From the NCBI GenBank assembly GCA_965217865.1, contig CBDCJO010000002.1, positions 1,056,001-1,120,000 of the forward strand: a DNA stretch of 64,000 bases. Reading direction: 5' to 3'. Both the position numbers and the translations under genes were made by a program. The notes under the pieces were generated by a model that was not told where the DNA came from, did no database searches, and saw only the letters and a list, made by a program, of their open reading frames with translations. Below are positions 1 to 64,000 of this stretch, piece by piece. The DNA comes from Candidatus Latescibacterota bacterium. Lineage in GTDB: Bacteria; Latescibacterota; UBA2968; SICM01. Each line of letters starts with the position of its first letter. The stretch's first letter is position 1.

Positions 1-235
1 GCTTCCGTCAGACTTTGACAATATAACCGTCCAGAGGTTACGCGCGTTTTTCAAATCATTATTCAAGGCAAGTGGAGCCAAATAAAGAAGGAAATTGAAC
101 CATGTGATCACGTAACGTTTATTGTCAGGGTTTATTTGCGGGCATTGAATACCAAACCTGTGCAGCATTCCAGCAAGGTCAGAATCGACAATCACAATTC
201 CGCCGAGCTTAACTGTGTCCTCAAGATCATGAACA

Positions 236-860
236 TTAGGTGGAGAAACTCGATTGGATTACGACCGCGTTGAACGTTCTCGCGATAGAAGCACCATCTA
301 ACCGGCAATTGTCTCTGGTTCCCCACTTTTGACTGTTGAAATAGTTTCGGGTCACTGAGGGCCATAGGATAACACCGCTCTTCTCAATTCCAGTGCCATT
401 GAGTTCCTCCAGATGACTCACTTCGTCACAGATCACGAAACCGAAATCATACCCCTCAATTTGGACTGGATCTTTCCTTTCTGGCATCGTGAATCCGTAT
501 CTTAACCAACCCTTCGACCAGACCTTTCTCCCCCCAGCGTAGAGAATTCCGCTGTCGGAACCGACCAGTACCATGGCATTCTGATATTCGCCATTTAGTC
601 GAAATGGTGTACCGATAACCGCCTTCAGCCCAAGCTCTTGGGCGTCCGCCGCGAGTGTTTCCAGCCCTTCCTGAACTTTAGAATACCAACCCTCTTGTTG
701 GAATAAACCATGTAGGTGGGAATCATACCCGACAACAGCCATCTCGGGGAATACTGCAAGGTGGGCCTGACTCTGCGCGGCAAGGGACAAGCAGTGCGAG
801 ATGGTAGAGACGTTCGATGAAACGTCAGCAGCCATTGGGATTTGGAAGGTGCAACGTGGC
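236..860 (-). pseudogene. Carbon-nitrogen hydrolase (nitrilase-family) fragment, C-terminal part of chimeric ORF 236..1264
   Basis: AVFPEMAVVGY (catalytic Glu motif), YQNAMVLV, GRK, GFVICDE (catalytic Cys motif); no start of its own. Confidence 0.75.
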
Positions 861-1304
861 ACCTTCAACGTAGCCCCTGAAGCTGCAAGTTCTGCAGTCG
901 CTTGGATGATCATCTTTACGGTGTTCGACTTCCCCGTGCGCGTCATTCCGAAAAGCGCCGTGCGCTTCCCCAGGTAGTCGAGGGCCGACACATACAGCGG
1001 CACAGAAGCGGCCTGAGCGTGGCGTCGGCTCGACGCGTAGCGAACTTCGCCGATCCGCAAATCTCCGGGCCCACCAGGAAGTACGTCCCCTTCACGGAAG
1101 TTGACGATGTACTCCAATACGCTGCCCGAGGGCTTATAGACTGAGTAGTTGTTCGGACCGTATAAATTGTTGACATCCGCCCCGAAGCGTGTCCCGCCTT
1201 GCGCATCCCGATAGAACGACCCGAGCACTCTGCACTCTAGCGTCCGCGACATCCTTGAAGACATCGATTGTCGCCAGTTTCCTAAGCCTCTCGTTGATCG
1301 ACAT
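861..1304 (-). pseudogene. HerA/DUF87-like P-loop ATPase fragment, internally deleted
   Basis: Walker A GKRTALFGMTRTGKSNTVK; probable start MSINERLRKLATIDVFKD lies in another frame near 1304. Confidence 0.7.
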
Positions 1305-1638
1305 CACTGCTACACTCCTTCCGCCCACTCGATTAGCCGGCTCCCATCGAATCGGGCCGAGCGCAGGCAGCTGTGTGAGCTGGTGTCCATCGCGGGATAA
1401 GATGAGGATTCGGTCCGTCTTCGTCGCTTGTCCACGGCCTTGCTTCCAGATTCGGCTGACCTTGTGCTGAGTCGGAAGTCGGTCGGCAACGATGCCATGA
1501 AGGTGCTAACCAAGTGGTCGCGCAACGTCCTCCCATACCTGCGTAGCGAGGTTTGTAGTGTTTCCTGTGCCGCGCTCGCAGACGTCGCCAATCATCAAGC
1601 ACAGATACCCGTCGAGGTCCCACTGGGTTTCGGATTCT

Positions 1639-1869
1639 CTAATCGTCTCTCTCGTCCTGAGTCGTCTTGCCCGATGGGCTTTTTTCAGGCTCATCTCCGC
1701 TGCTGTTTTGCACCCACTCGTCCACCTCCGAGAGCCTGAATCGCAGCAACCGTCCCACGCGGTGTGCGGGAAGGCCCTTCGAGTCGACCCAACGGTAGGC
1801 GGTATCTCTGGCTACCTGCAGGTGGGCAGCGACTTCACCGATACCGACCCAGCCTTCTTCAACTGCCAT
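1639..1869 (-). CDS. Excisionase-family (MerR-like HTH_17) DNA-binding protein
   Basis: WVGIGEVAAHLQVARDTAYRWV...LPAHRVGRLLRFRLSEVDEWV. Confidence 0.85.
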   Translation of the reverse strand: MAVEEGWVGIGEVAAHLQVARDTAYRWVDSKGLPAHRVGRLLRFRLSEVDEWVQNSSGDEPEKSPSGKTTQDERDD

Positions 1870-1929
1870 CTTTGACAGACCTCGCTTCAGGAAGAAACCA
1901 AAGAAACTCGACTACAATATATGAAACTC

Positions 1930-2340
1930 AGGCATTCCTCGTCAATGTATTTCCGGATTTTGGGGTACTGGAGCATCTGTCATCGGAAACCGTGATTAAC
2001 AAACCAGAAGATCAACGTCCTGGACTTTGGACTCAATTAACGATGCTCACTCGGAAACACAGACGCTTTTCTGATGCAAAATGGGCTTTGAGCGGCGAGA
2101 TCGTTTCTAGGATTGAGAGTATTACCGACAAGCTTGCTCCTCAAAATCCATTGGCCCGTCACCGCATGTTGTTCAGTGGGCATGGTCGTTATCTCTATGA
2201 GGAAATGGGAGATTTGCAAGAGCAGAAGCTTGAAGAGCAACGCCGGCAAGCAATAGAAAAAATTCTGGACGATGGCGCTATGGATGCGATCATACAGTTT
2301 GTCAAAGATGTTGAGCAACCTAGCTGTGTAGGACATTCGC
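1930..2340 (+). pseudogene. Internal fragment of an uncharacterised large protein (AT-richer part of chimeric ORF 1764..2717)
   Basis: Protein-like open frame (LWTQLTMLTRKHRRFSDAKWAL...) that switches abruptly to GC-rich DUF2924 sequence at about 2340. Confidence 0.45.
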
Positions 2341-2717
2341 TGACGGTTGGTGAACTGCGGGAGAAGTACATCAAGGTCTTCGGGGAGGAGACCCGCTCGT
2401 ACCACAAGGCGTTCCTGCGCAAGCGTATCGCCTGGCGTCTGCAGGCCCTGGCCGAGGGCGGCCTCTCGGAGCGGGCCCGGCGGCGCGCCGGGGAACTGGC
2501 CAACGATGCGGACCTGAGACTGCGCGCCCCGCGGGATCAGAGCAGGCCGGGCTCGGCGGCGGAGCAGGCGCGGACGACGGCCGGTCGTCTGTCGCCCTCG
2601 CGGGACCGGCGGCTGCCCCTGCCGGGGACGCTTCTGGTACGCACCTTCCAGGGCCGCGACCTGGTGGTGCAGGTGCTCGATGACGGCTTCGCGTTCGAGG
2701 GACGCCGCTACCGGTAG
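2341..2717 (+). pseudogene. DUF2924-domain protein fragment (family usually beside serine recombinases)
   Basis: TVGELREKY...FLRKRIAWRLQALAEGGLS...PGTLLVRTFQG...FAFEGRRYR; truncated at both ends. Confidence 0.8.
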
Positions 2718-3206
2718 ATCGATAAGGCCTCGGATTCCTGGGGTATCAAGGTGCTGCGCTACGAGCTGAGAAACATCACGCCTTCGCCCAATGTGGTGCA
2801 CACCCTTGAGAAACAAATGGAGGCCGAGCGAGAGAAGCGTGCCGAGATCACAAGAGCTTCGGCGGAGAAAGAGGCCACCATCAATGTCTCACAGGGAGAG
2901 CGCCAGGAAGACATCAACCTCTCCGAAGGCGAGAAACAGCGCCGCATTAACGTGGCCAAGGGCCGCGCCGAGGCGATCTCCACTCTGGCGGAAGCCACGG
3001 CAGAAGGCACAAAACTCATCGCCGCTGCCGTGCAGAAGGAGGGTGGTTCTTCGGCGCTGAAGATGCAGCTGGTGGAGGAATTCATTGAAACTTTCGGTGA
3101 GGTTATCACGAAGGCCAACACCTCCGTGGTTCCCTTGGAGCTCGCAAAAATCAAGGGCTTCTTCGACGGCCTTTCAGAAGTGGCCGACGGTGTGCCCGCA
3201 AAGTGA
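2718..3206 (+). pseudogene. SPFH/band 7 (QmcA/stomatin-like) protein, 5'-truncated
   Basis: WGIKVLRYELRNITP...EKQMEAEREKRA...SEGEKQRRIN; paralog of the next gene. Confidence 0.85.
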
Positions 3207-3225
3207 ACTCGTGAGGAGACCTATA

Positions 3226-4167
3226 ATGTCGCAGACTTCACCGTCAGAGATATTCAACCTCGTTGTCTGGGGAATTCTGTTCCTCGTACTGATCGTCAAG
3301 TTCTTCCGATCGATCCGTCTCGTGCCCACGCAGTCCGCGTATGTTGTGGAGCGGCTGGGTCGATATTCCAAGACTCTGCGTCCGGGATTCCATGCCCTTG
3401 TCCCCTTTTTCGACCGCGTGGCTTTCATCCAAGATCTCAAGGAGGAGACGGTTGACGTGCCGCCCCAGGAATGTTTCACCCGTGATGAGGTGCAGGTGGA
3501 AGTGGATGGTGTGATCTACATGTCCGTGACCGATCCGGTCAAGGCGAGCTACGGTGTTACGGACTACTCCTTCGCTGCGATGCAGCTTGCCCAAACCACA
3601 ACACGCTCGGTCATCGGAACCCTGGAACTGGACCGAACCTTCGAGGAGCGCGACCTGATTTCCTCCAAGGTAGTAGAAGTGCTGGAGAAGGCCGGAGAGC
3701 ACTGGGGAATCAGGGTGCACCGCTACGAAATCAAGAACCTGGCTCCCCCGCCCACGGTGAAGGAAGTCATGGAAAAACAGGTCACATCCGAGCGCAACCG
3801 CCGTGCTATCGTGGCCCAGTCGGAAGGAGACAAACAGAGTCGTATCAATACATCGGAAGGCAGGAAGCTCGAACTCATCAATCGATCCGAAGGCGAAATG
3901 CAGCGCACGATCAACGAGGCGCAGGGAAAGGCCCAAGAGATCCGCTCCATCGCCCATGCCACAGCCCAGTCGATTGAGCAGATAGCGTCAGCCATCAGCG
4001 TGCCCGGGGGTGAATCGTCGGTGCGACTGCAGCTTGCGGTGAAGTATCTCAAGCAGCTGAGGACTTTGGCCCAAGACAAGACCCAGGTGCTCCTGCCCGC
4101 GGATTTGACCAACCTGGAGGGACTGCTCAAGTCGATTGAGCTGTCGGGACCGGGCGAGAGATCATGA
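3226..4167 (+). CDS. SPFH/band 7 (QmcA/stomatin-like) membrane protein
   Basis: AGGAG RBS before ATG 3226; N-terminal TM; VVERLGRY, QTTTRSVIG, HRYEIKN. Confidence 0.92.
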   Translation: MSQTSPSEIFNLVVWGILFLVLIVKFFRSIRLVPTQSAYVVERLGRYSKTLRPGFHALVPFFDRVAFIQDLKEETVDVPPQECFTRDEVQVEVDGVIYMSVTDPVKASYGVTDYSFAAMQLAQTTTRSVIGTLELDRTFEERDLISSKVVEVLEKAGEHWGIRVHRYEIKNLAPPPTVKEVMEKQVTSERNRRAIVAQSEGDKQSRINTSEGRKLELINRSEGEMQRTINEAQGKAQEIRSIAHATAQSIEQIASAISVPGGESSVRLQLAVKYLKQLRTLAQDKTQVLLPADLTNLEGLLKSIELSGPGERS

Positions 4168-4199
4168 ATGGCGGGGGGACATCCGAGACGCGAAAACTC

Positions 4200-4305
4200 T
4201 AAGAGGACTGGAAGGCAGCGCTGAATCGGTTTGAGATTTTGTTCGAGGACAGGGTCCCATTAACTTAGGGGAGGAGGGCCGTTTACACAAAACTCTTGAC
4301 ACCTC
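4200..4305 (+). mobile_element. IS256-family 3' end remnant (transposase C-terminus plus right IR)
   Basis: RDWKAALNRFEILFEDRV* then TTACACAAAACTCTTGACACC. Confidence 0.75.
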
Positions 4306-4480
4306 CGCCGAAATTCCACTACTACATATAAAAGACCTATTGCCACATTCGCTTCGCTACGGCCAGCTTGAATCTGAGTTCCTTTTCGGATTCTTCTCCA
4401 CACCAGTAGAACCCACCTTCTTACCGTTAAAGTCTGGCTGGTCTTCTTCCTTCCAACGATCCTGGATTTGACTTACCCAA
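4306..4480 (-). mobile_element. Probable IS110-family non-coding end (candidate bridge/seek RNA region), orphan and truncated
   Basis: Non-coding; minus-strand blocks GACCAGCCAGAC, GGTTCTACTGGTG, AAGCTGGCCGTAGC-CGAATGTGGCA, CGGCGGAG recall IS110 leaders (from memory only). Confidence 0.4.
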
Positions 4481-4562
4481 CCCTATCGCGGGTTTCGTTT
4501 CACTCTGCCGCAACCAAAAAGGTGTACGCATCTTGCGTAGAAGTCAAACTGTAAGACTCTAA

Positions 4563-4617
4563 ATCCCCTCCCGGGAGGGGTGCCCCGGCGTGACTTAAGC
4601 CTGGGGTGGGGTGGGTC
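4563..4617. repeat. REP-like GC-rich palindrome
   Basis: CCCCTCCCGGGAGGGG hairpin followed by a second stem; similar element near 47793-47850. Confidence 0.6.
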
Positions 4618-4860
4618 ATATCCCATTCTCATCTATCCAATTCCGAATGGAGCTCTCGTCAAGAGGTGTGTATAGGACGTGTCTACCTTGTAGACTCGGA
4701 ACTCGTTCTTAAGCCGCTCCGCACACTCAAGGTTTGTTTCCTTGATCTGGCTAAGGACCTCGAGATTCATGATCGAGCCTTTAGCGGCCCTGAGACCGCT
4801 TCGGGCGCAGGTGGCGATTCGTTGCACCTCGTACATATGAGACGGACGATAAATTTTCAT

Positions 4861-5130
4861 GAAAGTATTTGAACTTGGATACCCCTTCCTTTGGAAGGGG
4901 AGGAAAAGTTTAGCTTGCCGAAGGCAAGCTAAAAGGCTGTCTTATCGTGTGCAGACCACTGAGACACAAATCGACTCAGGAGGCATACGATGGGACTCCG
5001 ACGGACCAGTCACGCAGTCTATGATAGCCAGTATCCTCTGGTATGGGCACCGAAGTACCGGAAATGGATTCTGCGAGGTGACCTTCGAGCGTATGTGGGC
5101 AAGCTGTTTCATCGGATCAAAAAAGAGGTG
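4861..5130 (+). mobile_element. tnpA: IS200/IS605 element left end with 5' part of tnpA (Y1 transposase), truncated
   Basis: Two hairpins then MGLRRTSHAVYDSQYPLVWAPKYRKWIL from 4990; left end nearly identical to 17223-17302. Confidence 0.85.
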
Positions 5131-5462
5131 GCCGGCACGGCGTCCCGCTTCTCGTCCGGGCGCCGCATCGCGGGCTCCGGTGCATGGGCAATCTACTTTG
5201 CGGGGGTTGTTCCTCAAATTTTGATTGAATCCCCCCCCTCCCCTGGGGGTGCAGGAATGTAGCTATTTGACCGGAAGCTGTCAACCAGAGAGGCTTCAGA
5301 TCCGAGCGATCAGAAGCGGCGCCAGCATCTACTATGGTGTGTCTCATTCCTGTAGTGACTATCACAACTGTGATCTTTTTGCTGAATACAAAAACACTGA
5401 AAAGACAGATAAGGTGATGGTCGGTCCGTTATTCCTTTCTTAATGACAAAAAACAACACGGC

Positions 5463-5553
5463 GCTTAACACACATTTGCCGGTCACTACGCTCCCTCCGC
5501 CCCAACCTTCCCTCGTTCCTCGGTCAGGTTCGGCAACTGTGAGAACGTTATGC
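5463..5553 (+). other. attC-like recombination site
   Basis: GCTTAAC (5463) ... GTTATGC (5547) with inner TTGCCG/CGGCAA inverted arms. Confidence 0.6.
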
Positions 5554-5631
5554 AAAATGCCGTTTTTGTGACTATTGGAATGTTATAGGGGAAAATATAG
5601 AACATGATATTCCTCATATGGGAATGTTTCG

Positions 5632-5979
5632 ATGCTAAATGCAGAATGTGTTAAAATTAAGCTTAAACCAGGCTCATTAGATCGGGTGAGAGAATGGGCA
5701 GATGAGATATCTCGGCGGTCGGATGAAGCGCTTGAAACCCTCCGAGATGAAGGTGTTATAGTGGAGTCTGTATTTCTTGACTGCACGAATGAGGGGGATT
5801 TCCTGATTTATTATATGAAAGCCGAAAGCATAGAAAGGGCTAAGGAAGTTGTGAAGAAATCGGTGCATTCGATTGATAATTATCATCAGAAATTCAAAAG
5901 GGATACTTGGGAATCCAGAAATAAGCTTGAGCTTCTAGTTGATCTGGATCGAATTTTAGAAGCCAGAAAAGACGGATGA
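5632..5979 (+). CDS. DUF6176-like small protein carried in an integron-type gene cassette
   Basis: CVKIKLKPGSLDRVREWA...LETLRDEGVIVESVFL; bracketed by GTTATGC and GCATAAC core sites. Confidence 0.75.
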   Translation: MLNAECVKIKLKPGSLDRVREWADEISRRSDEALETLRDEGVIVESVFLDCTNEGDFLIYYMKAESIERAKEVVKKSVHSIDNYHQKFKRDTWESRNKLELLVDLDRILEARKDG

Positions 5980-6146
5980 ATCTTCCTTTGATATCGAGAT
6001 TGATTTCAAGAACGAAAAAATCCATAAATTATGGGTTAAATCCGCCCCTTTCTTCTTTTTCCGATCACAAAAACGGCACAATGCATAACACCGAGTACCC
6101 GCCTCCGCTTTCGTTGAAAATACATTAGATGCTCTCCTGGTGAGGT

Positions 6147-6182
6147 ATTTCCGCGATCTAACGATCGCGGCCTCATTGAAGC
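6147..6182 (+). CRISPR. Single orphan CRISPR repeat (type I-G/I-U-like); not an array
   Basis: ATTTCCGCGATCTAACGATCGCGGCCTCATTGAAGC: 36 nt, CCGCGATC/GATCGCGG stem, ATTGAAGC 3' handle; no second copy seen. Confidence 0.65.
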
Positions 6183-6264
6183 TTCACCCTAAAGGAGAAC
6201 CGGAAATGAGGGTTCGCCGAAGGAAGCCGAAACTCAAGCTCGTGAGGGAGAAGATGCTCGATGA

Positions 6265-6418
6265 CCCCTGGAAGGACTTCCCCCCCCATTCGACCTGAAG
6301 CGACACCCTGAAGGAACTCCCCGCATTAGACAACATCCTGAAGGAACTCCCTGAACTCCCCCCATTCGTGTGACTGTCGCACTCCACTGTTGCAACTCCA
6401 CTGTTGCAACTCCACTGT
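6265..6418 (+). repeat. Direct-repeat cluster: CCTG(G)AAGGA(A)CT(T)CCC x3 and a 14-bp tandem ACTCCACTGTTGCA x2.7
   Basis: Read directly; 14-mer units start at 6381, 6395 and 6409. Confidence 0.8.
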
Positions 6419-6884
6419 CCCCCCCACGGTCGCTTTTCTGAAGGTTCCGCATCCAAATTTGCCCGGATTCCTGAATAAAGTCGCACACGGAGAGAATCCG
6501 ATGCCCTGTGGCCGATTATTGTATCCCCTCTGTGCCGACCAATGCCGGTTTGCTGGCTGGGAAGTATCCGAAGCGCCCGGCAATCTCCGCCACGTATGTT
6601 TGCCATCTGTTTGGCGTCCTTAAATACCAGCCATGGAGATACGTCCCAAAATCCTGATTCTGGTCACACGAAACTGGTCCTTGAATATTCAGAAAGCGGA
6701 CAGCGTTCCACGCCTCTTACCTCCACAGGAAACCTGCAAGCCCAGAACGAGAATGGTGACAGTCCAAAGCCCCGTCTCCTGCCTCCACCGGCTCATAGAC
6801 TACCTCCTTGTCGCGCTCTACAAGAGCGTTTAATTCTCTCGGCAGAATAGATCATGTGACACGAGCACAGTGGACCCGCTGCCG

Positions 6885-7932
6885 CTACCATGTGAAGGTG
6901 AAAAATACCCCCGTTGGTTGCTGCCGCGCGGGCCTGCTGAAGTCCGGGATCTTGTACCGGTCGGGCACGGTGGACCAGCCGTTGTAGATGTTGCCGCCGA
7001 CATAGAAGCGCCGCGGCCGTTCCGGCTCCGGGATCGGCCTGCCCGTCGCGAAGAGTGTGTAGGAACGCTGCGGCGGCTCCGGGTCGATTCGTTCCGCGTG
7101 AGGCACGTACTCCCTGAGACCGTCGCCATCGACGTCCGCATGAATCCAGTCGAGGTGGAGCAGGCGATGGTAGCTGCCGTCGGCGATCATGCCGCGCAGC
7201 TCGGCGTTGAACCGCGAGATGATCGACTCGGCGTCCGGAAACGAGCGACGGACGGCGAGGTGAAGCGAGCGTGTGAGCAGCGGCGTCGAGCCGAACGCGA
7301 GCCGCGTTCGAGCTTCTTCTCCGTGGTTGCGGATGAGGTACTGGATGACCAGGTCGTCCATCAGCGTGTAGTCCACCTCACCGTTGAGGAGTCTTGTGAC
7401 GCTGTTCTCTTCGCTGTTCGAGCCAACGAAGATCGGCCCGTCCGTCGTCTCGACCGCCTCGCCATACGCGTACCCGGCTTTTGACCAGGGCGATCCGCTT
7501 GCCGGCGAGGTCGGCCAGCGCGGTCGCGGATACATCGCTGCCCTGCCGCCCGACGAGGATCAACCGGTTCTCGAGATACGGCTGCGAGTAAATCAGCGCG
7601 CGTTCGCGCTCCGTGTCCCTCCAGAGCGCCGCGCTTCCGTCGAACTCCCCGCTCAGCAGTGCGGGCGTCAGCCTGGCTTCGTCCACGATGACCGTTTCGG
7701 CGACGATCCCCACTCGTTCAAGAGCCGTGTCGACCAGATCGAGAGCGAACCGCGCCTGCCCCGGCGCGTTGGTGAACGGCGACCACGCCGTCGACACGAG
7801 CTGCAGCTGCCGACCTTGCGCGGCTGCCATGATCGGGTCCGGATCCTGTCCGAACGCCCAAGGCGCGGTTAGCGTCAAGGCCAGCACGGAAATGGCAAGT
7901 GTCGTAAGTATGCTTGTTGGCCGCCGTTTCAT
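6885..7932 (-). pseudogene. Periplasmic solute-binding protein (family 3-like), frameshifted near 7480
   Basis: Signal peptide MKRRPTSILTTLAISVLAL...; WSPF, YSQPYLENRLILV, LAGKRIALV in one frame continuing as GYAYGEAV...FNAELRGMIADGSY in another. Confidence 0.75.
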
Positions 7933-8287
7933 TTCAACCTCCGATCTGCGTCATTGAGGCGTGTGCCGACTCGTGGATGAGCACGAGCCGGTATCGAACG
8001 TTTGTTAGGTTCTGATCAGAACGAGAACGTCCTACCGACCTGCACTTGCCTTGGCGTGGCACTGATGGTCAAGTCCCTCATCACCGGAACGTCCGACCAG
8101 ATGGTTGCGAGCAGCACGCCGCCCACGGCAAGTCCAATCCCAAGCGCACCGAAGACGTTGACCTGCTCACAATGGAGGGACATCAAGGAAGTACACAGTC
8201 TCCTCATCTTCCCCGCAGGGTCGTCCGACCTGAGTTGCGAGCAACGCGGTGCCTCCAGCCATCAGCGCGACACCCGCCCATGTGATA

Positions 8288-9071
8288 TGACCCGGGAAAA
8301 GTGGACAGTGGTTTAAGCCGCTTTTTGCAGCGATAGGCGTTCAAAAAGGGCCGGGGACACATAGTCCAGGTAAGCGTGCAGCCGCTGATTGTTGTAAAAC
8401 ATTTCGATGTACTCGAAGAGTTCGCGCTCTGCATGATCGAGGTCGATCAAGTCGACGTGATACAGCCATTCGGTCTTCAAGGTTTTGAAGAATGACTCGG
8501 AGACGGCATTGTCCCGGCAATCGGCCTTCTTGCTCATGCTTTGAACAAACTGATGCGCGTCGACGGCCTTTCGGAAGCCATCGCAGCAATACTGAATACC
8601 TCGATCGGAATGAATCATCAGATTCGGCTGCGGTCTGCGTTGCCATACTGCGCGTGACAGGGCCGTGAGTACCGTTTCGTGCGCCAGCGAGGTGCTGACG
8701 CACCAGCCAACCACGCGACGTGAAAACAGGTCAATGAATACAACCAGATACAGCCATCCCGATCGACTGGACAAATACGTGATATCGCTGACCCACACTT
8801 CGTTGGGACGACCCGCGTCAAAGGCCCGGTTCAGCAAGTTCGGGGATGCCTTCAGGTCGTGCTTCGTATCCGTGGCCACCACGAACTTCCGACGTACCTT
8901 CGACCGGAGGCCCTGACGACGCATCGAAAAGGCCACGCGGTTGCGCCTATACGGCTTTCCTTGTGCCGCCAGCGCACGGCTGATCTTCAGGCTCCCATAC
9001 CGGCCACGGCTGGCCTCGCAGGCCGCTTTTACCAGGACATCCAGAAGAAGTCGTTCCTGCTCGCGGGGCAA
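8288..9071 (-). mobile_element. IS3-family orfB (DDE transposase), 5'-truncated, with right IR
   Basis: WVSDITY, HSDRGIQY, DNAVSESFFKTLKTE, YNNQRLH; IR TGACCCGGGAAAAGTGGACA at 8288. Confidence 0.9.
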
Positions 9072-9499
9072 CCCTTCGGGGTCTTGTCGTTTCTGCCGTA
9101 TTCACAAACGCTTAGGCCATCTTCCCCCCTCTCTGCAAATTCTCTGTTTCGAAGCGCTCCACCCGGGATTGCAAGCGCAACCGTGGGGGCTGCATCCGTT
9201 GAGCAGAGATATCTCCTCCGGATTCTCCGATTCTCTGTTTTTTCAGTCGGCCTTGTTTAACAGCCCGGTTGCATCCGGACGGTTTGGACCATAAGTAGTG
9301 ACATTATAGTTTGGCTCGGCAGCAAGGACGTCAGAACGGCTGCGGAAGAAAGTTCGTGGATGCCGCGTAGAACGGAACGGTCGTCAGGAGCCGTTGGAGC
9401 CCGCGCGACATCGCAAGAGGGCGATGGTCAAATCCTGATCATCCTGCAAAAATGGATGGAGTGAACCGGAGATCCTGTGAGTTTCACGCAACGGCTACC

Positions 9500-9740
9500 A
9501 TTTCAGCTGGTGGTGCGATCTGTCGTTCCTCATAGAGCAGCTCAATCTGGAGGCGTTCAGTAGACGTGATGTTGATGTTCTGCCATCCGGCTGCTACGCG
9601 AATGAGAACGGCGTGAACGAATATCAGGCAGCTCTTCTCCGTGAAGAAGCGAGGGAGCGTTTGGGTTCTGCGTCGCTCCTCGGCGAAGCTGTGCTCAATG
9701 AGATTGGTGGTGCGGACATATTTCCTGAGTCGTCAGGCAA
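9500..9740 (-). mobile_element. IS256-family transposase C-terminal fragment
   Basis: Minus-strand frame RKYVRTTNLIEHSFAEERRRTQTLPRFFTEESCL. Confidence 0.7.
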
Positions 9741-9834
9741 CTGAAGGCCGCCAGGAGAGCATCCGGATCCTCGGATGGGATGGTACTCGCCTTACCTCGG
9801 CTTGGAGTCTAGGCCCCGATGGCCCCCTACCCTA

Positions 9835-9906
9835 TGTCAAGTCTAAAATTTATAATCACCTAAGAGTTTTTATCCCTTGGTGTCAAGTCTAAAATTTATA
9901 ATCACC
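9835..9906 (+). repeat. Exact 26-bp direct repeat x2 with a 20-bp spacer
   Basis: TGTCAAGTCTAAAATTTATAATCACC at 9835-9860 and 9881-9906. Confidence 0.9.
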
Positions 9907-10904
9907 CTGTTTTTTTTAAAACCTTCCCGTTTGAGTTCTACGAGCAAATTTTTCGTCTGAAGAAGCAGCCTGGACCCGATGACGCGAAACGTACATCCGT
10001 AGATCGGACACTATACAAATAAATATTGTCTATGAGCGCATAGATTTCCGAACCGTGACGTCCGTGCTTGGGAATTATATCTCTTCATCTGGAGATATGG
10101 CGCGGATACTTCTTCTGTCTTGCGGATCAAGCAGGAGTATCCACAGGTCTATCCGCTTGCGCAGATCCTTGTGGACACGCTTCAACTGGTTGAGATAGGC
10201 ATGTGTTTCTGGAAGAGCAAGACCAAGCCGGACTGACAGTTTTGGAGTGCTCTCTCTGAAGTACGATACAACGCTTGCCAGTGCCCGATCACGGCCCGGG
10301 CAATCATCTCGACTCTATTTCAAGGCATCTCCACGTGCCTGCCAGGGCACGGGAGAACACGCCTGATCCTTTGAAAACGAATACTCATGTGCGAACGCGT
10401 GTCATATTCCAAGGGGGGGGACAAAAGTGAATTGCGCTCCCATACCGGGAACCGTGGTTTCCGTTGCAAGCAAAAATTCTATGGAAAATTAAGCATGTCT
10501 TAATATTGAATCTTGACGAGCATCTCGAAAAACGTGACGTATAAATCGCACAAGTGTATTATATACAAATATGTAAAAGAGAAAGGCAGGATGATCAATA
10601 AATTCCTGGAAAGCGAAAAGAGGCCGGGAAAAATACCGGTAATTCATCCTTGAAAACATGAGGATCCTTTCTCCTGACTTGAACTTCGAGGTCGGAGGCA
10701 ACCCGGGTCATGGTTTTTCCGTAGGGTATCTTTCCTCTTGCCAAGATTCAACGGCAATTGTACATTTGATCCACTATGTATCCCGCGAGGTGGATTTTTG
10801 TCAATGGCCCTGATTATGATATATTAAGATTTGGTTTATCCCGCAGAGAGGAAAGGGACATTGAGGCGGCTTCGCTCGGAACACTTTCAACGGAGGTGAC
10901 TGGC

Positions 10905-13538
10905 ATGTCCAACGACTTCGCCCGCCGTATCCGGTCTGTGCACCTCGCCTGGCTTCTCTTGGCTCTGCTGCTTTTTTCCCATTCCCAAGGGTCAGCACAG
11001 GTGACATTGACCGGCACCGTGGTGGATGCCGATGGCGGCATTGGATTGTCCCAAGTCAACATTGCCGTTGAAAAAGATGCCATGACAGCTACCATCACGG
11101 ATGCGCAGGGCGCCTTCAGACTCGAGGTCGACCGCCTCCCCGTTATCTTGATCGTCAGTCTCATTGGCTACGAGACGGACCGGGTGGTCGTCAGCGAAAA
11201 CGTCGCTATCGAGGTAATGCTGCGCGTGCTGGCTGTGGAAATGGAGGGCTTGGTGGTCGTGGGATCCCGCTTTGTTCCACGCACCGCCATCTCCTCACCG
11301 GTCCCGGTCGACAACATATGGGCTTCGGAACTGGCTGCCACTGGCCAACTCTCCATCGACAAAGCGTTGACCTACACCGTCCCGGCCTACAACTCCACCC
11401 AGCAGACCATCTCAGATGCCACGGCCCATTTCGACCCCGCCGACCTGCGTGGGCTCGGCCCCAGCCGCACCCTGGTGCTGATCAATGGCAAGCGCAAGAA
11501 CCCCAGCGCGCTCGTCTACATCAACGACACACCTGGCAAGGGCGAAGTGGGGGTCGACATGAAGAGTATTCCGGCCTCGGCGGTAAAACGGATAGAGGTG
11601 CTTCGCGATGCCGCCGCCGCCCAGTACGGGTCTGACGCCATCGCCGGCGTCCTCAACGTGATTTTGGACGACGAACCGGACGGCACCGAAGTGCAGTTGT
11701 TTTCTGGTCTGATGGATGAGGGGGACGGCGGTTTCCGGGGGTACAATCTCAGCACCGGATTCAAACTGGGTGGGGAGGGGTTCTTACGCGTCAGCCACGG
11801 TTTTAGCGATCAGGACGAGACCAACCGGGCGCCCAACCCCGGTCGCGACGATCTGTTCGGTGTCGGTGCGGATGACCCGTGGATTCAGGCGAATCCCGAC
11901 CTGGGCATGCGGGTCGGATTGCCTAACACCACCGGTGCCGAGTTCTTCTACAATGCCGGCATGCCCCTGTCTGAAGAGGCGGACATCTACAGCTACGGCG
12001 GCCTGCAGTACCGCAACGGCATCAGCTACGCACTCTACCGCACGCCCTATTGGATTCCCGATCCGAATAACATTTATCATGATGAAGGAGAGACTTACAA
12101 CGGATTCCATCCCACCTTCGAGACCGACATCTTCGATCGCACGCTCGCAGTGGGCACGCGGGGCAAAAGGTCAGGGTGGGACTTCGACATCAGCAACACC
12201 CTTGGCAGCAACAGTGTCGACTACACGGTACGTCAATCCCTCAACACCGATCTGGGTGCCGAAAGCCCCACCACCTTCCGCACCGGTGGGTACGAATTCA
12301 GTCACAACGTCAGCAACTTGGACATCGCCCGGAGGATTGGCAACGCCACTGTGGCGATGGGTACCGAGTTTCGCACCGAAAACTTCCAGGCCAAAGCGGG
12401 CGAGGAGGCCTCTTACATTGGCAGTGGCACGCAGTCATTCCCCGGCTTGCAGCCGCAGAATGAAGTGGATGTCAACCGTCACAACGTCGGAATTTATGCC
12501 GATGTCCATTACGACTTCGACGGACAGGTGCTTCTCGGCGCCGCCGCCCGTCGGGAAAACTACAGCGACTTCGGCGACAATCTTTCCTGGAAATTGATCG
12601 GTCGATATGGGTTCATGGAGAACCGGGGATCGGCAAGAGTGTCCGCCTCTACTGGCTTCCGCGCGCCCTCACTACACCAGATCTATCTGAGCAACATCCA
12701 GACGCTGATTTCAGGCGGCACCGTTTCAAATCAAGGCACGTTCAACAATGAAAGTCCGGTCTTACGCGCGCTGAACGTGCCGAAACTCGAAGAGGAAAAG
12801 TCCTTCAACATCACCGCCGGGGTAGCTCTGCGTCCGATCAAGTCAGTGCTTCTGTCGGCAGACGTTTATCAGGTGGATGTAGACGATCGCATCGTTTACT
12901 CCAGCAGCATTGCTTCGTCAGATACCTCGTCTACGGTAGGCTCCATTCTCGACCAGTACGACATAACCAGTCTTAAATTCTTCACCAACGCGGTTGACAC
13001 GCGCACCCGCGGCATCGATATGGTCGCCTCCTACGCTAGGGCCGTGGGGCGCGGTCTGGTCGATGTGGACTTCGGCGCCAACTTCTTCGACACCGACATA
13101 CGTGGTCAGATCAGCACCCCGGCACCCATTGCCAGCGCTGACTTCGAAATCTTTGACCGCAAGGAGCAGTCGCGCATCCTCACGGCCAGACCGAAAAACA
13201 AAATCCTGCTCAGGGTCACTTACACAAGAGGCCCCCTGAGCGCAACGTTGAACAACGCCCGCTTCGGTGCCGTTACCTGGCGACACGCCGATGATCCAGC
13301 CAAGGACCAGACGTTTGATCCGCGGATTGTCACCGACTTGACGGTCGAATATCGACTGAACGAGACCGTTCGGTTTGGTGCAGGCGTCAACAACCTTCTG
13401 AACGTCTACCCGGAGAAGATTGACAGCAAGGGAGACGTGCTGACCGACTTGGGCGGACGCTTCCAATATCCCTGGGAGGTGAATCAGTTCGGTTTCAACG
13501 GCATGACCGGAGTTGCGCGTCTGCGTCTCAGTTTCTGA
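10905..13538 (+). CDS. TonB-dependent receptor with N-terminal carboxypeptidase-regulatory-like domain
   Basis: GGAGGT RBS; signal peptide; LRGLGPSRTLVLINGKR, IEVLRDAAAAQYGSDAIAGVLNV plug motifs; C-terminal Phe. Confidence 0.95.
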   Translation: MSNDFARRIRSVHLAWLLLALLLFSHSQGSAQVTLTGTVVDADGGIGLSQVNIAVEKDAMTATITDAQGAFRLEVDRLPVILIVSLIGYETDRVVVSENVAIEVMLRVLAVEMEGLVVVGSRFVPRTAISSPVPVDNIWASELAATGQLSIDKALTYTVPAYNSTQQTISDATAHFDPADLRGLGPSRTLVLINGKRKNPSALVYINDTPGKGEVGVDMKSIPASAVKRIEVLRDAAAAQYGSDAIAGVLNVILDDEPDGTEVQLFSGLMDEGDGGFRGYNLSTGFKLGGEGFLRVSHGFSDQDETNRAPNPGRDDLFGVGADDPWIQANPDLGMRVGLPNTTGAEFFYNAGMPLSEEADIYSYGGLQYRNGISYALYRTPYWIPDPNNIYHDEGETYNGFHPTFETDIFDRTLAVGTRGKRSGWDFDISNTLGSNSVDYTVRQSLNTDLGAESPTTFRTGGYEFSHNVSNLDIARRIGNATVAMGTEFRTENFQAKAGEEASYIGSGTQSFPGLQPQNEVDVNRHNVGIYADVHYDFDGQVLLGAAARRENYSDFGDNLSWKLIGRYGFMENRGSARVSASTGFRAPSLHQIYLSNIQTLISGGTVSNQGTFNNESPVLRALNVPKLEEEKSFNITAGVALRPIKSVLLSADVYQVDVDDRIVYSSSIASSDTSSTVGSILDQYDITSLKFFTNAVDTRTRGIDMVASYARAVGRGLVDVDFGANFFDTDIRGQISTPAPIASADFEIFDRKEQSRILTARPKNKILLRVTYTRGPLSATLNNARFGAVTWRHADDPAKDQTFDPRIVTDLTVEYRLNETVRFGAGVNNLLNVYPEKIDSKGDVLTDLGGRFQYPWEVNQFGFNGMTGVARLRLSF

Positions 13539-13914
13539 AGCAGGGTTCAATAGGGTGCTGCGAGCAGGCGGCCGATGATGGCGACAACCAGGACCGTCGC
13601 CTGAGATCCTTCCGGGGTGGACGGTCCAATTTGTATACAAACTTATCCGTCTGATTATCTTCCGGTTCGCCATCGACGGCCGCCGCCAACCTCCGGAGGG
13701 TTGGGAGCAGGTCCCCGCGTCGCTGCACCTTCTCCGAAACCCTTCAGCTGTGTCAAGATCGGGTCCACTTCCTCAGAATGCGCTCAGACCAGGCGCTTCC
13801 GCTCCTGCAAGTAATGCTCGATCCTCTGCACACTTCACTCTTCTTCTTCGATAGCGTCCGCACAGCCCCAACCTGAGAATCAGTCCGGTTCCGGTTCGAG
13901 TATCGAGAAGAATG

Positions 13915-14700
13915 TAGTACACCATGACACCTAAAACTTGGGATATAGCTTCTTCAGTTTGATGCGGGCGTCGGTGGTCGTGAACTGCCAATCAAGGGTT
14001 CTGTGTTTCTCGTTTCGATCACATTTCCAGGCCTCCACTTCGTTGGTGAGGGTCTGCAGGTCAGGAATGCGGCTGTGCAGGCATTGTCTGGCAAGGACGC
14101 TCAGTTCGATCTCAGCGATATTGAGCCAGCTGCCGTGCCTGGGCGTGTAGTGCAATTCGAGGCGTTTGGCTAGAGAACGGGCCTTTTCGGGTGGGAAGGC
14201 CTTGTAGAGAGATGCGATGGTGTGAGTATTGAGGTTGTCGCAGACCAGCACCACGACTTGCGCATCCGGGTAGTCCACCTCAAGCAGTTCCTGGATCTCG
14301 TAAGCCCAGTCTACGGCGGTCCTGCGTTCCCGGACGTGGACCTTTCCGACGTCCGGTCAGGGGCTCGAGGAACAAGAAATTCGCGGCTGTGCCGTGACGC
14401 TCATACTCATAGTCGTAACGTCGGGGATGCCCCGGTCTTTCCGGGACCGGGATGCGTGTCTCTCCGATCAACTGCACGGGGTGTTCGTCCATGGCCAAAA
14501 GCGGCCTTTTCGGATCATAGGGCCGGTGATACAGATCCAGAAGATTCTCCATGCAAGCTACGAATGCGGCGTTTTCCCTGGGCGGAATCACTTAGCACGT
14601 TTTCAGATGGGGCTTGAGTTCGTTTTTTTGAGCGCCCGTTGCACGGTCCGACAGGAGATGCTCTCGACGATGTTGAGTTCAACCAGCTTGTCGGCGAGCA
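13915..14700 (-). mobile_element. IS630-family transposase, degenerate and 5'-truncated
   Basis: IPPRENAAFVACME, RRYDYEYERHGT, VCDNLNTH, TPRHGSWLNIAEIEL; several frames. Confidence 0.85.
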
Positions 14701-14836
14701 ACTCCCTGCAACGACGTACCATAGAGGACACCTCCCTTAACTAATTTACTTCTCCCTTATCTGGGTGTCCACTAAATCGGGGCAAGACGAATTCGCTCAC
14801 TATTCACTGCTCACAATTCATCCCTCACCCTACGAT

Positions 14837-14871
14837 AAAAAAATGCCCCGATGGATTTCCCGCCGGGGCAT
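14837..14871 (-). terminator. Rho-independent terminator after the ABC ATPase
   Basis: ATGCCCCG/CGGGGCAT stem followed by a T run on the minus strand. Confidence 0.65.
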
Positions 14872-14892
14872 GGGATTCATCGTAACTCCCCT

Positions 14893-15639
14893 TCAATTCT
14901 CAATCGGAGCCTGTTCCGATCGGCCTTCCGCATTTGTTCCGTACATGTAGTCGAGATACATCTTCTCCAGGTCTTCCGTCTCCAGCTCCTTCTTCGTCCG
15001 CTCCATGATCAGCTTGCCGGCCTTCATGATCCCCACCCGGTCCGCCAGCGTGCGGGCCCGGAAGATGTCGTGCGTGGACATGAAGACCGCCTTCCCCTCC
15101 GACCTGAGTTCCTCCAGGAGATCAATAAACTCCGAGCCGGCCTGCGGATCCAGTCCGGCCGTCGGCTCGTCCAGAAGGATCGCCAAGGCATCCCGGATGA
15201 TCACGATGGCGATCCCGACCTTCTGCCGCATACCCTTGGAAAACTCCTTCACCCGCTGTTCATAAGCCTTCTCCTCCAGACCGACCCGCCTGAGAATCTT
15301 GTAATATCCCTCCCGGTCCGTCTGCTTGCCAGCCAGCCCCGCGAAAAAATCCAGATTCTGCCGTGCCGTGAAATTTCCGTAGAGCATGACGTTTTCCGAC
15401 AGATAGGCCAGGTGTTTCTTGGCCTCCAGCGGGTCCCGCGTAACGTCGATGCCGTTGATCTTGGCCGTTCCCTCCGTGGGTTCGATGAAGTTGAGCATCA
15501 GGTTGATCGTCGTGGTCTTGCCCGCCCCGTTGGCCCCGAGCAGGCAGAAGATCTCCCCGGTGTCCACTTTCAGGTTGAGATTGTCCAGGGCAAGCACCCC
15601 GTCCTCGTAGCGTTTACTCAGACCGATGGCTTCAATCAT
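14893..15639 (-). CDS. ABC transporter ATP-binding protein
   Basis: GANGAGKTT, FSKGMRQK, LLDEPT, STHD. Confidence 0.95.
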   Translation of the reverse strand: MIEAIGLSKRYEDGVLALDNLNLKVDTGEIFCLLGANGAGKTTTINLMLNFIEPTEGTAKINGIDVTRDPLEAKKHLAYLSENVMLYGNFTARQNLDFFAGLAGKQTDREGYYKILRRVGLEEKAYEQRVKEFSKGMRQKVGIAIVIIRDALAILLDEPTAGLDPQAGSEFIDLLEELRSEGKAVFMSTHDIFRARTLADRVGIMKAGKLIMERTKKELETEDLEKMYLDYMYGTNAEGRSEQAPIEN

Positions 15640-15684
15640 TTCGTCTCTCCTTTGGTTTAAAACCCTTTGGTGTCTTCAAAAGGC

Positions 15685-17222
15685 CTACCTCCTCGTCAAT
15701 TTCACGCCATACCATACGATGCCGATCACGATGCCGATCACGCTGAAGACCAGTCCCGCGCTCAAAATCAGGTTCGTCCTGGCGCTCACGTGAATGCGCA
15801 CCGTCTTGTCCTGGGTCTGAACGGGCCGGTTGTCCGCCAGGGCCTCGGTCTGGATCTGGATCTCATAGTCCCCACGTCCACCCCCGATGGCGGAAGGAAC
15901 TTCAGCTTTACGAGGGTCTCCTTATCCGGAATCAACGAAGATATCACATCCGGGTTGATCCTGGACTGCCAGTTGATCGGCATGTTTGTGCGGATCCGAA
16001 TGTTGTCCAGACGCCGCGTGCCCCCATTGAGCACCCTGATGTCCATGTCCACGGTGTCATCCGTCTTGATCTCGTGGTAGAGGTTCACCGCCCGGACCTC
16101 GATGCGTCCCACACCCCGCGGCGTCATCTCCAGCTTGACTTTGCCTGTGTTGAGCTCGGCGATCTGTTCATCTGAAAACATTTTGTCGTCAAGGGGTTGA
16201 AGCTTCCGCCAGATCTCCTGGGGGACCACCAGTACGTAGAACGCCAGCGGCTTATCGATGGTCACGCGGTCGCTGGTACGGTCGGGCAGGAACACGTCCA
16301 GCTCCAGTTGCTTGCTGCTCACCCCTTGAGTGAAATTGACCTGGGAAAGCCTGCGGGATTGCGCGGAAGACGGGTCCATGAAGCTGTAGGAGATCTGCCG
16401 CGGCAGGTTGATCACACTCAGCTGAAATACGTCGTTGTCACTCGAAAATCGCTCCAGGTCCAGGGTGAAAGTGGCGCTTTCGCCCAGGTTGGCCTCCTGC
16501 GAGAAGTTCGGCGAGGTCACGATCACCCGGTCGGCCCCGGCGTCCTTCTGGAGATAGATGTGTCTCTGATCCGTCTTTCCCGCGTAGGTCATGCTGACCG
16601 TGACGACCTCCACGTCCTTCAGCAGCAGGAAGTCGATCTCTGCCTTCTGGCCGAAGCGAATCGTCGCAATCTTGCCCTCATACGGCTGGCTGATAATCGG
16701 CCCCACCCCACCCGTCTCCGTGGCCTCGTGGAGGGAGATGAAGACATTGTTGATCTTGTCCGGTTGAAGGCTGGGGTCGAAAACGTCCGCGTCCGTCTCG
16801 ACCAGCTTCGCATAGTCCGCCACCCCCCCTGTGGTGTTCTTCAAACTCAGACGCACCCGTTTTTTTCCGTCCTGGGCCTGGTACTTGACGGCCTTCTCGA
16901 TCAGGATGTGGGGTTGGTCGAAGATGACCCGAAGCATCGCCTGCTGGTAGTTGATCTCATGGTTGATAAAGGACGCTTGTGTCTTTTCGAATTCCTCCCG
17001 GGAGATCAGCTCCCTTTTTACCAACTCGAGGGCAGACTGGTATTCCGACTTTGCCAAGTCATACGCGGCCTTCTGCTTCTTGAGCGCCAGGATCAGGAAA
17101 GTCTCGTCGTTCCGTTCCGAGTTTAAGCTCTGGGAATACCCCGGGATCCGGGAACACGGAATCGAAAACAATACCAAAACCAAAAATGTCGAGACTTTGA
17201 TTTTCAACGGTTCGAATGTCAT
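15685..17222 (-). CDS. Secreted, membrane-anchored NEW3-domain protein associated with ABC-2 systems; apparent frameshift near 15870
   Basis: Signal peptide, coiled coil, VLNGGTRRLDNI...PINWQSRINP; true C-terminus DYEIQIQTEALADN...TM-KLTRR* in a shifted frame at a G run. Confidence 0.75.
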
Positions 17223-17451
17223 GAAAGTATTTGAACTTGGATACCCCTTCCTTTGGAAGGGGAGGAAAAGTTTAGCTTGCTGAGGGTAAGCTAAAAGGCT
17301 GTTTTGTCCGTACCGTAGTCGAAAAGGTAACTTCTAAAGTGATCAGAGGATATATTCGGTTTCATCTTCAAGAGCAGAAAGGGCCCCTACAGTTGGATCT
17401 GTTTGGGGAGGGGAGTGGTTAATGCCCCGCCCTTTGGGCGGGGTGATTTAC
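17223..17451 (+). mobile_element. Non-autonomous IS200 derivative (PATE-like), 229 bp
   Basis: Left end shared with 4861; joined directly to tnpA C-terminus FVRTVVEKVTSKVIRGYIRFH; right hairpin CCCCGCCC-TTT-GGGCGGGG then TTAC. Confidence 0.85.
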
Positions 17452-17534
17452 TTACACGTTGAAATTTACGTACTTAAATTCATTCAACGGATAAGATTTA
17501 ATGGTAGTTATATATCTTGATGTAGCAAGGCGTT

Positions 17535-17748
17535 GTGCCGGGCCAATTGACCCTACACGCTGACCGAGGCGCTTCGATGACCAGCAAAACCCGTGGCACT
17601 CCTGCTGGCCGATCTGGGGCTGACCAAATCGCACTCACGACCGCACGTATCGAACGACAACCCATACTCCGAGGCGCAGTTCAAGACCTTGAAGTATCGC
17701 CCGGCCTTCCTGGAACGCTTTGGTGGGCTCGAACACGCCAGTTCATTC
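17535..17748 (+). mobile_element. IS3-family integrase-core fragment (middle part)
   Basis: LHADRGASMTSK, SHSRPHVSNDNPYSEAQFKTLKYRP. Confidence 0.85.
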
Positions 17749-17951
17749 GGGAATTATATACTTGACAAAGACTATCTTGATTTATCCCAAAGTGTTGAGT
17801 TTTTGCGAAAATCTCGCAGAATGCCCCGTCCCTTGGACTTTGATGTCCTGTTTCTATATTTGTCGGCATGAGACTGCCAACAGACTGTTTGAGTAGACAG
17901 AGCCTTCATCACTACTGTCATGTCCCAGAAGTTCCTTACAAAAGAAGGTAA

Positions 17952-18235
17952 TTAGGAAGATATTGGTACCAGATTCACCAGATATGAAGCAATAATTGGG
18001 AAGAGATCCTCGTCTTCCTGGTTGAATCTGAACTCTGTTTCCTTCAGGTATAAATGGAAATGATGTCGAGGGATCCCTCTGTATTGATATAGCCAATTTT
18101 CAGAAAAACTCCAGAAGCCTTCGATGCCATTGATGTGATGTCGGCCTTTGCCTTTGGGCACCCCTTCTTCTTTTCGAACAACCACGTGGTCACCTTTGAC
18201 TGACACAGCCAAGTATAGGCGTGCCAGTCATCGGT
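17952..18235 (-). mobile_element. IS1595-family transposase C-terminal fragment
   Basis: HINGIEGFWSF...YRGIPRHHFHLYLKETEFRFN. Confidence 0.85.
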
Positions 18236-18289
18236 ATCTTTTAATTAGGTATCGCATGAATGGGCAACGAGTATTCTCGTTTCCCCCGA

Positions 18290-18650
18290 CTATGCCCGGG
18301 AGATTGCTAGCGTACAACGTGACGCAACCTTTCATTCCTGCCGATACTTGTCGCCCGCATGAGGGTTTCGATGGGTGTGTTGTCGGGGTTCAACATCTTG
18401 GTAGTCTTTGTGAAAGGCGGTGACGTGTCAGGGGATGTCGTATGAGATTGAGACCAGGAACCTAGGGTCACATCCTGAGGGGGGTAAATGGCACTCGGAT
18501 CGCGAGGGGCTTGAGAGGTAATGGACAGTAGGAGCAATGGAAGTACGCACCCCAGCATACCGAAACTGAGGGCGGATGACCGCAAGGGAGCAGGCTGTAG
18601 AAGCCGTCAGGTGGGGGAGGACGACCGGGTCATGAACCGTCGGATACCGC
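18290..18650 (+). mobile_element. Group II intron 5' fragment (CL-like), degenerate; no RT or domain V
   Basis: Ordered blocks CCGGGAGA, TACAACGTG, GCCGATACTTGTCG, ATCTTGGTAGTCTT, AAAGGCGGT, GACCGCAAGGG resemble CL-class intron 5' domains (from memory); GTGCG boundary not intact. Confidence 0.5.
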
Positions 18651-18837
18651 CCGCCATCGCGACGTGGCTGTTTGTTACTGCTTACGATAAATTTGATAGT
18701 TATATACTCGGTAGCATCCGGGCTGGGAAATTGAATCGTTGTGGGGACGGCTACAGCACTGCCAGGTGTAGCGCCAATTGAGGTAATCGCCATCCATTTT
18801 GCAGGACGCTTTTAGGACTTGCCCAGATCCGTGGGTC

Positions 18838-19233
18838 GGCGGAACATGCCAACAATTTTGAGACACTGAAAGTTGGAATTCAGTGCAGTTTCCGGCCGTC
18901 TCCATAAGAGGTGTCATCGGCACCGTGGATCCCCGTGCAGGTATCGGGACCAAGTTCGATTTGGTATCACCTGGCGTAATAACGATTGGATCGTGCCGGT
19001 ACTTATCCGAGATCCGGGGTGGATTGATCCAGACCTCGGAAGGCAGGTCGGTTGGCAGCGGGGGACCCTGCACAAAACGTTCGGGGTGGGCGATATAGGC
19101 ACGCCACAGGGTCTGCTCACGGGCGGCAAGGATTTCCTTGGCGTAGCTATAGTGCACAGATTCCGGGGTCAGCAAGCCCAGGCCTGAGTGGCGATGCTCT
19201 GTGTTGTAGTAGGTGAAGAACTCATGGCAGAAT
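18838..19233 (-). mobile_element. IS3-family transposase C-terminal fragment with right end
   Basis: FCHEFFTYYNTEHRHSGLGLLTP...HPERFVQG...VWINPP then GTGTCTCAAAATTGTTGGCATGTTCCG. Confidence 0.85.
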
Positions 19234-19379
19234 TCTTGATGAACCAGATAACCCCGGAGGAACAGGCCGCAAACCATAAAGATTTTACAAGATCCTCTTC
19301 CTACTTCTTGAAATCCGCTCAATTAAAATTGCCAGGTATCAGAATGCTCACCCGATTGCCGTGTTAAGAATAAGTTCCC

Positions 19380-20879
19380 TTATCGTGGATCATATTTGAG
19401 GAAAGAGACATAAGCACCCACAAAAAAAACAACGGCTAAAACCGCCAACAGCATCAAATCTATGTTTACACGTCCCATTATATCGGAAAGACTCTCTTTT
19501 TGATATTTGAATATCGGCATATCACTGATATCCACTGTTTTCTGTTTTGTGGTTGGTCTGGAACGACCTTCCAAAATGGGGGAAAATACAACTCTTCCAA
19601 GAGTTTCTTCCTTTGATTTTAAATAAGATGTAAAAATATCTTTGTGTGCGCGGGCCAAATTAAGGAAGTGCTCCTGGCTTTCGATACCCGTACCAGCTAT
19701 GTTCATGGAGGCAAGGGTCATAATCGAGGTAGGAGAGATTCGTGATAGACCCAAGGCTAACTTGGCTAAACGCTCTTGTTTATTGTGATAATCCTTCTCC
19801 ATTCTTGCACTTTCAACCTTCTTTTCAGCATCCATCCGAACTTTATACTCATCTAGCAAGGCTTGCTGCTTTGCCGTCCACTCGGAAAAGGTCTTTCTGT
19901 ATTGGGCTATAATCTTTTCTCGCTTTCCACTTGGAGTACCTGGCTCTATTTTAGGGGATCGGGGTGCAGGGTTTTCCATATCAATTTGTTTTAGATATGG
20001 AATAAAGTTTAGTTCAATATCTCTCTGAACCTGACTCGACTGCATGCGATACTGGTGAATTGAGGGCACCTGAATGAATTGGCTGGCAAGAATCACACTT
20101 CCCTTTGGGATCACCAGTGTCCAAACAACCCATATTAACAATAGTACCAAAAATGAAATGTTCGACCGACTTGTGCTGGCGGAGACGAACATTCCGAGGT
20201 TAAAAAAAACCGCAAGGTATAGGACAAAAACACAAAAGATCAACAACAGTTGGATTATGTCTTGGCTGTCCGGTTGGAAATCAGGGGAGATCGTGAGCAA
20301 CGCAAAACCTAGACAAACCGGGATACTCAAAGGTATCATCAAGCTAAGGAAACCACCGACCATCTTGCCCAGGATAAGAGTGTCTCGCGGCACTCGGTGA
20401 GACAGTATCAGCCCTAGGGTGCCATCTTCCTTCTCACCGGAGATGGAGTTATAGGTAAACAGGATGGCCATCAGGCTAAAAACGACCTTAACAAGAAAAG
20501 CCATATCCAAGTCCCCGAAAATACCAAAGATCGGATTTCCTTCGATTTTTCCTCCTGTGGGCGTAGGATTTCTATAACTTTTTACCGATATATGACGCCC
20601 TAGACTGTTTTCTAAACCCGATACGATGATGCTGGGAACTCCCGGAGGCTTACTTAGTTGCACTCCTGTGTTTGAAATTGCCAAGTAACTGGTTTGCTCC
20701 TTTAAGATCTCTCGACTAAGTTCCTTGGTCGTCCTGTATTCGGCAACTTTATCGTTGTAGTTGCGCATGCCTGTGTACAGGCTCAAGAGAATCAGGAAAA
20801 AGCAGAAGATTAAAGTTCCATAGAATTTGGGGCTGGAGAGATTGGCTAAAATCTCTTTGCTGAGAATGTGTCCAAACAT
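19380..20879 (-). CDS. ABC-2-type transporter permease subunit
   Basis: ILSKEILANL, FTYNSISGEKEDGTLGL, LILGKMVG, multiple TMs, FLKYDPR end. Confidence 0.9.
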   Translation of the reverse strand: MFGHILSKEILANLSSPKFYGTLIFCFFLILLSLYTGMRNYNDKVAEYRTTKELSREILKEQTSYLAISNTGVQLSKPPGVPSIIVSGLENSLGRHISVKSYRNPTPTGGKIEGNPIFGIFGDLDMAFLVKVVFSLMAILFTYNSISGEKEDGTLGLILSHRVPRDTLILGKMVGGFLSLMIPLSIPVCLGFALLTISPDFQPDSQDIIQLLLIFCVFVLYLAVFFNLGMFVSASTSRSNISFLVLLLIWVVWTLVIPKGSVILASQFIQVPSIHQYRMQSSQVQRDIELNFIPYLKQIDMENPAPRSPKIEPGTPSGKREKIIAQYRKTFSEWTAKQQALLDEYKVRMDAEKKVESARMEKDYHNKQERLAKLALGLSRISPTSIMTLASMNIAGTGIESQEHFLNLARAHKDIFTSYLKSKEETLGRVVFSPILEGRSRPTTKQKTVDISDMPIFKYQKESLSDIMGRVNIDLMLLAVLAVVFFVGAYVSFLKYDPR

Positions 20880-21122
20880 GCCGTCCTTCAAAACTCCCCT
20901 GATTATGTGTTTGCGACTCAAAGACTTCGATAAAAATCTTTCTATTTAGATTTCCAGTGTACGATACATTGTGGCGCTACATCCATCTTTCCTCTGTACC
21001 AAACGAAAATATAAGCAAGGTTCGTTTGATTTGACAATTTTCAATTATAACCCAGAAAAAGATAACACGAGTTCAATAAGGAAGTGCAACACTTGGGATA
21101 GTTTTTGTTCTATCCTAAGTGT

Positions 21123-21310
21123 ATGGGAAACAATTATAAACACCTTACGGCTGACGAGAGGGACCATATTTGTGCGCTTCGAGCATCAGGTAAGTCTCTA
21201 GGCGATATTGCCAAGAGCCTCTGCCGGAACAAGAGCACCATTTCCAGAGAGCTCAAGCGCAACCGGTCCTCGGTTTACAACTACTACTGTTCAAACCAGG
21301 CTCAGCAACG
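21123..21310 (+). mobile_element. IS30-family transposase N-terminal HTH fragment
   Basis: YKHLTADERDHI...IAKSLCRNKSTISRELKRN. Confidence 0.85.
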
Positions 21311-21445
21311 GGCCGGGCTGCAAGCCATCGTTTGACTTTAGAGTGCTTGTGCGTGCCAAGTTGTCCAGGATCAGGTGAATTATCGAGTGGAACCATAAGA
21401 CAAATCCATTACTTTATCATGTTATTTATGGGACAAACACTTGTT
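21311..21445 (-). mobile_element. Deleted relative of the IS630 at 46416-47584 (left end plus about 75 bp of internal sequence)
   Basis: CCGGGCTGCAAGCCAT...GTGCTTGTGCGTGCCA matches about 46670-46745; GGAACCATAAGAC.AATCCATTACTTT matches about 47530-47555. Confidence 0.8.
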
Positions 21446-21609
21446 GCCAGTTCCATAATTACTCATAACGCATCACTGCTGTCCAAGATAAATCAGATTC
21501 GCGTAAGCGACGGGTGCGAAATCCTTACTCGCCTCGTACATACGATAACGGATGCCATCGGTAACGACCACGTCACACGACACGCCGAGGGCGGAGAACA
21601 AGCCGGTTG

Positions 21610-22019
21610 CCTGCTCGAGGCGTTGAATATGGCGCTCTGGCAACGACAGCCGGAAGCCGTCATCCATCACTCCGACCAAGGATGTCAGTACACCTCCATC
21701 GCCTTCGGTCTACGGTGCTGCAAGGCCGGTATCCGGCCCTCTATGGGTTCCACCGGTGATTGCTACGACAACGCGTTACGCGAGAGCTTCTTCGCCACAT
21801 TCGAATAGCGAACGCCTGGATCGCCGAAACTATCGCACACAGGCCGAAGCCCAGATGTCCGTATTTCAATACATCGAGGGCTGGTACAACCCCCATCGGC
21901 GACACTCAGCACTCGGATATTTCTCTCCAATGGACTTCGAGAAGACCTCCAGCGCTGTCGACCATGCAGCCGACTGAATCGAAACTGATAAACCGTCTGC
22001 TAAAACCGGGGTAACTCCA
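21610..22019 (+). mobile_element. IS3-family orfB C-terminal remnant with internal stop and right IR
   Basis: IHHSDQGCQYTS, SMGSTGDCYDNA, YIEGWYNPHRRHSALG; AAAACCGGGGTAACTCCA end. Confidence 0.85.
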
Positions 22020-22039
22020 AAGAAGAGTGTAATGTGAGA

Positions 22040-22140
22040 ATAATTGGCGCCAACCTATGGGTGAATCTGCCCGTCCGGATATTCGCTTCTGGTTGTCGCT
22101 TGGCGTTCCAAAGCGAGGTACTCCTCCGGCGCCAGGCGGG
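22040..22140 (-). pseudogene. Uma2/DUF820 endonuclease N-terminal fragment
   Basis: LAPEEYLALERQATTRSEYPDGQI on the minus strand. Confidence 0.6.
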
Positions 22141-22241
22141 ATTGTGTAGCGACGGATGACATGATTTTCCTCCATTAAACAGAATAACCATGTTATCATA
22201 TCCCCGCACTTTGACCCCCGTACCCTGTATCCCTTTTCCCC

Positions 22242-23489
22242 TCACCTTGGATCGTAGATCGCCCCCAGGAAGAGGATGGTCCCACTCAGCCGTTCCCGGA
22301 TTGCGAGCAGGAACGGCCGGTCCACCTTAATGCCGCTCGGCCCTGCCGATGACGGACCCATGCGCACCGATGTAGCGGCCGCCGCTACCGTTCCTTCCTC
22401 GTCCACCTTCAGGAACGTTTTGTGCTTGACCTGAGAGATGTGTGTCTCCGGGACAGAAGTGAGCCTGGAGAAATCCGCCGCTTTGGGATCGAACGCCGCC
22501 CCCATGCCCATCTCAACAAGTGGGGTGTTCAGCAAGGCGTCGTACTCCTGCTCAAACGCCGGCAGCTGCACGGGCAGTTCCCGAAACTCGATCCCATTCG
22601 TCCACTCGTCCCACTGCGCTAGATCGATGCTGTTCACCAGGTCCGCCAGACCGCCTCCAGGGCGCGGCTGCAAGATCACCATCGTGAACGCCTCCGCCCC
22701 GTACGGCAGCTCGGCAATCTGCAATCCCTTTGCGAACCCGGTTGCTCCACGCCCATTCGGATTGAACATCGCCGGCACGTACACAGGATCGGTGCTTCCT
22801 TCCAGGAAGAACGGTCGGGAGTCCGTCTTTGCTGGATCGAACTGGACCGTCCAATCTCCCTCGAAGTAAACAGCGTTCAGGAGAAAGAGGTTGGTGTACC
22901 GGTCAATCCTCTGGACGATCGATTCGATGCGACCGCGGGTCTGCTCTTTCACCCAACCGTTGATGGTCTCCCTGGCGCCGGGATCGGCGAAGTCGAGCGC
23001 CTGAGCTTTGGCATCGAAGTACGTGCGGATGGCGTCGAAAAAGCTCGTCTCGAACGTAACTCCCTGTCGTATCCACACCGAACTGGCGACTGCGATCTGC
23101 ACGCTTGGATCCAGCGTAAATAGAAGGTCGTGCAACCCTCGGTAGCCCTCGTTGATCTCGCCCATCGCCATGCCGGATAGCTGGAGCCCCGAGCGCATCG
23201 CCTCAAACGTCTCCCCCGCAGCGCCGTTCAGGGTCATTCCAAGCGCCATCGACACGCTCAGCGGAGACACGAACACATTCCTACCCGGTTCGGTTTCTTC
23301 TGCCACCTCGCGCAGCAGTTCAAAAGCGAAGACGTTGTTGGCATGGATCGCCGCGTCCTCGCTTGCCGTCAGCGGCCGGGGCAACTTTGTGAGGGGTTCC
23401 TGCGGTCCAACGGGGTTGCTCGTGCAGGCGACAAAACCAAGCATCGTCGCCCCAACAAGCGCCGTCAAGGTCCAGTTGAGTGCAGACAT
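22242..23489 (-). CDS. Serpin (serine protease inhibitor), predicted lipoprotein
   Basis: NVFVSPLSV, INGWVKEQTRGRI, LNAVYFEGDW, hinge VDEEGTVAAAAT, VDRPFL; lipobox FVAC. Confidence 0.95.
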   Translation of the reverse strand: MSALNWTLTALVGATMLGFVACTSNPVGPQEPLTKLPRPLTASEDAAIHANNVFAFELLREVAEETEPGRNVFVSPLSVSMALGMTLNGAAGETFEAMRSGLQLSGMAMGEINEGYRGLHDLLFTLDPSVQIAVASSVWIRQGVTFETSFFDAIRTYFDAKAQALDFADPGARETINGWVKEQTRGRIESIVQRIDRYTNLFLLNAVYFEGDWTVQFDPAKTDSRPFFLEGSTDPVYVPAMFNPNGRGATGFAKGLQIAELPYGAEAFTMVILQPRPGGGLADLVNSIDLAQWDEWTNGIEFRELPVQLPAFEQEYDALLNTPLVEMGMGAAFDPKAADFSRLTSVPETHISQVKHKTFLKVDEEGTVAAAATSVRMGPSSAGPSGIKVDRPFLLAIRERLSGTILFLGAIYDPR

Positions 23490-23909
23490 TAGCGGTAATG
23501 GATCAAGTGGATGTCGGCGCGGTGTGTTGCAGTTGTGCGTCTGGTTGGCCCTACGGTGGCGGAGATTCAACCTCTTCGGACCGTCCGACACCCAGGCCGC
23601 AACACTGCAACGGGTGCATTCTCTTCAATGTATATCCAGTATATCCGACGCCCGGGGATCTCCCAAGTTTCGTTTTTTCAGGGGTGGCATGTTGATGATG
23701 CCTGCCGCATCCTTTCACCAGGACCTTTCAGGCACACCTTTCTCCACACTATCTGTATCTATATCAACATGTTACGCTGTGTTGGTGGAAGGGTGAAGGA
23801 TTTTCAGAAAATCTCCCCGCATAGAGCGATGAAAAAAACCTTGGAGTATCGCGGACGTCCCACGGGCCACAAAAAATCACGGCCCCACACGCCCCACATC
23901 GTTGGCCAA

Positions 23910-24018
23910 CCCCTGGTGTTCTCTGGAGCTCGTCGCGGTCGATTGAGTGACGTGGCACTGACGAAGGCGGTACGGGTCTTCGATCTGACGGCCACGGTGC
24001 ACGGGTTCCGATTTTCCT
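23910..24018 (+). pseudogene. Tyrosine integrase (P4-like) fragment
   Basis: LVFSGARRGRLSDVALTKAVR...ATVHGFR (HxxR box). Confidence 0.6.
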
Positions 24019-24029
24019 GACTCAAGGAG

Positions 24030-24268
24030 TTCCAGCTTTAGCTTCGTGCTTGCCATCTTACATTGAAGCTATTGGAAAAACTGGTGGAGGCATAATCTGT
24101 AATTATAAATTCGATTGGGAAGTTGCACTTGACCAAGTCTTGAAAAATCGGCAGATTTTAAAGGATTGTTCCATTAATGCAAAGCGGGGGATGCTATCAT
24201 ATTCGACTGAATTAATAACACAAAAGTACATACAACTATTCCAAAGCCTAAGTGGGACCGGGTTTTAA
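24030..24268 (+). pseudogene. Probable GT4 glycosyltransferase C-terminal fragment
   Basis: GGIICN...WEVALDQVL...YSTELITQKYIQLF pattern; AT-rich. Confidence 0.4.
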
Positions 24269-24559
24269 ATCTAAAATAGATGTGGGGTATAGTAACTTGG
24301 AAGTGCCAAAAGCCGAGCGCACAAAACTAGCCTCCCCAAAATCTAATCATATACTGCCGAAAAGTTAGCTCCGCAACACAAGGATACAGGCTCTTGCCAT
24401 CGGACCACCCCAAACCTGCTTTGTAGGTTTGGGGCAGCATTAGAATCCCACAACCAGCGCTTCTGCTACAGGCGCACGAAAACCCATTATTATCTTCTTT
24501 ATTCTCTCAACACAATCATCAAGGTAAAAGGATACACTTTTTTGTTGAAAGGTTTGAGA

Positions 24560-25294
24560 ATGTCTAAGAGGAAGACAAAAAGGGCCTTAGTAATAATCCC
24601 AACTTATAATGAACGAGAAAACGTTGAACGGATAGTCCAAGCAATTTTGCCAGTGGACCTGCGCATTAGTATCCTAATTGTGGATGACAATTCCCCTGAT
24701 GGAACGGGCGAGATTGCTGAGAACCTAGCCAAGTTGTACGACAAAGTTTACGTATTACACCGGGAAAAAAAAGAAGGGATCGGAAGAGCTTATATTGCAG
24801 GGTTCAAATGGGCAATTGAAAGGAAATTCAATTACATTTTTGAGATGGATGCTGACTTTTCTCATCGACCCCAATATTTGGAAGACCATTTGAGGGAAAT
24901 AGAAAACCACGACTTGGTGCTGGGTTCAAGGTACATAACGGGGGTAAATGTTATTAACTGGCCAATAACGAGGCTTTTACTGTCCTACTATGCCAATGTA
25001 TATGCTCGGTTGGTAACTGGAATGCCGGTGAGAGATGCCACAGGTGGATTTAAGTGCTTTCGCCGAGAGGCCTTGGTGGCTATTGATCTTGAAAGTCTTC
25101 ATGCATCTGGCTATGCATTTCAGATTGAAGTTACAATGCGAATATGGAAGAAGGGATTCAGGATAAAAGAAATTCCTATCATATTTTATGATCGCACAGC
25201 AGGTGATTCAAAGATGTCAAAAAGAATCATGGGTGAAGCCATTTGGACAGTATGGTTGTTGCGCATCAAATCGATCTTTGGATTGTTGACTTAA
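24560..25294 (+). CDS. Polyprenol monophosphomannose synthase (DPM1-like GT2)
   Basis: IIPTYNEREN, VDDNSPDGTG, EMDADFSH, LGSRY, DATGGFKCFRR. Confidence 0.93.
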   Translation: MSKRKTKRALVIIPTYNERENVERIVQAILPVDLRISILIVDDNSPDGTGEIAENLAKLYDKVYVLHREKKEGIGRAYIAGFKWAIERKFNYIFEMDADFSHRPQYLEDHLREIENHDLVLGSRYITGVNVINWPITRLLLSYYANVYARLVTGMPVRDATGGFKCFRREALVAIDLESLHASGYAFQIEVTMRIWKKGFRIKEIPIIFYDRTAGDSKMSKRIMGEAIWTVWLLRIKSIFGLLT

Positions 25295-25319
25295 CAATGA
25301 CATGCTCAACCGGCCTCTA

Positions 25320-25407
25320 AAAATTGGTATGTCAATACAGAGGAATCCCTCGACATCAGTTCCATTTATCCCTGAAGGAAATAGAGTTCAGATTTAACCA
25401 CGAAGAC
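25320..25407 (+). mobile_element. IS1595-family C-terminal fragment (second copy)
   Basis: QYRGIPRHQFHLSLKEIEFRFNHED, similar to 18020-18100. Confidence 0.8.
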
Positions 25408-26045
25408 CAGCGCCCGGCTTGGCACATGTTTCTTGTGCAACTTGGCGCACTTGCGCTGTGGGCGGCGAAGCGCAACGACCTGTCAGTGGATGCGGCGGAC
25501 TGGGCAGTTGACCTGCGGAGATTGACTCGGGATCATACCGACGACGCGCCATGGCGGCTCACTATAGACGAACGGGAAAAACCAGCCTTCCTGCAGCCGC
25601 CGGACCCGGGAGGCCTTAAATGGTCCGCCGTGGCGACGCCCGATGCGCTCGACATGCTGATCACTTCGAAGAATCACGACCTGAAACAATCTGTGGCGAA
25701 GCGGGCGACACCGGAGGATTGGGTGTGCGCGCTGGTGTCGCTGCAAACGTCCGAGGGCTATGGCGGCGCAGGAAACCAGGGTGTTGCGCGCATGAACGGC
25801 GGCTCATCCAGCCGCCCGATGTTGGGGCTTACCCCCGGTCGGGACAAGGACATTTCGGTTGATCCTTCCGCGTGGTGGGCGCGGGACGTGCGACGGCTGG
25901 TTGAGGCGCGCGCGACAGGACAGAGGAGCGGGATCGGTGCCGTGGCCGGACCGGCACTTTTGTGGTGTCTCGACTGGCCGGAAGGCCGGCAACTCGACCT
26001 GCGCGACCTGGACCCGTGGTTCATTGAGGTCTGCCGGCGAGCCGT
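25408..26045 (+). pseudogene. Type I-E CRISPR Cas8e (Cse1/CasA) internal fragment
   Basis: QRPAWHMFLVQLGALAL, KPAFLQPP, TPDALDMLITSKNHDLK, ALVSLQT.EGYGGAGN.GVARMNGG, DPWFIEVCRR. Confidence 0.8.
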
Positions 26046-26310
26046 TGGGGGCGGTTGATTGATTTCCAACTGTATGACGTCCCATAACGTTCTCGAGTCC
26101 GGTTACTATTGTACCAAGTACTTCAACAGGTTTACTTGGCTTCACACCTAGTCTATCAACGAATCTGTAGCTTGTTTGCTCACTCAAGATCTGTCGGTTT
26201 AATGTTTCAGTCTGCCGGAAAACGCCGCATTAGGAGACGATCCGGTCCAGGATGGAGTGTCGAGAAAATGTCCTTGATAGTATATGACGGTTAGACTATA
26301 TTGTTAAATC

Positions 26311-26540
26311 ATGAACTGGGAAGTCGGATTTGATCCGGCCTTCGACTCGGAATTCGATGCCCTGCCCACCCGCAGTGCAGGATGAGCTACTTGCTCAAGC
26401 GAAGCTTCTTGAGACATTCGGACCGTCTCTGGGCCGTCCACGGGTGGACACTCTGGACGGGTCGCGCCACGCCAACATGAAAGAGCTTCGCTTTAACGCC
26501 GCCGACGGCGTGTGGCGGGTCGCCTTTTTCCTTTGACCCC
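26311..26540 (+). pseudogene. RelE/ParE (HigB-like, DUF891) toxin, frameshifted and truncated
   Basis: MNWEVGFDPAFDSEFDAL then AVQDELLA...GPSLGRPRVDTLDGSRHANMKELRF. Confidence 0.85.
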
Positions 26541-26661
26541 AAGGGGAGCCATCCTGCTTGTGACCGGCTGAAAAGTGACGATCGAGAAGATGAAATAAGA
26601 GCGGATTTAGATGCTCTGGGTCCGGTGTAAGTTGCTATAAGGAAGCAAGGAGGCCTCTCAA

Positions 26662-27315
26662 ATGGTTGAATTGATAAACGTTTCACAAAAAACACACTTG
26701 AAGCGTCTTTTTGGTGTTGTTTCAAATGGCCAAACCTATCTCAATGTGATTTACCTGCTATTGGCTTTCCCTCTGGGACTGGTTTATTTCGTTTTCCTGG
26801 TAACGGGGTTGTCCCTGGGGATTGGCTTGATCATCATAGGTATTGGTATTCCAATACTACTGTTGATGATGACATCATGGTGGGGATTGGCATCATTCGA
26901 ACGTAAAATAACGATATGGCTGCTGCGTGTAGAGGATATACCTCCAATGTTAACCAAAACAAAATCAAGAAAGGGCATATGGGAGCGGTTCGGATATTAC
27001 CTGAGCAATCCTGTGACGTGGAAAAGCTTGGTCTACCTTTGCGCAAGGTTTCCGCTTGGGTTACTTTCATTCATTGTTTCGGTTATTCTGATATCGCTGA
27101 CAACAGGGATGGTGGCTGCGCCGGTAATCTATGAGAGCCATACATTGAACGTCGGCTTTTGGCAGGTAGACACTTTGGGAGAGGCTCTGATCTGCTCAAT
27201 TCTGGGAGTTGGCGTGGGTTTAATTTCAATCCACGTGATGAATAGTCTTGCATTCGTATCGGGCAGGTTTGCCAGTTTGATGCTGGGTCCTGCTCTACAT
27301 TCGTCCCCAAAATGA
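26662..27315 (+). CDS. Stand-alone membrane 'putative sensor' domain protein
   Basis: AGGAGG RBS; YLLLAFPLGLVYFV, LASFER, NPVTWKSLVYL..RFPLG; 4 TMs. Confidence 0.8.
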   Translation: MVELINVSQKTHLKRLFGVVSNGQTYLNVIYLLLAFPLGLVYFVFLVTGLSLGIGLIIIGIGIPILLLMMTSWWGLASFERKITIWLLRVEDIPPMLTKTKSRKGIWERFGYYLSNPVTWKSLVYLCARFPLGLLSFIVSVILISLTTGMVAAPVIYESHTLNVGFWQVDTLGEALICSILGVGVGLISIHVMNSLAFVSGRFASLMLGPALHSSPK

Positions 27316-27589
27316 TTCCATCCAGGGGTTGTCTCGGGCTCCGTTTTCGGCATAGGAGACCCAACCCCCTTCTCCCTGAATAGGATGCGGCGTAACCAGG
27401 TGTAGCTTTGTGTAGACAGAATCCCCTGTCGGCCACGGCCCGAGCCACCCACCCATTTGCTCTCAATATCCAGGAGGCCGTCAGATGGGCCTTCCGGGCG
27501 CCACGGGCATAGATCAGTTCTGTGAAGTCGGTCGTAAAGGCCTAAACACTCAATGAATTGGCGGCCTTTCACCAAATTCGCCTGGGATC

Positions 27590-27850
27590 CCGCAACAGGG
27601 TTTGCCAGGAGAGCTTGCTCTCACGCTGGCCGTCCTCGATAGCGATGACTTCCTTGCAGCCATCAGCCGTTGCACCGACCAGCACGAGCACACAGGGCCG
27701 ATTCTTATCCAGGCGCACGTTGAAATAGATCCCGTCCGCCCACACATACACGTCGTGTTTTCCGGTCAGGTCGCGCTGCTTCCAGCTCTTATACTCATCT
27801 TCCCAGATTTGCTTCAGCCTGGTGACATTAGTCGGTGATAAACCCGAGTT
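27590..27850 (-). mobile_element. IS256-family transposase internal fragment
   Basis: YVWADGIYFNVRL...VLVLVGATADGCKEVIAIEDGQRES. Confidence 0.85.
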
Positions 27851-28108
27851 CTTGAGAAATGTGGGTTTCAAAAAAAGGGTACTGGGCGGTCTCCCCACGA
27901 AAAATGGGTATTGGAATTAGACGGAAAGCTCGTTGCTCGAACTTCAGTACCCCATGGGAGTAAGAAGCTAAAAAAACCGACGTTTTTTCAAATATTAAAT
28001 AGCCAGATTTACTTAAATTTGGAGGAATACGAAAAATTATATTCCTGCGAAGAAAACGCCGGTTACTACCACCAGCTATTAAATCAAAAGGATATTTTGG
28101 AAGATTAA
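27851..28108 (+). pseudogene. HicA-like toxin, 5'-truncated
   Basis: LEKCGFQKKGTGRSPHEKW...RTSVPHGSKKL. Confidence 0.55.
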
Positions 28109-28139
28109 AGACACTGATATTGAGTCTGTCGTTTTTTTC

Positions 28140-28171
28140 AGCCCGGCCATCATCGGTCGGGCTTTTCTTTT
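28140..28171 (+). terminator. Rho-independent terminator
   Basis: AGCCCGGCC...GGTCGGGCT stem followed by TTTCTTT. Confidence 0.6.
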
Positions 28172-28299
28172 GCCTTTCCCACCACCTTCCCTGCCGGCAG
28201 CAGTTCCCCCCGATGGTCTACCTCACACGCCCACGTCTCGCCCGCCTTCGGCTTATTCCCTGCTACATCGCTGACCTCGATCGGGGTCGGCGGACGTCC

Positions 28300-28797
28300 A
28301 TAGTAAACTATAGGCCCCGTAGGTTCATAATGAATTACAATATCGGAGGTCAAGGTAGATGCGAGATATTTTGAAAACGCACCTCTGGTACTTTCACATA
28401 CCATCTTGATTATATCAGCAGCAGATTGACCCCAACTAAAAGGAACAACAGTAATTATGGACTCCGGTTTTTCCTGCTCTATGGTTTCAAAAACAACGGT
28501 AGTGTCTCTGAATACCTGAACGACAGTATCCCGGATGGTTTGGACGGTAGTATCTCTTACTACTCGTACAACAGTAAGGGTATCAACCTGGAAGGTCGTG
28601 TCTCGAACAATGACAGTATCCAACGAACCAACGCCAAAAACCGCCCCGTCTCCTTTGCCGAAATTTTCAGCAAGAATGAAAAAGTCATCAAGGTCTACCT
28701 TCCCGTTTCCGTCCAGGTCCCCAGGAATTCTCTCTTTAGCGAAGGCTGTAGCTGTTACAATCAATACCGCGCATATAGCATATCTCCATAATAACAT
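28300..28797 (-). pseudogene. Secreted dockerin/EF-hand-like protein with RDT repeats, 3'-truncated or chimeric
   Basis: Signal peptide; GDLDGNGKVDLDDFFILAENFG; repeated (V)RDT(T/V)V units. Confidence 0.65.
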
Positions 28798-28839
28798 TCG
28801 CACTCAAGCGGTCCTCCCTGGGTCTCGATCTCTACCTAT

Positions 28840-29091
28840 GGCTGGTTTACCGGACCTTCTCGCTCCGCGCTCCGCAACGGCTCACTTGGCGGCAGGTGTA
28901 CCACCAGTTCGGAGCACACCCGGCCAAGGCGAAGGACAAGTTGGTTGTGAATGATTTTCGCAAGGATTGTTTGCGCGATTTGAAGAAGATCAAGCTGGCT
29001 TGGCCGGAGTTGAACTACACGACGGCTCCGGGCGTCCTGATCCTCTTGCCCTCGACGCCCGCCATCGCGCCGCTCAATCAAGGCCAGCTAG
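28840..29091 (+). pseudogene. Plasmid RepA C-terminal fragment, cut by IS1182
   Basis: YHQFGAHP...DFRKDCLRDLKKIKLAWPELNY...GVLILLPS. Confidence 0.65.
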
Positions 29092-30617
29092 CAGCCTGTT
29101 GAAAAAGTGCGTTTATGCCAAGATGACTGTTGTCTTTCCTTGTGGTTTGGTCCTATGATATATCAGGTTCAAACTGAGAAGGGAGGACGAGCAAATGGCA
29201 ATGGGAAAACGAGGACGACAGAGACAGGAAAACCTGTTCATCGCATCGAACACTTTGGTGAAATCTCCGGGTCATCCGTTCTACGAGAAGCTGAATCAGG
29301 TATTGGGGGCGAACGGCTTCGACGAGTTCGTCGAGGGGCTTTGCCAGCGGTATTACGCTCCTCATATGGGTCGCAAGGGCATTCCGCCCGGGGTTTATTT
29401 TCGGATGCTTTTGATTGGGTATTTCGAGGGACTTGATTCGGAACGTGGGATCGAATGGCGTGTATCTGACTCGCTGACGTTGCGCCGGTTTTTGGGGTAT
29501 GCCCTTGACGAACAGACCCCGGATCATTCCAGCCTGTCTCGCATCCGGCATCGGCTTCCCTTGGAAGTTCACGAAGCGGTTTTCAAGTGGATCCTGAGGG
29601 TCTTGTGCAAAGCGGGTCTGGTGAAGGGGAAGACGTTGGGCGTGGATGCTACGACACTGGAGGCCAACGCCGCGATGCGCAGCATTGTACGCCGTGACAC
29701 GGGTGAAGGCTACCAGGCATTCCTTGAGAATCTGGCCAAGGCCTCGGGCATTGAAACGCCTACCCGCGAGGACTTGTCCAAGATCGATAAGAAGCGACCG
29801 AAGAAGGGATCGAACCAGGACTGGGAGCACCCGCACGACCCGGATGCCAAGATCGCTAAGATGAAGGACGGTCGCACGCACATGGCGCACAAGGTGGAGC
29901 ACGCGGTGGATCTGGACACCAATGCCATTGTGGCAGTGGCGTTGTCGGGAGCAGATGAAGGAGATACCGAGTCGTTGCCCTGGACGCTGCTCGAGGCGCA
30001 GCTCAATCTCAAGCAGGTCGCGAAGGACGAAAAAGCTGCTAAGCGTTTGCACAGACAGCGTATACGGGAGGTGGTTGCGGACAAAGGATATCATAGCAAC
30101 GATGTATTGACCAGTCTGAAGCAAGGCGGCATCCGGAGTTACATTTCAGAACCGGATCGGGGACGCCGCAAGTGGAACGGCCGACGAGATGAGCAGGCCG
30201 CGGTATATGCGAATCGACGCCGGATCAAGGGAGATCGCGGCAAGGCCTTGCGCCGAAGTCGTGCAGAACGGGTGGAAAGAACCATCGCTCACACATATGA
30301 TACCGGTGGCATGCGCAGGTTGCACTTGAGAGACCGCGGCAATATCCTCAAGCGTTTGCTGATCCACATCGGGGGCTGCAACCTGGCTCTGCTCATGCGC
30401 AAAGTGATGGGCGTAGGTACTCCGAAGGCCCTCCAGGACCTGGCCAAGGCCTTGCAGCGTCTACTGCTCGTCCTACAATCACGTTTGCTGCCCTCGGTCA
30501 CCTTTTTAACCTCTTATCAGCGTCTCCTGCTCAATCTCCTTACCTTGATTTATCTGACCCGCACTCCAGGCGTCTTTTCCGTTTATGTGCGTTGAAAGGT
30601 AGTTCTTCAACGGGCTG
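29092..30617 (+). mobile_element. Complete IS1182-family element; transposase at 29195..30595
   Basis: GRKGIPPGVYFRML, TPDHSSLSRIR, GVDATTLEANAA, VADKGY; IRs CAGCCTGTTGAA / TTCAACGGGCTG; flanks CTAG / ATAG. Confidence 0.92.
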
Positions 30618-30772
30618 ATAGGGAGCTAATTCTCCCCTTTCCCACCTCTCAGCGGCCAGCCACCGGCTTTCCGCAGCGCGTTGGATTCTAGGTATCCCCC
30701 CACACCCCTGAATCGCCTGAATCCGTAAATCGTTTATTTCCACAGGCTTCTGTGATTTCTTTGGGTTTTCCA

Positions 30773-30823
30773 CGAACATTCACCCCTACTCAATTTCGAT
30801 CTATTTCGAACATTCACCCCTAC
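30773..30823. repeat. Exact 17-bp direct repeat x2 (period 34)
   Basis: CGAACATTCACCCCTAC at 30773-30789 and 30807-30823. Confidence 0.9.
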
Positions 30824-31625
30824 CATACAAGTAAAGTACATTGGCAGTCAAATAGTCCAAAGCCATTTCTGGACCGTTCCCTGGCAGCATGGGAACCGAT
30901 AATAGCGGAAGCGAAGTTGTGAGCAAGGCAAATCTATGCCCAAGCGTTGGGTGGATTTCTTGCGACGCGCACCGGTAAAATATGTTCATACCGTCACCGA
31001 TCTTCTTTAATATATCTGCAAAGAGGACTCGAGAACCGGGGTTATTTTCTTGGAATACCGGTTGCGCCCAAACATAATCTCTAATTCCCGACCCAAACTT
31101 CTCCTTATACGTTGACTTCATATGGGAGATTACCGATTCAGCATAGTGAGGTTCCTTACCTGATCGTCCACATAATTCGTTATAGGATTCCTTTTGGCGA
31201 ATCCAAGAACGCAACAGCGTGCTGCTGATGTAGTCGCGGAACACTTGCGGATGTTCACTGCAAAATCGTGCAAGGAATTCACAGACCACGTGAGCTTCAT
31301 ATAGCGTGCGCCATAGTTGCCAGCCTGCCCAGTAAGATTTTTCTATAAGAAGTCCTATAGCGTTCGCCTGTTGACTCGCGTTCGTGTACAGGTGCATGAA
31401 TACGTAGGACTTAGCCGCTTGGAGATCGTACGTCTCATTGAGACATTGATGAAGAATATCTTCTTCGGCAAACCAACTTGGGCGACACACGAGGTCCTTC
31501 TCAAGGTCTGCACTAAAGTAAGCGGTTTCTCTGATTAGCTCTTCGAGTATTTGGATTCTATGGGGCTTCCAATCAGGTTTCTGGCCACTACGCTCCATGT
31601 GCCTCTCTAGCCAATAGTTCTTCAT
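30801..31625 (-). CDS. DUF5677-like helical protein, probably 3'-truncated
   Basis: AIGLLIEKSY..GWQLWRTLYE, YVWA, FYRCASQEIH. Confidence 0.6.
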   Translation of the reverse strand: MKNYWLERHMERSGQKPDWKPHRIQILEELIRETAYFSADLEKDLVCRPSWFAEEDILHQCLNETYDLQAAKSYVFMHLYTNASQQANAIGLLIEKSYWAGWQLWRTLYEAHVVCEFLARFCSEHPQVFRDYISSTLLRSWIRQKESYNELCGRSGKEPHYAESVISHMKSTYKEKFGSGIRDYVWAQPVFQENNPGSRVLFADILKKIGDGMNIFYRCASQEIHPTLGHRFALLTTSLPLLSVPMLPGNGPEMALDYLTANVLYLYGRGECSK

Positions 31626-31774
31626 TTTGAAACCTCGTTCCCCTCGAGGATGGCCAGCCACGGGCGAGTCCTGGCCTCACTAAAGCGACTGATAGAGTCA
31701 GGGGGGACGCCGGTGCCCTTAGAGGGGATCATTTCATAACTTTCGGGTTTAATATCAGTAATACCTCTGAAAAC

Positions 31775-32233
31775 ACAGGATTTTTGAGGAGCTTCGATTC
31801 CGGGTTAACGTGGGATTCGGTCGCCCCTTCGCTCAAAAATCTGATAATTACCGGATTCGATGCCTCCATGGACGGTCAGACCATCTACGCGAATGCACGG
31901 GATTCCTTTGTGATACAAATATCCGCCGACGGGGGGGCCAACTGGACCACGACGGAAATCAACCAGGCCAACGGTCCTGTCGCGGTTTCTCCTTCGGATT
32001 CCGACCTGGTCCTTTACGGGGGCTCGGCCAGGCTTTACAGATCTCACGACGGTCTTAGAACGACTCGTCAGGTATTGGAAGCTGGCGGGACGATCACCGA
32101 TATCGTATTCGCCCCGTCCGATCCCACCAACGTCTATACCGTTGCCGATGGATACTTCTTCTATAAAAGCACAGATTCCGGGGCCACCTTTTCCCTTGTC
32201 AGGAACATACGCTCAGATGTATTGAACAATTGA
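31775..32233 (+). pseudogene. BNR/Asp-box beta-propeller protein, C-terminal fragment
   Basis: RSFDSGLTW, SADGGANW, KSTDSGATF; no credible start. Confidence 0.75.
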
Positions 32234-32323
32234 TCCTGTGAAATACGAGTCTCTTACGGGACCTCTAATGATGTCAGAAATAGACGATGTCATTCTGAGC
32301 GCCAGCGAAGAATCTCGGTTTTA

Positions 32324-32568
32324 CAGCGCCAAAGGCGCGTTGTCCCTTAACCCAGGCGAGCTGCCCTGGGTTGTGCGAAACAATAGCGTCGTGCGGCCTG
32401 AAGGGCCGCGATAATTTCACATCGCCATCCCCATCCCTGTCCCGCATCCTGATTCATCTACGGTATGTGTGGGATGGATCCGGATCGCGGACCGTTGGCC
32501 CGCTCGATTCGACCACACTCAAGCCCAGCCCGTTGGACTGGGCCAAGGAATCACGGGCCGTTGGCCCG
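32324..32568 (+). mobile_element. Internally deleted REP-associated tyrosine transposase (RAYT/IS200-like) element with flanking hairpins
   Basis: Hairpins, then SLSRILIHL fused to RYVWD (family N- and C-termini), then three GTTG-loop hairpins; 5' part recurs at 46284-46417. Confidence 0.7.
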
Positions 32569-32641
32569 CAGATGCGTCGCCTCATAGAACCTCGCTTTCT
32601 ACCAAAAAACTAGGAAGATCCTAAAATAAAACGGAGATGAC

Positions 32642-34209
32642 ATGAATTTAGAGACCAATTTTCCCCCTTCGAAAGTCCCCCAAAGGACCTACCCCACCAC
32701 ATTGGACGAACAACTAGAAAATCTGAAATCGGATCAACTGTTGGAACGATTCGCCAGGTCCCGAAAAAAGCTTTCCTCAGACCCATATCGTCCCGTCTAC
32801 CATTATGTCAATCCCGAAGGGAGACTGAACGACCCGAACGGATTGTGTTGCTGGCAGGGACGGTATCACCTGTTTTATCAGGCCTATCCTCCCGAAGACA
32901 CGCGCCAGCACTGGGGCCACGCGATCAGCGATGACCTGGTCAACTGGACGGACCTGCCCCTGGCCATCTATCCGGGAATCGAAGAGAAATGTTTCAGCGG
33001 AAGCACTCTCGTCGAGGAAGACCGCGTCATCGCCATCTACCACGGCAAGCTTGTGGGCAACATAGTCGCTGTGTCCAGCGACCCACTCCTTCTCAACTGG
33101 GAGAAAATCCCCGGCAATCCCGTTATCCCCTTGATGGAAGCGGATGAGATGGGACGCCCCTACCGTGTGTTCGATCCCTGTATTTGGAAAGAAGCGGAGG
33201 GCTACTACTCGCTCTCCGGCAATCACTGGGACGGAACCTTCTTCGGCGACTGCAGAATGGTGCAACACCTCTTCTTCTCACAGGACCTCAGGCGTTGGAA
33301 ATATTTGGGCCCGTTCGTGGAAGGCGATATCTTCACCAGCCCGGGTGAGGATGGCGCTGTCCCCTACTTCTGGCCGATCGGCGATAAATATATCCTCGTG
33401 TTCGCCAGCCACCAGCGGGGGTCGCAATACCTGGTTGGAGATTATGACAAGCTGCATCACAAATTCAAACCCTTCGCCCACGGCCGGTTCAACTTCGGCC
33501 CCATCGATCCTGGCGGTGTCCACGCCCCATCGGTCACTCCCGATGGAGCAGGCGGCCTGTACGTCATCCATAACATCAATGGCGGCAAACCGACTGAGGT
33601 TGGGACCATATCATGTCCATCGTTCGTGTGTTGACACTGCGTGAAGACAAAACCCTGGAGATAGAGCCCATCCCCAAGATCGATTCGCTCCGATCTGACC
33701 ATCGGATCGTCGGGGAAACGAACCTGCCCGCAAATCAGGAGATCGTGCTCGAGGATGTGGCCGGGAACGCTGTAGAACTTGTCGCGGAAATCGATCCGAA
33801 AGAGGCGCGGGAAGTCTGCATCAACGTTCTCCGCTCTCCGGATAACGAGGAGCATACAGCCGTTAAATTCTACAAACATGGCCATATGAGTGCGAACAAA
33901 GATGGCCAAAAATACAGGAAAGACGCGCTTACCATCGATCCGTCCCGGTCATCCCTGCTTCCCGACGTGCTCTCACGTCCTCCGGAAGTGGCGCCCTTCG
34001 AGCTCGAAGACGGTGAAACCCTCAAGCTTCGGATCTTTATAGACAAAAGCGTGGTCGAAGTCTTCGCCAACAACAGACAGGTCCTCGCCCTCAGGGTTTA
34101 CCCCGGACGGAAGGACAGCGTGGGCGTGTCCGTCCGTGCCCAGGGTCGAGATGCCGTCCTGAAGTCCCTCGAAGCCTGGCAGATGAAGAGCATATATACG
34201 CAGGATTGA
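32642..34209 (+). CDS. Glycoside hydrolase family 32 protein; apparent frameshift near 33600
   Basis: LNDPNG, YHLFYQ, WGHA, FSGS, FDP; C-terminal LRIFIDKSVVEVF. Confidence 0.88.
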
Positions 34210-34257
34210 GTGGGGATTCCAGTCGACCGCAGAAGACAGTCTGCGAATGGGAAAATC

Positions 34258-35982
34258 ATGCCCGGACAGCACCACAGAAGAAGAAAAGGAAGACACCGCG
34301 GAGCTGCGGCAAAGGCCAACGCGGATCTGATGAGCCACGTGGTCTCCCTGGGGCTTGAAGGCGTTGAACAGTACAGAAACTGGTGCCGGGAGCACGGGTT
34401 TACAGGGGCCTTGAACAAAGGCTGGCAGGAACGGCGGAAGGAACGCACAGCCGCCAGACGGGAAGTGGGGCGAAAAAAAGTCGACGCCTCGCTCAGGAAG
34501 CACATCGAGGCCCTTGGATTGGAGACCCTCGAAGAATATAGGGCCTGGTGCCTGGCACAGGGACTGAGTCAGGGAAGCCGAAAGGCCTCCCGTCAACGCC
34601 GAAAAGAGCTGGAACTGGCCATTCGCCTGAAGAACCAGACCGTGCTGTCCGGGATGAAGCAGCACGCGCGCCGGCCTCAGACGACGATACAGCAGATCTA
34701 CGCAGGAGATGTGGATGTCGGGGAACTGCGTCTCCCCTATCTTCAAAAAGTCCAGGAGGCATTCGCGGGGCATGAAGACGATCCGCATGCCCGAAAAGCC
34801 CTCCAGAGGTTAATGAACCACTCGATGGACTACGCGGACCTCTTTGGGGTGAAGCCTGCCCTTTCCGGATTGGGTCAAGAGACCGGGAATACGTTCATTG
34901 AGGGGATGAGCGAATTGGCGAGACATCATAACGACTGGATCCGTCCGGTGGAAAACTGGCGTCCGAAAACGCACAACTCCAGACGGCAGTTCGGATCGCT
35001 TGCACGCCATCTCCTTGCGAAATATGATGTCCCCCCCTTCATGGATGCCGTGTGGCTCCTGGGAGACCGTCAGGAAGCCCGGTTGCGACAGGCATGGTTC
35101 AAGCATATAGGGGTCGGCCACAACATTTGGACCACGGATCTGCCCGTCAACCTGACCAAGAAGATGGCCCACGTCTTTCTCCATGCCCCCGCATATCAAA
35201 CGGTTGATGAAGCGTTGCGTCGCGGCCAGATCCTGGGGCTTGGAGGGGACGAGCGTTTGGTGCGGGAGGTGATCGGGACCCGTCTTGGCGCCTCGTTTGA
35301 AAACGAGGCCTTCTGGAGCACCGTGATCCATTTCTTTGTGAACCACCCGTTCCTGGATCCGGATCAGGTGGGACCGATCGTGGACTACATCCACAACCAG
35401 AAGTACGTGCCCCAGGAGATCGTGGGCCCGGGGGGCGTGATCGAGCACGGAAATCCTCCTCAACCCAACTTCGCGATGAAAGGTCGGAGCGTGAATAAGC
35501 TGGTCCGTCTGGTCGAGGGTTGGCACCGCCGGCTGGGAAAGGAAACGCGGATCCCGAATAAGCAATGGTCCCCTTCAACCATATTCCCCTTTAACCTCAC
35601 TGAAAAGAAGGGCGGCGCAGGTGTGGAGGTTCGCTGGTCCATTCAGGAATTACTCTCAACTCGGGAACTCACGGCCGAAGGGCGAGTCATGCACCACTGC
35701 GTCGGGTCATACGCGAATAACTGTCAACGCGGAAAAACATCGGTCTGGTCGATGCAGGTGGAGGACACCGAGGGGGTAAATCTTCGGGTGATGACAATCG
35801 CCCTTAAGAACCGGAACATCTCTCAGGCGCGCGGCAAATACAATGCACTGCCCAGCGGAAAGATCCGGAGCGGAAAGCAGCGCGCGATGGCGAAATTATA
35901 TCGGGAATACCTGAAGCAATCCAGACGAATCCTGCACCTGTGGGTCGAACAGGAAGGCCTTTTAATGCCCCGATATGTCTAG
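34258..35982 (+). CDS. PcfJ-domain protein
   Basis: C-terminal ELTAEGRVMHHCVGSY...SVWSM...ISQARGKYN; HLLAKYDVPPFM. Confidence 0.85.
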   Translation: MPGQHHRRRKGRHRGAAAKANADLMSHVVSLGLEGVEQYRNWCREHGFTGALNKGWQERRKERTAARREVGRKKVDASLRKHIEALGLETLEEYRAWCLAQGLSQGSRKASRQRRKELELAIRLKNQTVLSGMKQHARRPQTTIQQIYAGDVDVGELRLPYLQKVQEAFAGHEDDPHARKALQRLMNHSMDYADLFGVKPALSGLGQETGNTFIEGMSELARHHNDWIRPVENWRPKTHNSRRQFGSLARHLLAKYDVPPFMDAVWLLGDRQEARLRQAWFKHIGVGHNIWTTDLPVNLTKKMAHVFLHAPAYQTVDEALRRGQILGLGGDERLVREVIGTRLGASFENEAFWSTVIHFFVNHPFLDPDQVGPIVDYIHNQKYVPQEIVGPGGVIEHGNPPQPNFAMKGRSVNKLVRLVEGWHRRLGKETRIPNKQWSPSTIFPFNLTEKKGGAGVEVRWSIQELLSTRELTAEGRVMHHCVGSYANNCQRGKTSVWSMQVEDTEGVNLRVMTIALKNRNISQARGKYNALPSGKIRSGKQRAMAKLYREYLKQSRRILHLWVEQEGLLMPRYV

Positions 35983-36029
35983 CGGACCACGTTCGCCTAA
36001 ACAAAAGTGAATCGAAGGGGAGTTGCTCA

Positions 36030-37783
36030 TTGATAGGCGATTTTTTCACATTCGCAAAGAACCGCCGGACCGCCTGCACCATCGTCGTGGGTTCAAAAAG
36101 CGACAAAGAAGAAATGGATTCCGCCTGTGTCCTGGTAAACGCCATCAGAGAACTGAGTGGGACGGGACCTGACGTAATCGAACAAGGTGAGATCCAGAAA
36201 ACCGATGGCCTGGTCCTGATAGGCACCTTGCGATCCAATCCCATCATACTGGCTGAAGAGTCCGTCATAACAACACAGAAAGAAATCGAAGCGTCGGGCT
36301 ATGTGCGAAAGCTCTCCTCCGAGGACCTCGGTCCCCAGGGCTTTGTGATTTACAAGCCCGGCAAAAAGGACGGCCCTTTTTCCGATTCCCTTGTCCTGAC
36401 AGCAAACACATCCACCGGTCTGTTCTACGCCGTCAGCACGCTGGTGGACCGGCTCCACAATGAAGACGGTCGCTTGATCGTGGACGGTTTGAACACCAGA
36501 CTGATCCCAGTCGTCAATCTGCCTGCCTTTGCACACCGAAGTGTTTTCACCGGCCTGGGAGGCCCGGAGTGGATGGGGCCAGGACAGTATATGAAGGAGT
36601 TCGGCTACGACTACAAGGCGTTCATAGACTGGCTGTCCGAGCACAAATTCAACAATCTCCTGATCCACAACTTTGCGAATCTCTGTTGGGGGATAAACTA
36701 TGAATCAGAACGGTTCCCCGAGCTGATAAATCGTTTCCACCCCAACGTGAAGCAAGAGTTTATGGGTGAGCTGATCCGATATGCACACGAGCGACACATT
36801 GAGATCTTCTTCGGCATGGACATACCCGACAACTGGTCCGGTTTTATCAACGTTTATCCGGACCTGGCGGGAGCAAACGTAGACTGGGAATACTTTCCCA
36901 GGGGTCAGGATTGGGATGCCTTTGCGGAAGGGACAGGTGATTGGCGGCCAGTTGGGTTTGTCTCACTCAGCCTCGCGTGAAGGCGTTCTGGCGGGATTAC
37001 TGGACCGAAGTCCTTGACCGTTATCCGGAAGTCGACGGGATCGGCGGGCAGTTCAGCGAGCACCTCAATATATGTAATTGTGAGAGATGCTCACGGGCGG
37101 GATTTTTTGATCTGGCCACGGAATATTTCGGAACGATGGAGGAACTCGCTCGATCCAGGAATCCCGACCTCAAGCTCTGGCTCTGGGGGGTCCCCGGTGT
37201 TCGGGATATCATAAAGCGCAAGTCGGAAATACCCAACCTGGTACTCATTGACTGGGGGCTGAGCTTTCAGCCATTCTTTTTGAATCAAATCGTGCCCAAG
37301 AGCGATTGGTACCTGTGCCACGGAGGCGGTCATATCCTCGACTTTGCAATCAAGCGGTTTTGCACCACCTTCAACAGACTCGGGCTCAAAGGGGTCCAAA
37401 TCCGTGGTGTGGAGTTCAAGGAGGGGGACCGAAATTATCAGTCCTTCGAGGAGTTTATGTGGAACCCGCAGCTCTCCCTGGAGGATTATGCGCATCACTA
37501 CACGATCAAACAACTCAGGAAAAAGGACAAAAAAGTAACCGATGCATATTACTACCTGATTAAGGCACAGGGTTACTCCGAACTCCTCAGTTACCAGGGC
37601 GGTGAACCCGGCGCGACCACGTGGTGCCGAGAAGAGCAGTACACGGAAAAATTCGAAACCGCACTCAAAAGGTTGAAGGAAATCCTGGAAGGTATATCCA
37701 CAGATCACCCATTCGTCAGGTGGCTCAGAGTTCAGGGTGAGATCATCGATTCTACATCACCACAACCGGATCATCCTGATTAG
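36030..37783 (+). CDS. Putative glycoside hydrolase (GH20/GH67-like N-terminal domain plus TIM barrel); apparent frameshift near 36950
   Basis: LGPQGFVI, GLFYAVSTL, PAFAHRS, FIDWLSEHKFN, LIRYAHERHIEI, RYPEVDGI. Confidence 0.6.
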
Positions 37784-37854
37784 TGTACCCTTTCCGGGAA
37801 TGTCTCCCAACCTGATCCTACCGCGGCCTTTGCTTCACTCAGGAGTAACAAAAA

Positions 37855-39334
37855 GTGACACAATCTGAAAAGAAATCCAGAATCGCCGAGCTGGTTCGGA
37901 ACGACCCGCAGGCTCCCCGGTATCATTTCATCGCCCCCGAAGGCCCTTGCGCCCCGTTCGATCCGAACGGGGCGATCTTTTGGGAAAGGGAACTACCACC
38001 TCTTCTACATATTTCAAGACGAGGCATTGCCTCAGGGGGGACACTGTTGGGGCCACGCTTCGAGCCCCGACATGTTGCACTGGACGTTCCATCCCACACG
38101 CCTTGGCACCGGGTCCGGACGATCCTGATGTCGGAATATTCAGTGGCGGCGCGTTCGTGAATAAGAACGGAGTCCCGACCATCATCTATCACGGCGTTAA
38201 GGCGGGGACCTGTATCGCCACCGCCGAGGACGACGACCTGATCCGCTGGCGAAAAAGCCCTCACAATCCCGTAATCCCGATCCCGAAAGAAGGAGATGAA
38301 GGCTGGGGGGTTTATAACGTGTTCGACCCCCACGCCTGGATGGATGGCGATACCACCTATGTCATACTCGGCGGCATGGTGAAACCGCACGACATCCGTG
38401 ATACAGCTTATCTGTTCAAATCATCGGATCTGATCCAATGGGACTATGTGGGACCTTTTTATAACCCGGATCCCGACTGGACAGACGAGAGTGAAGACTG
38501 CGCGTGCCCGGACTTCTTCAAAATTGATGATCGACACATGCTTCTCTGCATCAGCCACCGGCGCGGGACACGCTACTATCTGGGGGGCTTCAAAACGGGA
38601 CGTTTGTCCCCGAGGAGCACCATCGCATGAACTGGCCCGGCGGTTCCTGTTTTGCGCCGGAAAGCCTGTTGGATGACCGCGGTCGGCTCATCTTCTGGGC
38701 GTGGGTGCTTGACCAGCGCAAGGGTGAGGGGGTCGTGGCAAGGGAACTCGGCGTGATGGCCTTACCCAGAATGTTGTCACTGGACCCCCACGGGCGCCTC
38801 CGGATCGAACCCCCGGAGGAATTGGAATCACTTCGACGAAATCACCGTCGTAGGGAGAGCCTCTCCGTAGACCCCGATCAGGAGATGCGCCTTGACGACA
38901 TCGAAGGCGACGTCATCGAGCTAAATCTGGAGGCGTCTGTTCCCGCGGGTGGTCTGTTCGGGTTAAAGGTGCGCGTGACACCCGATTCTACAGAGCAGAC
39001 AGTCATCACCGTGGACACATCGGCTAATACCCTTTCGATCGATACGACACGTTCGAGCCTGAATCCGAAGATCTTTCAACGATATCCGATCACCCGGGGA
39101 GATGGGGGACAGGATGTACGCATCCAGACTGCTCCGTTCGAGCTGAGCTCCGGTGAACCCCTCCGGTTGCGAATTTTTCTGGACAAATCGATACTCGAGG
39201 TGTATGCCAACCGCCGCCAATGCGTCACTCAGAGAATCTACCCGACCAGGGAGGACAGCCTCGGTCTTGTCCTGTTCAGCAGTGGCGGAACGACGAGGGT
39301 GGATTCGATAGACGCGTGGGACATGGCGTGCTGA
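37855..39334 (+). CDS. Second GH32 protein, several apparent frameshifts (about 37980-38100 and 38590)
   Basis: PRYHFIAP, FDPNG, FSGG, FDP, CACPDFF, FAPES, LRIFLDKSILEVY spread over several frames. Confidence 0.82.
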
Positions 39335-39374
39335 AACACCGATTGAACTTCTTGAGCAGGTTGTTCCCTTGGAC

Positions 39375-40592
39375 ATGAAATGGCGTATATTATTTACGCT
39401 TTCATTGGCGGAGTTGCTCGGAATGGCATTGTGGTTCTCGGCCTCCGCCGTGTCACCCGCATTGACGGCCGAGTGGGGCCTGGACGACGCCGGCAGGGCA
39501 TGGTTGACCATCTCGGTACAAATCGGGTTTGTGGTTGGCACATTTATAAGCGCCCTCCTGAATCTCTCCGACGTTTTCAATGCGCGATACCTCTTTTCGA
39601 TAAGCGCGTTTTCGGGAGCGATTTTTAACGGCGCCATCGGTTTGTTCGTAAACAGCATCGAACCCGCCCTTGCGCTGCGTTTTTTTACCGGTGTTTGTCT
39701 TGCGGGTGTTTATCCCCCCGGCATGAAAATTATGGCCTCCTGGTTCAAAGAGGGGCGAGGGATGGCAATCGGTATGCTGGTAGGTGCATTGACGATCGGA
39801 TCTGCTTTGCCCCACCTGTTGAAAGTCCTCGGAAATCCGGATTGGCGGGAGATGATGATCACGGCCTCCATCTCGTCCCTCATCGCAGGCCTGATCTGTC
39901 TCATTTATGTAAAAGATGGTCCCTACTTCGCCAGAGGGGCCAAGTTCGACTGGCGCGTAGTCGGACGGGCGTTCAGCGATCAAGGCGTTCGGCTGGCGAA
40001 TTTCGGATATTTGGGCCACATGTGGGAGCTGTATGCGGTTTGGACGTGGATACCGATATTCCTCTTCGAAAGTTTCAGGGAAAGCGGTCTGGCCTCTGCG
40101 TCTGCGTGGTCCGCGGTCGGCGGATTCGCTGTCATCGGAATTGGAGGGATCGGGTGCGTCATCGCGGGCATCCTCGCCGATCGTTTTGGCCGCACGACGA
40201 TTACGATCGTATCGATGCTCATCAGCGGCTCATGCTGCATTGCGGCCGGGATGTTTTACGGCGGCAGTCCTTTTCTTCTCCTGATCGTGTGTCTCATTTG
40301 GGGATTTGCCATCGTCTCAGATTCAGCGCAGTTTTCAGCAAGTGTTACCGAGCTGGCGGACCCCTCTTATATCGGCACCGCACTGACCCTGCAAACATGC
40401 TTGGGCTTTTCGTTGACCCTGATCTCCATTCGGTTGATTCCTGTATTGGTCGAATGGGTGTCCTGGCAGTGGGTTTTTGCGTTTCTCGCCATCGGACCTT
40501 TCTTGGGCATCCTGTCGATGGGTCGCCTCAAGCGCCTTCCAGTGGCTGAAAAAATTGGGGGTGAAAATAGGACCTCAATTTCAAGGGTTTGA
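39375..40592 (+). CDS. MFS transporter
   Basis: About 12 TMs; LWFSASAV, YPPGMK, GHMWELYA, ADRFGR, DSAQFSA. Confidence 0.93.
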   Translation: MKWRILFTLSLAELLGMALWFSASAVSPALTAEWGLDDAGRAWLTISVQIGFVVGTFISALLNLSDVFNARYLFSISAFSGAIFNGAIGLFVNSIEPALALRFFTGVCLAGVYPPGMKIMASWFKEGRGMAIGMLVGALTIGSALPHLLKVLGNPDWREMMITASISSLIAGLICLIYVKDGPYFARGAKFDWRVVGRAFSDQGVRLANFGYLGHMWELYAVWTWIPIFLFESFRESGLASASAWSAVGGFAVIGIGGIGCVIAGILADRFGRTTITIVSMLISGSCCIAAGMFYGGSPFLLLIVCLIWGFAIVSDSAQFSASVTELADPSYIGTALTLQTCLGFSLTLISIRLIPVLVEWVSWQWVFAFLAIGPFLGILSMGRLKRLPVAEKIGGENRTSISRV

Positions 40593-40627
40593 CGAACCAC
40601 GCATCGGATTCAATTAGGAGAAAGACT

Positions 40628-41629
40628 ATGGCGAAAGGATTCCAGGCATCCATCCTAGGGACAAACGTAATCTGCAAAGAACCCGGAAGGTACATCGGAT
40701 GGCCAACGATCACCAGGACACGGGGCGGGGAGCTGATCGTCGTCTTTTCCGGAGATCGTGATCTCCACATCTGCCCCTGGGGCAAGACGGAGCTTGTCCG
40801 GAGTCCGGATATGGGGAAAACCTGGACCGCTCCCGTAACCATTAGAAATACCCCGCTCGACGATCGCGATGCCGGAATTATAGAGACTCTGAGCGGGACC
40901 CTCCTGGTCAGCTGGTTTACATCCCTGGCCTTCGAGCGAAAACCCGATTACGTCAATCACGCCAAAACCCTGACTCCGGAGATGCGGGAAAAGTGGCTCG
41001 GCAACTGGGTCCACCGCTCTGAAGACGGGGGTAATACCTGGATCGAACCCGTCAGAACGCACGTGACCGCACCCCACGGTCCGATTCAGACGAAAGACGG
41101 CCGGTTGATCTATCTTGGTAACTTGGAAGTAGATGGAGAACTGGGTGTCGCCGCGGAGGCATCCAAGGACGAAGGAAGGAACTGGGAGGTGATGGGAATC
41201 ATTCCGCTTACGGATCATCTACGGTTGAACGAACTCTGCGAGCCGCACCTCGTAGAAATCCCGGACGGCCGGCTTATCGGAATGTTCCGAAGTGAAGCAC
41301 CCGATTTAAATCAGCGCTACCTCTATCAGTCCGAGAGCTCCGACGGCGGACGCACCTGGGCGGAGCCTTGGATTACCCCCATCTGGGGTTATCCGCCTCA
41401 TCTGATCCGGCTGAGCAACGGATTGCTGATCGTCGTATACGGCAGACGCCTTCCACCGTATGGCGAACGGGCTTGCATCAGTCGAGACGACGGCGCGACG
41501 TGGGGCACCGAAAATGAGATCACGATATCCGAAGCGCCGAACGGCGATCTCGGCTATCCGGCCTCCGCTGAGCTCGAAGACGGCTCGATCCTGACCGTCT
41601 ACTATCAGATCGACCGGCCCGGCGATTAA
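40628..41629 (+). CDS. Sialidase-like BNR/Asp-box protein
   Basis: Five SxDxGxxW boxes; DDRDAG, EPH, DLGYP. Confidence 0.88.
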   Translation: MAKGFQASILGTNVICKEPGRYIGWPTITRTRGGELIVVFSGDRDLHICPWGKTELVRSPDMGKTWTAPVTIRNTPLDDRDAGIIETLSGTLLVSWFTSLAFERKPDYVNHAKTLTPEMREKWLGNWVHRSEDGGNTWIEPVRTHVTAPHGPIQTKDGRLIYLGNLEVDGELGVAAEASKDEGRNWEVMGIIPLTDHLRLNELCEPHLVEIPDGRLIGMFRSEAPDLNQRYLYQSESSDGGRTWAEPWITPIWGYPPHLIRLSNGLLIVVYGRRLPPYGERACISRDDGATWGTENEITISEAPNGDLGYPASAELEDGSILTVYYQIDRPGD

Positions 41630-41735
41630 GGGGCATAAGGGTGCGGCCTACTTCTGTGCTCAACTCAGTTTCGGTCCGCATTTCAAATCAAAATGATTTC
41701 TACTTGAATGTCAAGACCTTTTTAACTGCAACAAC

Positions 41736-41827
41736 ATCAATCTTCCAATTTTCAATCTTAAATCTTCAATTTCCTCTGACCCCCGACCCCCGATCCCCAA
41801 TCCTCAATCTTCAATCTTCAATTTCAA
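41736..41827. repeat. Degenerate 7-bp tandem repeat tract between convergent genes
   Basis: TCAATCT, ACCCCCG and ATCTTCA units with period 7; similar short tracts near 14790-14820, 50620-50648 and 52160-52190. Confidence 0.7.
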
Positions 41828-42697
41828 AGAGTCCTGTGCCAATTCGAGAACCTCCAGAGACTGCTCCCTGGTGACGTTTGGAAAATCGTTTAAAAACCCC
41901 TCAAGGCTGTCCCCCGATTCCAGATAATCGATCAGAGTCTTGACCGGTACCCGGGTACCTTTGAAGACCGGCGTCCCTCCGAGAACCTCCCTGGACGATT
42001 CGATCACCCGATCCATCCGCAGCGTCCTGCTCTCGGGCCCGGGGCTGTCTTCTTTTTCAGCGCCCCCTTCTTTTTTCTCCCTCCGCCTCTTCGCCGCAAG
42101 TGACCTCTTGAGACTCGTCAGAAGTTCATCCGCCTTTTTGCCCTCTTCATCGGAGGCCAGGTCCTGATACCTGGAAAGGGCATCCACTGCCGGTCCGTAG
42201 TCCTCGTTCATCGCGTGGACCAGTCCCAGATTGAAATAGATATTCGCGGAGCCGGGTTCGATCTCCGCGGAGATCTCATAGTGCAGTCTGGCTAGCCTCA
42301 AATCCCCGGCCTCGAAATATAAGTTCGCCAGGTTAAAGTGTGATTCCACGTGCCGCGAATCGTGTTTCAAGGAACTCGTGAAGCATTCGATCGCCTTCAC
42401 GGCTCGTCCGCTCTGGGACTCCAGGACCCCCAGGTTGCAGTAGGCGTCCGCCGTACAGTCACCATCCGAGATCGCCTTCCGGTAAAGATCCCTGGCCCTC
42501 GGGTTTCCCTCTTCGTCCAGAATCAACGCCTCTTCGAACGGGCTGAACGATGTGGGCAGCGGGACGATTTTTCCACCCGGAGCGGCGAAGAGGTTGAACT
42601 GGCCGAGGGACTCAAGATCGATCTTTTTGCGTTTCTTGACCCGCTTGAAACCGAATTTGGACGGAACCCTGGCCGGGAATTTAAGTATTTTTGCCAT
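41804..42697 (-). CDS. TPR-repeat protein with C-terminal DUF433 (antitoxin-like HTH) domain
   Basis: DAYCNLGVL, SHFNLANLY, IYFNLGLV; VLGGTPVFKGTRVPVKTLIDYLESGDSLEGFLNDFP. Confidence 0.88.
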   Translation of the reverse strand: MAKILKFPARVPSKFGFKRVKKRKKIDLESLGQFNLFAAPGGKIVPLPTSFSPFEEALILDEEGNPRARDLYRKAISDGDCTADAYCNLGVLESQSGRAVKAIECFTSSLKHDSRHVESHFNLANLYFEAGDLRLARLHYEISAEIEPGSANIYFNLGLVHAMNEDYGPAVDALSRYQDLASDEEGKKADELLTSLKRSLAAKRRREKKEGGAEKEDSPGPESRTLRMDRVIESSREVLGGTPVFKGTRVPVKTLIDYLESGDSLEGFLNDFPNVTREQSLEVLELAQDSLKLKIED

Positions 42698-42728
42698 AGA
42701 TGCTCTCGACTTGTCTTTTCAAAGAACC

Positions 42729-43586
42729 TCAGGCGACCTTTTTCTTCCCCCTGACTGTCTTCTTCGCTGTTTTGGCTTTCTTCACCACGCCTTTTGCCCG
42801 CATCATCGGTTCCCTTTGCTTCTTCGCCTGGTCGATGCTATCCTTGAGCGCGGTCATGATATCCACCACCGGCTGGGGCTCCTCTGCGACCGTAATCACC
42901 TCTTTGCCTTCGATCTTGGCCTGCACCATCTCCCTCAGGGCATCCTGGTACCGGTCTTTCAGGTCGATCTTGTTCAACGTGGTGGTCAGCGAGTCAACGA
43001 GGCTCTGTGCAAGCTTCAGTTCTTCGGGATTGGCTGTACCGCCGTCTAACTGAGGAACATCTTCCATTTTACGGACCTCGCTGGGCGTCCGCAGCTTGTA
43101 GAGGATCAGGCCTCCCCTTTCCGGTCCGATCATCACAACGTCCTCCCGGTCGCGCAGGACCACCCGCCCGACCCCCATCTTTCCGCTGGCCTTCAGCGTT
43201 TCGCAAAACAGGGTATACACCTTCGCGGCCACCTCCCCGTCCGGACCGGCGAAATACGGGGCATCGTAGAGCGTCGGGTGAATCTCAGTCGCGTCCACAA
43301 AACCCTCGATCTCGATCACCTTCGTGCTTTTTAGCTTGATCTTCTCGAGGTCTTCCTGTTCGATGATGACATACTGCTCCGGCTCGTATTGATATCCCTT
43401 CACGATATCCTGATTTCCGACTTTTTTACTGCACTTCTTACACTTTTTATCATATCCCACCTGTCCATTGCACGCTTTGTGTAACTGATTGAATCGGATC
43501 GTCTGCGCGGTATCGACCGCGTTGTAGATGCGTATGGGAATCGTCACCAGTGAGAATCGAATATGGCCTTTCCATATGGATCTCAT
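42729..43586 (-). CDS. ku: Non-homologous end-joining protein Ku
   Basis: MRSIWKGHIRFSLVTIPI, IVKGYQY, VVDIMTALKDSI, basic tail; GGAGG RBS. Confidence 0.97.
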   Translation of the reverse strand: MRSIWKGHIRFSLVTIPIRIYNAVDTAQTIRFNQLHKACNGQVGYDKKCKKCSKKVGNQDIVKGYQYEPEQYVIIEQEDLEKIKLKSTKVIEIEGFVDATEIHPTLYDAPYFAGPDGEVAAKVYTLFCETLKASGKMGVGRVVLRDREDVVMIGPERGGLILYKLRTPSEVRKMEDVPQLDGGTANPEELKLAQSLVDSLTTTLNKIDLKDRYQDALREMVQAKIEGKEVITVAEEPQPVVDIMTALKDSIDQAKKQREPMMRAKGVVKKAKTAKKTVRGKKKVA

Positions 43587-43624
43587 GCCTTACCTCCAGG
43601 AGGAATTTGATGAAACATTAATTT

Positions 43625-45949
43625 TCAATATTCTGGAACCAGGTCCGGACGCAATCGGATGAAAACCGGCTCGCGGAGCGTCCCTTCCGATGTCAGCGAA
43701 GCATACTGCACCTCGCAGCATAGCCTGGGCTCGAGCCAGACCGTTTGAGAGTCGTCGACAGGTCTTTTTTTAACCGGCCTTTTGATCTGTTTTATCTTTT
43801 TCAGATCGGAATGAATCGACTTCATCTGGCGCTGATTGAAGCCGGTCCCCACCTTTCCCATATACTGAAGTCCTTCTCCGTTGATTTTTCCGAGGTGAAG
43901 CGCCCCGAACATCTTTTCCCGGTCTCCTTCTCCCCGGGTGTAGCCGATTACCACATACTCGGCCGTCTGGCGGTATTTAATCTTCAACCACTGGGAGCTC
44001 CTTTTCCCCGGGTAGTATGGGCTTTCCCTTTCCTTCGCCATAATCCCCTCGAGCCCCATCCTTCCGGCCGCTTCGAACAGTGAAACCCCCTCGCTGACGA
44101 CTTCGCTGATCCGGTAAGGAGACCCACGGCGGGTTGCGTCCTCCATCCACTCTCTCCGCCTGGTCAACGGCTCCTGAACTATAGGCCTTCCATCCAGGTA
44201 AAGGCAATCAAAAAGATAACAAACTGCGGGATGCTTTGCACGAGCCCTCGCGATTCCGCTTGCCGAATTCGGTTGCAGCCTGCCCAGAGCGTGCTCGAAA
44301 ACGGGTTTGCCTTCCTCCTCGAGGCAGACAATTTCGGCGTCGAATAGGGCGGAAGTCCCACGAAAGGCCTGTTCGGGTTGTAACAACTCGGGAAAAAGCA
44401 TCGTAATATCACGCTGGCTGCGGCTCCGTATCCGAATCTCTCCATCGTCCAGAGAGATCATCGCCCGAATCCCGTCCCACTTGACCTCGTACAGGTAGTC
44501 CCCCGAATCCGGGGGTTCTTTTTGGCTCTGTGCGAGCATCGGATCGATAGGGTCGAACAGCCAGTCCACCTGGGGTGTGTCGACACGTTCGAGAAGCCAG
44601 TCTTTATTCTTGGTATGGATCAACCGGTACTCCGCATTCAGTTCGCGACTGTGTAACCTGAAGTAGAAGCTGTCGTCTTTCTTCTGCTTGGTGATTTCGT
44701 ATTTCCCCTTGGCGAAAATCCAGATTTTCCCTCCCCCATACTCCCCCTTCGGAATCGTTCCCTCAAAGGTCAGATACTTCATAGGATGGTCTTCCACAGA
44801 CACCGCCAGCCGCTTGATCCCGGGTCGAGGGGGCAGTCCCTTGGGAACGGCCCAGGATCTTAAGGCACCGTCCTTCTCCAGACGCAAATCGTAATGGAGC
44901 CGGGAGGCGTGGTGTCTGTGAACCACGAATGAATTGCCGTCTCCCCCGATCTCTTCCGGCCGGGGTTCGGGGGTCTTTTTAAAACTCCTTTTTTTCGCGT
45001 ACTTCTTGAGGCGTCCGGCCGTTTCGATCGATTTGGCCGCCTTCCTTTTTCGGGTCGTTTTGCGTTCCGTATGGAGATTCGTCGCATAGGCCGCCATCCC
45101 CTCCCAGGCGTCTCCCTCCTTCTCGACCTGTTCCAGAACGGTTCGGATATTGAAGGCTGCGGGGTCTCGAACGCTCTCTAATCGGTCCCAGGGAAGTGGG
45201 GTAGAAACCGGAGCCCCCGGAAGTCCTCGAACGCTGTAAGGCGATACGATCGTCTGAGACGGCCGGTTACGGTAGATATCCACCAGCACCCTGGACTTCC
45301 GTGCCGTTTTTTTGATGTGGAGCGTCGTCGATTGGCTGCGCGCCTCGACGAAGGGCTTTGCAATTGCGGATGCCGCCTCGAATACCTTGTCGAAATCCCA
45401 CTTGGGTTCGATCGGAGCCAGAATGTGAAGGCCTTTCCGCCCCGTGGTCTTCACGAAGGGCTGATAACCGAAGCCTTCGATATGTTCTTTTAAACTCAGG
45501 GCGAGATCGACCACCCGGTTAAACCCGTAGTCCTCAGGCGGATCCAAGTCAAATACCATATAGTCCGGCCGGTCGAATTTGGGTTTGTGCGAATGAATCT
45601 GATGGAATTCGATGCACGCCATATTCGCCAACCAGACGAGGGAGGCCTCTTCGGTGGCCAGGATGTAATCGATCGGTTTATCCTCGCCCAGGGCGACGTG
45701 ATCCACCCATTCGGGAGTTCCCTCCGGCCTGTTCTTTTGAAAGAACTGCTCACCCTTGATCCCGTCTGGAAAGCGAATGAACGAAAGGGCACGCCCCTTC
45801 ACGTGACCCAGGATCGACGGAGAAATCTTCAGATAGTACTCGATGAGTTCAGCCTTGAGAATCTTCTCATCCGGGAAAAGAACCTTCTTGAGGTTGGAGA
45901 GCTCCACCTTCCGTTTTCCAACCTTGACCATTTGGGATTTCCTTGGCAC
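43625..45949 (-). CDS. ligD: NHEJ DNA ligase D (polymerase-phosphoesterase-ligase order)
   Basis: RFPDGI..FFQK, FDLDP, KTTGRKGLH; HHASRLHYDLRLE, SWAVPKG, VEDHP; YEVKWDGIR, EGIMAK, WLKIK, GKVGTG. Confidence 0.97.
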   Translation of the reverse strand: MPRKSQMVKVGKRKVELSNLKKVLFPDEKILKAELIEYYLKISPSILGHVKGRALSFIRFPDGIKGEQFFQKNRPEGTPEWVDHVALGEDKPIDYILATEEASLVWLANMACIEFHQIHSHKPKFDRPDYMVFDLDPPEDYGFNRVVDLALSLKEHIEGFGYQPFVKTTGRKGLHILAPIEPKWDFDKVFEAASAIAKPFVEARSQSTTLHIKKTARKSRVLVDIYRNRPSQTIVSPYSVRGLPGAPVSTPLPWDRLESVRDPAAFNIRTVLEQVEKEGDAWEGMAAYATNLHTERKTTRKRKAAKSIETAGRLKKYAKKRSFKKTPEPRPEEIGGDGNSFVVHRHHASRLHYDLRLEKDGALRSWAVPKGLPPRPGIKRLAVSVEDHPMKYLTFEGTIPKGEYGGGKIWIFAKGKYEITKQKKDDSFYFRLHSRELNAEYRLIHTKNKDWLLERVDTPQVDWLFDPIDPMLAQSQKEPPDSGDYLYEVKWDGIRAMISLDDGEIRIRSRSQRDITMLFPELLQPEQAFRGTSALFDAEIVCLEEEGKPVFEHALGRLQPNSASGIARARAKHPAVCYLFDCLYLDGRPIVQEPLTRRREWMEDATRRGSPYRISEVVSEGVSLFEAAGRMGLEGIMAKERESPYYPGKRSSQWLKIKYRQTAEYVVIGYTRGEGDREKMFGALHLGKINGEGLQYMGKVGTGFNQRQMKSIHSDLKKIKQIKRPVKKRPVDDSQTVWLEPRLCCEVQYASLTSEGTLREPVFIRLRPDLVPEY

Positions 45950-46283
45950 CCTGCTACCTCAAAACGCGTTATGGATTTTGCATTCCATCGACTCCGGACC
46001 TTTGACTAGATTTTCCCTAAACTGATAGCTTTCCATAAGATAAGCATAAACGCGTAAACTTGTCAAACGCGGTTTTTGGAAAGGGTTGCTCCGCTTTCAG
46101 GATTGGCGTATATTCGAAAAATTCCACAATCTTCCACACCCGTACTTCATACATCCACATCTCTTAATGATTGGTGAATTTTTAATTTTGGCTCTCCGTG
46201 GAATATAGTGTACCCAGTCTTCGCGATTGACACCGGGCCTTCGAGCTAATCGAGAAGCCGAGAAAAAAGTCAGGGCCTTCTTT

Positions 46284-46417
46284 CAGCGCCAAGGGCCGTT
46301 GTCCCTCAACCCAGGCGAGCTGCCCTGGGTCCTTGGAAAGCAATAGCCTCGTGCGGCCTGAAGGGCCGCGATAATTTCACATGCCCCGATCACCTGTCCC
46401 GCATCCTGATTCATCTA
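46284..46417 (+). repeat. Second copy of the RAYT-derived element 5' part, interrupted by IS630
   Basis: High similarity to 32324-32460; ends at ...ATTCATCTA where IS630 begins. Confidence 0.85.
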
Positions 46418-47584
46418 GTGTCGTGTCCCGCCAATAAGTTCAAATAGTCGCTTAATCTTTTCGAGGATGGATTCTGCGGTGGCAGTCCACACAAAGGGTT
46501 TTGAATTTGAGTTGTAGTGATCGGCGAATTTCTTGATGTTATTGACCAGATCTTTCACGCTACGAAAGGAACCCCGGCGGATTGCCTTTTGTGTAATGAT
46601 GTTGAACCAGATCTCGACTTGGTTTAGCCAGGACGCGTAAGTGGGTGTATAGTGGACCTGATATCTTGGCCGGGCTGCAAGCCATTGTTTGGTTTTAGGG
46701 TGCTTGTGCGTGCCATAGTTGTCCAAGACCAGGTGAATATCGAGATCCTCCGGGACGTTTGCCTCGATGTGCTTTAGGAATTGAAGGAATTCCTGATGAC
46801 GGTGTCTCGGTTTACATTGTGTTAACACTTTTCCCGAGGCGATCTCTAGAGCAGCAAACAGCGTCGTTGTCCCGTGTCTGATGTAGTTGTGAGTTACGCC
46901 TTCGACGTAACCCAAACCCAGTGGCAGAATCGGTTGCGTTCGATCTAATGCTTGGACCTGGCTTTTCTCGTCCACACAGAGCACCATAGCATTGTCTGGC
47001 GGGTTGAGGTAGAGCCCGACAACGTCCCTGACCTTCTCTACAAAGAAGGGATCGTTTGAGAGTCTGAAGTGTTTCTGTCGATGAGGTTGAAGTCCGAAGG
47101 CTTTCCAGACTCGCTGAACGGTGGACTTGGAGAGCCCAGTCTCAGCTCCGATGGACCGACAGGTCCAGTGAGTTGCATGCCTTGGCTTTGTCTTCAAGGT
47201 TTTGCCAATGAGCCTGGCAATCTTCTGGTCGGAGATTGAACGTGGACCTCCAGGACGCATCTCGTCGTAAAGCCCCATCAGCCCTTGAGCACAATAACGA
47301 TTACGCCATTTCCCAATCGTGGCATAGGACAGTCCCAGCTTCTGGCCTATCTGTAGATTCGTGAGTCCGATATCACTCATCAGTATGATCTTCGCACGGC
47401 GCACCAAAGAATGCGGTAAGATCCGCGAACCAGATATCGCCTTCAATTCACTTCGGACTTCATCACTAAGGTTCAATGGCTGCAATGGACGTCCCATTTT
47501 CATCGGTTCCTCCTTGGATAAGGGCATAAGGAACCATAAGACGAATCCATTACTTTGTCAAGTTATTCCTGGGTCATAACACTA
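46416..47584 (-). mobile_element. Complete IS630-family element; transposase at 46415..47503
   Basis: CVDEKSQVQALDR, RHGTTTLFAAL, LDNYGTHK, SWLNQVE; imperfect IRs TAGTGTCGTGTCCC / GGGTCATAACACTA; TA on both sides. Confidence 0.95.
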
Positions 47585-47898
47585 GTGGCGTGTTACAGAA
47601 TTAACCCTGAATTTGGGACCGCTTTCAGGCGAAGAATTTTCGTTCTAGCGCCCTCATCCCATGTATCCCCTTCTCCCGTCCTTCGACGAGCTCAGGACAG
47701 GCTCCGCAGGAGAAGGGGACGACGACATTCCTTTTCTTAGGTATTCAGGATCTCGCCTTTCCCTTCATTAAAGCATTAGATCATTTTCGATCTTCCCCTC
47801 TCCCGGCACCCGGGAGAGGGGTGCCGAGCTTGCGAGGCGGGGTGAGGGAGCACGACGGCGTTCCAGAATACAATGTGACTTTCGGAACACCCCACCAG
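47582..47898. repeat. Possible MITE carrying REP-like palindromes
   Basis: Imperfect terminal IRs CTAGTGGCGTGTT / AACACCCCACCAG; internal CCCCTTCTCC...GGAGAAGGGG and CCCCTCTCCCGG...CCGGGAGAGGGG hairpins. Confidence 0.5.
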
Positions 47899-47943
47899 TG
47901 TTCATATCGAGGGGTTGGACACCCGTACCAGGAGTCCACTGAC

Positions 47944-48822
47944 ATGATTCTTCACGTATTGGGAGCGGGAACCCCCATCCCCACCCCGGATCGCTATGGC
48001 ACCTCCTTTGTCCTGCAACTTGAAAGGGACTTTCTGATGTTCGACTGCGGACCGGCAGCGACGCATAAATTGGTTAAGGCCGGACTGCATCCCACTCAGA
48101 TCGACCACCTCTTCTTCACACATCATCACTACGACCACGACGTGGATTTTCCATGTTTTCTGTTATGTCGATGGGATCAGGCAGGTGGGAAGGCGGGTTT
48201 GCTCAAAGTCTGGGGCCCTCCCCCGACAGCGTGGTTCATCGAGCGCCTGATAGGTCCGGAAGGCGCCTTTTCCTACGACTGGAAGGCGCGCGTTGGACAT
48301 CCCGGAAGCCAGATGGTGCACGTGGAACGAGGCGGTTCGCTGCCCAGGCCCCCCCCATCCTGTGATGTGCACGAAATCGGTCCAGGAAAAGTCGTGGAGA
48401 CCGATCGATGGACCGTCACGGCTGCCCTTGCCCGTCACGCGGAACCCTGGCTGGAGTCTCTCGCCTTCCGGGTAGATTCGGACGAGGGAAGCATCGTGAT
48501 CGCGTCCGATACCGGACCCTGTGACACCGTTACCGAGATCACCAGGGGTGCGGATATCCTCGTCATCAGCTGCTGGGACCATCAGGAAGCCATGGACCGT
48601 CACTGGGAACAGGTGAACACGAAACACGCCAGGACGATGATGGGGACCGAGAACGCAGCCGCCCTTGCAAAAGAATGTTCTGTGAAGAAACTGGTCATCA
48701 CACACGCCATCCCGAATTTGGCGGCGCCAGGCTCAAGGGAAATAGGGATCGAAGACATGGCCCGGATCTACCACGGAGAAATCATCTTCCCGGACGAATT
48801 GACGGCAATCGAGCTCAACTAA
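47944..48822 (+). CDS. MBL-fold metallohydrolase (RNase Z/AtsA-like)
   Basis: LGAGTP, FDCG, FTHHHYDHDVD, SDT, ITH; AGGAG RBS. Confidence 0.9.
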   Translation: MILHVLGAGTPIPTPDRYGTSFVLQLERDFLMFDCGPAATHKLVKAGLHPTQIDHLFFTHHHYDHDVDFPCFLLCRWDQAGGKAGLLKVWGPPPTAWFIERLIGPEGAFSYDWKARVGHPGSQMVHVERGGSLPRPPPSCDVHEIGPGKVVETDRWTVTAALARHAEPWLESLAFRVDSDEGSIVIASDTGPCDTVTEITRGADILVISCWDHQEAMDRHWEQVNTKHARTMMGTENAAALAKECSVKKLVITHAIPNLAAPGSREIGIEDMARIYHGEIIFPDELTAIELN

Positions 48823-48832
48823 GGGAGAAGGC

Positions 48833-50446
48833 ATGAAAGGCATGGTCGTGACCCCTCAGCCCCTGGCTTCGGAGGAAGGGGTAATCGCCCTCAGAAACGG
48901 CGGAAATGCTGTGGATGCAGCCGTTACAACCGCCCTGGTTCAGGCCGTCATCGACCCCTTGAACTGCGGGATCGGGGGCCTCGGTTGGATGAACATCCAT
49001 CTGGAACACGGCGAGGATGTCTACCTCGATTTTAGCGCAAAAGCCGGCACAGGGGCAACGCCGGATATCTGGGTCAAGGAGATCCTCTACCCCGCTGCTG
49101 ATGGGGGAGGATTCATTTTACGAGGTGACGTCAACGAGATCGGTTACCGATCGATCGGGGTGCCCGGTACGATTAAAGGACTTCACGAAGCCTTAGTCCG
49201 CTACGGCACCCGAACGTGGGAAGAGACAGTCGGTCCGGCCGTCGAAATCGCGAGGGCCGGATACCCGATCCCCTTTGAACTGGCGCAGGAATGGCGAAAA
49301 AAGTACACCAGGGGCCGCCCGGATGCCTTAAGACGCTTTACTTGCACCCCGGAGGCCGCCCGGATCTATACAAAAAAAGGTGAGGTCCTGGACTCGGGGG
49401 ACATTCTGGTGAACAGCCACCTTGCGGGTTCTCTCGAAAAAATCGGCCGCCAGGGGCCCGACACATTTTATCAGGGTGAGATGGCCGAACGGATCTCCCT
49501 GGACATGGCCGCAAACAACGCTTTTGTGACGCGGGAGGATCTTGCAAACTACGAGGTTGAGGTGGCCGCACCGTTACGCTTGACCTACAGGGGTTATACC
49601 GTTACGAGCGCCCCTCCCCCGGCCGGGGGCATGACCCTCCTGGGAATCCTGAACATCCTCGAGGGCTATGACCTGAAAAGTCTCGGTTTCAACACGGCCG
49701 AGTACATACACGTGGTGTCGCAGGCCTTAAAGGCGGGATTCGCAGACCGCAACAGGTACCTGGGGGACCCGGCATTCGTAGATATTCCGGGGGAGCGTCT
49801 CCTCTCCGAATCACACGCAGAGGAATGGCGGGATCGGATCGACCGGGGTGAGAAATTCGATGTCGGATTCGACCGCTCTCGAGATGGAGGTACGACGCAG
49901 GTGTCCATCGTGGACGATGTTGGAAACTGTGTAAGCCTCACGCACACCTGCGGACTCTGCTCCGGGGTGGTCACCCCCGGACTGGGATTCCTCTACAACA
50001 ATTTTATGTTCGCTTTCGACCCGGTCCCCGGGGGGCCCAACTCCATCGCCCCGGGGAAAAAGCGGGTGACCGGGTCATGCCCCGCCATCCTCTATAAAAA
50101 CGGGGTACCCTTCATGGTGCTCGGCGCCCCGGGCGGAACCCGAATCATCAGCGCCGTTCTCCAGACCATCCTCAACGTCGTGGATCACGGCATGACCGCA
50201 ACCGAAGCGGTCTCGGCACCCCGGTTCGACTGCCAGGGAGAGACCGTCGAGGTCGAAGGCAGAATTCCGCGGTGGGTGTGCGAGCAGCTCGAGGGACTGA
50301 GTCTTTCCGTCAAGAGGGACTTGGCTTCATACGGCATCTATGCCTCCACCGCCGCCCGCGTGCACGCCATCCTTATCGACCCTGAAACGGGTGACACGTC
50401 GGGGGGTGCCGATCCCCGGGGATACGGTACTGCCTTATCAGTATAA
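48833..50446 (+). CDS. ggt: Gamma-glutamyltransferase
   Basis: GGNAVDAAV, IGVPG, FADRNRYLGDP, TTQVSIVD nucleophile, GAPGGTRI, GADPRG. Confidence 0.93.
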   Translation: MKGMVVTPQPLASEEGVIALRNGGNAVDAAVTTALVQAVIDPLNCGIGGLGWMNIHLEHGEDVYLDFSAKAGTGATPDIWVKEILYPAADGGGFILRGDVNEIGYRSIGVPGTIKGLHEALVRYGTRTWEETVGPAVEIARAGYPIPFELAQEWRKKYTRGRPDALRRFTCTPEAARIYTKKGEVLDSGDILVNSHLAGSLEKIGRQGPDTFYQGEMAERISLDMAANNAFVTREDLANYEVEVAAPLRLTYRGYTVTSAPPPAGGMTLLGILNILEGYDLKSLGFNTAEYIHVVSQALKAGFADRNRYLGDPAFVDIPGERLLSESHAEEWRDRIDRGEKFDVGFDRSRDGGTTQVSIVDDVGNCVSLTHTCGLCSGVVTPGLGFLYNNFMFAFDPVPGGPNSIAPGKKRVTGSCPAILYKNGVPFMVLGAPGGTRIISAVLQTILNVVDHGMTATEAVSAPRFDCQGETVEVEGRIPRWVCEQLEGLSLSVKRDLASYGIYASTAARVHAILIDPETGDTSGGADPRGYGTALSV

Positions 50447-50648
50447 AAACGTGAACCATATCTTGCACGATTCTATTTCCTTGACTGTTAATTAAGGCCG
50501 TCGTAAATTGGCCGGTCAGGGAAAATCCCGGTGAAGGGAGACAAACACCCAGGTAAACCGCGGGAATTTAAACTATCATTAAGATCTATTAAAACCGCCC
50601 CCTGTTCCTTCCCCGGTCCCTGGCCTCCAACCCCTGATCCCTGATCTT

Positions 50649-51035
50649 ATGACACGCCAATCCGTGGTGCTCAATGACATGTCGAAGTGCATTCCGGGTT
50701 CGCATTTATCTCACGAACCCCGCTTCGACCGCTGGTCCCTGATCAGCTACGAAACCCCCGAAATCTCCGGGGTTGCGATCTACCTGGGGAACATCTTTTC
50801 ACGAGCCTACGAAGGGCTCCCGGACATCAGCCTGCCCTTGAACGTCGCTGGATGGTTTGCGATCCACCCAAAAGGGAGTTCCGGGGATTACATCGAAGTC
50901 AAGGAGGAAGCGATCACCGGTGACCCCCCCAGGGGGGAGTACGAATGGTGGAGCGTACCCCCCACAAGGAGTTTTCTCATCGATAAACTGGACGGAGAAG
51001 TGGTCGGTCGCTACTGGCGGGATACCGGACTGTAG
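50649..51035 (+). pseudogene. Short hypothetical ORF, probably a deleted remnant of a larger gene
   Basis: Open 128-aa frame in operon orientation; appears composite. Confidence 0.35.
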
Positions 51036-51089
51036 GACCCGTTGATTTTTTCAAATTTCTTTTTGGAATTTTTCCTGAGGAGTTTTCCC

Positions 51090-52136
51090 ATGTTCGAAAT
51101 CGTCGATCGCAATATCTGGGTCCAGTCTCGGGAGGACCTTAACTTTCCGCACGTCGCCTCCTACGGAGAGGACCGCTTCGGTCTTTTTTTCAGCCGGGGA
51201 CGTCACGCGGTTCTGGAATGGCCCCACTACATGCTCAGCGAAGACGGATGTCAAACCTGGCGACACGACCCGTCCCCCTTCGGGGAGGGCCGGCGCGAAT
51301 GTCCTTATTTTCAGTTCCCACAGATAACCCTGCGAGATGGAACCCTGATAAGCGTGGTCATGAGGCGCAATCCGGGTGGCATGGGCTGCATACGGCAGGC
51401 AACCTCCGTGGACCACGGCAGAAACTGGACCGAGTCCTGGGAGCCGATCCAGGTCACACTGCACTCGATCTACGAACCATACGCCCCCATCGGACTCACC
51501 GTGTGGGGCCCCGCAATCGAAATGCCCGATGGAGAGCTTCTTGCCCTTGGTTTGGGAGAAGATTTATCAGGCCTCGGACCCGCCGGGAAATGGGAAGTCA
51601 TCGCCCTGTCTCGCCGTCCCGGAGAGACCACCTGGCGTTACAAATCAAGGGTCTTTGCCCCCCGTCCGGATACGCGCGAAGGCGTCAACGAAACCTGGAT
51701 CGCCAGGTTGCCCGACGGGAACCTGGTGGGGGTCTGCCGCACAGGTTATCCGGACTCCCCGATGCTCTGGACTCGGTCCGACGATGGCGCGAAGACATGG
51801 TCGGATGCCAAAGCGCTTCCCTGGAGCGGGGTCTACCCCATCCTGTATATGATGGACAACGGCGTCCTGGTGCTGATCTTCGGGGCCCGTCGGAAGGACA
51901 AGCTGAACGGGGCTGTGACCGCCCTGGGTTCCACGGATGGCGGTAAAACCTGGTCCGATCCCTTCGTGATTTACGATGGGCCCGGATCCTGTTACCATTT
52001 CGCGGCTAAGATTGGCCCGGACCGGCTTCTGGTGCCCTATTCGAGCTCCCAGTTCCGCGTGCCCGAGCTCCCCCAGTTCACCCCCCGGGGGGAATACAAT
52101 AAAATCTGTGCCGTGACTCTTGCCGTGAAACCATAG
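51090..52136 (+). CDS. Sialidase-like BNR/Asp-box protein
   Basis: SEDGCQTW, SVDHGRNW, SDDGAKTW, STDGGKTW; GAGGAG RBS. Confidence 0.85.
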   Translation: MFEIVDRNIWVQSREDLNFPHVASYGEDRFGLFFSRGRHAVLEWPHYMLSEDGCQTWRHDPSPFGEGRRECPYFQFPQITLRDGTLISVVMRRNPGGMGCIRQATSVDHGRNWTESWEPIQVTLHSIYEPYAPIGLTVWGPAIEMPDGELLALGLGEDLSGLGPAGKWEVIALSRRPGETTWRYKSRVFAPRPDTREGVNETWIARLPDGNLVGVCRTGYPDSPMLWTRSDDGAKTWSDAKALPWSGVYPILYMMDNGVLVLIFGARRKDKLNGAVTALGSTDGGKTWSDPFVIYDGPGSCYHFAAKIGPDRLLVPYSSSQFRVPELPQFTPRGEYNKICAVTLAVKP

Positions 52137-52207
52137 CTTCTGGTTCTGGGAAAAAGGTTTTTTTCATTTTGCACTTTGCACTTTGCAATTTCATGGGAGA
52201 CCAAACT

Positions 52208-52954
52208 TTGCAAAATCATGATAGACTTAAAAAGTCCTTCGACCGGGACGGTTTCGTTCACCTGCCTAAATTTATGACCCTAGGGGAGATGGAAAAGGTC
52301 GAGGCACAGATGGAGGAGATCATCCGGGATGTCGTGCCGAACCTTTCAAAACAAGATGCCATGTATGAGGATTACGACAGGCCCGAAACCCTCAAACAGC
52401 TCAACATCCCCGCGGAAAGTGCTCCGCACTTCGACGGTCTTCGGAAGAGCCCCAAGTTCAAGGACCTTGCCCGGCACCTCCTCCAGGACGACGTTTTCCC
52501 AAAGGCTATGGAATACTTCTGCAAGCCACCGGGTGTGGGAAAACCCACCCCGCCTCATCAAGACGGCTACTATTTCGGCCTGACCCCGTGCGAGGCACTG
52601 ACCATATGGATCGCCCTGAACGACATGGACGATGAAAATGGTGCCCTCCATTACGTGGCCGGTTCACACAAGAAAGGCGTCCTCCCGCACGACGCCTCTC
52701 ACGTCCTGGGCTTTTCTCAGGGAATCACGGAGGATGACCTCTCGACCTTCGGTAAATACGCAGTCTGCCGGGTCGAGTGTGGGGATGTCCTGATTCACCA
52801 TTGCCTGACCATACACGCAGCTCCCGGAAACACCAGCTCAAGGCTTCGACGTGCGGTGGCGTTTGTCTACTATGCCGATCGGGCGAAAGTCGACCCGGAA
52901 CAACAGCGCGCTTACAACGAATCCCTGAACCGCCAGCGAAAAGAACGGGCGTGA
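52208..52954 (+). CDS. Phytanoyl-CoA dioxygenase (PhyH) family protein
   Basis: FDRDGFV, KPP, TPPHQDGYY, WIAL, HHCLTIH..PGN.S...RR. Confidence 0.92.
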   Translation: MQNHDRLKKSFDRDGFVHLPKFMTLGEMEKVEAQMEEIIRDVVPNLSKQDAMYEDYDRPETLKQLNIPAESAPHFDGLRKSPKFKDLARHLLQDDVFPKAMEYFCKPPGVGKPTPPHQDGYYFGLTPCEALTIWIALNDMDDENGALHYVAGSHKKGVLPHDASHVLGFSQGITEDDLSTFGKYAVCRVECGDVLIHHCLTIHAAPGNTSSRLRRAVAFVYYADRAKVDPEQQRAYNESLNRQRKERA

Positions 52955-52970
52955 ACTGAAAGGAATCCTT

Positions 52971-54311
52971 ATGTCCGAGAAATTCAGCGTCGCCAGGTCC
53001 ATGGAAATCTACAAACGTGCCGGAGAGCTGATCCCCGGCTGGACGCAATTGATCAGCCGGCGAGCGAGCTCCTTCGCAAGCGGCTTCAATCCCGTCTACG
53101 CGCAGCGGGCCAAGGGATCGCGCTTTGTAGACGTGGATGGAAACGAATATATCGACTGGGTCAACGCCGTTGGCGCGGTCATCCTGGGGCACGCGGATGA
53201 AGTGGTCGACAGCGCCGTCAAGGCACAGATCGACCGCGGGAGCATCTACACGGTGAACAGCCCCCTGGAAATTGAGCTGGCCGAGGTGTTGATCGATACC
53301 ATCCCCAGCGCGGAGATGGTCCGCTACACCAAAGCAGGGGGCGAAGCGTGCGCGGTTGCTGTCCGGATCGCCCGGGGAAAGACCGGCCGGGACAAAATCC
53401 TGTTCTGCGGCTACCACGGGTGGCACGACTGGTACCAGGCCGCCAACTTCGGCGCCGATCCCGAAACGGGGTCCTACCCGATTTCCGGAGTTGAGCCGAT
53501 CGGCATCCCAAAAGTCCTGGCCGGCACTGTGATTCCCTTTCTGGACGGGGACGTGGAGATGCTGGAGGGACTCTTGAATGAACACACGGGAGAGGTGGCC
53601 GCAATCATCATGGAACCCGTTCGTACTGGAATGCCGGACCGGGACTACCTGAAAAAGGTCAAGGAGCTCGCAAAGGCACACGACGTCATCCTGATCTTCG
53701 ATGAGGTTTCCTCCGGCTGGCGGCTGAAGATCGGAGGCGTCCAGGAATATGTGGGGGTGACCCCGGACATGACCGTCGTGGCCAAGGCCATGTCGAACGG
53801 ATATCCGATGGGTGCCGTGGTCGGCTCTAAAGCCGTGATGGAACCCGCGGCTCGGATGTTTATATCCAGCTCATACTGGAGCGACAACATCGGACTCGTC
53901 GCCTCGATCACCACCATACGGGAATTGAAACGGCGCGACTCGGAGACCCGCTTCCGAGAGATCGGAGAGAAACTCCAGAAGGCGATAAACGACGTCATCG
54001 GAGCAGTTGGCCTGTCCGGATCCTGCGCCCACGGCATTGTCTCACATCCGTCCCTGGAGTTGGATCTCCCCGACGAGTCGATCCGGCCCAAGGTCACCAC
54101 CCTGTTCATCCAGGAGATGGCACGGCGGGGGGTCCACACCTATAACCACTTAAAAGCCACCCTCGCCCATACGGATGAGGACATCGAGCGCACGGCAGAG
54201 GCCGCGGCCGGGGCCCTGAAGGTGATCAAGTCGGGCCTCGAGAACGATAACTTGGACAGCCTGGTGAAAAGCCCCACGAAGAGGGAGCCGTTTCGCCGGC
54301 TCGTTCGGTGA
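52971..54311 (+). CDS. Class III PLP aminotransferase (GSA aminomutase-like)
   Basis: AKGSRFVDVDGNEYID, GYHGWHDW, IFDEV, AKAMSNGYP. Confidence 0.9.
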   Translation: MSEKFSVARSMEIYKRAGELIPGWTQLISRRASSFASGFNPVYAQRAKGSRFVDVDGNEYIDWVNAVGAVILGHADEVVDSAVKAQIDRGSIYTVNSPLEIELAEVLIDTIPSAEMVRYTKAGGEACAVAVRIARGKTGRDKILFCGYHGWHDWYQAANFGADPETGSYPISGVEPIGIPKVLAGTVIPFLDGDVEMLEGLLNEHTGEVAAIIMEPVRTGMPDRDYLKKVKELAKAHDVILIFDEVSSGWRLKIGGVQEYVGVTPDMTVVAKAMSNGYPMGAVVGSKAVMEPAARMFISSSYWSDNIGLVASITTIRELKRRDSETRFREIGEKLQKAINDVIGAVGLSGSCAHGIVSHPSLELDLPDESIRPKVTTLFIQEMARRGVHTYNHLKATLAHTDEDIERTAEAAAGALKVIKSGLENDNLDSLVKSPTKREPFRRLVR

Positions 54312-55219
54312 TTGGAGAAACTCCAGCCGTGACTGCGTGGACGTGCGCTCTGGAATTGGACAGCTCCCGTAAAATCCGGGGGGGAGGGGAAGAAGCCCTG
54401 TGCGACGCCATCCGTCGCGGATCCGATCTCCGGATCAACACGGAGTTCCGTCACAACGAACACATTGATCTGGAAAGCGACAATCCCGAATCGGTCCGGG
54501 AGGTTGCGGAGTTTCGTGTCACCTACCTGATCGAAGACCGCTGGACCGCCGGCATCATGAGCTTGCGCCAGCCCGTCAGCCTACCTGACCGGTTCGGCGG
54601 CCGGGCCTCCATGTCGTTTTTCCTATACAACCAGGATGGAATCCAGGCCATCGCCCGGCCGCACCTCGACGAAAAGATCGATCAAGTTACGCCCGAGGCT
54701 TCAATTGACCGGCAGATGGTCAAATATCATCTGATCGATTCCTGGGACACGGACACGAACGCACCCAGTCAGAACTTTATCTACGACTTCGAAGTGTATC
54801 GCTTTTGGGTCCGGGACGAATGGCGGGAAGTCCTCTCCCACGATGCAGACGGCCGTGTGGCTTCAGGCTCCATAGACGACTTGGCGGATGCCTTCTCTCA
54901 AGGGTGTGAAGTGAAACTCGCGATTCGAGGCCTCTGTTCAGACCTCGTGGAAAATAAGGATGAGGCTCTCGATCACGAACTCTTTGTTCACGCGGGGTCC
55001 TGTTATTATTACACGGAGGAAAGACTGTTCATCGCGGGCAGCCACCCTGTTGTGCGGGTCAGACCCGGAATTCCGATGGCCTACAAGAGCGGGGGGTGGG
55101 ACTTCGGTTGGATGATCCTAAGAACGGACGGCCTCGTCGTAAAACGGATCTGCGATCCGTACACCCTGAAATTTTCCGACAGCCGGATTCGCCATCCGTT
55201 GAGATGGTTTGTTCGTTGA
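54308..55219 (+). CDS. Hypothetical protein, translationally coupled to the aminotransferase
   Basis: GTGA overlap; 303 aa; duplicated motif L.DAIRRGSDLRI / LADAFSQGCEVKL. Confidence 0.75.
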   Translation: MIGETPAVTAWTCALELDSSRKIRGGGEEALCDAIRRGSDLRINTEFRHNEHIDLESDNPESVREVAEFRVTYLIEDRWTAGIMSLRQPVSLPDRFGGRASMSFFLYNQDGIQAIARPHLDEKIDQVTPEASIDRQMVKYHLIDSWDTDTNAPSQNFIYDFEVYRFWVRDEWREVLSHDADGRVASGSIDDLADAFSQGCEVKLAIRGLCSDLVENKDEALDHELFVHAGSCYYYTEERLFIAGSHPVVRVRPGIPMAYKSGGWDFGWMILRTDGLVVKRICDPYTLKFSDSRIRHPLRWFVR

Positions 55220-55245
55220 CACGATACTTCCCGGAGATGTCATCC

Positions 55246-56085
55246 ATGATTAACGAAAAAATCGACGGCCGGGATTGGTCAGCCTTGACGCTGGGGGAGC
55301 GGATCCGGCAAGTCGAGCTCGAAGGCTATCTGGTGATCCCGGACCTGCTTTCCCCCGATCACATCTCCAGGCTTAAGACACAGGCCGAGAAGTTCGAAAC
55401 CGTCGCGAGGGACTACAGCGAACGCCAGCGCGGGAGACCCAAAATCCAGTTCGAAGGTGGTGCGATCACCGAGCTGATCGCGCACCCCCCGACCATCGCG
55501 TTCTTGGGGGAACTGTTCGGCGATGAGATCGTCTTCTTGAGTTACGGCTACGACCGGTCCGAGCCCGGTACCCCGGGAATCAGCCTTCATACCGATGGCC
55601 AACCCTACGGTTCCGGGATCTTCGGATACAACGGGAGCTGTCCCTTCACCATTCGAGTATTATACTACCTCGACGACCTGATACCGGAAGTATCGCCGTT
55701 CCGAGTAATTCCCAGATCCCACCTCTGCATGCACGATGACGCCAACGCCTACAAGCGCTACGAAAGCCATCCCGAACAGGTGATCGTGCCGTGCAAAGCG
55801 GGTTCGGCCGTCTTCCTCAACCATCGGACTTTCCACGGGACCCTGCCAAACGTCGGCGACTGGACTCGCTCCGTGCTGGCAATCGCCTACCGGCCGGGTT
55901 GGGCCGGCCCGATCGACAAAGTCGATGAATGGGATTCCACGGATCTGGAAAAACTCCCAGCCCACATCCGACGATTTTTCATCGATCCGAACACACGTCA
56001 CTGGGAATGGGGTGTGAGTAATAAACCCCCGGACATGACTCACGAAGCCCCGGGCCTGAACCCAAGTCGTTGGAAAAGGATGTGA
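55246..56085 (+). CDS. PhyH-family dioxygenase
   Basis: EGYLVIPDLL, LHTDG, VIPRSH, NHRTFHG. Confidence 0.9.
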   Translation: MINEKIDGRDWSALTLGERIRQVELEGYLVIPDLLSPDHISRLKTQAEKFETVARDYSERQRGRPKIQFEGGAITELIAHPPTIAFLGELFGDEIVFLSYGYDRSEPGTPGISLHTDGQPYGSGIFGYNGSCPFTIRVLYYLDDLIPEVSPFRVIPRSHLCMHDDANAYKRYESHPEQVIVPCKAGSAVFLNHRTFHGTLPNVGDWTRSVLAIAYRPGWAGPIDKVDEWDSTDLEKLPAHIRRFFIDPNTRHWEWGVSNKPPDMTHEAPGLNPSRWKRM

Positions 56086-56089
56086 TGAA

Positions 56090-56983
56090 ATGGACCTTCG
56101 TGAACGCTACTTCTGGGACATCACGGGCTACCTGATCCTCAGAGACCTCCTCACCCCCGATGAGATCGCCGAAGCCAATGAGGCTGTGGATCGAAACATG
56201 GACCGGATGGTGACGGGGAAGGACAACGCCGGCGCCCAGGATTCCCAAAGTTTGAGAGGCAAGGGGCAGGCTCTGATCCCAAATCTACTCGAATGGGAGA
56301 AACCTAACTGCGATCCGTTTCGAAAGATGCTCGTGCACCCCGAAGTTGTAAAACGGCTGAACATCATGCTTGGAGTCGGATTTCGGCACGATCACGGCCC
56401 CTGGGTCTCTTACAGCGAGAAAGGAACCGAAGGCCTGGTCATGCACGGCCGGGGAGAGCCCCATAAACCCGAAGTCGCCTATCACCACCAGGACGGCGTG
56501 ATGTACTGCGGGGGCGTAACCGTCACCTGGCAGCTGGTGGACGTGAACGCCGGAGACGGGGGATTTACATGTGTTCCCGGAAGCCACAAGGCCAAGTTTC
56601 CCCTCCCCAACGGCGTTCGTACCTGCGACGACGATATGGATCTGGTGATCCAGCCCGCATTGAAGGCAGGCGACGTCATCCTCTTTATGGACGGCGCCCA
56701 AACCCACGGCACCCACCCCTGGAGAAACGAGATCCCTCGCCGGTCCGTCCTTTTCAAGTATGCGAGCAGGACCTCTGTCCGGTCTGGCGGGAACCAGGTA
56801 GCCCCTCCTGAAATATACTGGGGTGAGGAGACGGTCGAGGGGATGACCGAAGAAGAGCGTGCCGTCATGCATGGACCCGGCTCAATCGCTCAAAATACTT
56901 ACCTTGAGGTGGACGAAGACGGGTCTGTTCGGCTAAAGAATAAACCCGTTGCACGAAGCGGCAGAGGCGAAAAGAAATTTTGA
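56090..56983 (+). CDS. PhyH-family protein with non-canonical metal motif
   Basis: WDITGYLILRDLL, MHGRG in place of HxD, CVPGSHK, QTHGT. Confidence 0.88.
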   Translation: MDLRERYFWDITGYLILRDLLTPDEIAEANEAVDRNMDRMVTGKDNAGAQDSQSLRGKGQALIPNLLEWEKPNCDPFRKMLVHPEVVKRLNIMLGVGFRHDHGPWVSYSEKGTEGLVMHGRGEPHKPEVAYHHQDGVMYCGGVTVTWQLVDVNAGDGGFTCVPGSHKAKFPLPNGVRTCDDDMDLVIQPALKAGDVILFMDGAQTHGTHPWRNEIPRRSVLFKYASRTSVRSGGNQVAPPEIYWGEETVEGMTEEERAVMHGPGSIAQNTYLEVDEDGSVRLKNKPVARSGRGEKKF

Positions 56984-57035
56984 CTTGAGCTGCGAGGGAT
57001 AGGGTGAGGGGGGGTGGAAGGAGACAAAAAGAGGG

Positions 57036-57794
57036 TTAAACGCAGCCCGGATATTCCTGTCCTCTCATAAGAGGATATTCGGGCATTTCTTCGGGGGGGC
57101 CTGTCCAGCGGGACCTGGCGCTCATATAGTGAGACGCGAGCCCGCGCCGCCGGTGTTGCGTATTGTTCGGGCCGGACCGGTGAAGCAGCAGGCTATGGTG
57201 GAAAGAGACACTGCCCGCCTTCATGGTAATCGAAACCTCCTTGCTTCGATCGAAAGCGGAGTCGGGCACGCACTTGTCCCTGCGGTCGCCGACTATCCAA
57301 GGCTGGCTGTGTGCAAGCGGTCCGCCCTTGTGGCTCTCCGGAACCACCCACAAACATCCGTTCTCCAGGGTGACGTCATCCATGGCGGCCCACGAACTGG
57401 TCAGATCCATAGGCTCTATTGTAAAATAAGGGGAGTCCTGATGATAGGTCTTTTCGACCCCCCCGGGAGGTTTCAAGAAAAACTGATCCCCCATGAGTTT
57501 GATGTCCGGGCCGATCAGGCTCTCAACGACATCCAGAATACCTGGGTTTAGCGCGTGGTTCAGGAAGACCTGGTCGAATTCGGCACAGTGATTTAGTTTT
57601 CGAAAGTTATCCAGATGCCGGGTTCGGTCCGCATTGGGTTCGAACTCCATGTATTTCTCGGGAAAATCCGTGCGCCCCTCGGCAATTTCAACAACCCGCT
57701 GGCGGATGATCTCCAGGTCCGGTTCAGACAACAGGTCTTCCACTACGATAAATCCATCCCGCCTGTATTGAGCCACCTGCTCTTCAGAAAGCAT
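57036..57794 (-). CDS. PhyH-family dioxygenase
   Basis: YRRDGFIVV, KPP, YHQDSPY, ENGCLWVVPESH, HHSLLLHRS. Confidence 0.93.
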   Translation of the reverse strand: MLSEEQVAQYRRDGFIVVEDLLSEPDLEIIRQRVVEIAEGRTDFPEKYMEFEPNADRTRHLDNFRKLNHCAEFDQVFLNHALNPGILDVVESLIGPDIKLMGDQFFLKPPGGVEKTYHQDSPYFTIEPMDLTSSWAAMDDVTLENGCLWVVPESHKGGPLAHSQPWIVGDRRDKCVPDSAFDRSKEVSITMKAGSVSFHHSLLLHRSGPNNTQHRRRGLASHYMSARSRWTGPPEEMPEYPLMRGQEYPGCV

Positions 57795-57957
57795 ATCTTC
57801 TTCTCTCCTGCCATTATTGGCATTCGATGTTCCGATCCTGCATGAAAAATATAGTTTTCCCCCTTACGACGCAAGGTCTCATGAAATAAAGTGCAAACCA
57901 AGGGAGTTGACGTCCAGGGTATGTGTGATCCTCTTCTGACACGATAAGGAAAAAACG

Positions 57958-59913
57958 ATGGAGACCATCAAGGCAACGGAAATCGCAGCGCCACCGGGCT
58001 GGGCCCTTTTGCAGCGGGAGTTGATCCGCTCGGCAGAGGAGGGGGCGGCGTTGTGGGCGGAGAAGTACATGGATCCGGCGGGGGTGGTGTTCTGGACCGA
58101 CGACGTGGATGACCTCTACGAGAGGTTTCACAACTGGGGTCTTTTTTACGCCATCGGCGCCGAAAAGCGTGTGTTCGAAATCGCCCTTCAAGGGTGGCAC
58201 GCGACCACGAGGTTCTTCGACGAGGGGGTCGTCAACCGGATCCATCCCCGGTTCAAGCCCCAGATTCATAAGGAATACTACAACCTCGCCGTCCCAGGTG
58301 GGGCGGAATGGCACCACAAGAGCGAAGGCAACGTGGCCTTTTATGAATTTGGACTGGCCGATCCGACGATCTCGGAGAACGTGCGTCGGGCCAGACGGTT
58401 CGCTGCGTTCTACATGGACGAGGACCCGGAGGCGCCGAACTACGATCCCCGCTACAGAATATTCAGGTCTCCCATTCAGAGCAGCCGTGGTCCGTACCTT
58501 GAGGCCACGGTCGATAACGTGAAGAGTTGGTTGGACCCGGTCTATTATGGCAACAGCGTCTACAAAGGCCAGCCGAGAGGCATCGCCCGCCGGTCGAGTC
58601 TGTATCCTATAGTAGCGGACCTGGAACCGGAGTGGTACGAGAATCCCGAGCGGGCAAAGGAGATTCTCGCGCTGTTCGACAGGATGGTCCTGAACGGAGA
58701 TGTGGCCAACAGTCTGGCCGCAACCGCGCTGATCACCAACGCCTATCTCTACACCGGGGAGGAGAAGTACAGGAAATGGGTCCTCGGATATGTAGACGGC
58801 TGGATGGACCGGATGCGGCGCAACAACGGGATCATGCCGGACAATGTGGGGCCCACCGGAAAGATCGGGGAACAGCGGGACGGGCAGTGGTGGGGCGGGC
58901 TCTACGGCTGGAACAGCCGTTTCTCTGGGGATATCATGTTCCACTCCCTGACCGTAGCCGCCGAGTGTGCCCTACTCGTGTCGGGTGACTACGGATATCT
59001 CGACCTCCTTCGTTCTCAGCTCGACCTCCTCCTTGGCATGTCCGAGTCCCGGGCTGACGGACAGCTTGTGGCGCCTCATCGGCACGGCCCGAACGGGTGG
59101 GAGGAATTCAGGCAGATGCGGATTCGGGAGTTCGCACACCTCTGGCACGCATCGATGGACCCCGGGGATTTCGAACGGATCGAGAGACTGCGGGATGGGG
59201 ACAGGGAGAGAGATTGGAATCAGGTGGGTTCGGGGGGAGACGGGCGAGGCGGGGAGTCGGAATATTCGCGGTTTCAATACTATGGCAATAAAAATCCGGA
59301 CTGGCCCGAGAAGATCATGAGGGCCGAGCTGAACTACGTGCTGACCGCAACCGAGGGAATGCGCCGGGATTCACGGGATGTCGACACGATACTTGCCGAG
59401 AACCGCTGCCCGCCGAACCCTGTTGTCACGAAGGGCCTGACCCAGGTGACGATTGGTGCACCGAAGACCGTCTACAACGGCGGGCTTCTACAGGCACGGG
59501 TGCGTTACTTTGACCCGTCCGCGGATCGGCCGGGTCTGCCTGAGGATGTTGCTGCCCTGGTAGAGAGGCTGGAGGCTGAACGGATCGTTGTCCGATTCAT
59601 AAACCTGAGCAAAACCCAAACTCGGAAACTGATCGTTCAGGCCGGGGCATTCGGAGAGCACCGATTCACGGAAGTCAGGTTCGAGGAAATAGAGGGAGAC
59701 CGAGAAGGTGGAGATCCCGCTGGATGGACCCGTGCCACCCGAACGAGGAAGGAAAAAACCGTTTCCGTGGACGGGGTGCACCTTGCCGTCGAGCTTCCCC
59801 GCACAACTTCCATACGGATCGACATCGGAATGCGGCGCTTCGTGAACAAGCCCAGCTACGCATTCCCGTGGCACGGAGGAAAGCTGCCGGTTCCATTTCA
59901 AGTCACGAAATGA
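57958..59913 (+). CDS. Conserved hypothetical protein (651 aa), possibly an alpha/alpha-barrel enzyme
   Basis: Long ORF with AAGGA RBS; DDVDDLYERF, EWHH.SEG, PDNVG, PGLPEDVAALV, VQAGAFGEH. Confidence 0.8.
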   Translation: METIKATEIAAPPGWALLQRELIRSAEEGAALWAEKYMDPAGVVFWTDDVDDLYERFHNWGLFYAIGAEKRVFEIALQGWHATTRFFDEGVVNRIHPRFKPQIHKEYYNLAVPGGAEWHHKSEGNVAFYEFGLADPTISENVRRARRFAAFYMDEDPEAPNYDPRYRIFRSPIQSSRGPYLEATVDNVKSWLDPVYYGNSVYKGQPRGIARRSSLYPIVADLEPEWYENPERAKEILALFDRMVLNGDVANSLAATALITNAYLYTGEEKYRKWVLGYVDGWMDRMRRNNGIMPDNVGPTGKIGEQRDGQWWGGLYGWNSRFSGDIMFHSLTVAAECALLVSGDYGYLDLLRSQLDLLLGMSESRADGQLVAPHRHGPNGWEEFRQMRIREFAHLWHASMDPGDFERIERLRDGDRERDWNQVGSGGDGRGGESEYSRFQYYGNKNPDWPEKIMRAELNYVLTATEGMRRDSRDVDTILAENRCPPNPVVTKGLTQVTIGAPKTVYNGGLLQARVRYFDPSADRPGLPEDVAALVERLEAERIVVRFINLSKTQTRKLIVQAGAFGEHRFTEVRFEEIEGDREGGDPAGWTRATRTRKEKTVSVDGVHLAVELPRTTSIRIDIGMRRFVNKPSYAFPWHGGKLPVPFQVTK

Positions 59914-59986
59914 ACATGAGCAAAGTGCCTTATCCCCACTTGACGTATGGGGTGCTTAGAGAGTTCTGTGCCAATAGGAGATCAAT

Positions 59987-60610
59987 ATGTCCGCATTATT
60001 CGAAAATTTAGCGGAAATCATACGAAGTTCCTCATCCAATCCGCTTTCATTGATTGCGTTGATGGTTATTGCCATCTCAATCATCAGTTTCTTCTTCTTT
60101 AGAAACGCATCTGAAAAATTACGTTTCGGTGTTTTTGGCCTCATGTTTTGTGGGATCGCTGTTTTTGTTTTTTCGGTCCTTACGGCGGACTCTATTCAGA
60201 AGATGGAAGGTAAACCCGTAGAGAAGCAATCGCCGCCAAAGAAAAATACCATTCCGGTGTCTGCAAAATCTCCTGATGGCGCCGTATTCATCAATCCATT
60301 CAACTTCGCTGCAAAGTTTAAATTTACAGCCAACGCCGACCAGACCTGGCAGTTTACGAGAGACTGGCCGCACGGCCCCGGGGGCGTCGATGAGGCACAC
60401 GATGAGTACAAGCTTCCGGGGGCACCCAAAGGGAGCCTGATTATCAGACGGGGCACCGACAATTACGAATTGATCGGAGTAGGTGCAATCGTAGATCTCT
60501 CTCCCCAGGAAGAGGTCCGTTTTCTGATGAACGATTCGAAGAAATCGAAGGACTACGATGATAATAGCGGAGAGGTGATTGTTGAGTGGAGAGTAATTCA
60601 GGACAATTGA
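59987..60610 (+). CDS. Membrane-anchored protein with LecA/PA-IL-like C-terminal domain
   Basis: Two N-terminal TMs; HGPGG, PGAPKGSLI, FLMND....DYDDNSGEVIV. Confidence 0.65.
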   Translation: MSALFENLAEIIRSSSSNPLSLIALMVIAISIISFFFFRNASEKLRFGVFGLMFCGIAVFVFSVLTADSIQKMEGKPVEKQSPPKKNTIPVSAKSPDGAVFINPFNFAAKFKFTANADQTWQFTRDWPHGPGGVDEAHDEYKLPGAPKGSLIIRRGTDNYELIGVGAIVDLSPQEEVRFLMNDSKKSKDYDDNSGEVIVEWRVIQDN

Positions 60611-60649
60611 CCATCAACCCCCCCTTCACGTAAATCCTTTTTGAATCCC

Positions 60650-62053
60650 ATGAATGAAACCGACCTGTGCTATCTGTCCGCCATTGAGCTGAGCTCGCTT
60701 TATCAGAAGCGCGAGATGTCGCCCGTTGAAGTGACGCAGGCTGTGTTAAACCGAATCGAAAGGCTCAACCCCGGTCTCAACGCCTTCATCACCGTCACGC
60801 CTGAACGTGCTCTGAAACAGGCACGGGCGGCTGAGCAGGCTTACATGCAAAGCGGTTCACCGGCCCCCCTGGCCGGCATACCCGGTTCCTTAAAGGACCT
60901 TACGGCGACAAAAGGAATTCGCACCACACGCGGTTCGCTGTTGTACAAAGACTGGGTTCCCGATTATGACGCACCCATTGCGGAGCGACTGTATGCCGCA
61001 GGAATGGTCATGCTCGGCAAGACAAACACCCCCGAATGGGGTTGGAAAGGGGACTCGGGAAATCGCCTGATCGGTCCGACGCAAAATCCATGGAAACAGG
61101 GATCCACTGCCGGCGGGTCGAGCGGCGGGGCGGCAGCAGCGGTCGCCGCAGGAATGGGTCCCATCTCTCAGGGATCGGATGGGGCGGGTTCAATCCGCAT
61201 ACCCGCCGGATTTTGCGGTATCTTCGGCTTCAAGCCGTCCTGGGGGCTCGTCCCTCAGTACCCCGCCAGCGTGGTGGAAATGCTCTCGCACGCCGGACCG
61301 ATGGCCCGGTCTGTCCGGGATGCAGCCCTCATGCTCACCGTGATGGCGGGCGAAGACCCTCGCGACCGCGTTTCGTTCCCAGATCAAACCGATTACCTGA
61401 AAGCGATGGAGGGAGGGATTGCGGGTCTTCGTGTAGCGTGGTCCCCTGATCTGGGCTACGCCATCGTCGATCAGGAAGTAAGGGAGATCGCAGCTGCGGC
61501 GGCAGGACGTTTTGAGGAACTCGGCTGTCTCGTGGAGGAAGCCCATCCCGACTTGCCTAACCCGTGGGAGATGGTGAATACGATCTGGGCTTCCGCATTC
61601 GCCGGGATGGTTCGAAGACAAAATCTTGAGAATTTTGACCTTTTGGATCCCGGCCTGGTAAAGGTTGTTGAACAGGGGGAATGGCTCTCCGCCGCGGAAC
61701 TGGCCGCGGCCTACATCGGACAGAACGAATACTACCACGGCTGGCGGAGGTTCATGGAGGACTTCGACCTCCTGCTGACCCCCACACTCCCCGTGACGGC
61801 TTTCACGGCCGGACACGATCGCCCGGAGGAGATCGAGGGCCGGCCCACCACCTATCTGGGCTGGACACCATTTACGTATCCGTTCAACCTCACCGGACAA
61901 CCCGCCGCCACGCTGCCATGCGGTTTCGCACGCAATGGCCTGCCCGTCGGGCTACAGGTCGTCGGGGGCCGGCGCGAAGACGTAACCGTGCTTCGGGCGT
62001 CCGCCGCGTTCGAGTCGATCTCGCCATGGTCCGGGAAGCGCCCCTTGCTATGA
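60650..62053 (+). CDS. Amidase-signature family protein
   Basis: LKDL, GKTNTPE, GGSSGGAAAAVAAG, GSDGAGSIRIPA. Confidence 0.95.
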   Translation: MNETDLCYLSAIELSSLYQKREMSPVEVTQAVLNRIERLNPGLNAFITVTPERALKQARAAEQAYMQSGSPAPLAGIPGSLKDLTATKGIRTTRGSLLYKDWVPDYDAPIAERLYAAGMVMLGKTNTPEWGWKGDSGNRLIGPTQNPWKQGSTAGGSSGGAAAAVAAGMGPISQGSDGAGSIRIPAGFCGIFGFKPSWGLVPQYPASVVEMLSHAGPMARSVRDAALMLTVMAGEDPRDRVSFPDQTDYLKAMEGGIAGLRVAWSPDLGYAIVDQEVREIAAAAAGRFEELGCLVEEAHPDLPNPWEMVNTIWASAFAGMVRRQNLENFDLLDPGLVKVVEQGEWLSAAELAAAYIGQNEYYHGWRRFMEDFDLLLTPTLPVTAFTAGHDRPEEIEGRPTTYLGWTPFTYPFNLTGQPAATLPCGFARNGLPVGLQVVGGRREDVTVLRASAAFESISPWSGKRPLL

Positions 62054-62093
62054 GCGATTACACGATTCTTATCGTCAACGAACTCTCTCGGGA

Positions 62094-62909
62094 GTGAACC
62101 AGATGCCAACACAATCACAGATGGACCAATACCAGGATCAGGGATATTTCATCGCCGAAGATACGGTGGATCCCGAAATGATGCCGGAGCTTGTGGCCTC
62201 GGCCCGCAGGGTCAAACAGAAGGTTCGATCGGGGAAAGTGGACGTGTTTACGCATCGGGCGACCGATGAAAAAAATTCCGAGCCTTGGGCCATTCGCGGT
62301 CTATTGGCCCCTGAGTTTGAAGAGCCGATCTTCTCGGAATACCTGCTTTCCGAACCGGTCATGCGTTACGTCCACCACTTCCTGGGCACGGAGCTCAGAC
62401 TCGGAAGCATCACCATATTCACCAATCCCCACGAAAAGGATTTCGGTTTCGGCTGGCATCGGGACATAGATAAAACCAAACGAGATGTCACCCGGGACCA
62501 GGAGCTGGAGATCCTGAACCAGCCAGTGAAAACCTTCAAATGGCATCTCGCTTTGGTCGACGATGCATGCCTGCAGGTTGTCCCCGAAAGCCAGCGCCGC
62601 TACAGGACAGATTTAGAGCGTGAATGCCTGATCAACACCCGCCACAGGGACATACCAGGGCAGGAGGCTATCGGCCTGAAGGCAGGCCAGACAGCCTTCT
62701 GGAACGCCAATATCATTCACCGGGGCGTGATGCGGAAGGACATTGAGCGCCTTACCTTAGCGGCCTCCTGGGCAAAGCACGTGGAAGATGAAGAGCCCGG
62801 CGAAACCGACCACCGGTTCAAGTGGCGCCTTTCGGAGGAAGTCCGGGACAGCCTTCCCGATGCCATGTGGCCTTATTATGACCGCTGGCGCGCGTTGCAG
62901 TTGGGTTGA
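62094..62909 (+). CDS. PhyH-family dioxygenase
   Basis: YQDQGYFI, WHRD, LQVVPES, NIIHRG. Confidence 0.85.
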   Translation: MNQMPTQSQMDQYQDQGYFIAEDTVDPEMMPELVASARRVKQKVRSGKVDVFTHRATDEKNSEPWAIRGLLAPEFEEPIFSEYLLSEPVMRYVHHFLGTELRLGSITIFTNPHEKDFGFGWHRDIDKTKRDVTRDQELEILNQPVKTFKWHLALVDDACLQVVPESQRRYRTDLERECLINTRHRDIPGQEAIGLKAGQTAFWNANIIHRGVMRKDIERLTLAASWAKHVEDEEPGETDHRFKWRLSEEVRDSLPDAMWPYYDRWRALQLG

Positions 62910-62949
62910 GCAGAACTCCGTGAAGCGGGGAAGAATCTCTGAGATTATG

Positions 62950-63180
62950 GTAGGAGCCGCCTCCTGGCGACGAAGCCCTATTTAAATGTGATCATGGCCC
63001 TACAGAGCCAGTTCCCGGTCTGGAGACCGGTCCCACAACAACTTCTTTTGGCCACATTGGTTCCAGGATTTGATGTTCTGGATTAACCCCTTGGATTCTG
63101 TGGGACCCGACTCCAGTCGGGGAATTAGGCCATCAGCCAAAAGGAAATCCCCGTTCGTCGATCCTTCGGCTTCGCTTAGC
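62950..63180. repeat. REP-like palindrome cluster between convergent genes
   Basis: GTAGGAGCCGCCTCC..., CCGGTCTGGAGACCGGTCCCACA and TGTGGGACCCGACTCCAGTCGGG. Confidence 0.6.
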
Positions 63181-63183
63181 CTC

Positions 63184-63777
63184 TCACGAGATACGCTTCA
63201 CGGCTTTTTGACCAATCGTCTCCGCAAGCGCAAAACAACAGGAACTCCTGGGCGTTCCCAGGGTTTTGCACCAGATATCCCGAAGGTAGGGTTCGCCTGG
63301 AATCCTTTTGTCGTTCAGCCGGACCACACCCCCATCCGTGAAAGTGAGCACAGTAAAGACGATGTCTGGATGGGCCGTCGGGGGTCCGACAAGCGGGGTC
63401 TGTAGGCCTTCCCATGAAGCTTTGATCCGATCCTTCCCCGCATGGATGTTCCATGCGGGGTTTCGCCTGATATCTCCCGTGCGGGTGAGAACCGCCTTCC
63501 GAATCGAAAGCTCTCGATCAAACGGACCGCCCCGCCCCCGGATCATCGTCTCGATCGTGAACTGGGCGAAATCCGGATTGTCCGTGTAGGCGCACGGCGG
63601 AGCGCCCCCTTCCGGAATGTCGACAAAGGCCACGCTGCCCTCGCCCGCTTCGCTGAATCGAGCGTGGTAGAGACTGACCGCGGCGCTGTCACGATCTTCC
63701 CCCTTCGGTCTCAGATAGTTGATCCAGTGTTCCCCACACCAGATGAGAGTCCCGGGTTTGTCCAGAGCCTGGGTCAT
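63184..63777 (-). CDS. Hypothetical protein
   Basis: ATGA-coupled to the upstream gene; 197-aa open frame. Confidence 0.7.
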   Translation of the reverse strand: MTQALDKPGTLIWCGEHWINYLRPKGEDRDSAAVSLYHARFSEAGEGSVAFVDIPEGGAPPCAYTDNPDFAQFTIETMIRGRGGPFDRELSIRKAVLTRTGDIRRNPAWNIHAGKDRIKASWEGLQTPLVGPPTAHPDIVFTVLTFTDGGVVRLNDKRIPGEPYLRDIWCKTLGTPRSSCCFALAETIGQKAVKRIS

Positions 63778-64000
63778 GCACCATCTTCCTTCTTGCTTAC
63801 GAATCTGAAAGCGTACAGATCCGCATCCTCCAGGATGAAACGCAACCGCACAGGCTTTCCAGCCATCGAGCTCAGGTCTGCACCGGAATTCCATCTCACT
63901 GGCAAATCGATCTGATCCTGGAAAAGCTCCTGACAATCCTCCAGGCCGAAGCCGGGAATCGGACTGCCGTTTTCGTCCTGCAGCTCTACGCGGGCCATCC
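63774..64000 (-). CDS. C-terminus of a hydrolase-like (beta-propeller-associated) protein, cut by the window edge
   Basis: RVELQDENGSPIPGF..EDC...VRW...GKPVRLRF.L.DADLYAF. Confidence 0.75.
   Translation of the reverse strand, partial: MARVELQDENGSPIPGFGLEDCQELFQDQIDLPVRWNSGADLSSMAGKPVRLRFILEDADLYAFRFVSKKEDGA

Follow-up and report, generated by a model that had tools for sequence, protein, structure and literature searches.

Scraps of selfish DNA are stored in piRNA clusters and CRISPR arrays. The tycheposons of Prochlorococcus are reported to target tRNA 3' ends and to integrate in tandem, with partial tRNAs and degenerate remnants found in cargo-accreting islands (bioRxiv 10.1101/2020.12.28.424599). 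The integrative element RAGE of Orientia tsutsugamushi is described as amplified in one genome and mostly degraded to truncated copies between the intact core (PMC10732058), and in Sinorhizobium, non-homologous end joining (NHEJ) is reported to capture DNA at breaks (PMC6379672). Here we describe a shredded mosaic in a stretch of 64,000 nucleotides of a Latescibacterota genome (the window; C2 coordinates refer to its contig); no published account of such a mosaic in this lineage was found in the part of the literature covered.

The tRNA-Leu(CAA) island and its pieces

Bases 1-32320 of the window are the distal half of a 66-kb genomic island anchored at a tRNA-Leu(CAA) gene (C2:1022147-1022230), with repeat-rich, GC-variable DNA beginning at C2:1022230. 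The mosaic, which the earlier note had started at base 1, thus begins 34 kb upstream. Tyrosine integrase fragments lie within the island at C2:1041531 and 1043617, and the pieces of DUF2924 elements in the window are integrase-type remnants inside it, while a search with the last 16 nt of tRNA-Leu(CAA) found no further copy that would mark a displaced tRNA fragment at the distal end. Fragments abut with abrupt shifts in GC (0.40 to 0.65, 500-bp windows), as the earlier note had described. The features recognized in the window are the following.

236-1264 (-): chimeric ORF, a HerA/DUF87 stub (profile 8-49) with a carbon-nitrogen hydrolase piece; 376-853 within it is a 92.9% copy at C2:105489-105966
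1634-1967 (-): excisionase-type HTH_17 fragment (HTH_17 at 1642-1911), ~9 related copies
2341-2715 (+): internal DUF2924 fragment from the tRNA-Asn-targeting serine-recombinase element; joint to the next piece with 0-nt overlap
2716-4268 (+): two SPFH/Band_7 genes, the first 5'-truncated; 97.4% copy at C2:4426101
4856-5117 (+): left part of an IS200/IS605, cut inside tnpA; joint overlap 1 nt
5117-5353 (+): non-coding piece, far end of the integrative element family; ~32 island copies
5463-6089 (+): attC-type hairpin and DUF6176 cassette; second attC truncated
6145-6182 (+): single CRISPR repeat (E 0.023, below gathering), related to a 12-repeat array at C2:606354
6300-8385 (no strand): composite block of 2086 bp, 100% identical at C2:2523587; ends are not IS termini
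8283-9065 (-): IS3-family fragment; >10 different internal stop points among sister copies
9062-9282 (+): att-proximal end of the DUF2924-serine-recombinase element, truncated here, with 45 matches genome-wide; 1-nt overlap joint with the IS3 piece
9422-9775 (-): IS256 fragment
10776-13538 (+): TonB-dependent receptor, 920 aa, intact, single copy; cargo
13915-14705 (-): IS630-type fragment, internally cut; joint at 14705 with 1-nt overlap
14705-21593 (no strand): composite block of 6.9 kb, 100%/99.8% identical at C2:3764207-3772627
21612-22019 (+): IS3-family fragment
22242-23490 (-): serpin gene, intact; cargo
24161-25933 (+): GT2 gene with an IS1595 scrap and the beginning of Cas8e; two other islands hold 99.8% copies of 24161-25410 and 24442-25933
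25410-26058 (+): internal fragment of type I-E Cas8e/CasA (profile 38-181 of 504)
26315-26568 (+): Gp49/RelE-like toxin fragment
27583-28000 (no strand): IS256 fragment adjoining a HicA fragment
29088-30621 (+): DUF772+DDE insertion sequence, full-length; ~90 full copies genome-wide
32321-32639 (no strand): short interspersed repeat, ~80 copies, distal island edge
42729-45949 (-): ligD-ku, then a TPR/DUF433 gene; outside the island

The 2086-bp block contains a frameshifted SBP_bac_3 gene (6850-7932), whose DNA is 77-90% identical to genes of several phyla. The 6.9-kb block carries an ABC ATPase, a NEW3 protein, an IS200 derivative, an IS1595, IS3-like and IS30-like scraps, and an ABC permease; its copy at C2:3764207-3772627 later received an insertion of a 1.5-kb IS. 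The fixed left edge of the repeat at 9062 was considered as a rolling-circle end and rejected, being a truncation of this copy only.

Profile search identified seven transposase types in the window (Y1_Tnp/IS200, IS3, IS256, DDE_3/IS630, IS1595, HTH_38 and DUF772+DDE), in agreement with the count of at least seven IS families made from the letters alone. The HTH_38 type is presumably IS30-like, and we take the full DUF772+DDE element to be IS1182-like. Profile matches also confirmed the excisionase, DUF2924, HerA, Cas8e, RelE-like and HicA scraps of the earlier reading, and its CRISPR repeat and attC cassette with DUF6176 were both recovered. Rfam gave no match at the gathering threshold and only one CRISPR repeat at E 0.1. 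Uma2 and RepA, also named there, had no profile match. The integrase placed at 23830-24030 is weak (tblastn E 9e-5 only), and the group II intron has no Rfam match, although it resembles the DNA that interrupts a gene at C2:1.175 Mb. The proposed bias to selfish and defence DNA stands in part: many such scraps are present, but ~13 kb (~40%, summed by hand) of the 32 kb is non-selfish cargo, namely the SPFH pair, the 920-aa TonB receptor, ABC genes, the serpin, GT2, a sensor and DUF5677. Some of the cargo is shared with other phyla.

The mosaic is real, and amplification chimeras or mixed-population misassembly, the mundane origin once suggested for it, are extremely improbable. The assembly does have a contamination estimate of 9.3%, the end of contig C1 overlaps the start of C2 and a third place, and some core genes are frameshifted. 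However, the same internal joints of the composite blocks occur at two loci, one of them with the later IS insertion, and contigs from runs of three studies, where one run may be the source sample, bridge the joints at ~5353, 9775, 10291, 13915 and 19340 with 0-8 differences, the independent read support applying outside bases 20001-40000. Depth over the duplicated block was doubled in three runs (23.6, 42.7 and ~40 vs ~12, 22 and 20). Window content is largely common to strains from different studies; run X9 had almost zero depth over 10006-13340 and run X8 only a diverged copy of 179-853, missing cover in either case not being proof of absence. Runs labelled sponge metagenome contain only 5-8% of the words.

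Shredded islands, shared blocks and joints

About 12 regions of the same shredded texture, hand-drawn with boundaries set by eye from repeat density, amount to ~1.7 Mb (1.72 Mb), or 27% of the genome, and the texture is therefore not unique to this place. Piece density was 8.6 per 10 kb in this island vs 3.6-7.5 in five other islands. The earlier note had named equal fragmentation across the whole genome as speaking against its reading; equal shredding is what the other islands show. The larger islands begin at tRNA or tmRNA 3' ends, not all of the ~12 regions being tied to a tRNA; they are IS-rich and reach ~600 kb. The IS load is very high, with 81 rve matches in this genome vs 0-21 in nine relatives. 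A further copy in this genome, in most cases within another island, was found for 64% of the 32 kb. No significant trend in identity or length with distance from the tRNA was detected in six islands, nor a strand bias of transposase fragments in four (4:4, 17:17, 12:8 and 2:4).

The element with DUF2924 and a large serine recombinase has one attL-like junction at tRNA-Asn and an attR-like site ~610 kb away, beside partial tRNA-Asn ends (C2:574652-574922), which provide the displaced tRNA fragment of the tRNA-Asn island. Its att sites comprise 29 end-to-end, one tRNA-linked and one attR-like, and the end-to-end junctions were co-oriented in 12/17 (p 0.07) and 6/6 (p 0.03) cases in two islands. 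Att-core junctions co-oriented with the anchor, the pattern of tandem accretion, are thus present, the window itself holding only a truncated element end. A sister element occurs in tandem at the tmRNA, where the core measures 9 nt. For two 9-nt att-like cores, each of the reciprocal exchange products is present, and element ends homologous to this family directly follow tRNA genes in three relatives. Repeated integration is the probable source of the islands.

Blocks of low copy number have been duplicated from one island to another, in both orientations and with no IS ends. Among 215 low-copy pairs, 94 in the same and 121 in opposite orientation, 153 fall within the 12 regions, a donor bias that is partly circular because repeat density, judged by eye, also set the limits of the regions. 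Twelve IS families were catalogued, and 90 of the 102 ends of 51 recent duplications of at least 1 kb do not coincide with their termini. Both flanking joints of the 2086-bp block are novel in its other copy, yet the two are 100% identical. Adjacent pieces came from one donor region in 2 of 34 cases (3.0 by shuffling, p 0.83), which rules out a chromothripsis-like shattering and rejoining of a single donor. A clean non-IS insertion into one break with rejoined flanks was not evident among the matches listed.

A k-mer junction list of 332 rows was reduced to 80 joints once small indels, duplicates and a single IS end had been taken out; the 'junctions' of the G007 sample were mostly edges of fetched windows. 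Seventy-two of the scored joints are in islands and 66 have no extra bases, while one extra base was found at four of the 80. The microhomology measurement called for earlier gave joints with little homology: among the 66, the overlap is 0-2 nt in 45 and 0-5 nt in 59. Neither a sequence motif nor a flanking base bias was found at the 80 joints. Overlaps are above the pure blunt expectation (17/18/10 observed vs 36.6/18.7/7.1 expected), a mild microhomology excess that can equally arise by other illegitimate routes. Of nine internal deletions in multi-copy elements, seven resolved cleanly, with 0-3 nt overlap. Most breaks lie inside elements rather than at IS ends, and ordinary IS nesting is insufficient for the joints, as the first reading had held. 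Low-homology, motif-free joints are compatible with NHEJ, but not exclusive to it.

Repair genes and the origin of the mosaic

The Ku/LigD operon noticed near the mosaic is intact (42729-45949). The genome also contains intact recA and mutS along with ku and ligD, and no AddA, AddB or RecB was found in a genome search (assembly 96% complete). The ligD-ku order is the same in 6/6 relatives examined, the TPR gene being present in four, and the neighbourhoods of ku-ligD are gene-dense in all six. The proximity of ku-ligD to this island is incidental, because distant islands are as shredded and the relatives' loci are not mosaic, which rules out a link of the mosaic to the nearby operon.

Ku, or Ku without AddA, was likewise rejected as a sufficient cause of shredding, since ku-positive, AddA-less relatives show little of it. 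In a comparison of tRNA-downstream windows among genomes other than the ku-negative ones of family f3, G027 had no repeat breakpoints in 20 windows, whereas the 48 of G011 fell inside the range of this genome (G000; 27-64); G029 had a median of six per 20 kb. With an intact ku-ligD and a search that found no AddAB/RecBCD, NHEJ is a live candidate, and, from gene content and joints, it would be the best candidate joiner, acting genome-wide.

We lean towards the explanation that the ~12 islands swap arbitrary pieces of 0.2-7 kb through near-blunt joints that are likely sealed by Ku-LigD across a genome with no detectable AddAB/RecBCD. DUF2924-serine-recombinase elements would have integrated repeatedly and in tandem at tRNA and tmRNA 3' ends, where their sites are observed, and the genome, as its load shows, was heavily invaded by IS. 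Elements and cargo were cut at arbitrary internal positions and blocks were cross-copied between islands, as seen in the duplications. Breaks made by transposition and integration may then have been repaired by end-joining, which would delete DNA and ligate stray pieces, and the rejoined products would persist only in islands because loss there is neutral. The outcome would be debris without archive function, whose selfish and defence bias could mirror the cargo of integrative elements. More tentatively, a bacterium lacking AddAB/RecBCD and keeping Ku-LigD might use end-joining as its main double-strand-break repair, and under heavy transposition this repair would turn a quarter of the chromosome into a common pool of islands continually copying arbitrary kilobase pieces among themselves.

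It is less probable, but plausible, that the same island graveyard formed with joints made independently of Ku-LigD, by adjacent deletions that a transposase or recombinase initiated and that later lost the IS end, by replication template switching, or by RecA exchange between repeats common to the islands with one illegitimate end, and then trimming. The very high IS load, the intact RecA, the mild microhomology excess and the little shredded ku-positive relatives agree with these routes; many repeats are common to the islands, which would explain the island-to-island donor bias, and the reciprocal products between the two 9-nt cores both exist. Most ends, however, have neither an IS terminus nor an att core, and the 2086-bp block is identical throughout with novel joints at both ends. 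Junction homology was, moreover, at least 8 bp in the verified spontaneous rearrangements of Salmonella, in a study that selected long ones (PMC3411829), and deletions in Sodalis are reported mainly at repeats (PMC4948707). A capture locus loosely like a piRNA cluster was tentatively offered in the first reading. That a dedicated locus beside the NHEJ operon captures and compacts selfish DNA of foreign origin, as an archive for defence, is very unlikely. Many selfish and defence scraps, ku-ligD at 10 kb and cargo shared across phyla speak for it, but ~12 equivalent regions of similar piece density lie up to megabases from ku, the relatives' gene-dense ku loci are not mosaic, 40% of the DNA is ordinary cargo, 64% is self-derived or self-shared, and strains from different studies have most of the content in common. 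Neither an age or length gradient nor polarity or strand bias was seen, and a piRNA-like archive is therefore unsupported. Integron-driven shuffling was also rejected, with no IntI above the curated cut-off, the best locus split and a single cassette. For conjugation and phage packaging, no match to the single families PF03135 (VirB4/TrbE) and PF03237 (Terminase_6N) was found in the genome.

Comparison with described systems

Evidence for a genome-shaping role of NHEJ has so far come mainly from engineered breaks. Should NHEJ be the joiner here, hundreds of natural junctions are available for testing how it shapes wild bacterial genomes, and the genome would preserve, on a megabase scale, a natural record of bacterial genome shuffling driven by NHEJ. 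If it is not, the genome is an extreme mobile-element graveyard like that of Orientia, and it cautions that mosaics of this sort can be genuine in near-complete metagenome assemblies. Decayed islands as such are common; the unusual features are the 27% scale, the IS-independent copying of kilobase blocks and the near-blunt joints in a Ku-LigD genome without detectable AddAB/RecBCD.

Unlike piRNA clusters and CRISPR arrays, the mosaic has no polarity, strand bias or repeat-spacer structure and is not one locus, and in contrast to integron cassette arrays and CALINs it has one attC-flanked cassette, the other joints having no attC motif. As far as described, tycheposons resemble these islands in being built by tandem integration, some with a large serine recombinase and primases, but the islands here are IS-rich, extend to ~600 kb, make up 27% of the genome, lack a gradient from the tRNA and swap low-copy blocks at near-blunt joints. 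RAGE, too, is an amplified and degraded integrative element, although it is described as conjugative with an F-type T4SS, whereas no VirB4/TrbE match was found here and the mobilome combines many different elements with cargo. The joints themselves are most like those reported for Ku-LigD of Sinorhizobium meliloti, with homology-independent joining, end deletions, either orientation and occasional single-base additions (PMC6379672); there they were shown at one engineered break, while here the same activity is suggested by junction statistics and gene content.

Composition and assembly support of the mosaic

The mosaic occupies the distal half of an island that starts at tRNA-Leu(CAA), 34 kb ahead of the window, and is ~66 kb long. 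Features referred to below are as follows.

1-32300, mosaic
6850-7932, SBP_bac_3 gene, frameshifted, with 4 extra bases relative to contigs of four runs
9062-9282, non-coding repeat
14705-21593, duplicated block
17219-17452, IS200/IS605 derivative that retains both ends despite an internal deletion, with ~14 more copies
32642-34209 and 37947-39334, two GH32 genes, each broken into N- and C-terminal ORFs by frameshifts or assembly errors
42729-45949, minus strand, ligD-ku (Ku-LigD NHEJ genes), outside the island

Profile scans of the mosaic gave seven transposase types, in agreement with the at least seven IS families of the earlier note, and backed its excisionase, DUF2924, HerA stub, Cas8e, RelE-like piece, HicA and DUF6176 cassette. 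RepA and Uma2 drew no match, the integrase and group II intron were weakly supported, and Rfam returned one CRISPR repeat, below threshold. The described GC shifts were recovered (0.40-0.65 across 500-bp windows). Ordinary cargo makes up ~13 kb, much of it still intact.

Misassembly or chimeras had been the mundane alternative in this assembly (6.43 Mb, two contigs, C1 and C2, 96% complete, 9.3% contamination), in which the window occupies C2:1056001-1120000. The duplicated block recurs at C2:3764207-3772627 with 100%/99.8% identity and every internal joint kept, and the second copy carries a later 1.5-kb IS absent from the first. Joints near 5353, 9775, 10291, 13915 and 19340 are spanned by contigs from the runs of three studies with 0-8 differences, and in three of the four runs the duplicated block has ~2x depth; bridging and depth were compared across window positions 1-20000, and one run is possibly the source sample. 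The composite duplication, cross-study bridging and depth doubling argue against an artefact, and the mosaic is real.

Near-blunt joints and copying of blocks

Joints with both parents' continuations known (n = 80) were scored. Overlaps were 0 nt in 17, 1 nt in 18, 2 nt in 10, 3 nt in 6, 4 nt in 4, 5 nt in 4 and 7-12 nt in 7, where pure blunt joining predicts 36.6, 18.7, 7.1, 2.4, 0.8 and 0.2 for 0-5 nt; the other 14 carried extra bases, a single one in four cases. No motif flanks these 80 joints. The joints are thus near-blunt, mostly with 0-2 nt of overlap. Internal deletions in multi-copy elements showed 0-3 nt in the seven of nine that resolved cleanly, and three of the deletions lie outside islands, indicating that joints are made in this manner across the whole genome.

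The IS3 and IS630 pieces have sister copies that break off at numerous distinct positions within the element. Duplicated pairs of low copy number (≥200 bp, ≥93% identity; n = 215, median 703 bp) fell between regions of mosaic texture in 125 cases, within one region in 28, between a region and outside in 40 and only outside in 22, with 94 in the same and 121 in opposite orientation. Among 51 duplications of ≥1 kb and ≥99% identity, 90 of 102 ends lay off the termini of 12 catalogued IS families, a slight overstatement, since the set takes in a few low-copy elements as well as the overlap of the contigs. Blocks are therefore copied independently of IS, and breaks lie mostly away from IS ends, as had been noticed.

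Capture of foreign DNA, also proposed, stands in part. The SBP_bac_3 gene has 77-90% DNA identity to genes of Latescibacterota, Acidobacteriota and a gammaproteobacterium, while the DNA on either side is not shared, and a separate tally left 39% of the mosaic without a copy in the genome, so outside capture contributes, as in any island. Elsewhere in the genome, BLAST finds a copy of 64% of the mosaic, against 11% of the remaining window. Among the matches listed, no case was evident in which non-IS DNA had been cleanly captured at one break whose sides were rejoined.

An orphan type I-E-like CRISPR array lies at C2:140200-141030. Two of its spacers match the chromosome itself perfectly over 32 nt, at C2:3321102 and at C2:5507872; the second of these sites overlaps an ORF that lies outside the mosaic regions. 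Cas8e, like most copies of cas1, is present in fragments, and loss of the system may have been favoured by this self-targeting.

About twelve equivalent regions and their probable growth at tRNA genes

Whole-genome self-BLAST showed the same texture in ~12 regions, delimited by eye (1.72 Mb, 27% of the genome). This island holds 8.6 pieces per 10 kb, and five others 6.8, 7.2, 7.5, 3.6 and 4.2. Identity and length showed no trend away from the anchor in six of six islands, and transposase fragments in the islands showed no strand bias. The ku gene was found in 10 of 40 relatives, and the ligD-ku surroundings were gene-dense in all six examined (long-ORF cover 0.77-0.98). Together with the ~12 regions, this contradicts a dedicated locus beside the NHEJ operon; the mosaic is one of ~12 equivalent regions, with a tRNA anchor.

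The non-coding repeat has 45 matches in the genome, and both of its family entries are confined to mosaic regions. It is the end of an element with DUF2924 and a large serine recombinase. One copy of the element end directly follows the tRNA-Asn 3' end, and 29 end-to-end junctions carry the same short core, forming tandem att junctions; an attR-like site and partial tRNA-Asn ends lie ~610 kb from the tRNA-Asn-linked copy. Of the junctions in one island 12 of 17 are co-oriented, as are 6 of 6 in another. A tandem sister element (9-nt core) is found at tmRNA, and related ends occur in 4 of 40 relatives, downstream of tRNA genes in three. The genome bears a high load of IS, with 81 rve matches against 0-21 in nine relatives, and ~90 full copies of one insertion element.

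A single tRNA-Asn island of ~610 kb, with 17 att-core junctions, runs from C1:620053 to C2:574922 across the place where the contigs overlap. Cumulative GC skew of the joined contigs turns at ~3.59 and 6.10 Mb of 6.42 Mb, giving uneven arms (2.5 and 3.9 Mb), consistent with island growth or rearrangement. A near-intact DUF2924-serine-recombinase element at C2:1831053-1915000, in tandem at tmRNA, also carries a primase-like gene and cargo of defence type, and can serve as a good family reference.

Repair genes and likeness to known systems

The genome has intact ku, ligD, recA and mutS, and recF is present. Neither profiles nor tblastn with proteins of relatives turned up AddA, AddB or RecB; the only matches were UvrD-type helicases. 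Without an AddAB/RecB-type nuclease to degrade their ends, linear fragments would last, and their likely joiner would be Ku-LigD; we infer that Ku-LigD is the joiner and that the island debris is neutral. NHEJ in Sinorhizobium takes up heterologous DNA, and single bases are added where it joins blunt ends (PMC6379672). Rearrangements in Salmonella (PMC3411829) and Sodalis (PMC4948707) favour longer repeats, a preference that suits NHEJ here better than slippage. Transposase- or RecA-assisted routes may also have produced joints. Five further ku-positive genomes have no AddA match, but ku without AddA was rejected as a sufficient cause: over 20 tRNA-downstream windows, two such relatives, G027 and G011, showed 0 and 48 repeat breakpoints, against 0 in G013 and G035 and 27-64 here (six draws). 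Transposase-centred windows had median breakpoints of 3.5 in G007 (no ku), 6 in G029 (ku) and 36.5 here, the last biased by 15 of 20 windows falling inside islands.

Across this genome and its relatives, whose kinship makes them non-independent, ku tends to occur where AddA is missing and vice versa: of 11 genomes with ku, 6 have no AddA match, and all 16 genomes of one family (f3) lack ku, most with an AddA-sized match. In G007, addAB (C1:1284000-1293000, locus L104) is apparently split across several frames. The comEC gene at C1:424406-426885 of the genome under study is frameshift-split near a T run (relatives' frames, 790-860 aa), being either a pseudogene or an assembly error.

The proposed piRNA-like archive is disfavoured by the missing strand bias and polarity and by the ~12 regions, and the tested features of an integron array were absent from the mosaic. 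Chromothripsis was rejected, as adjacent pieces were not drawn from a common donor region (2/34, against 3.0 under the null). Scans with one family each for conjugation (PF03135) and terminase (PF03237) genes detected none in the genome. Island growth at tRNA and tmRNA genes matches the tycheposon accretion model (bioRxiv 10.1101/2020.12.28.424599), and beside the Orientia RAGE (PMC10732058) the island resembles a tycheposon-built type pushed towards the RAGE state.
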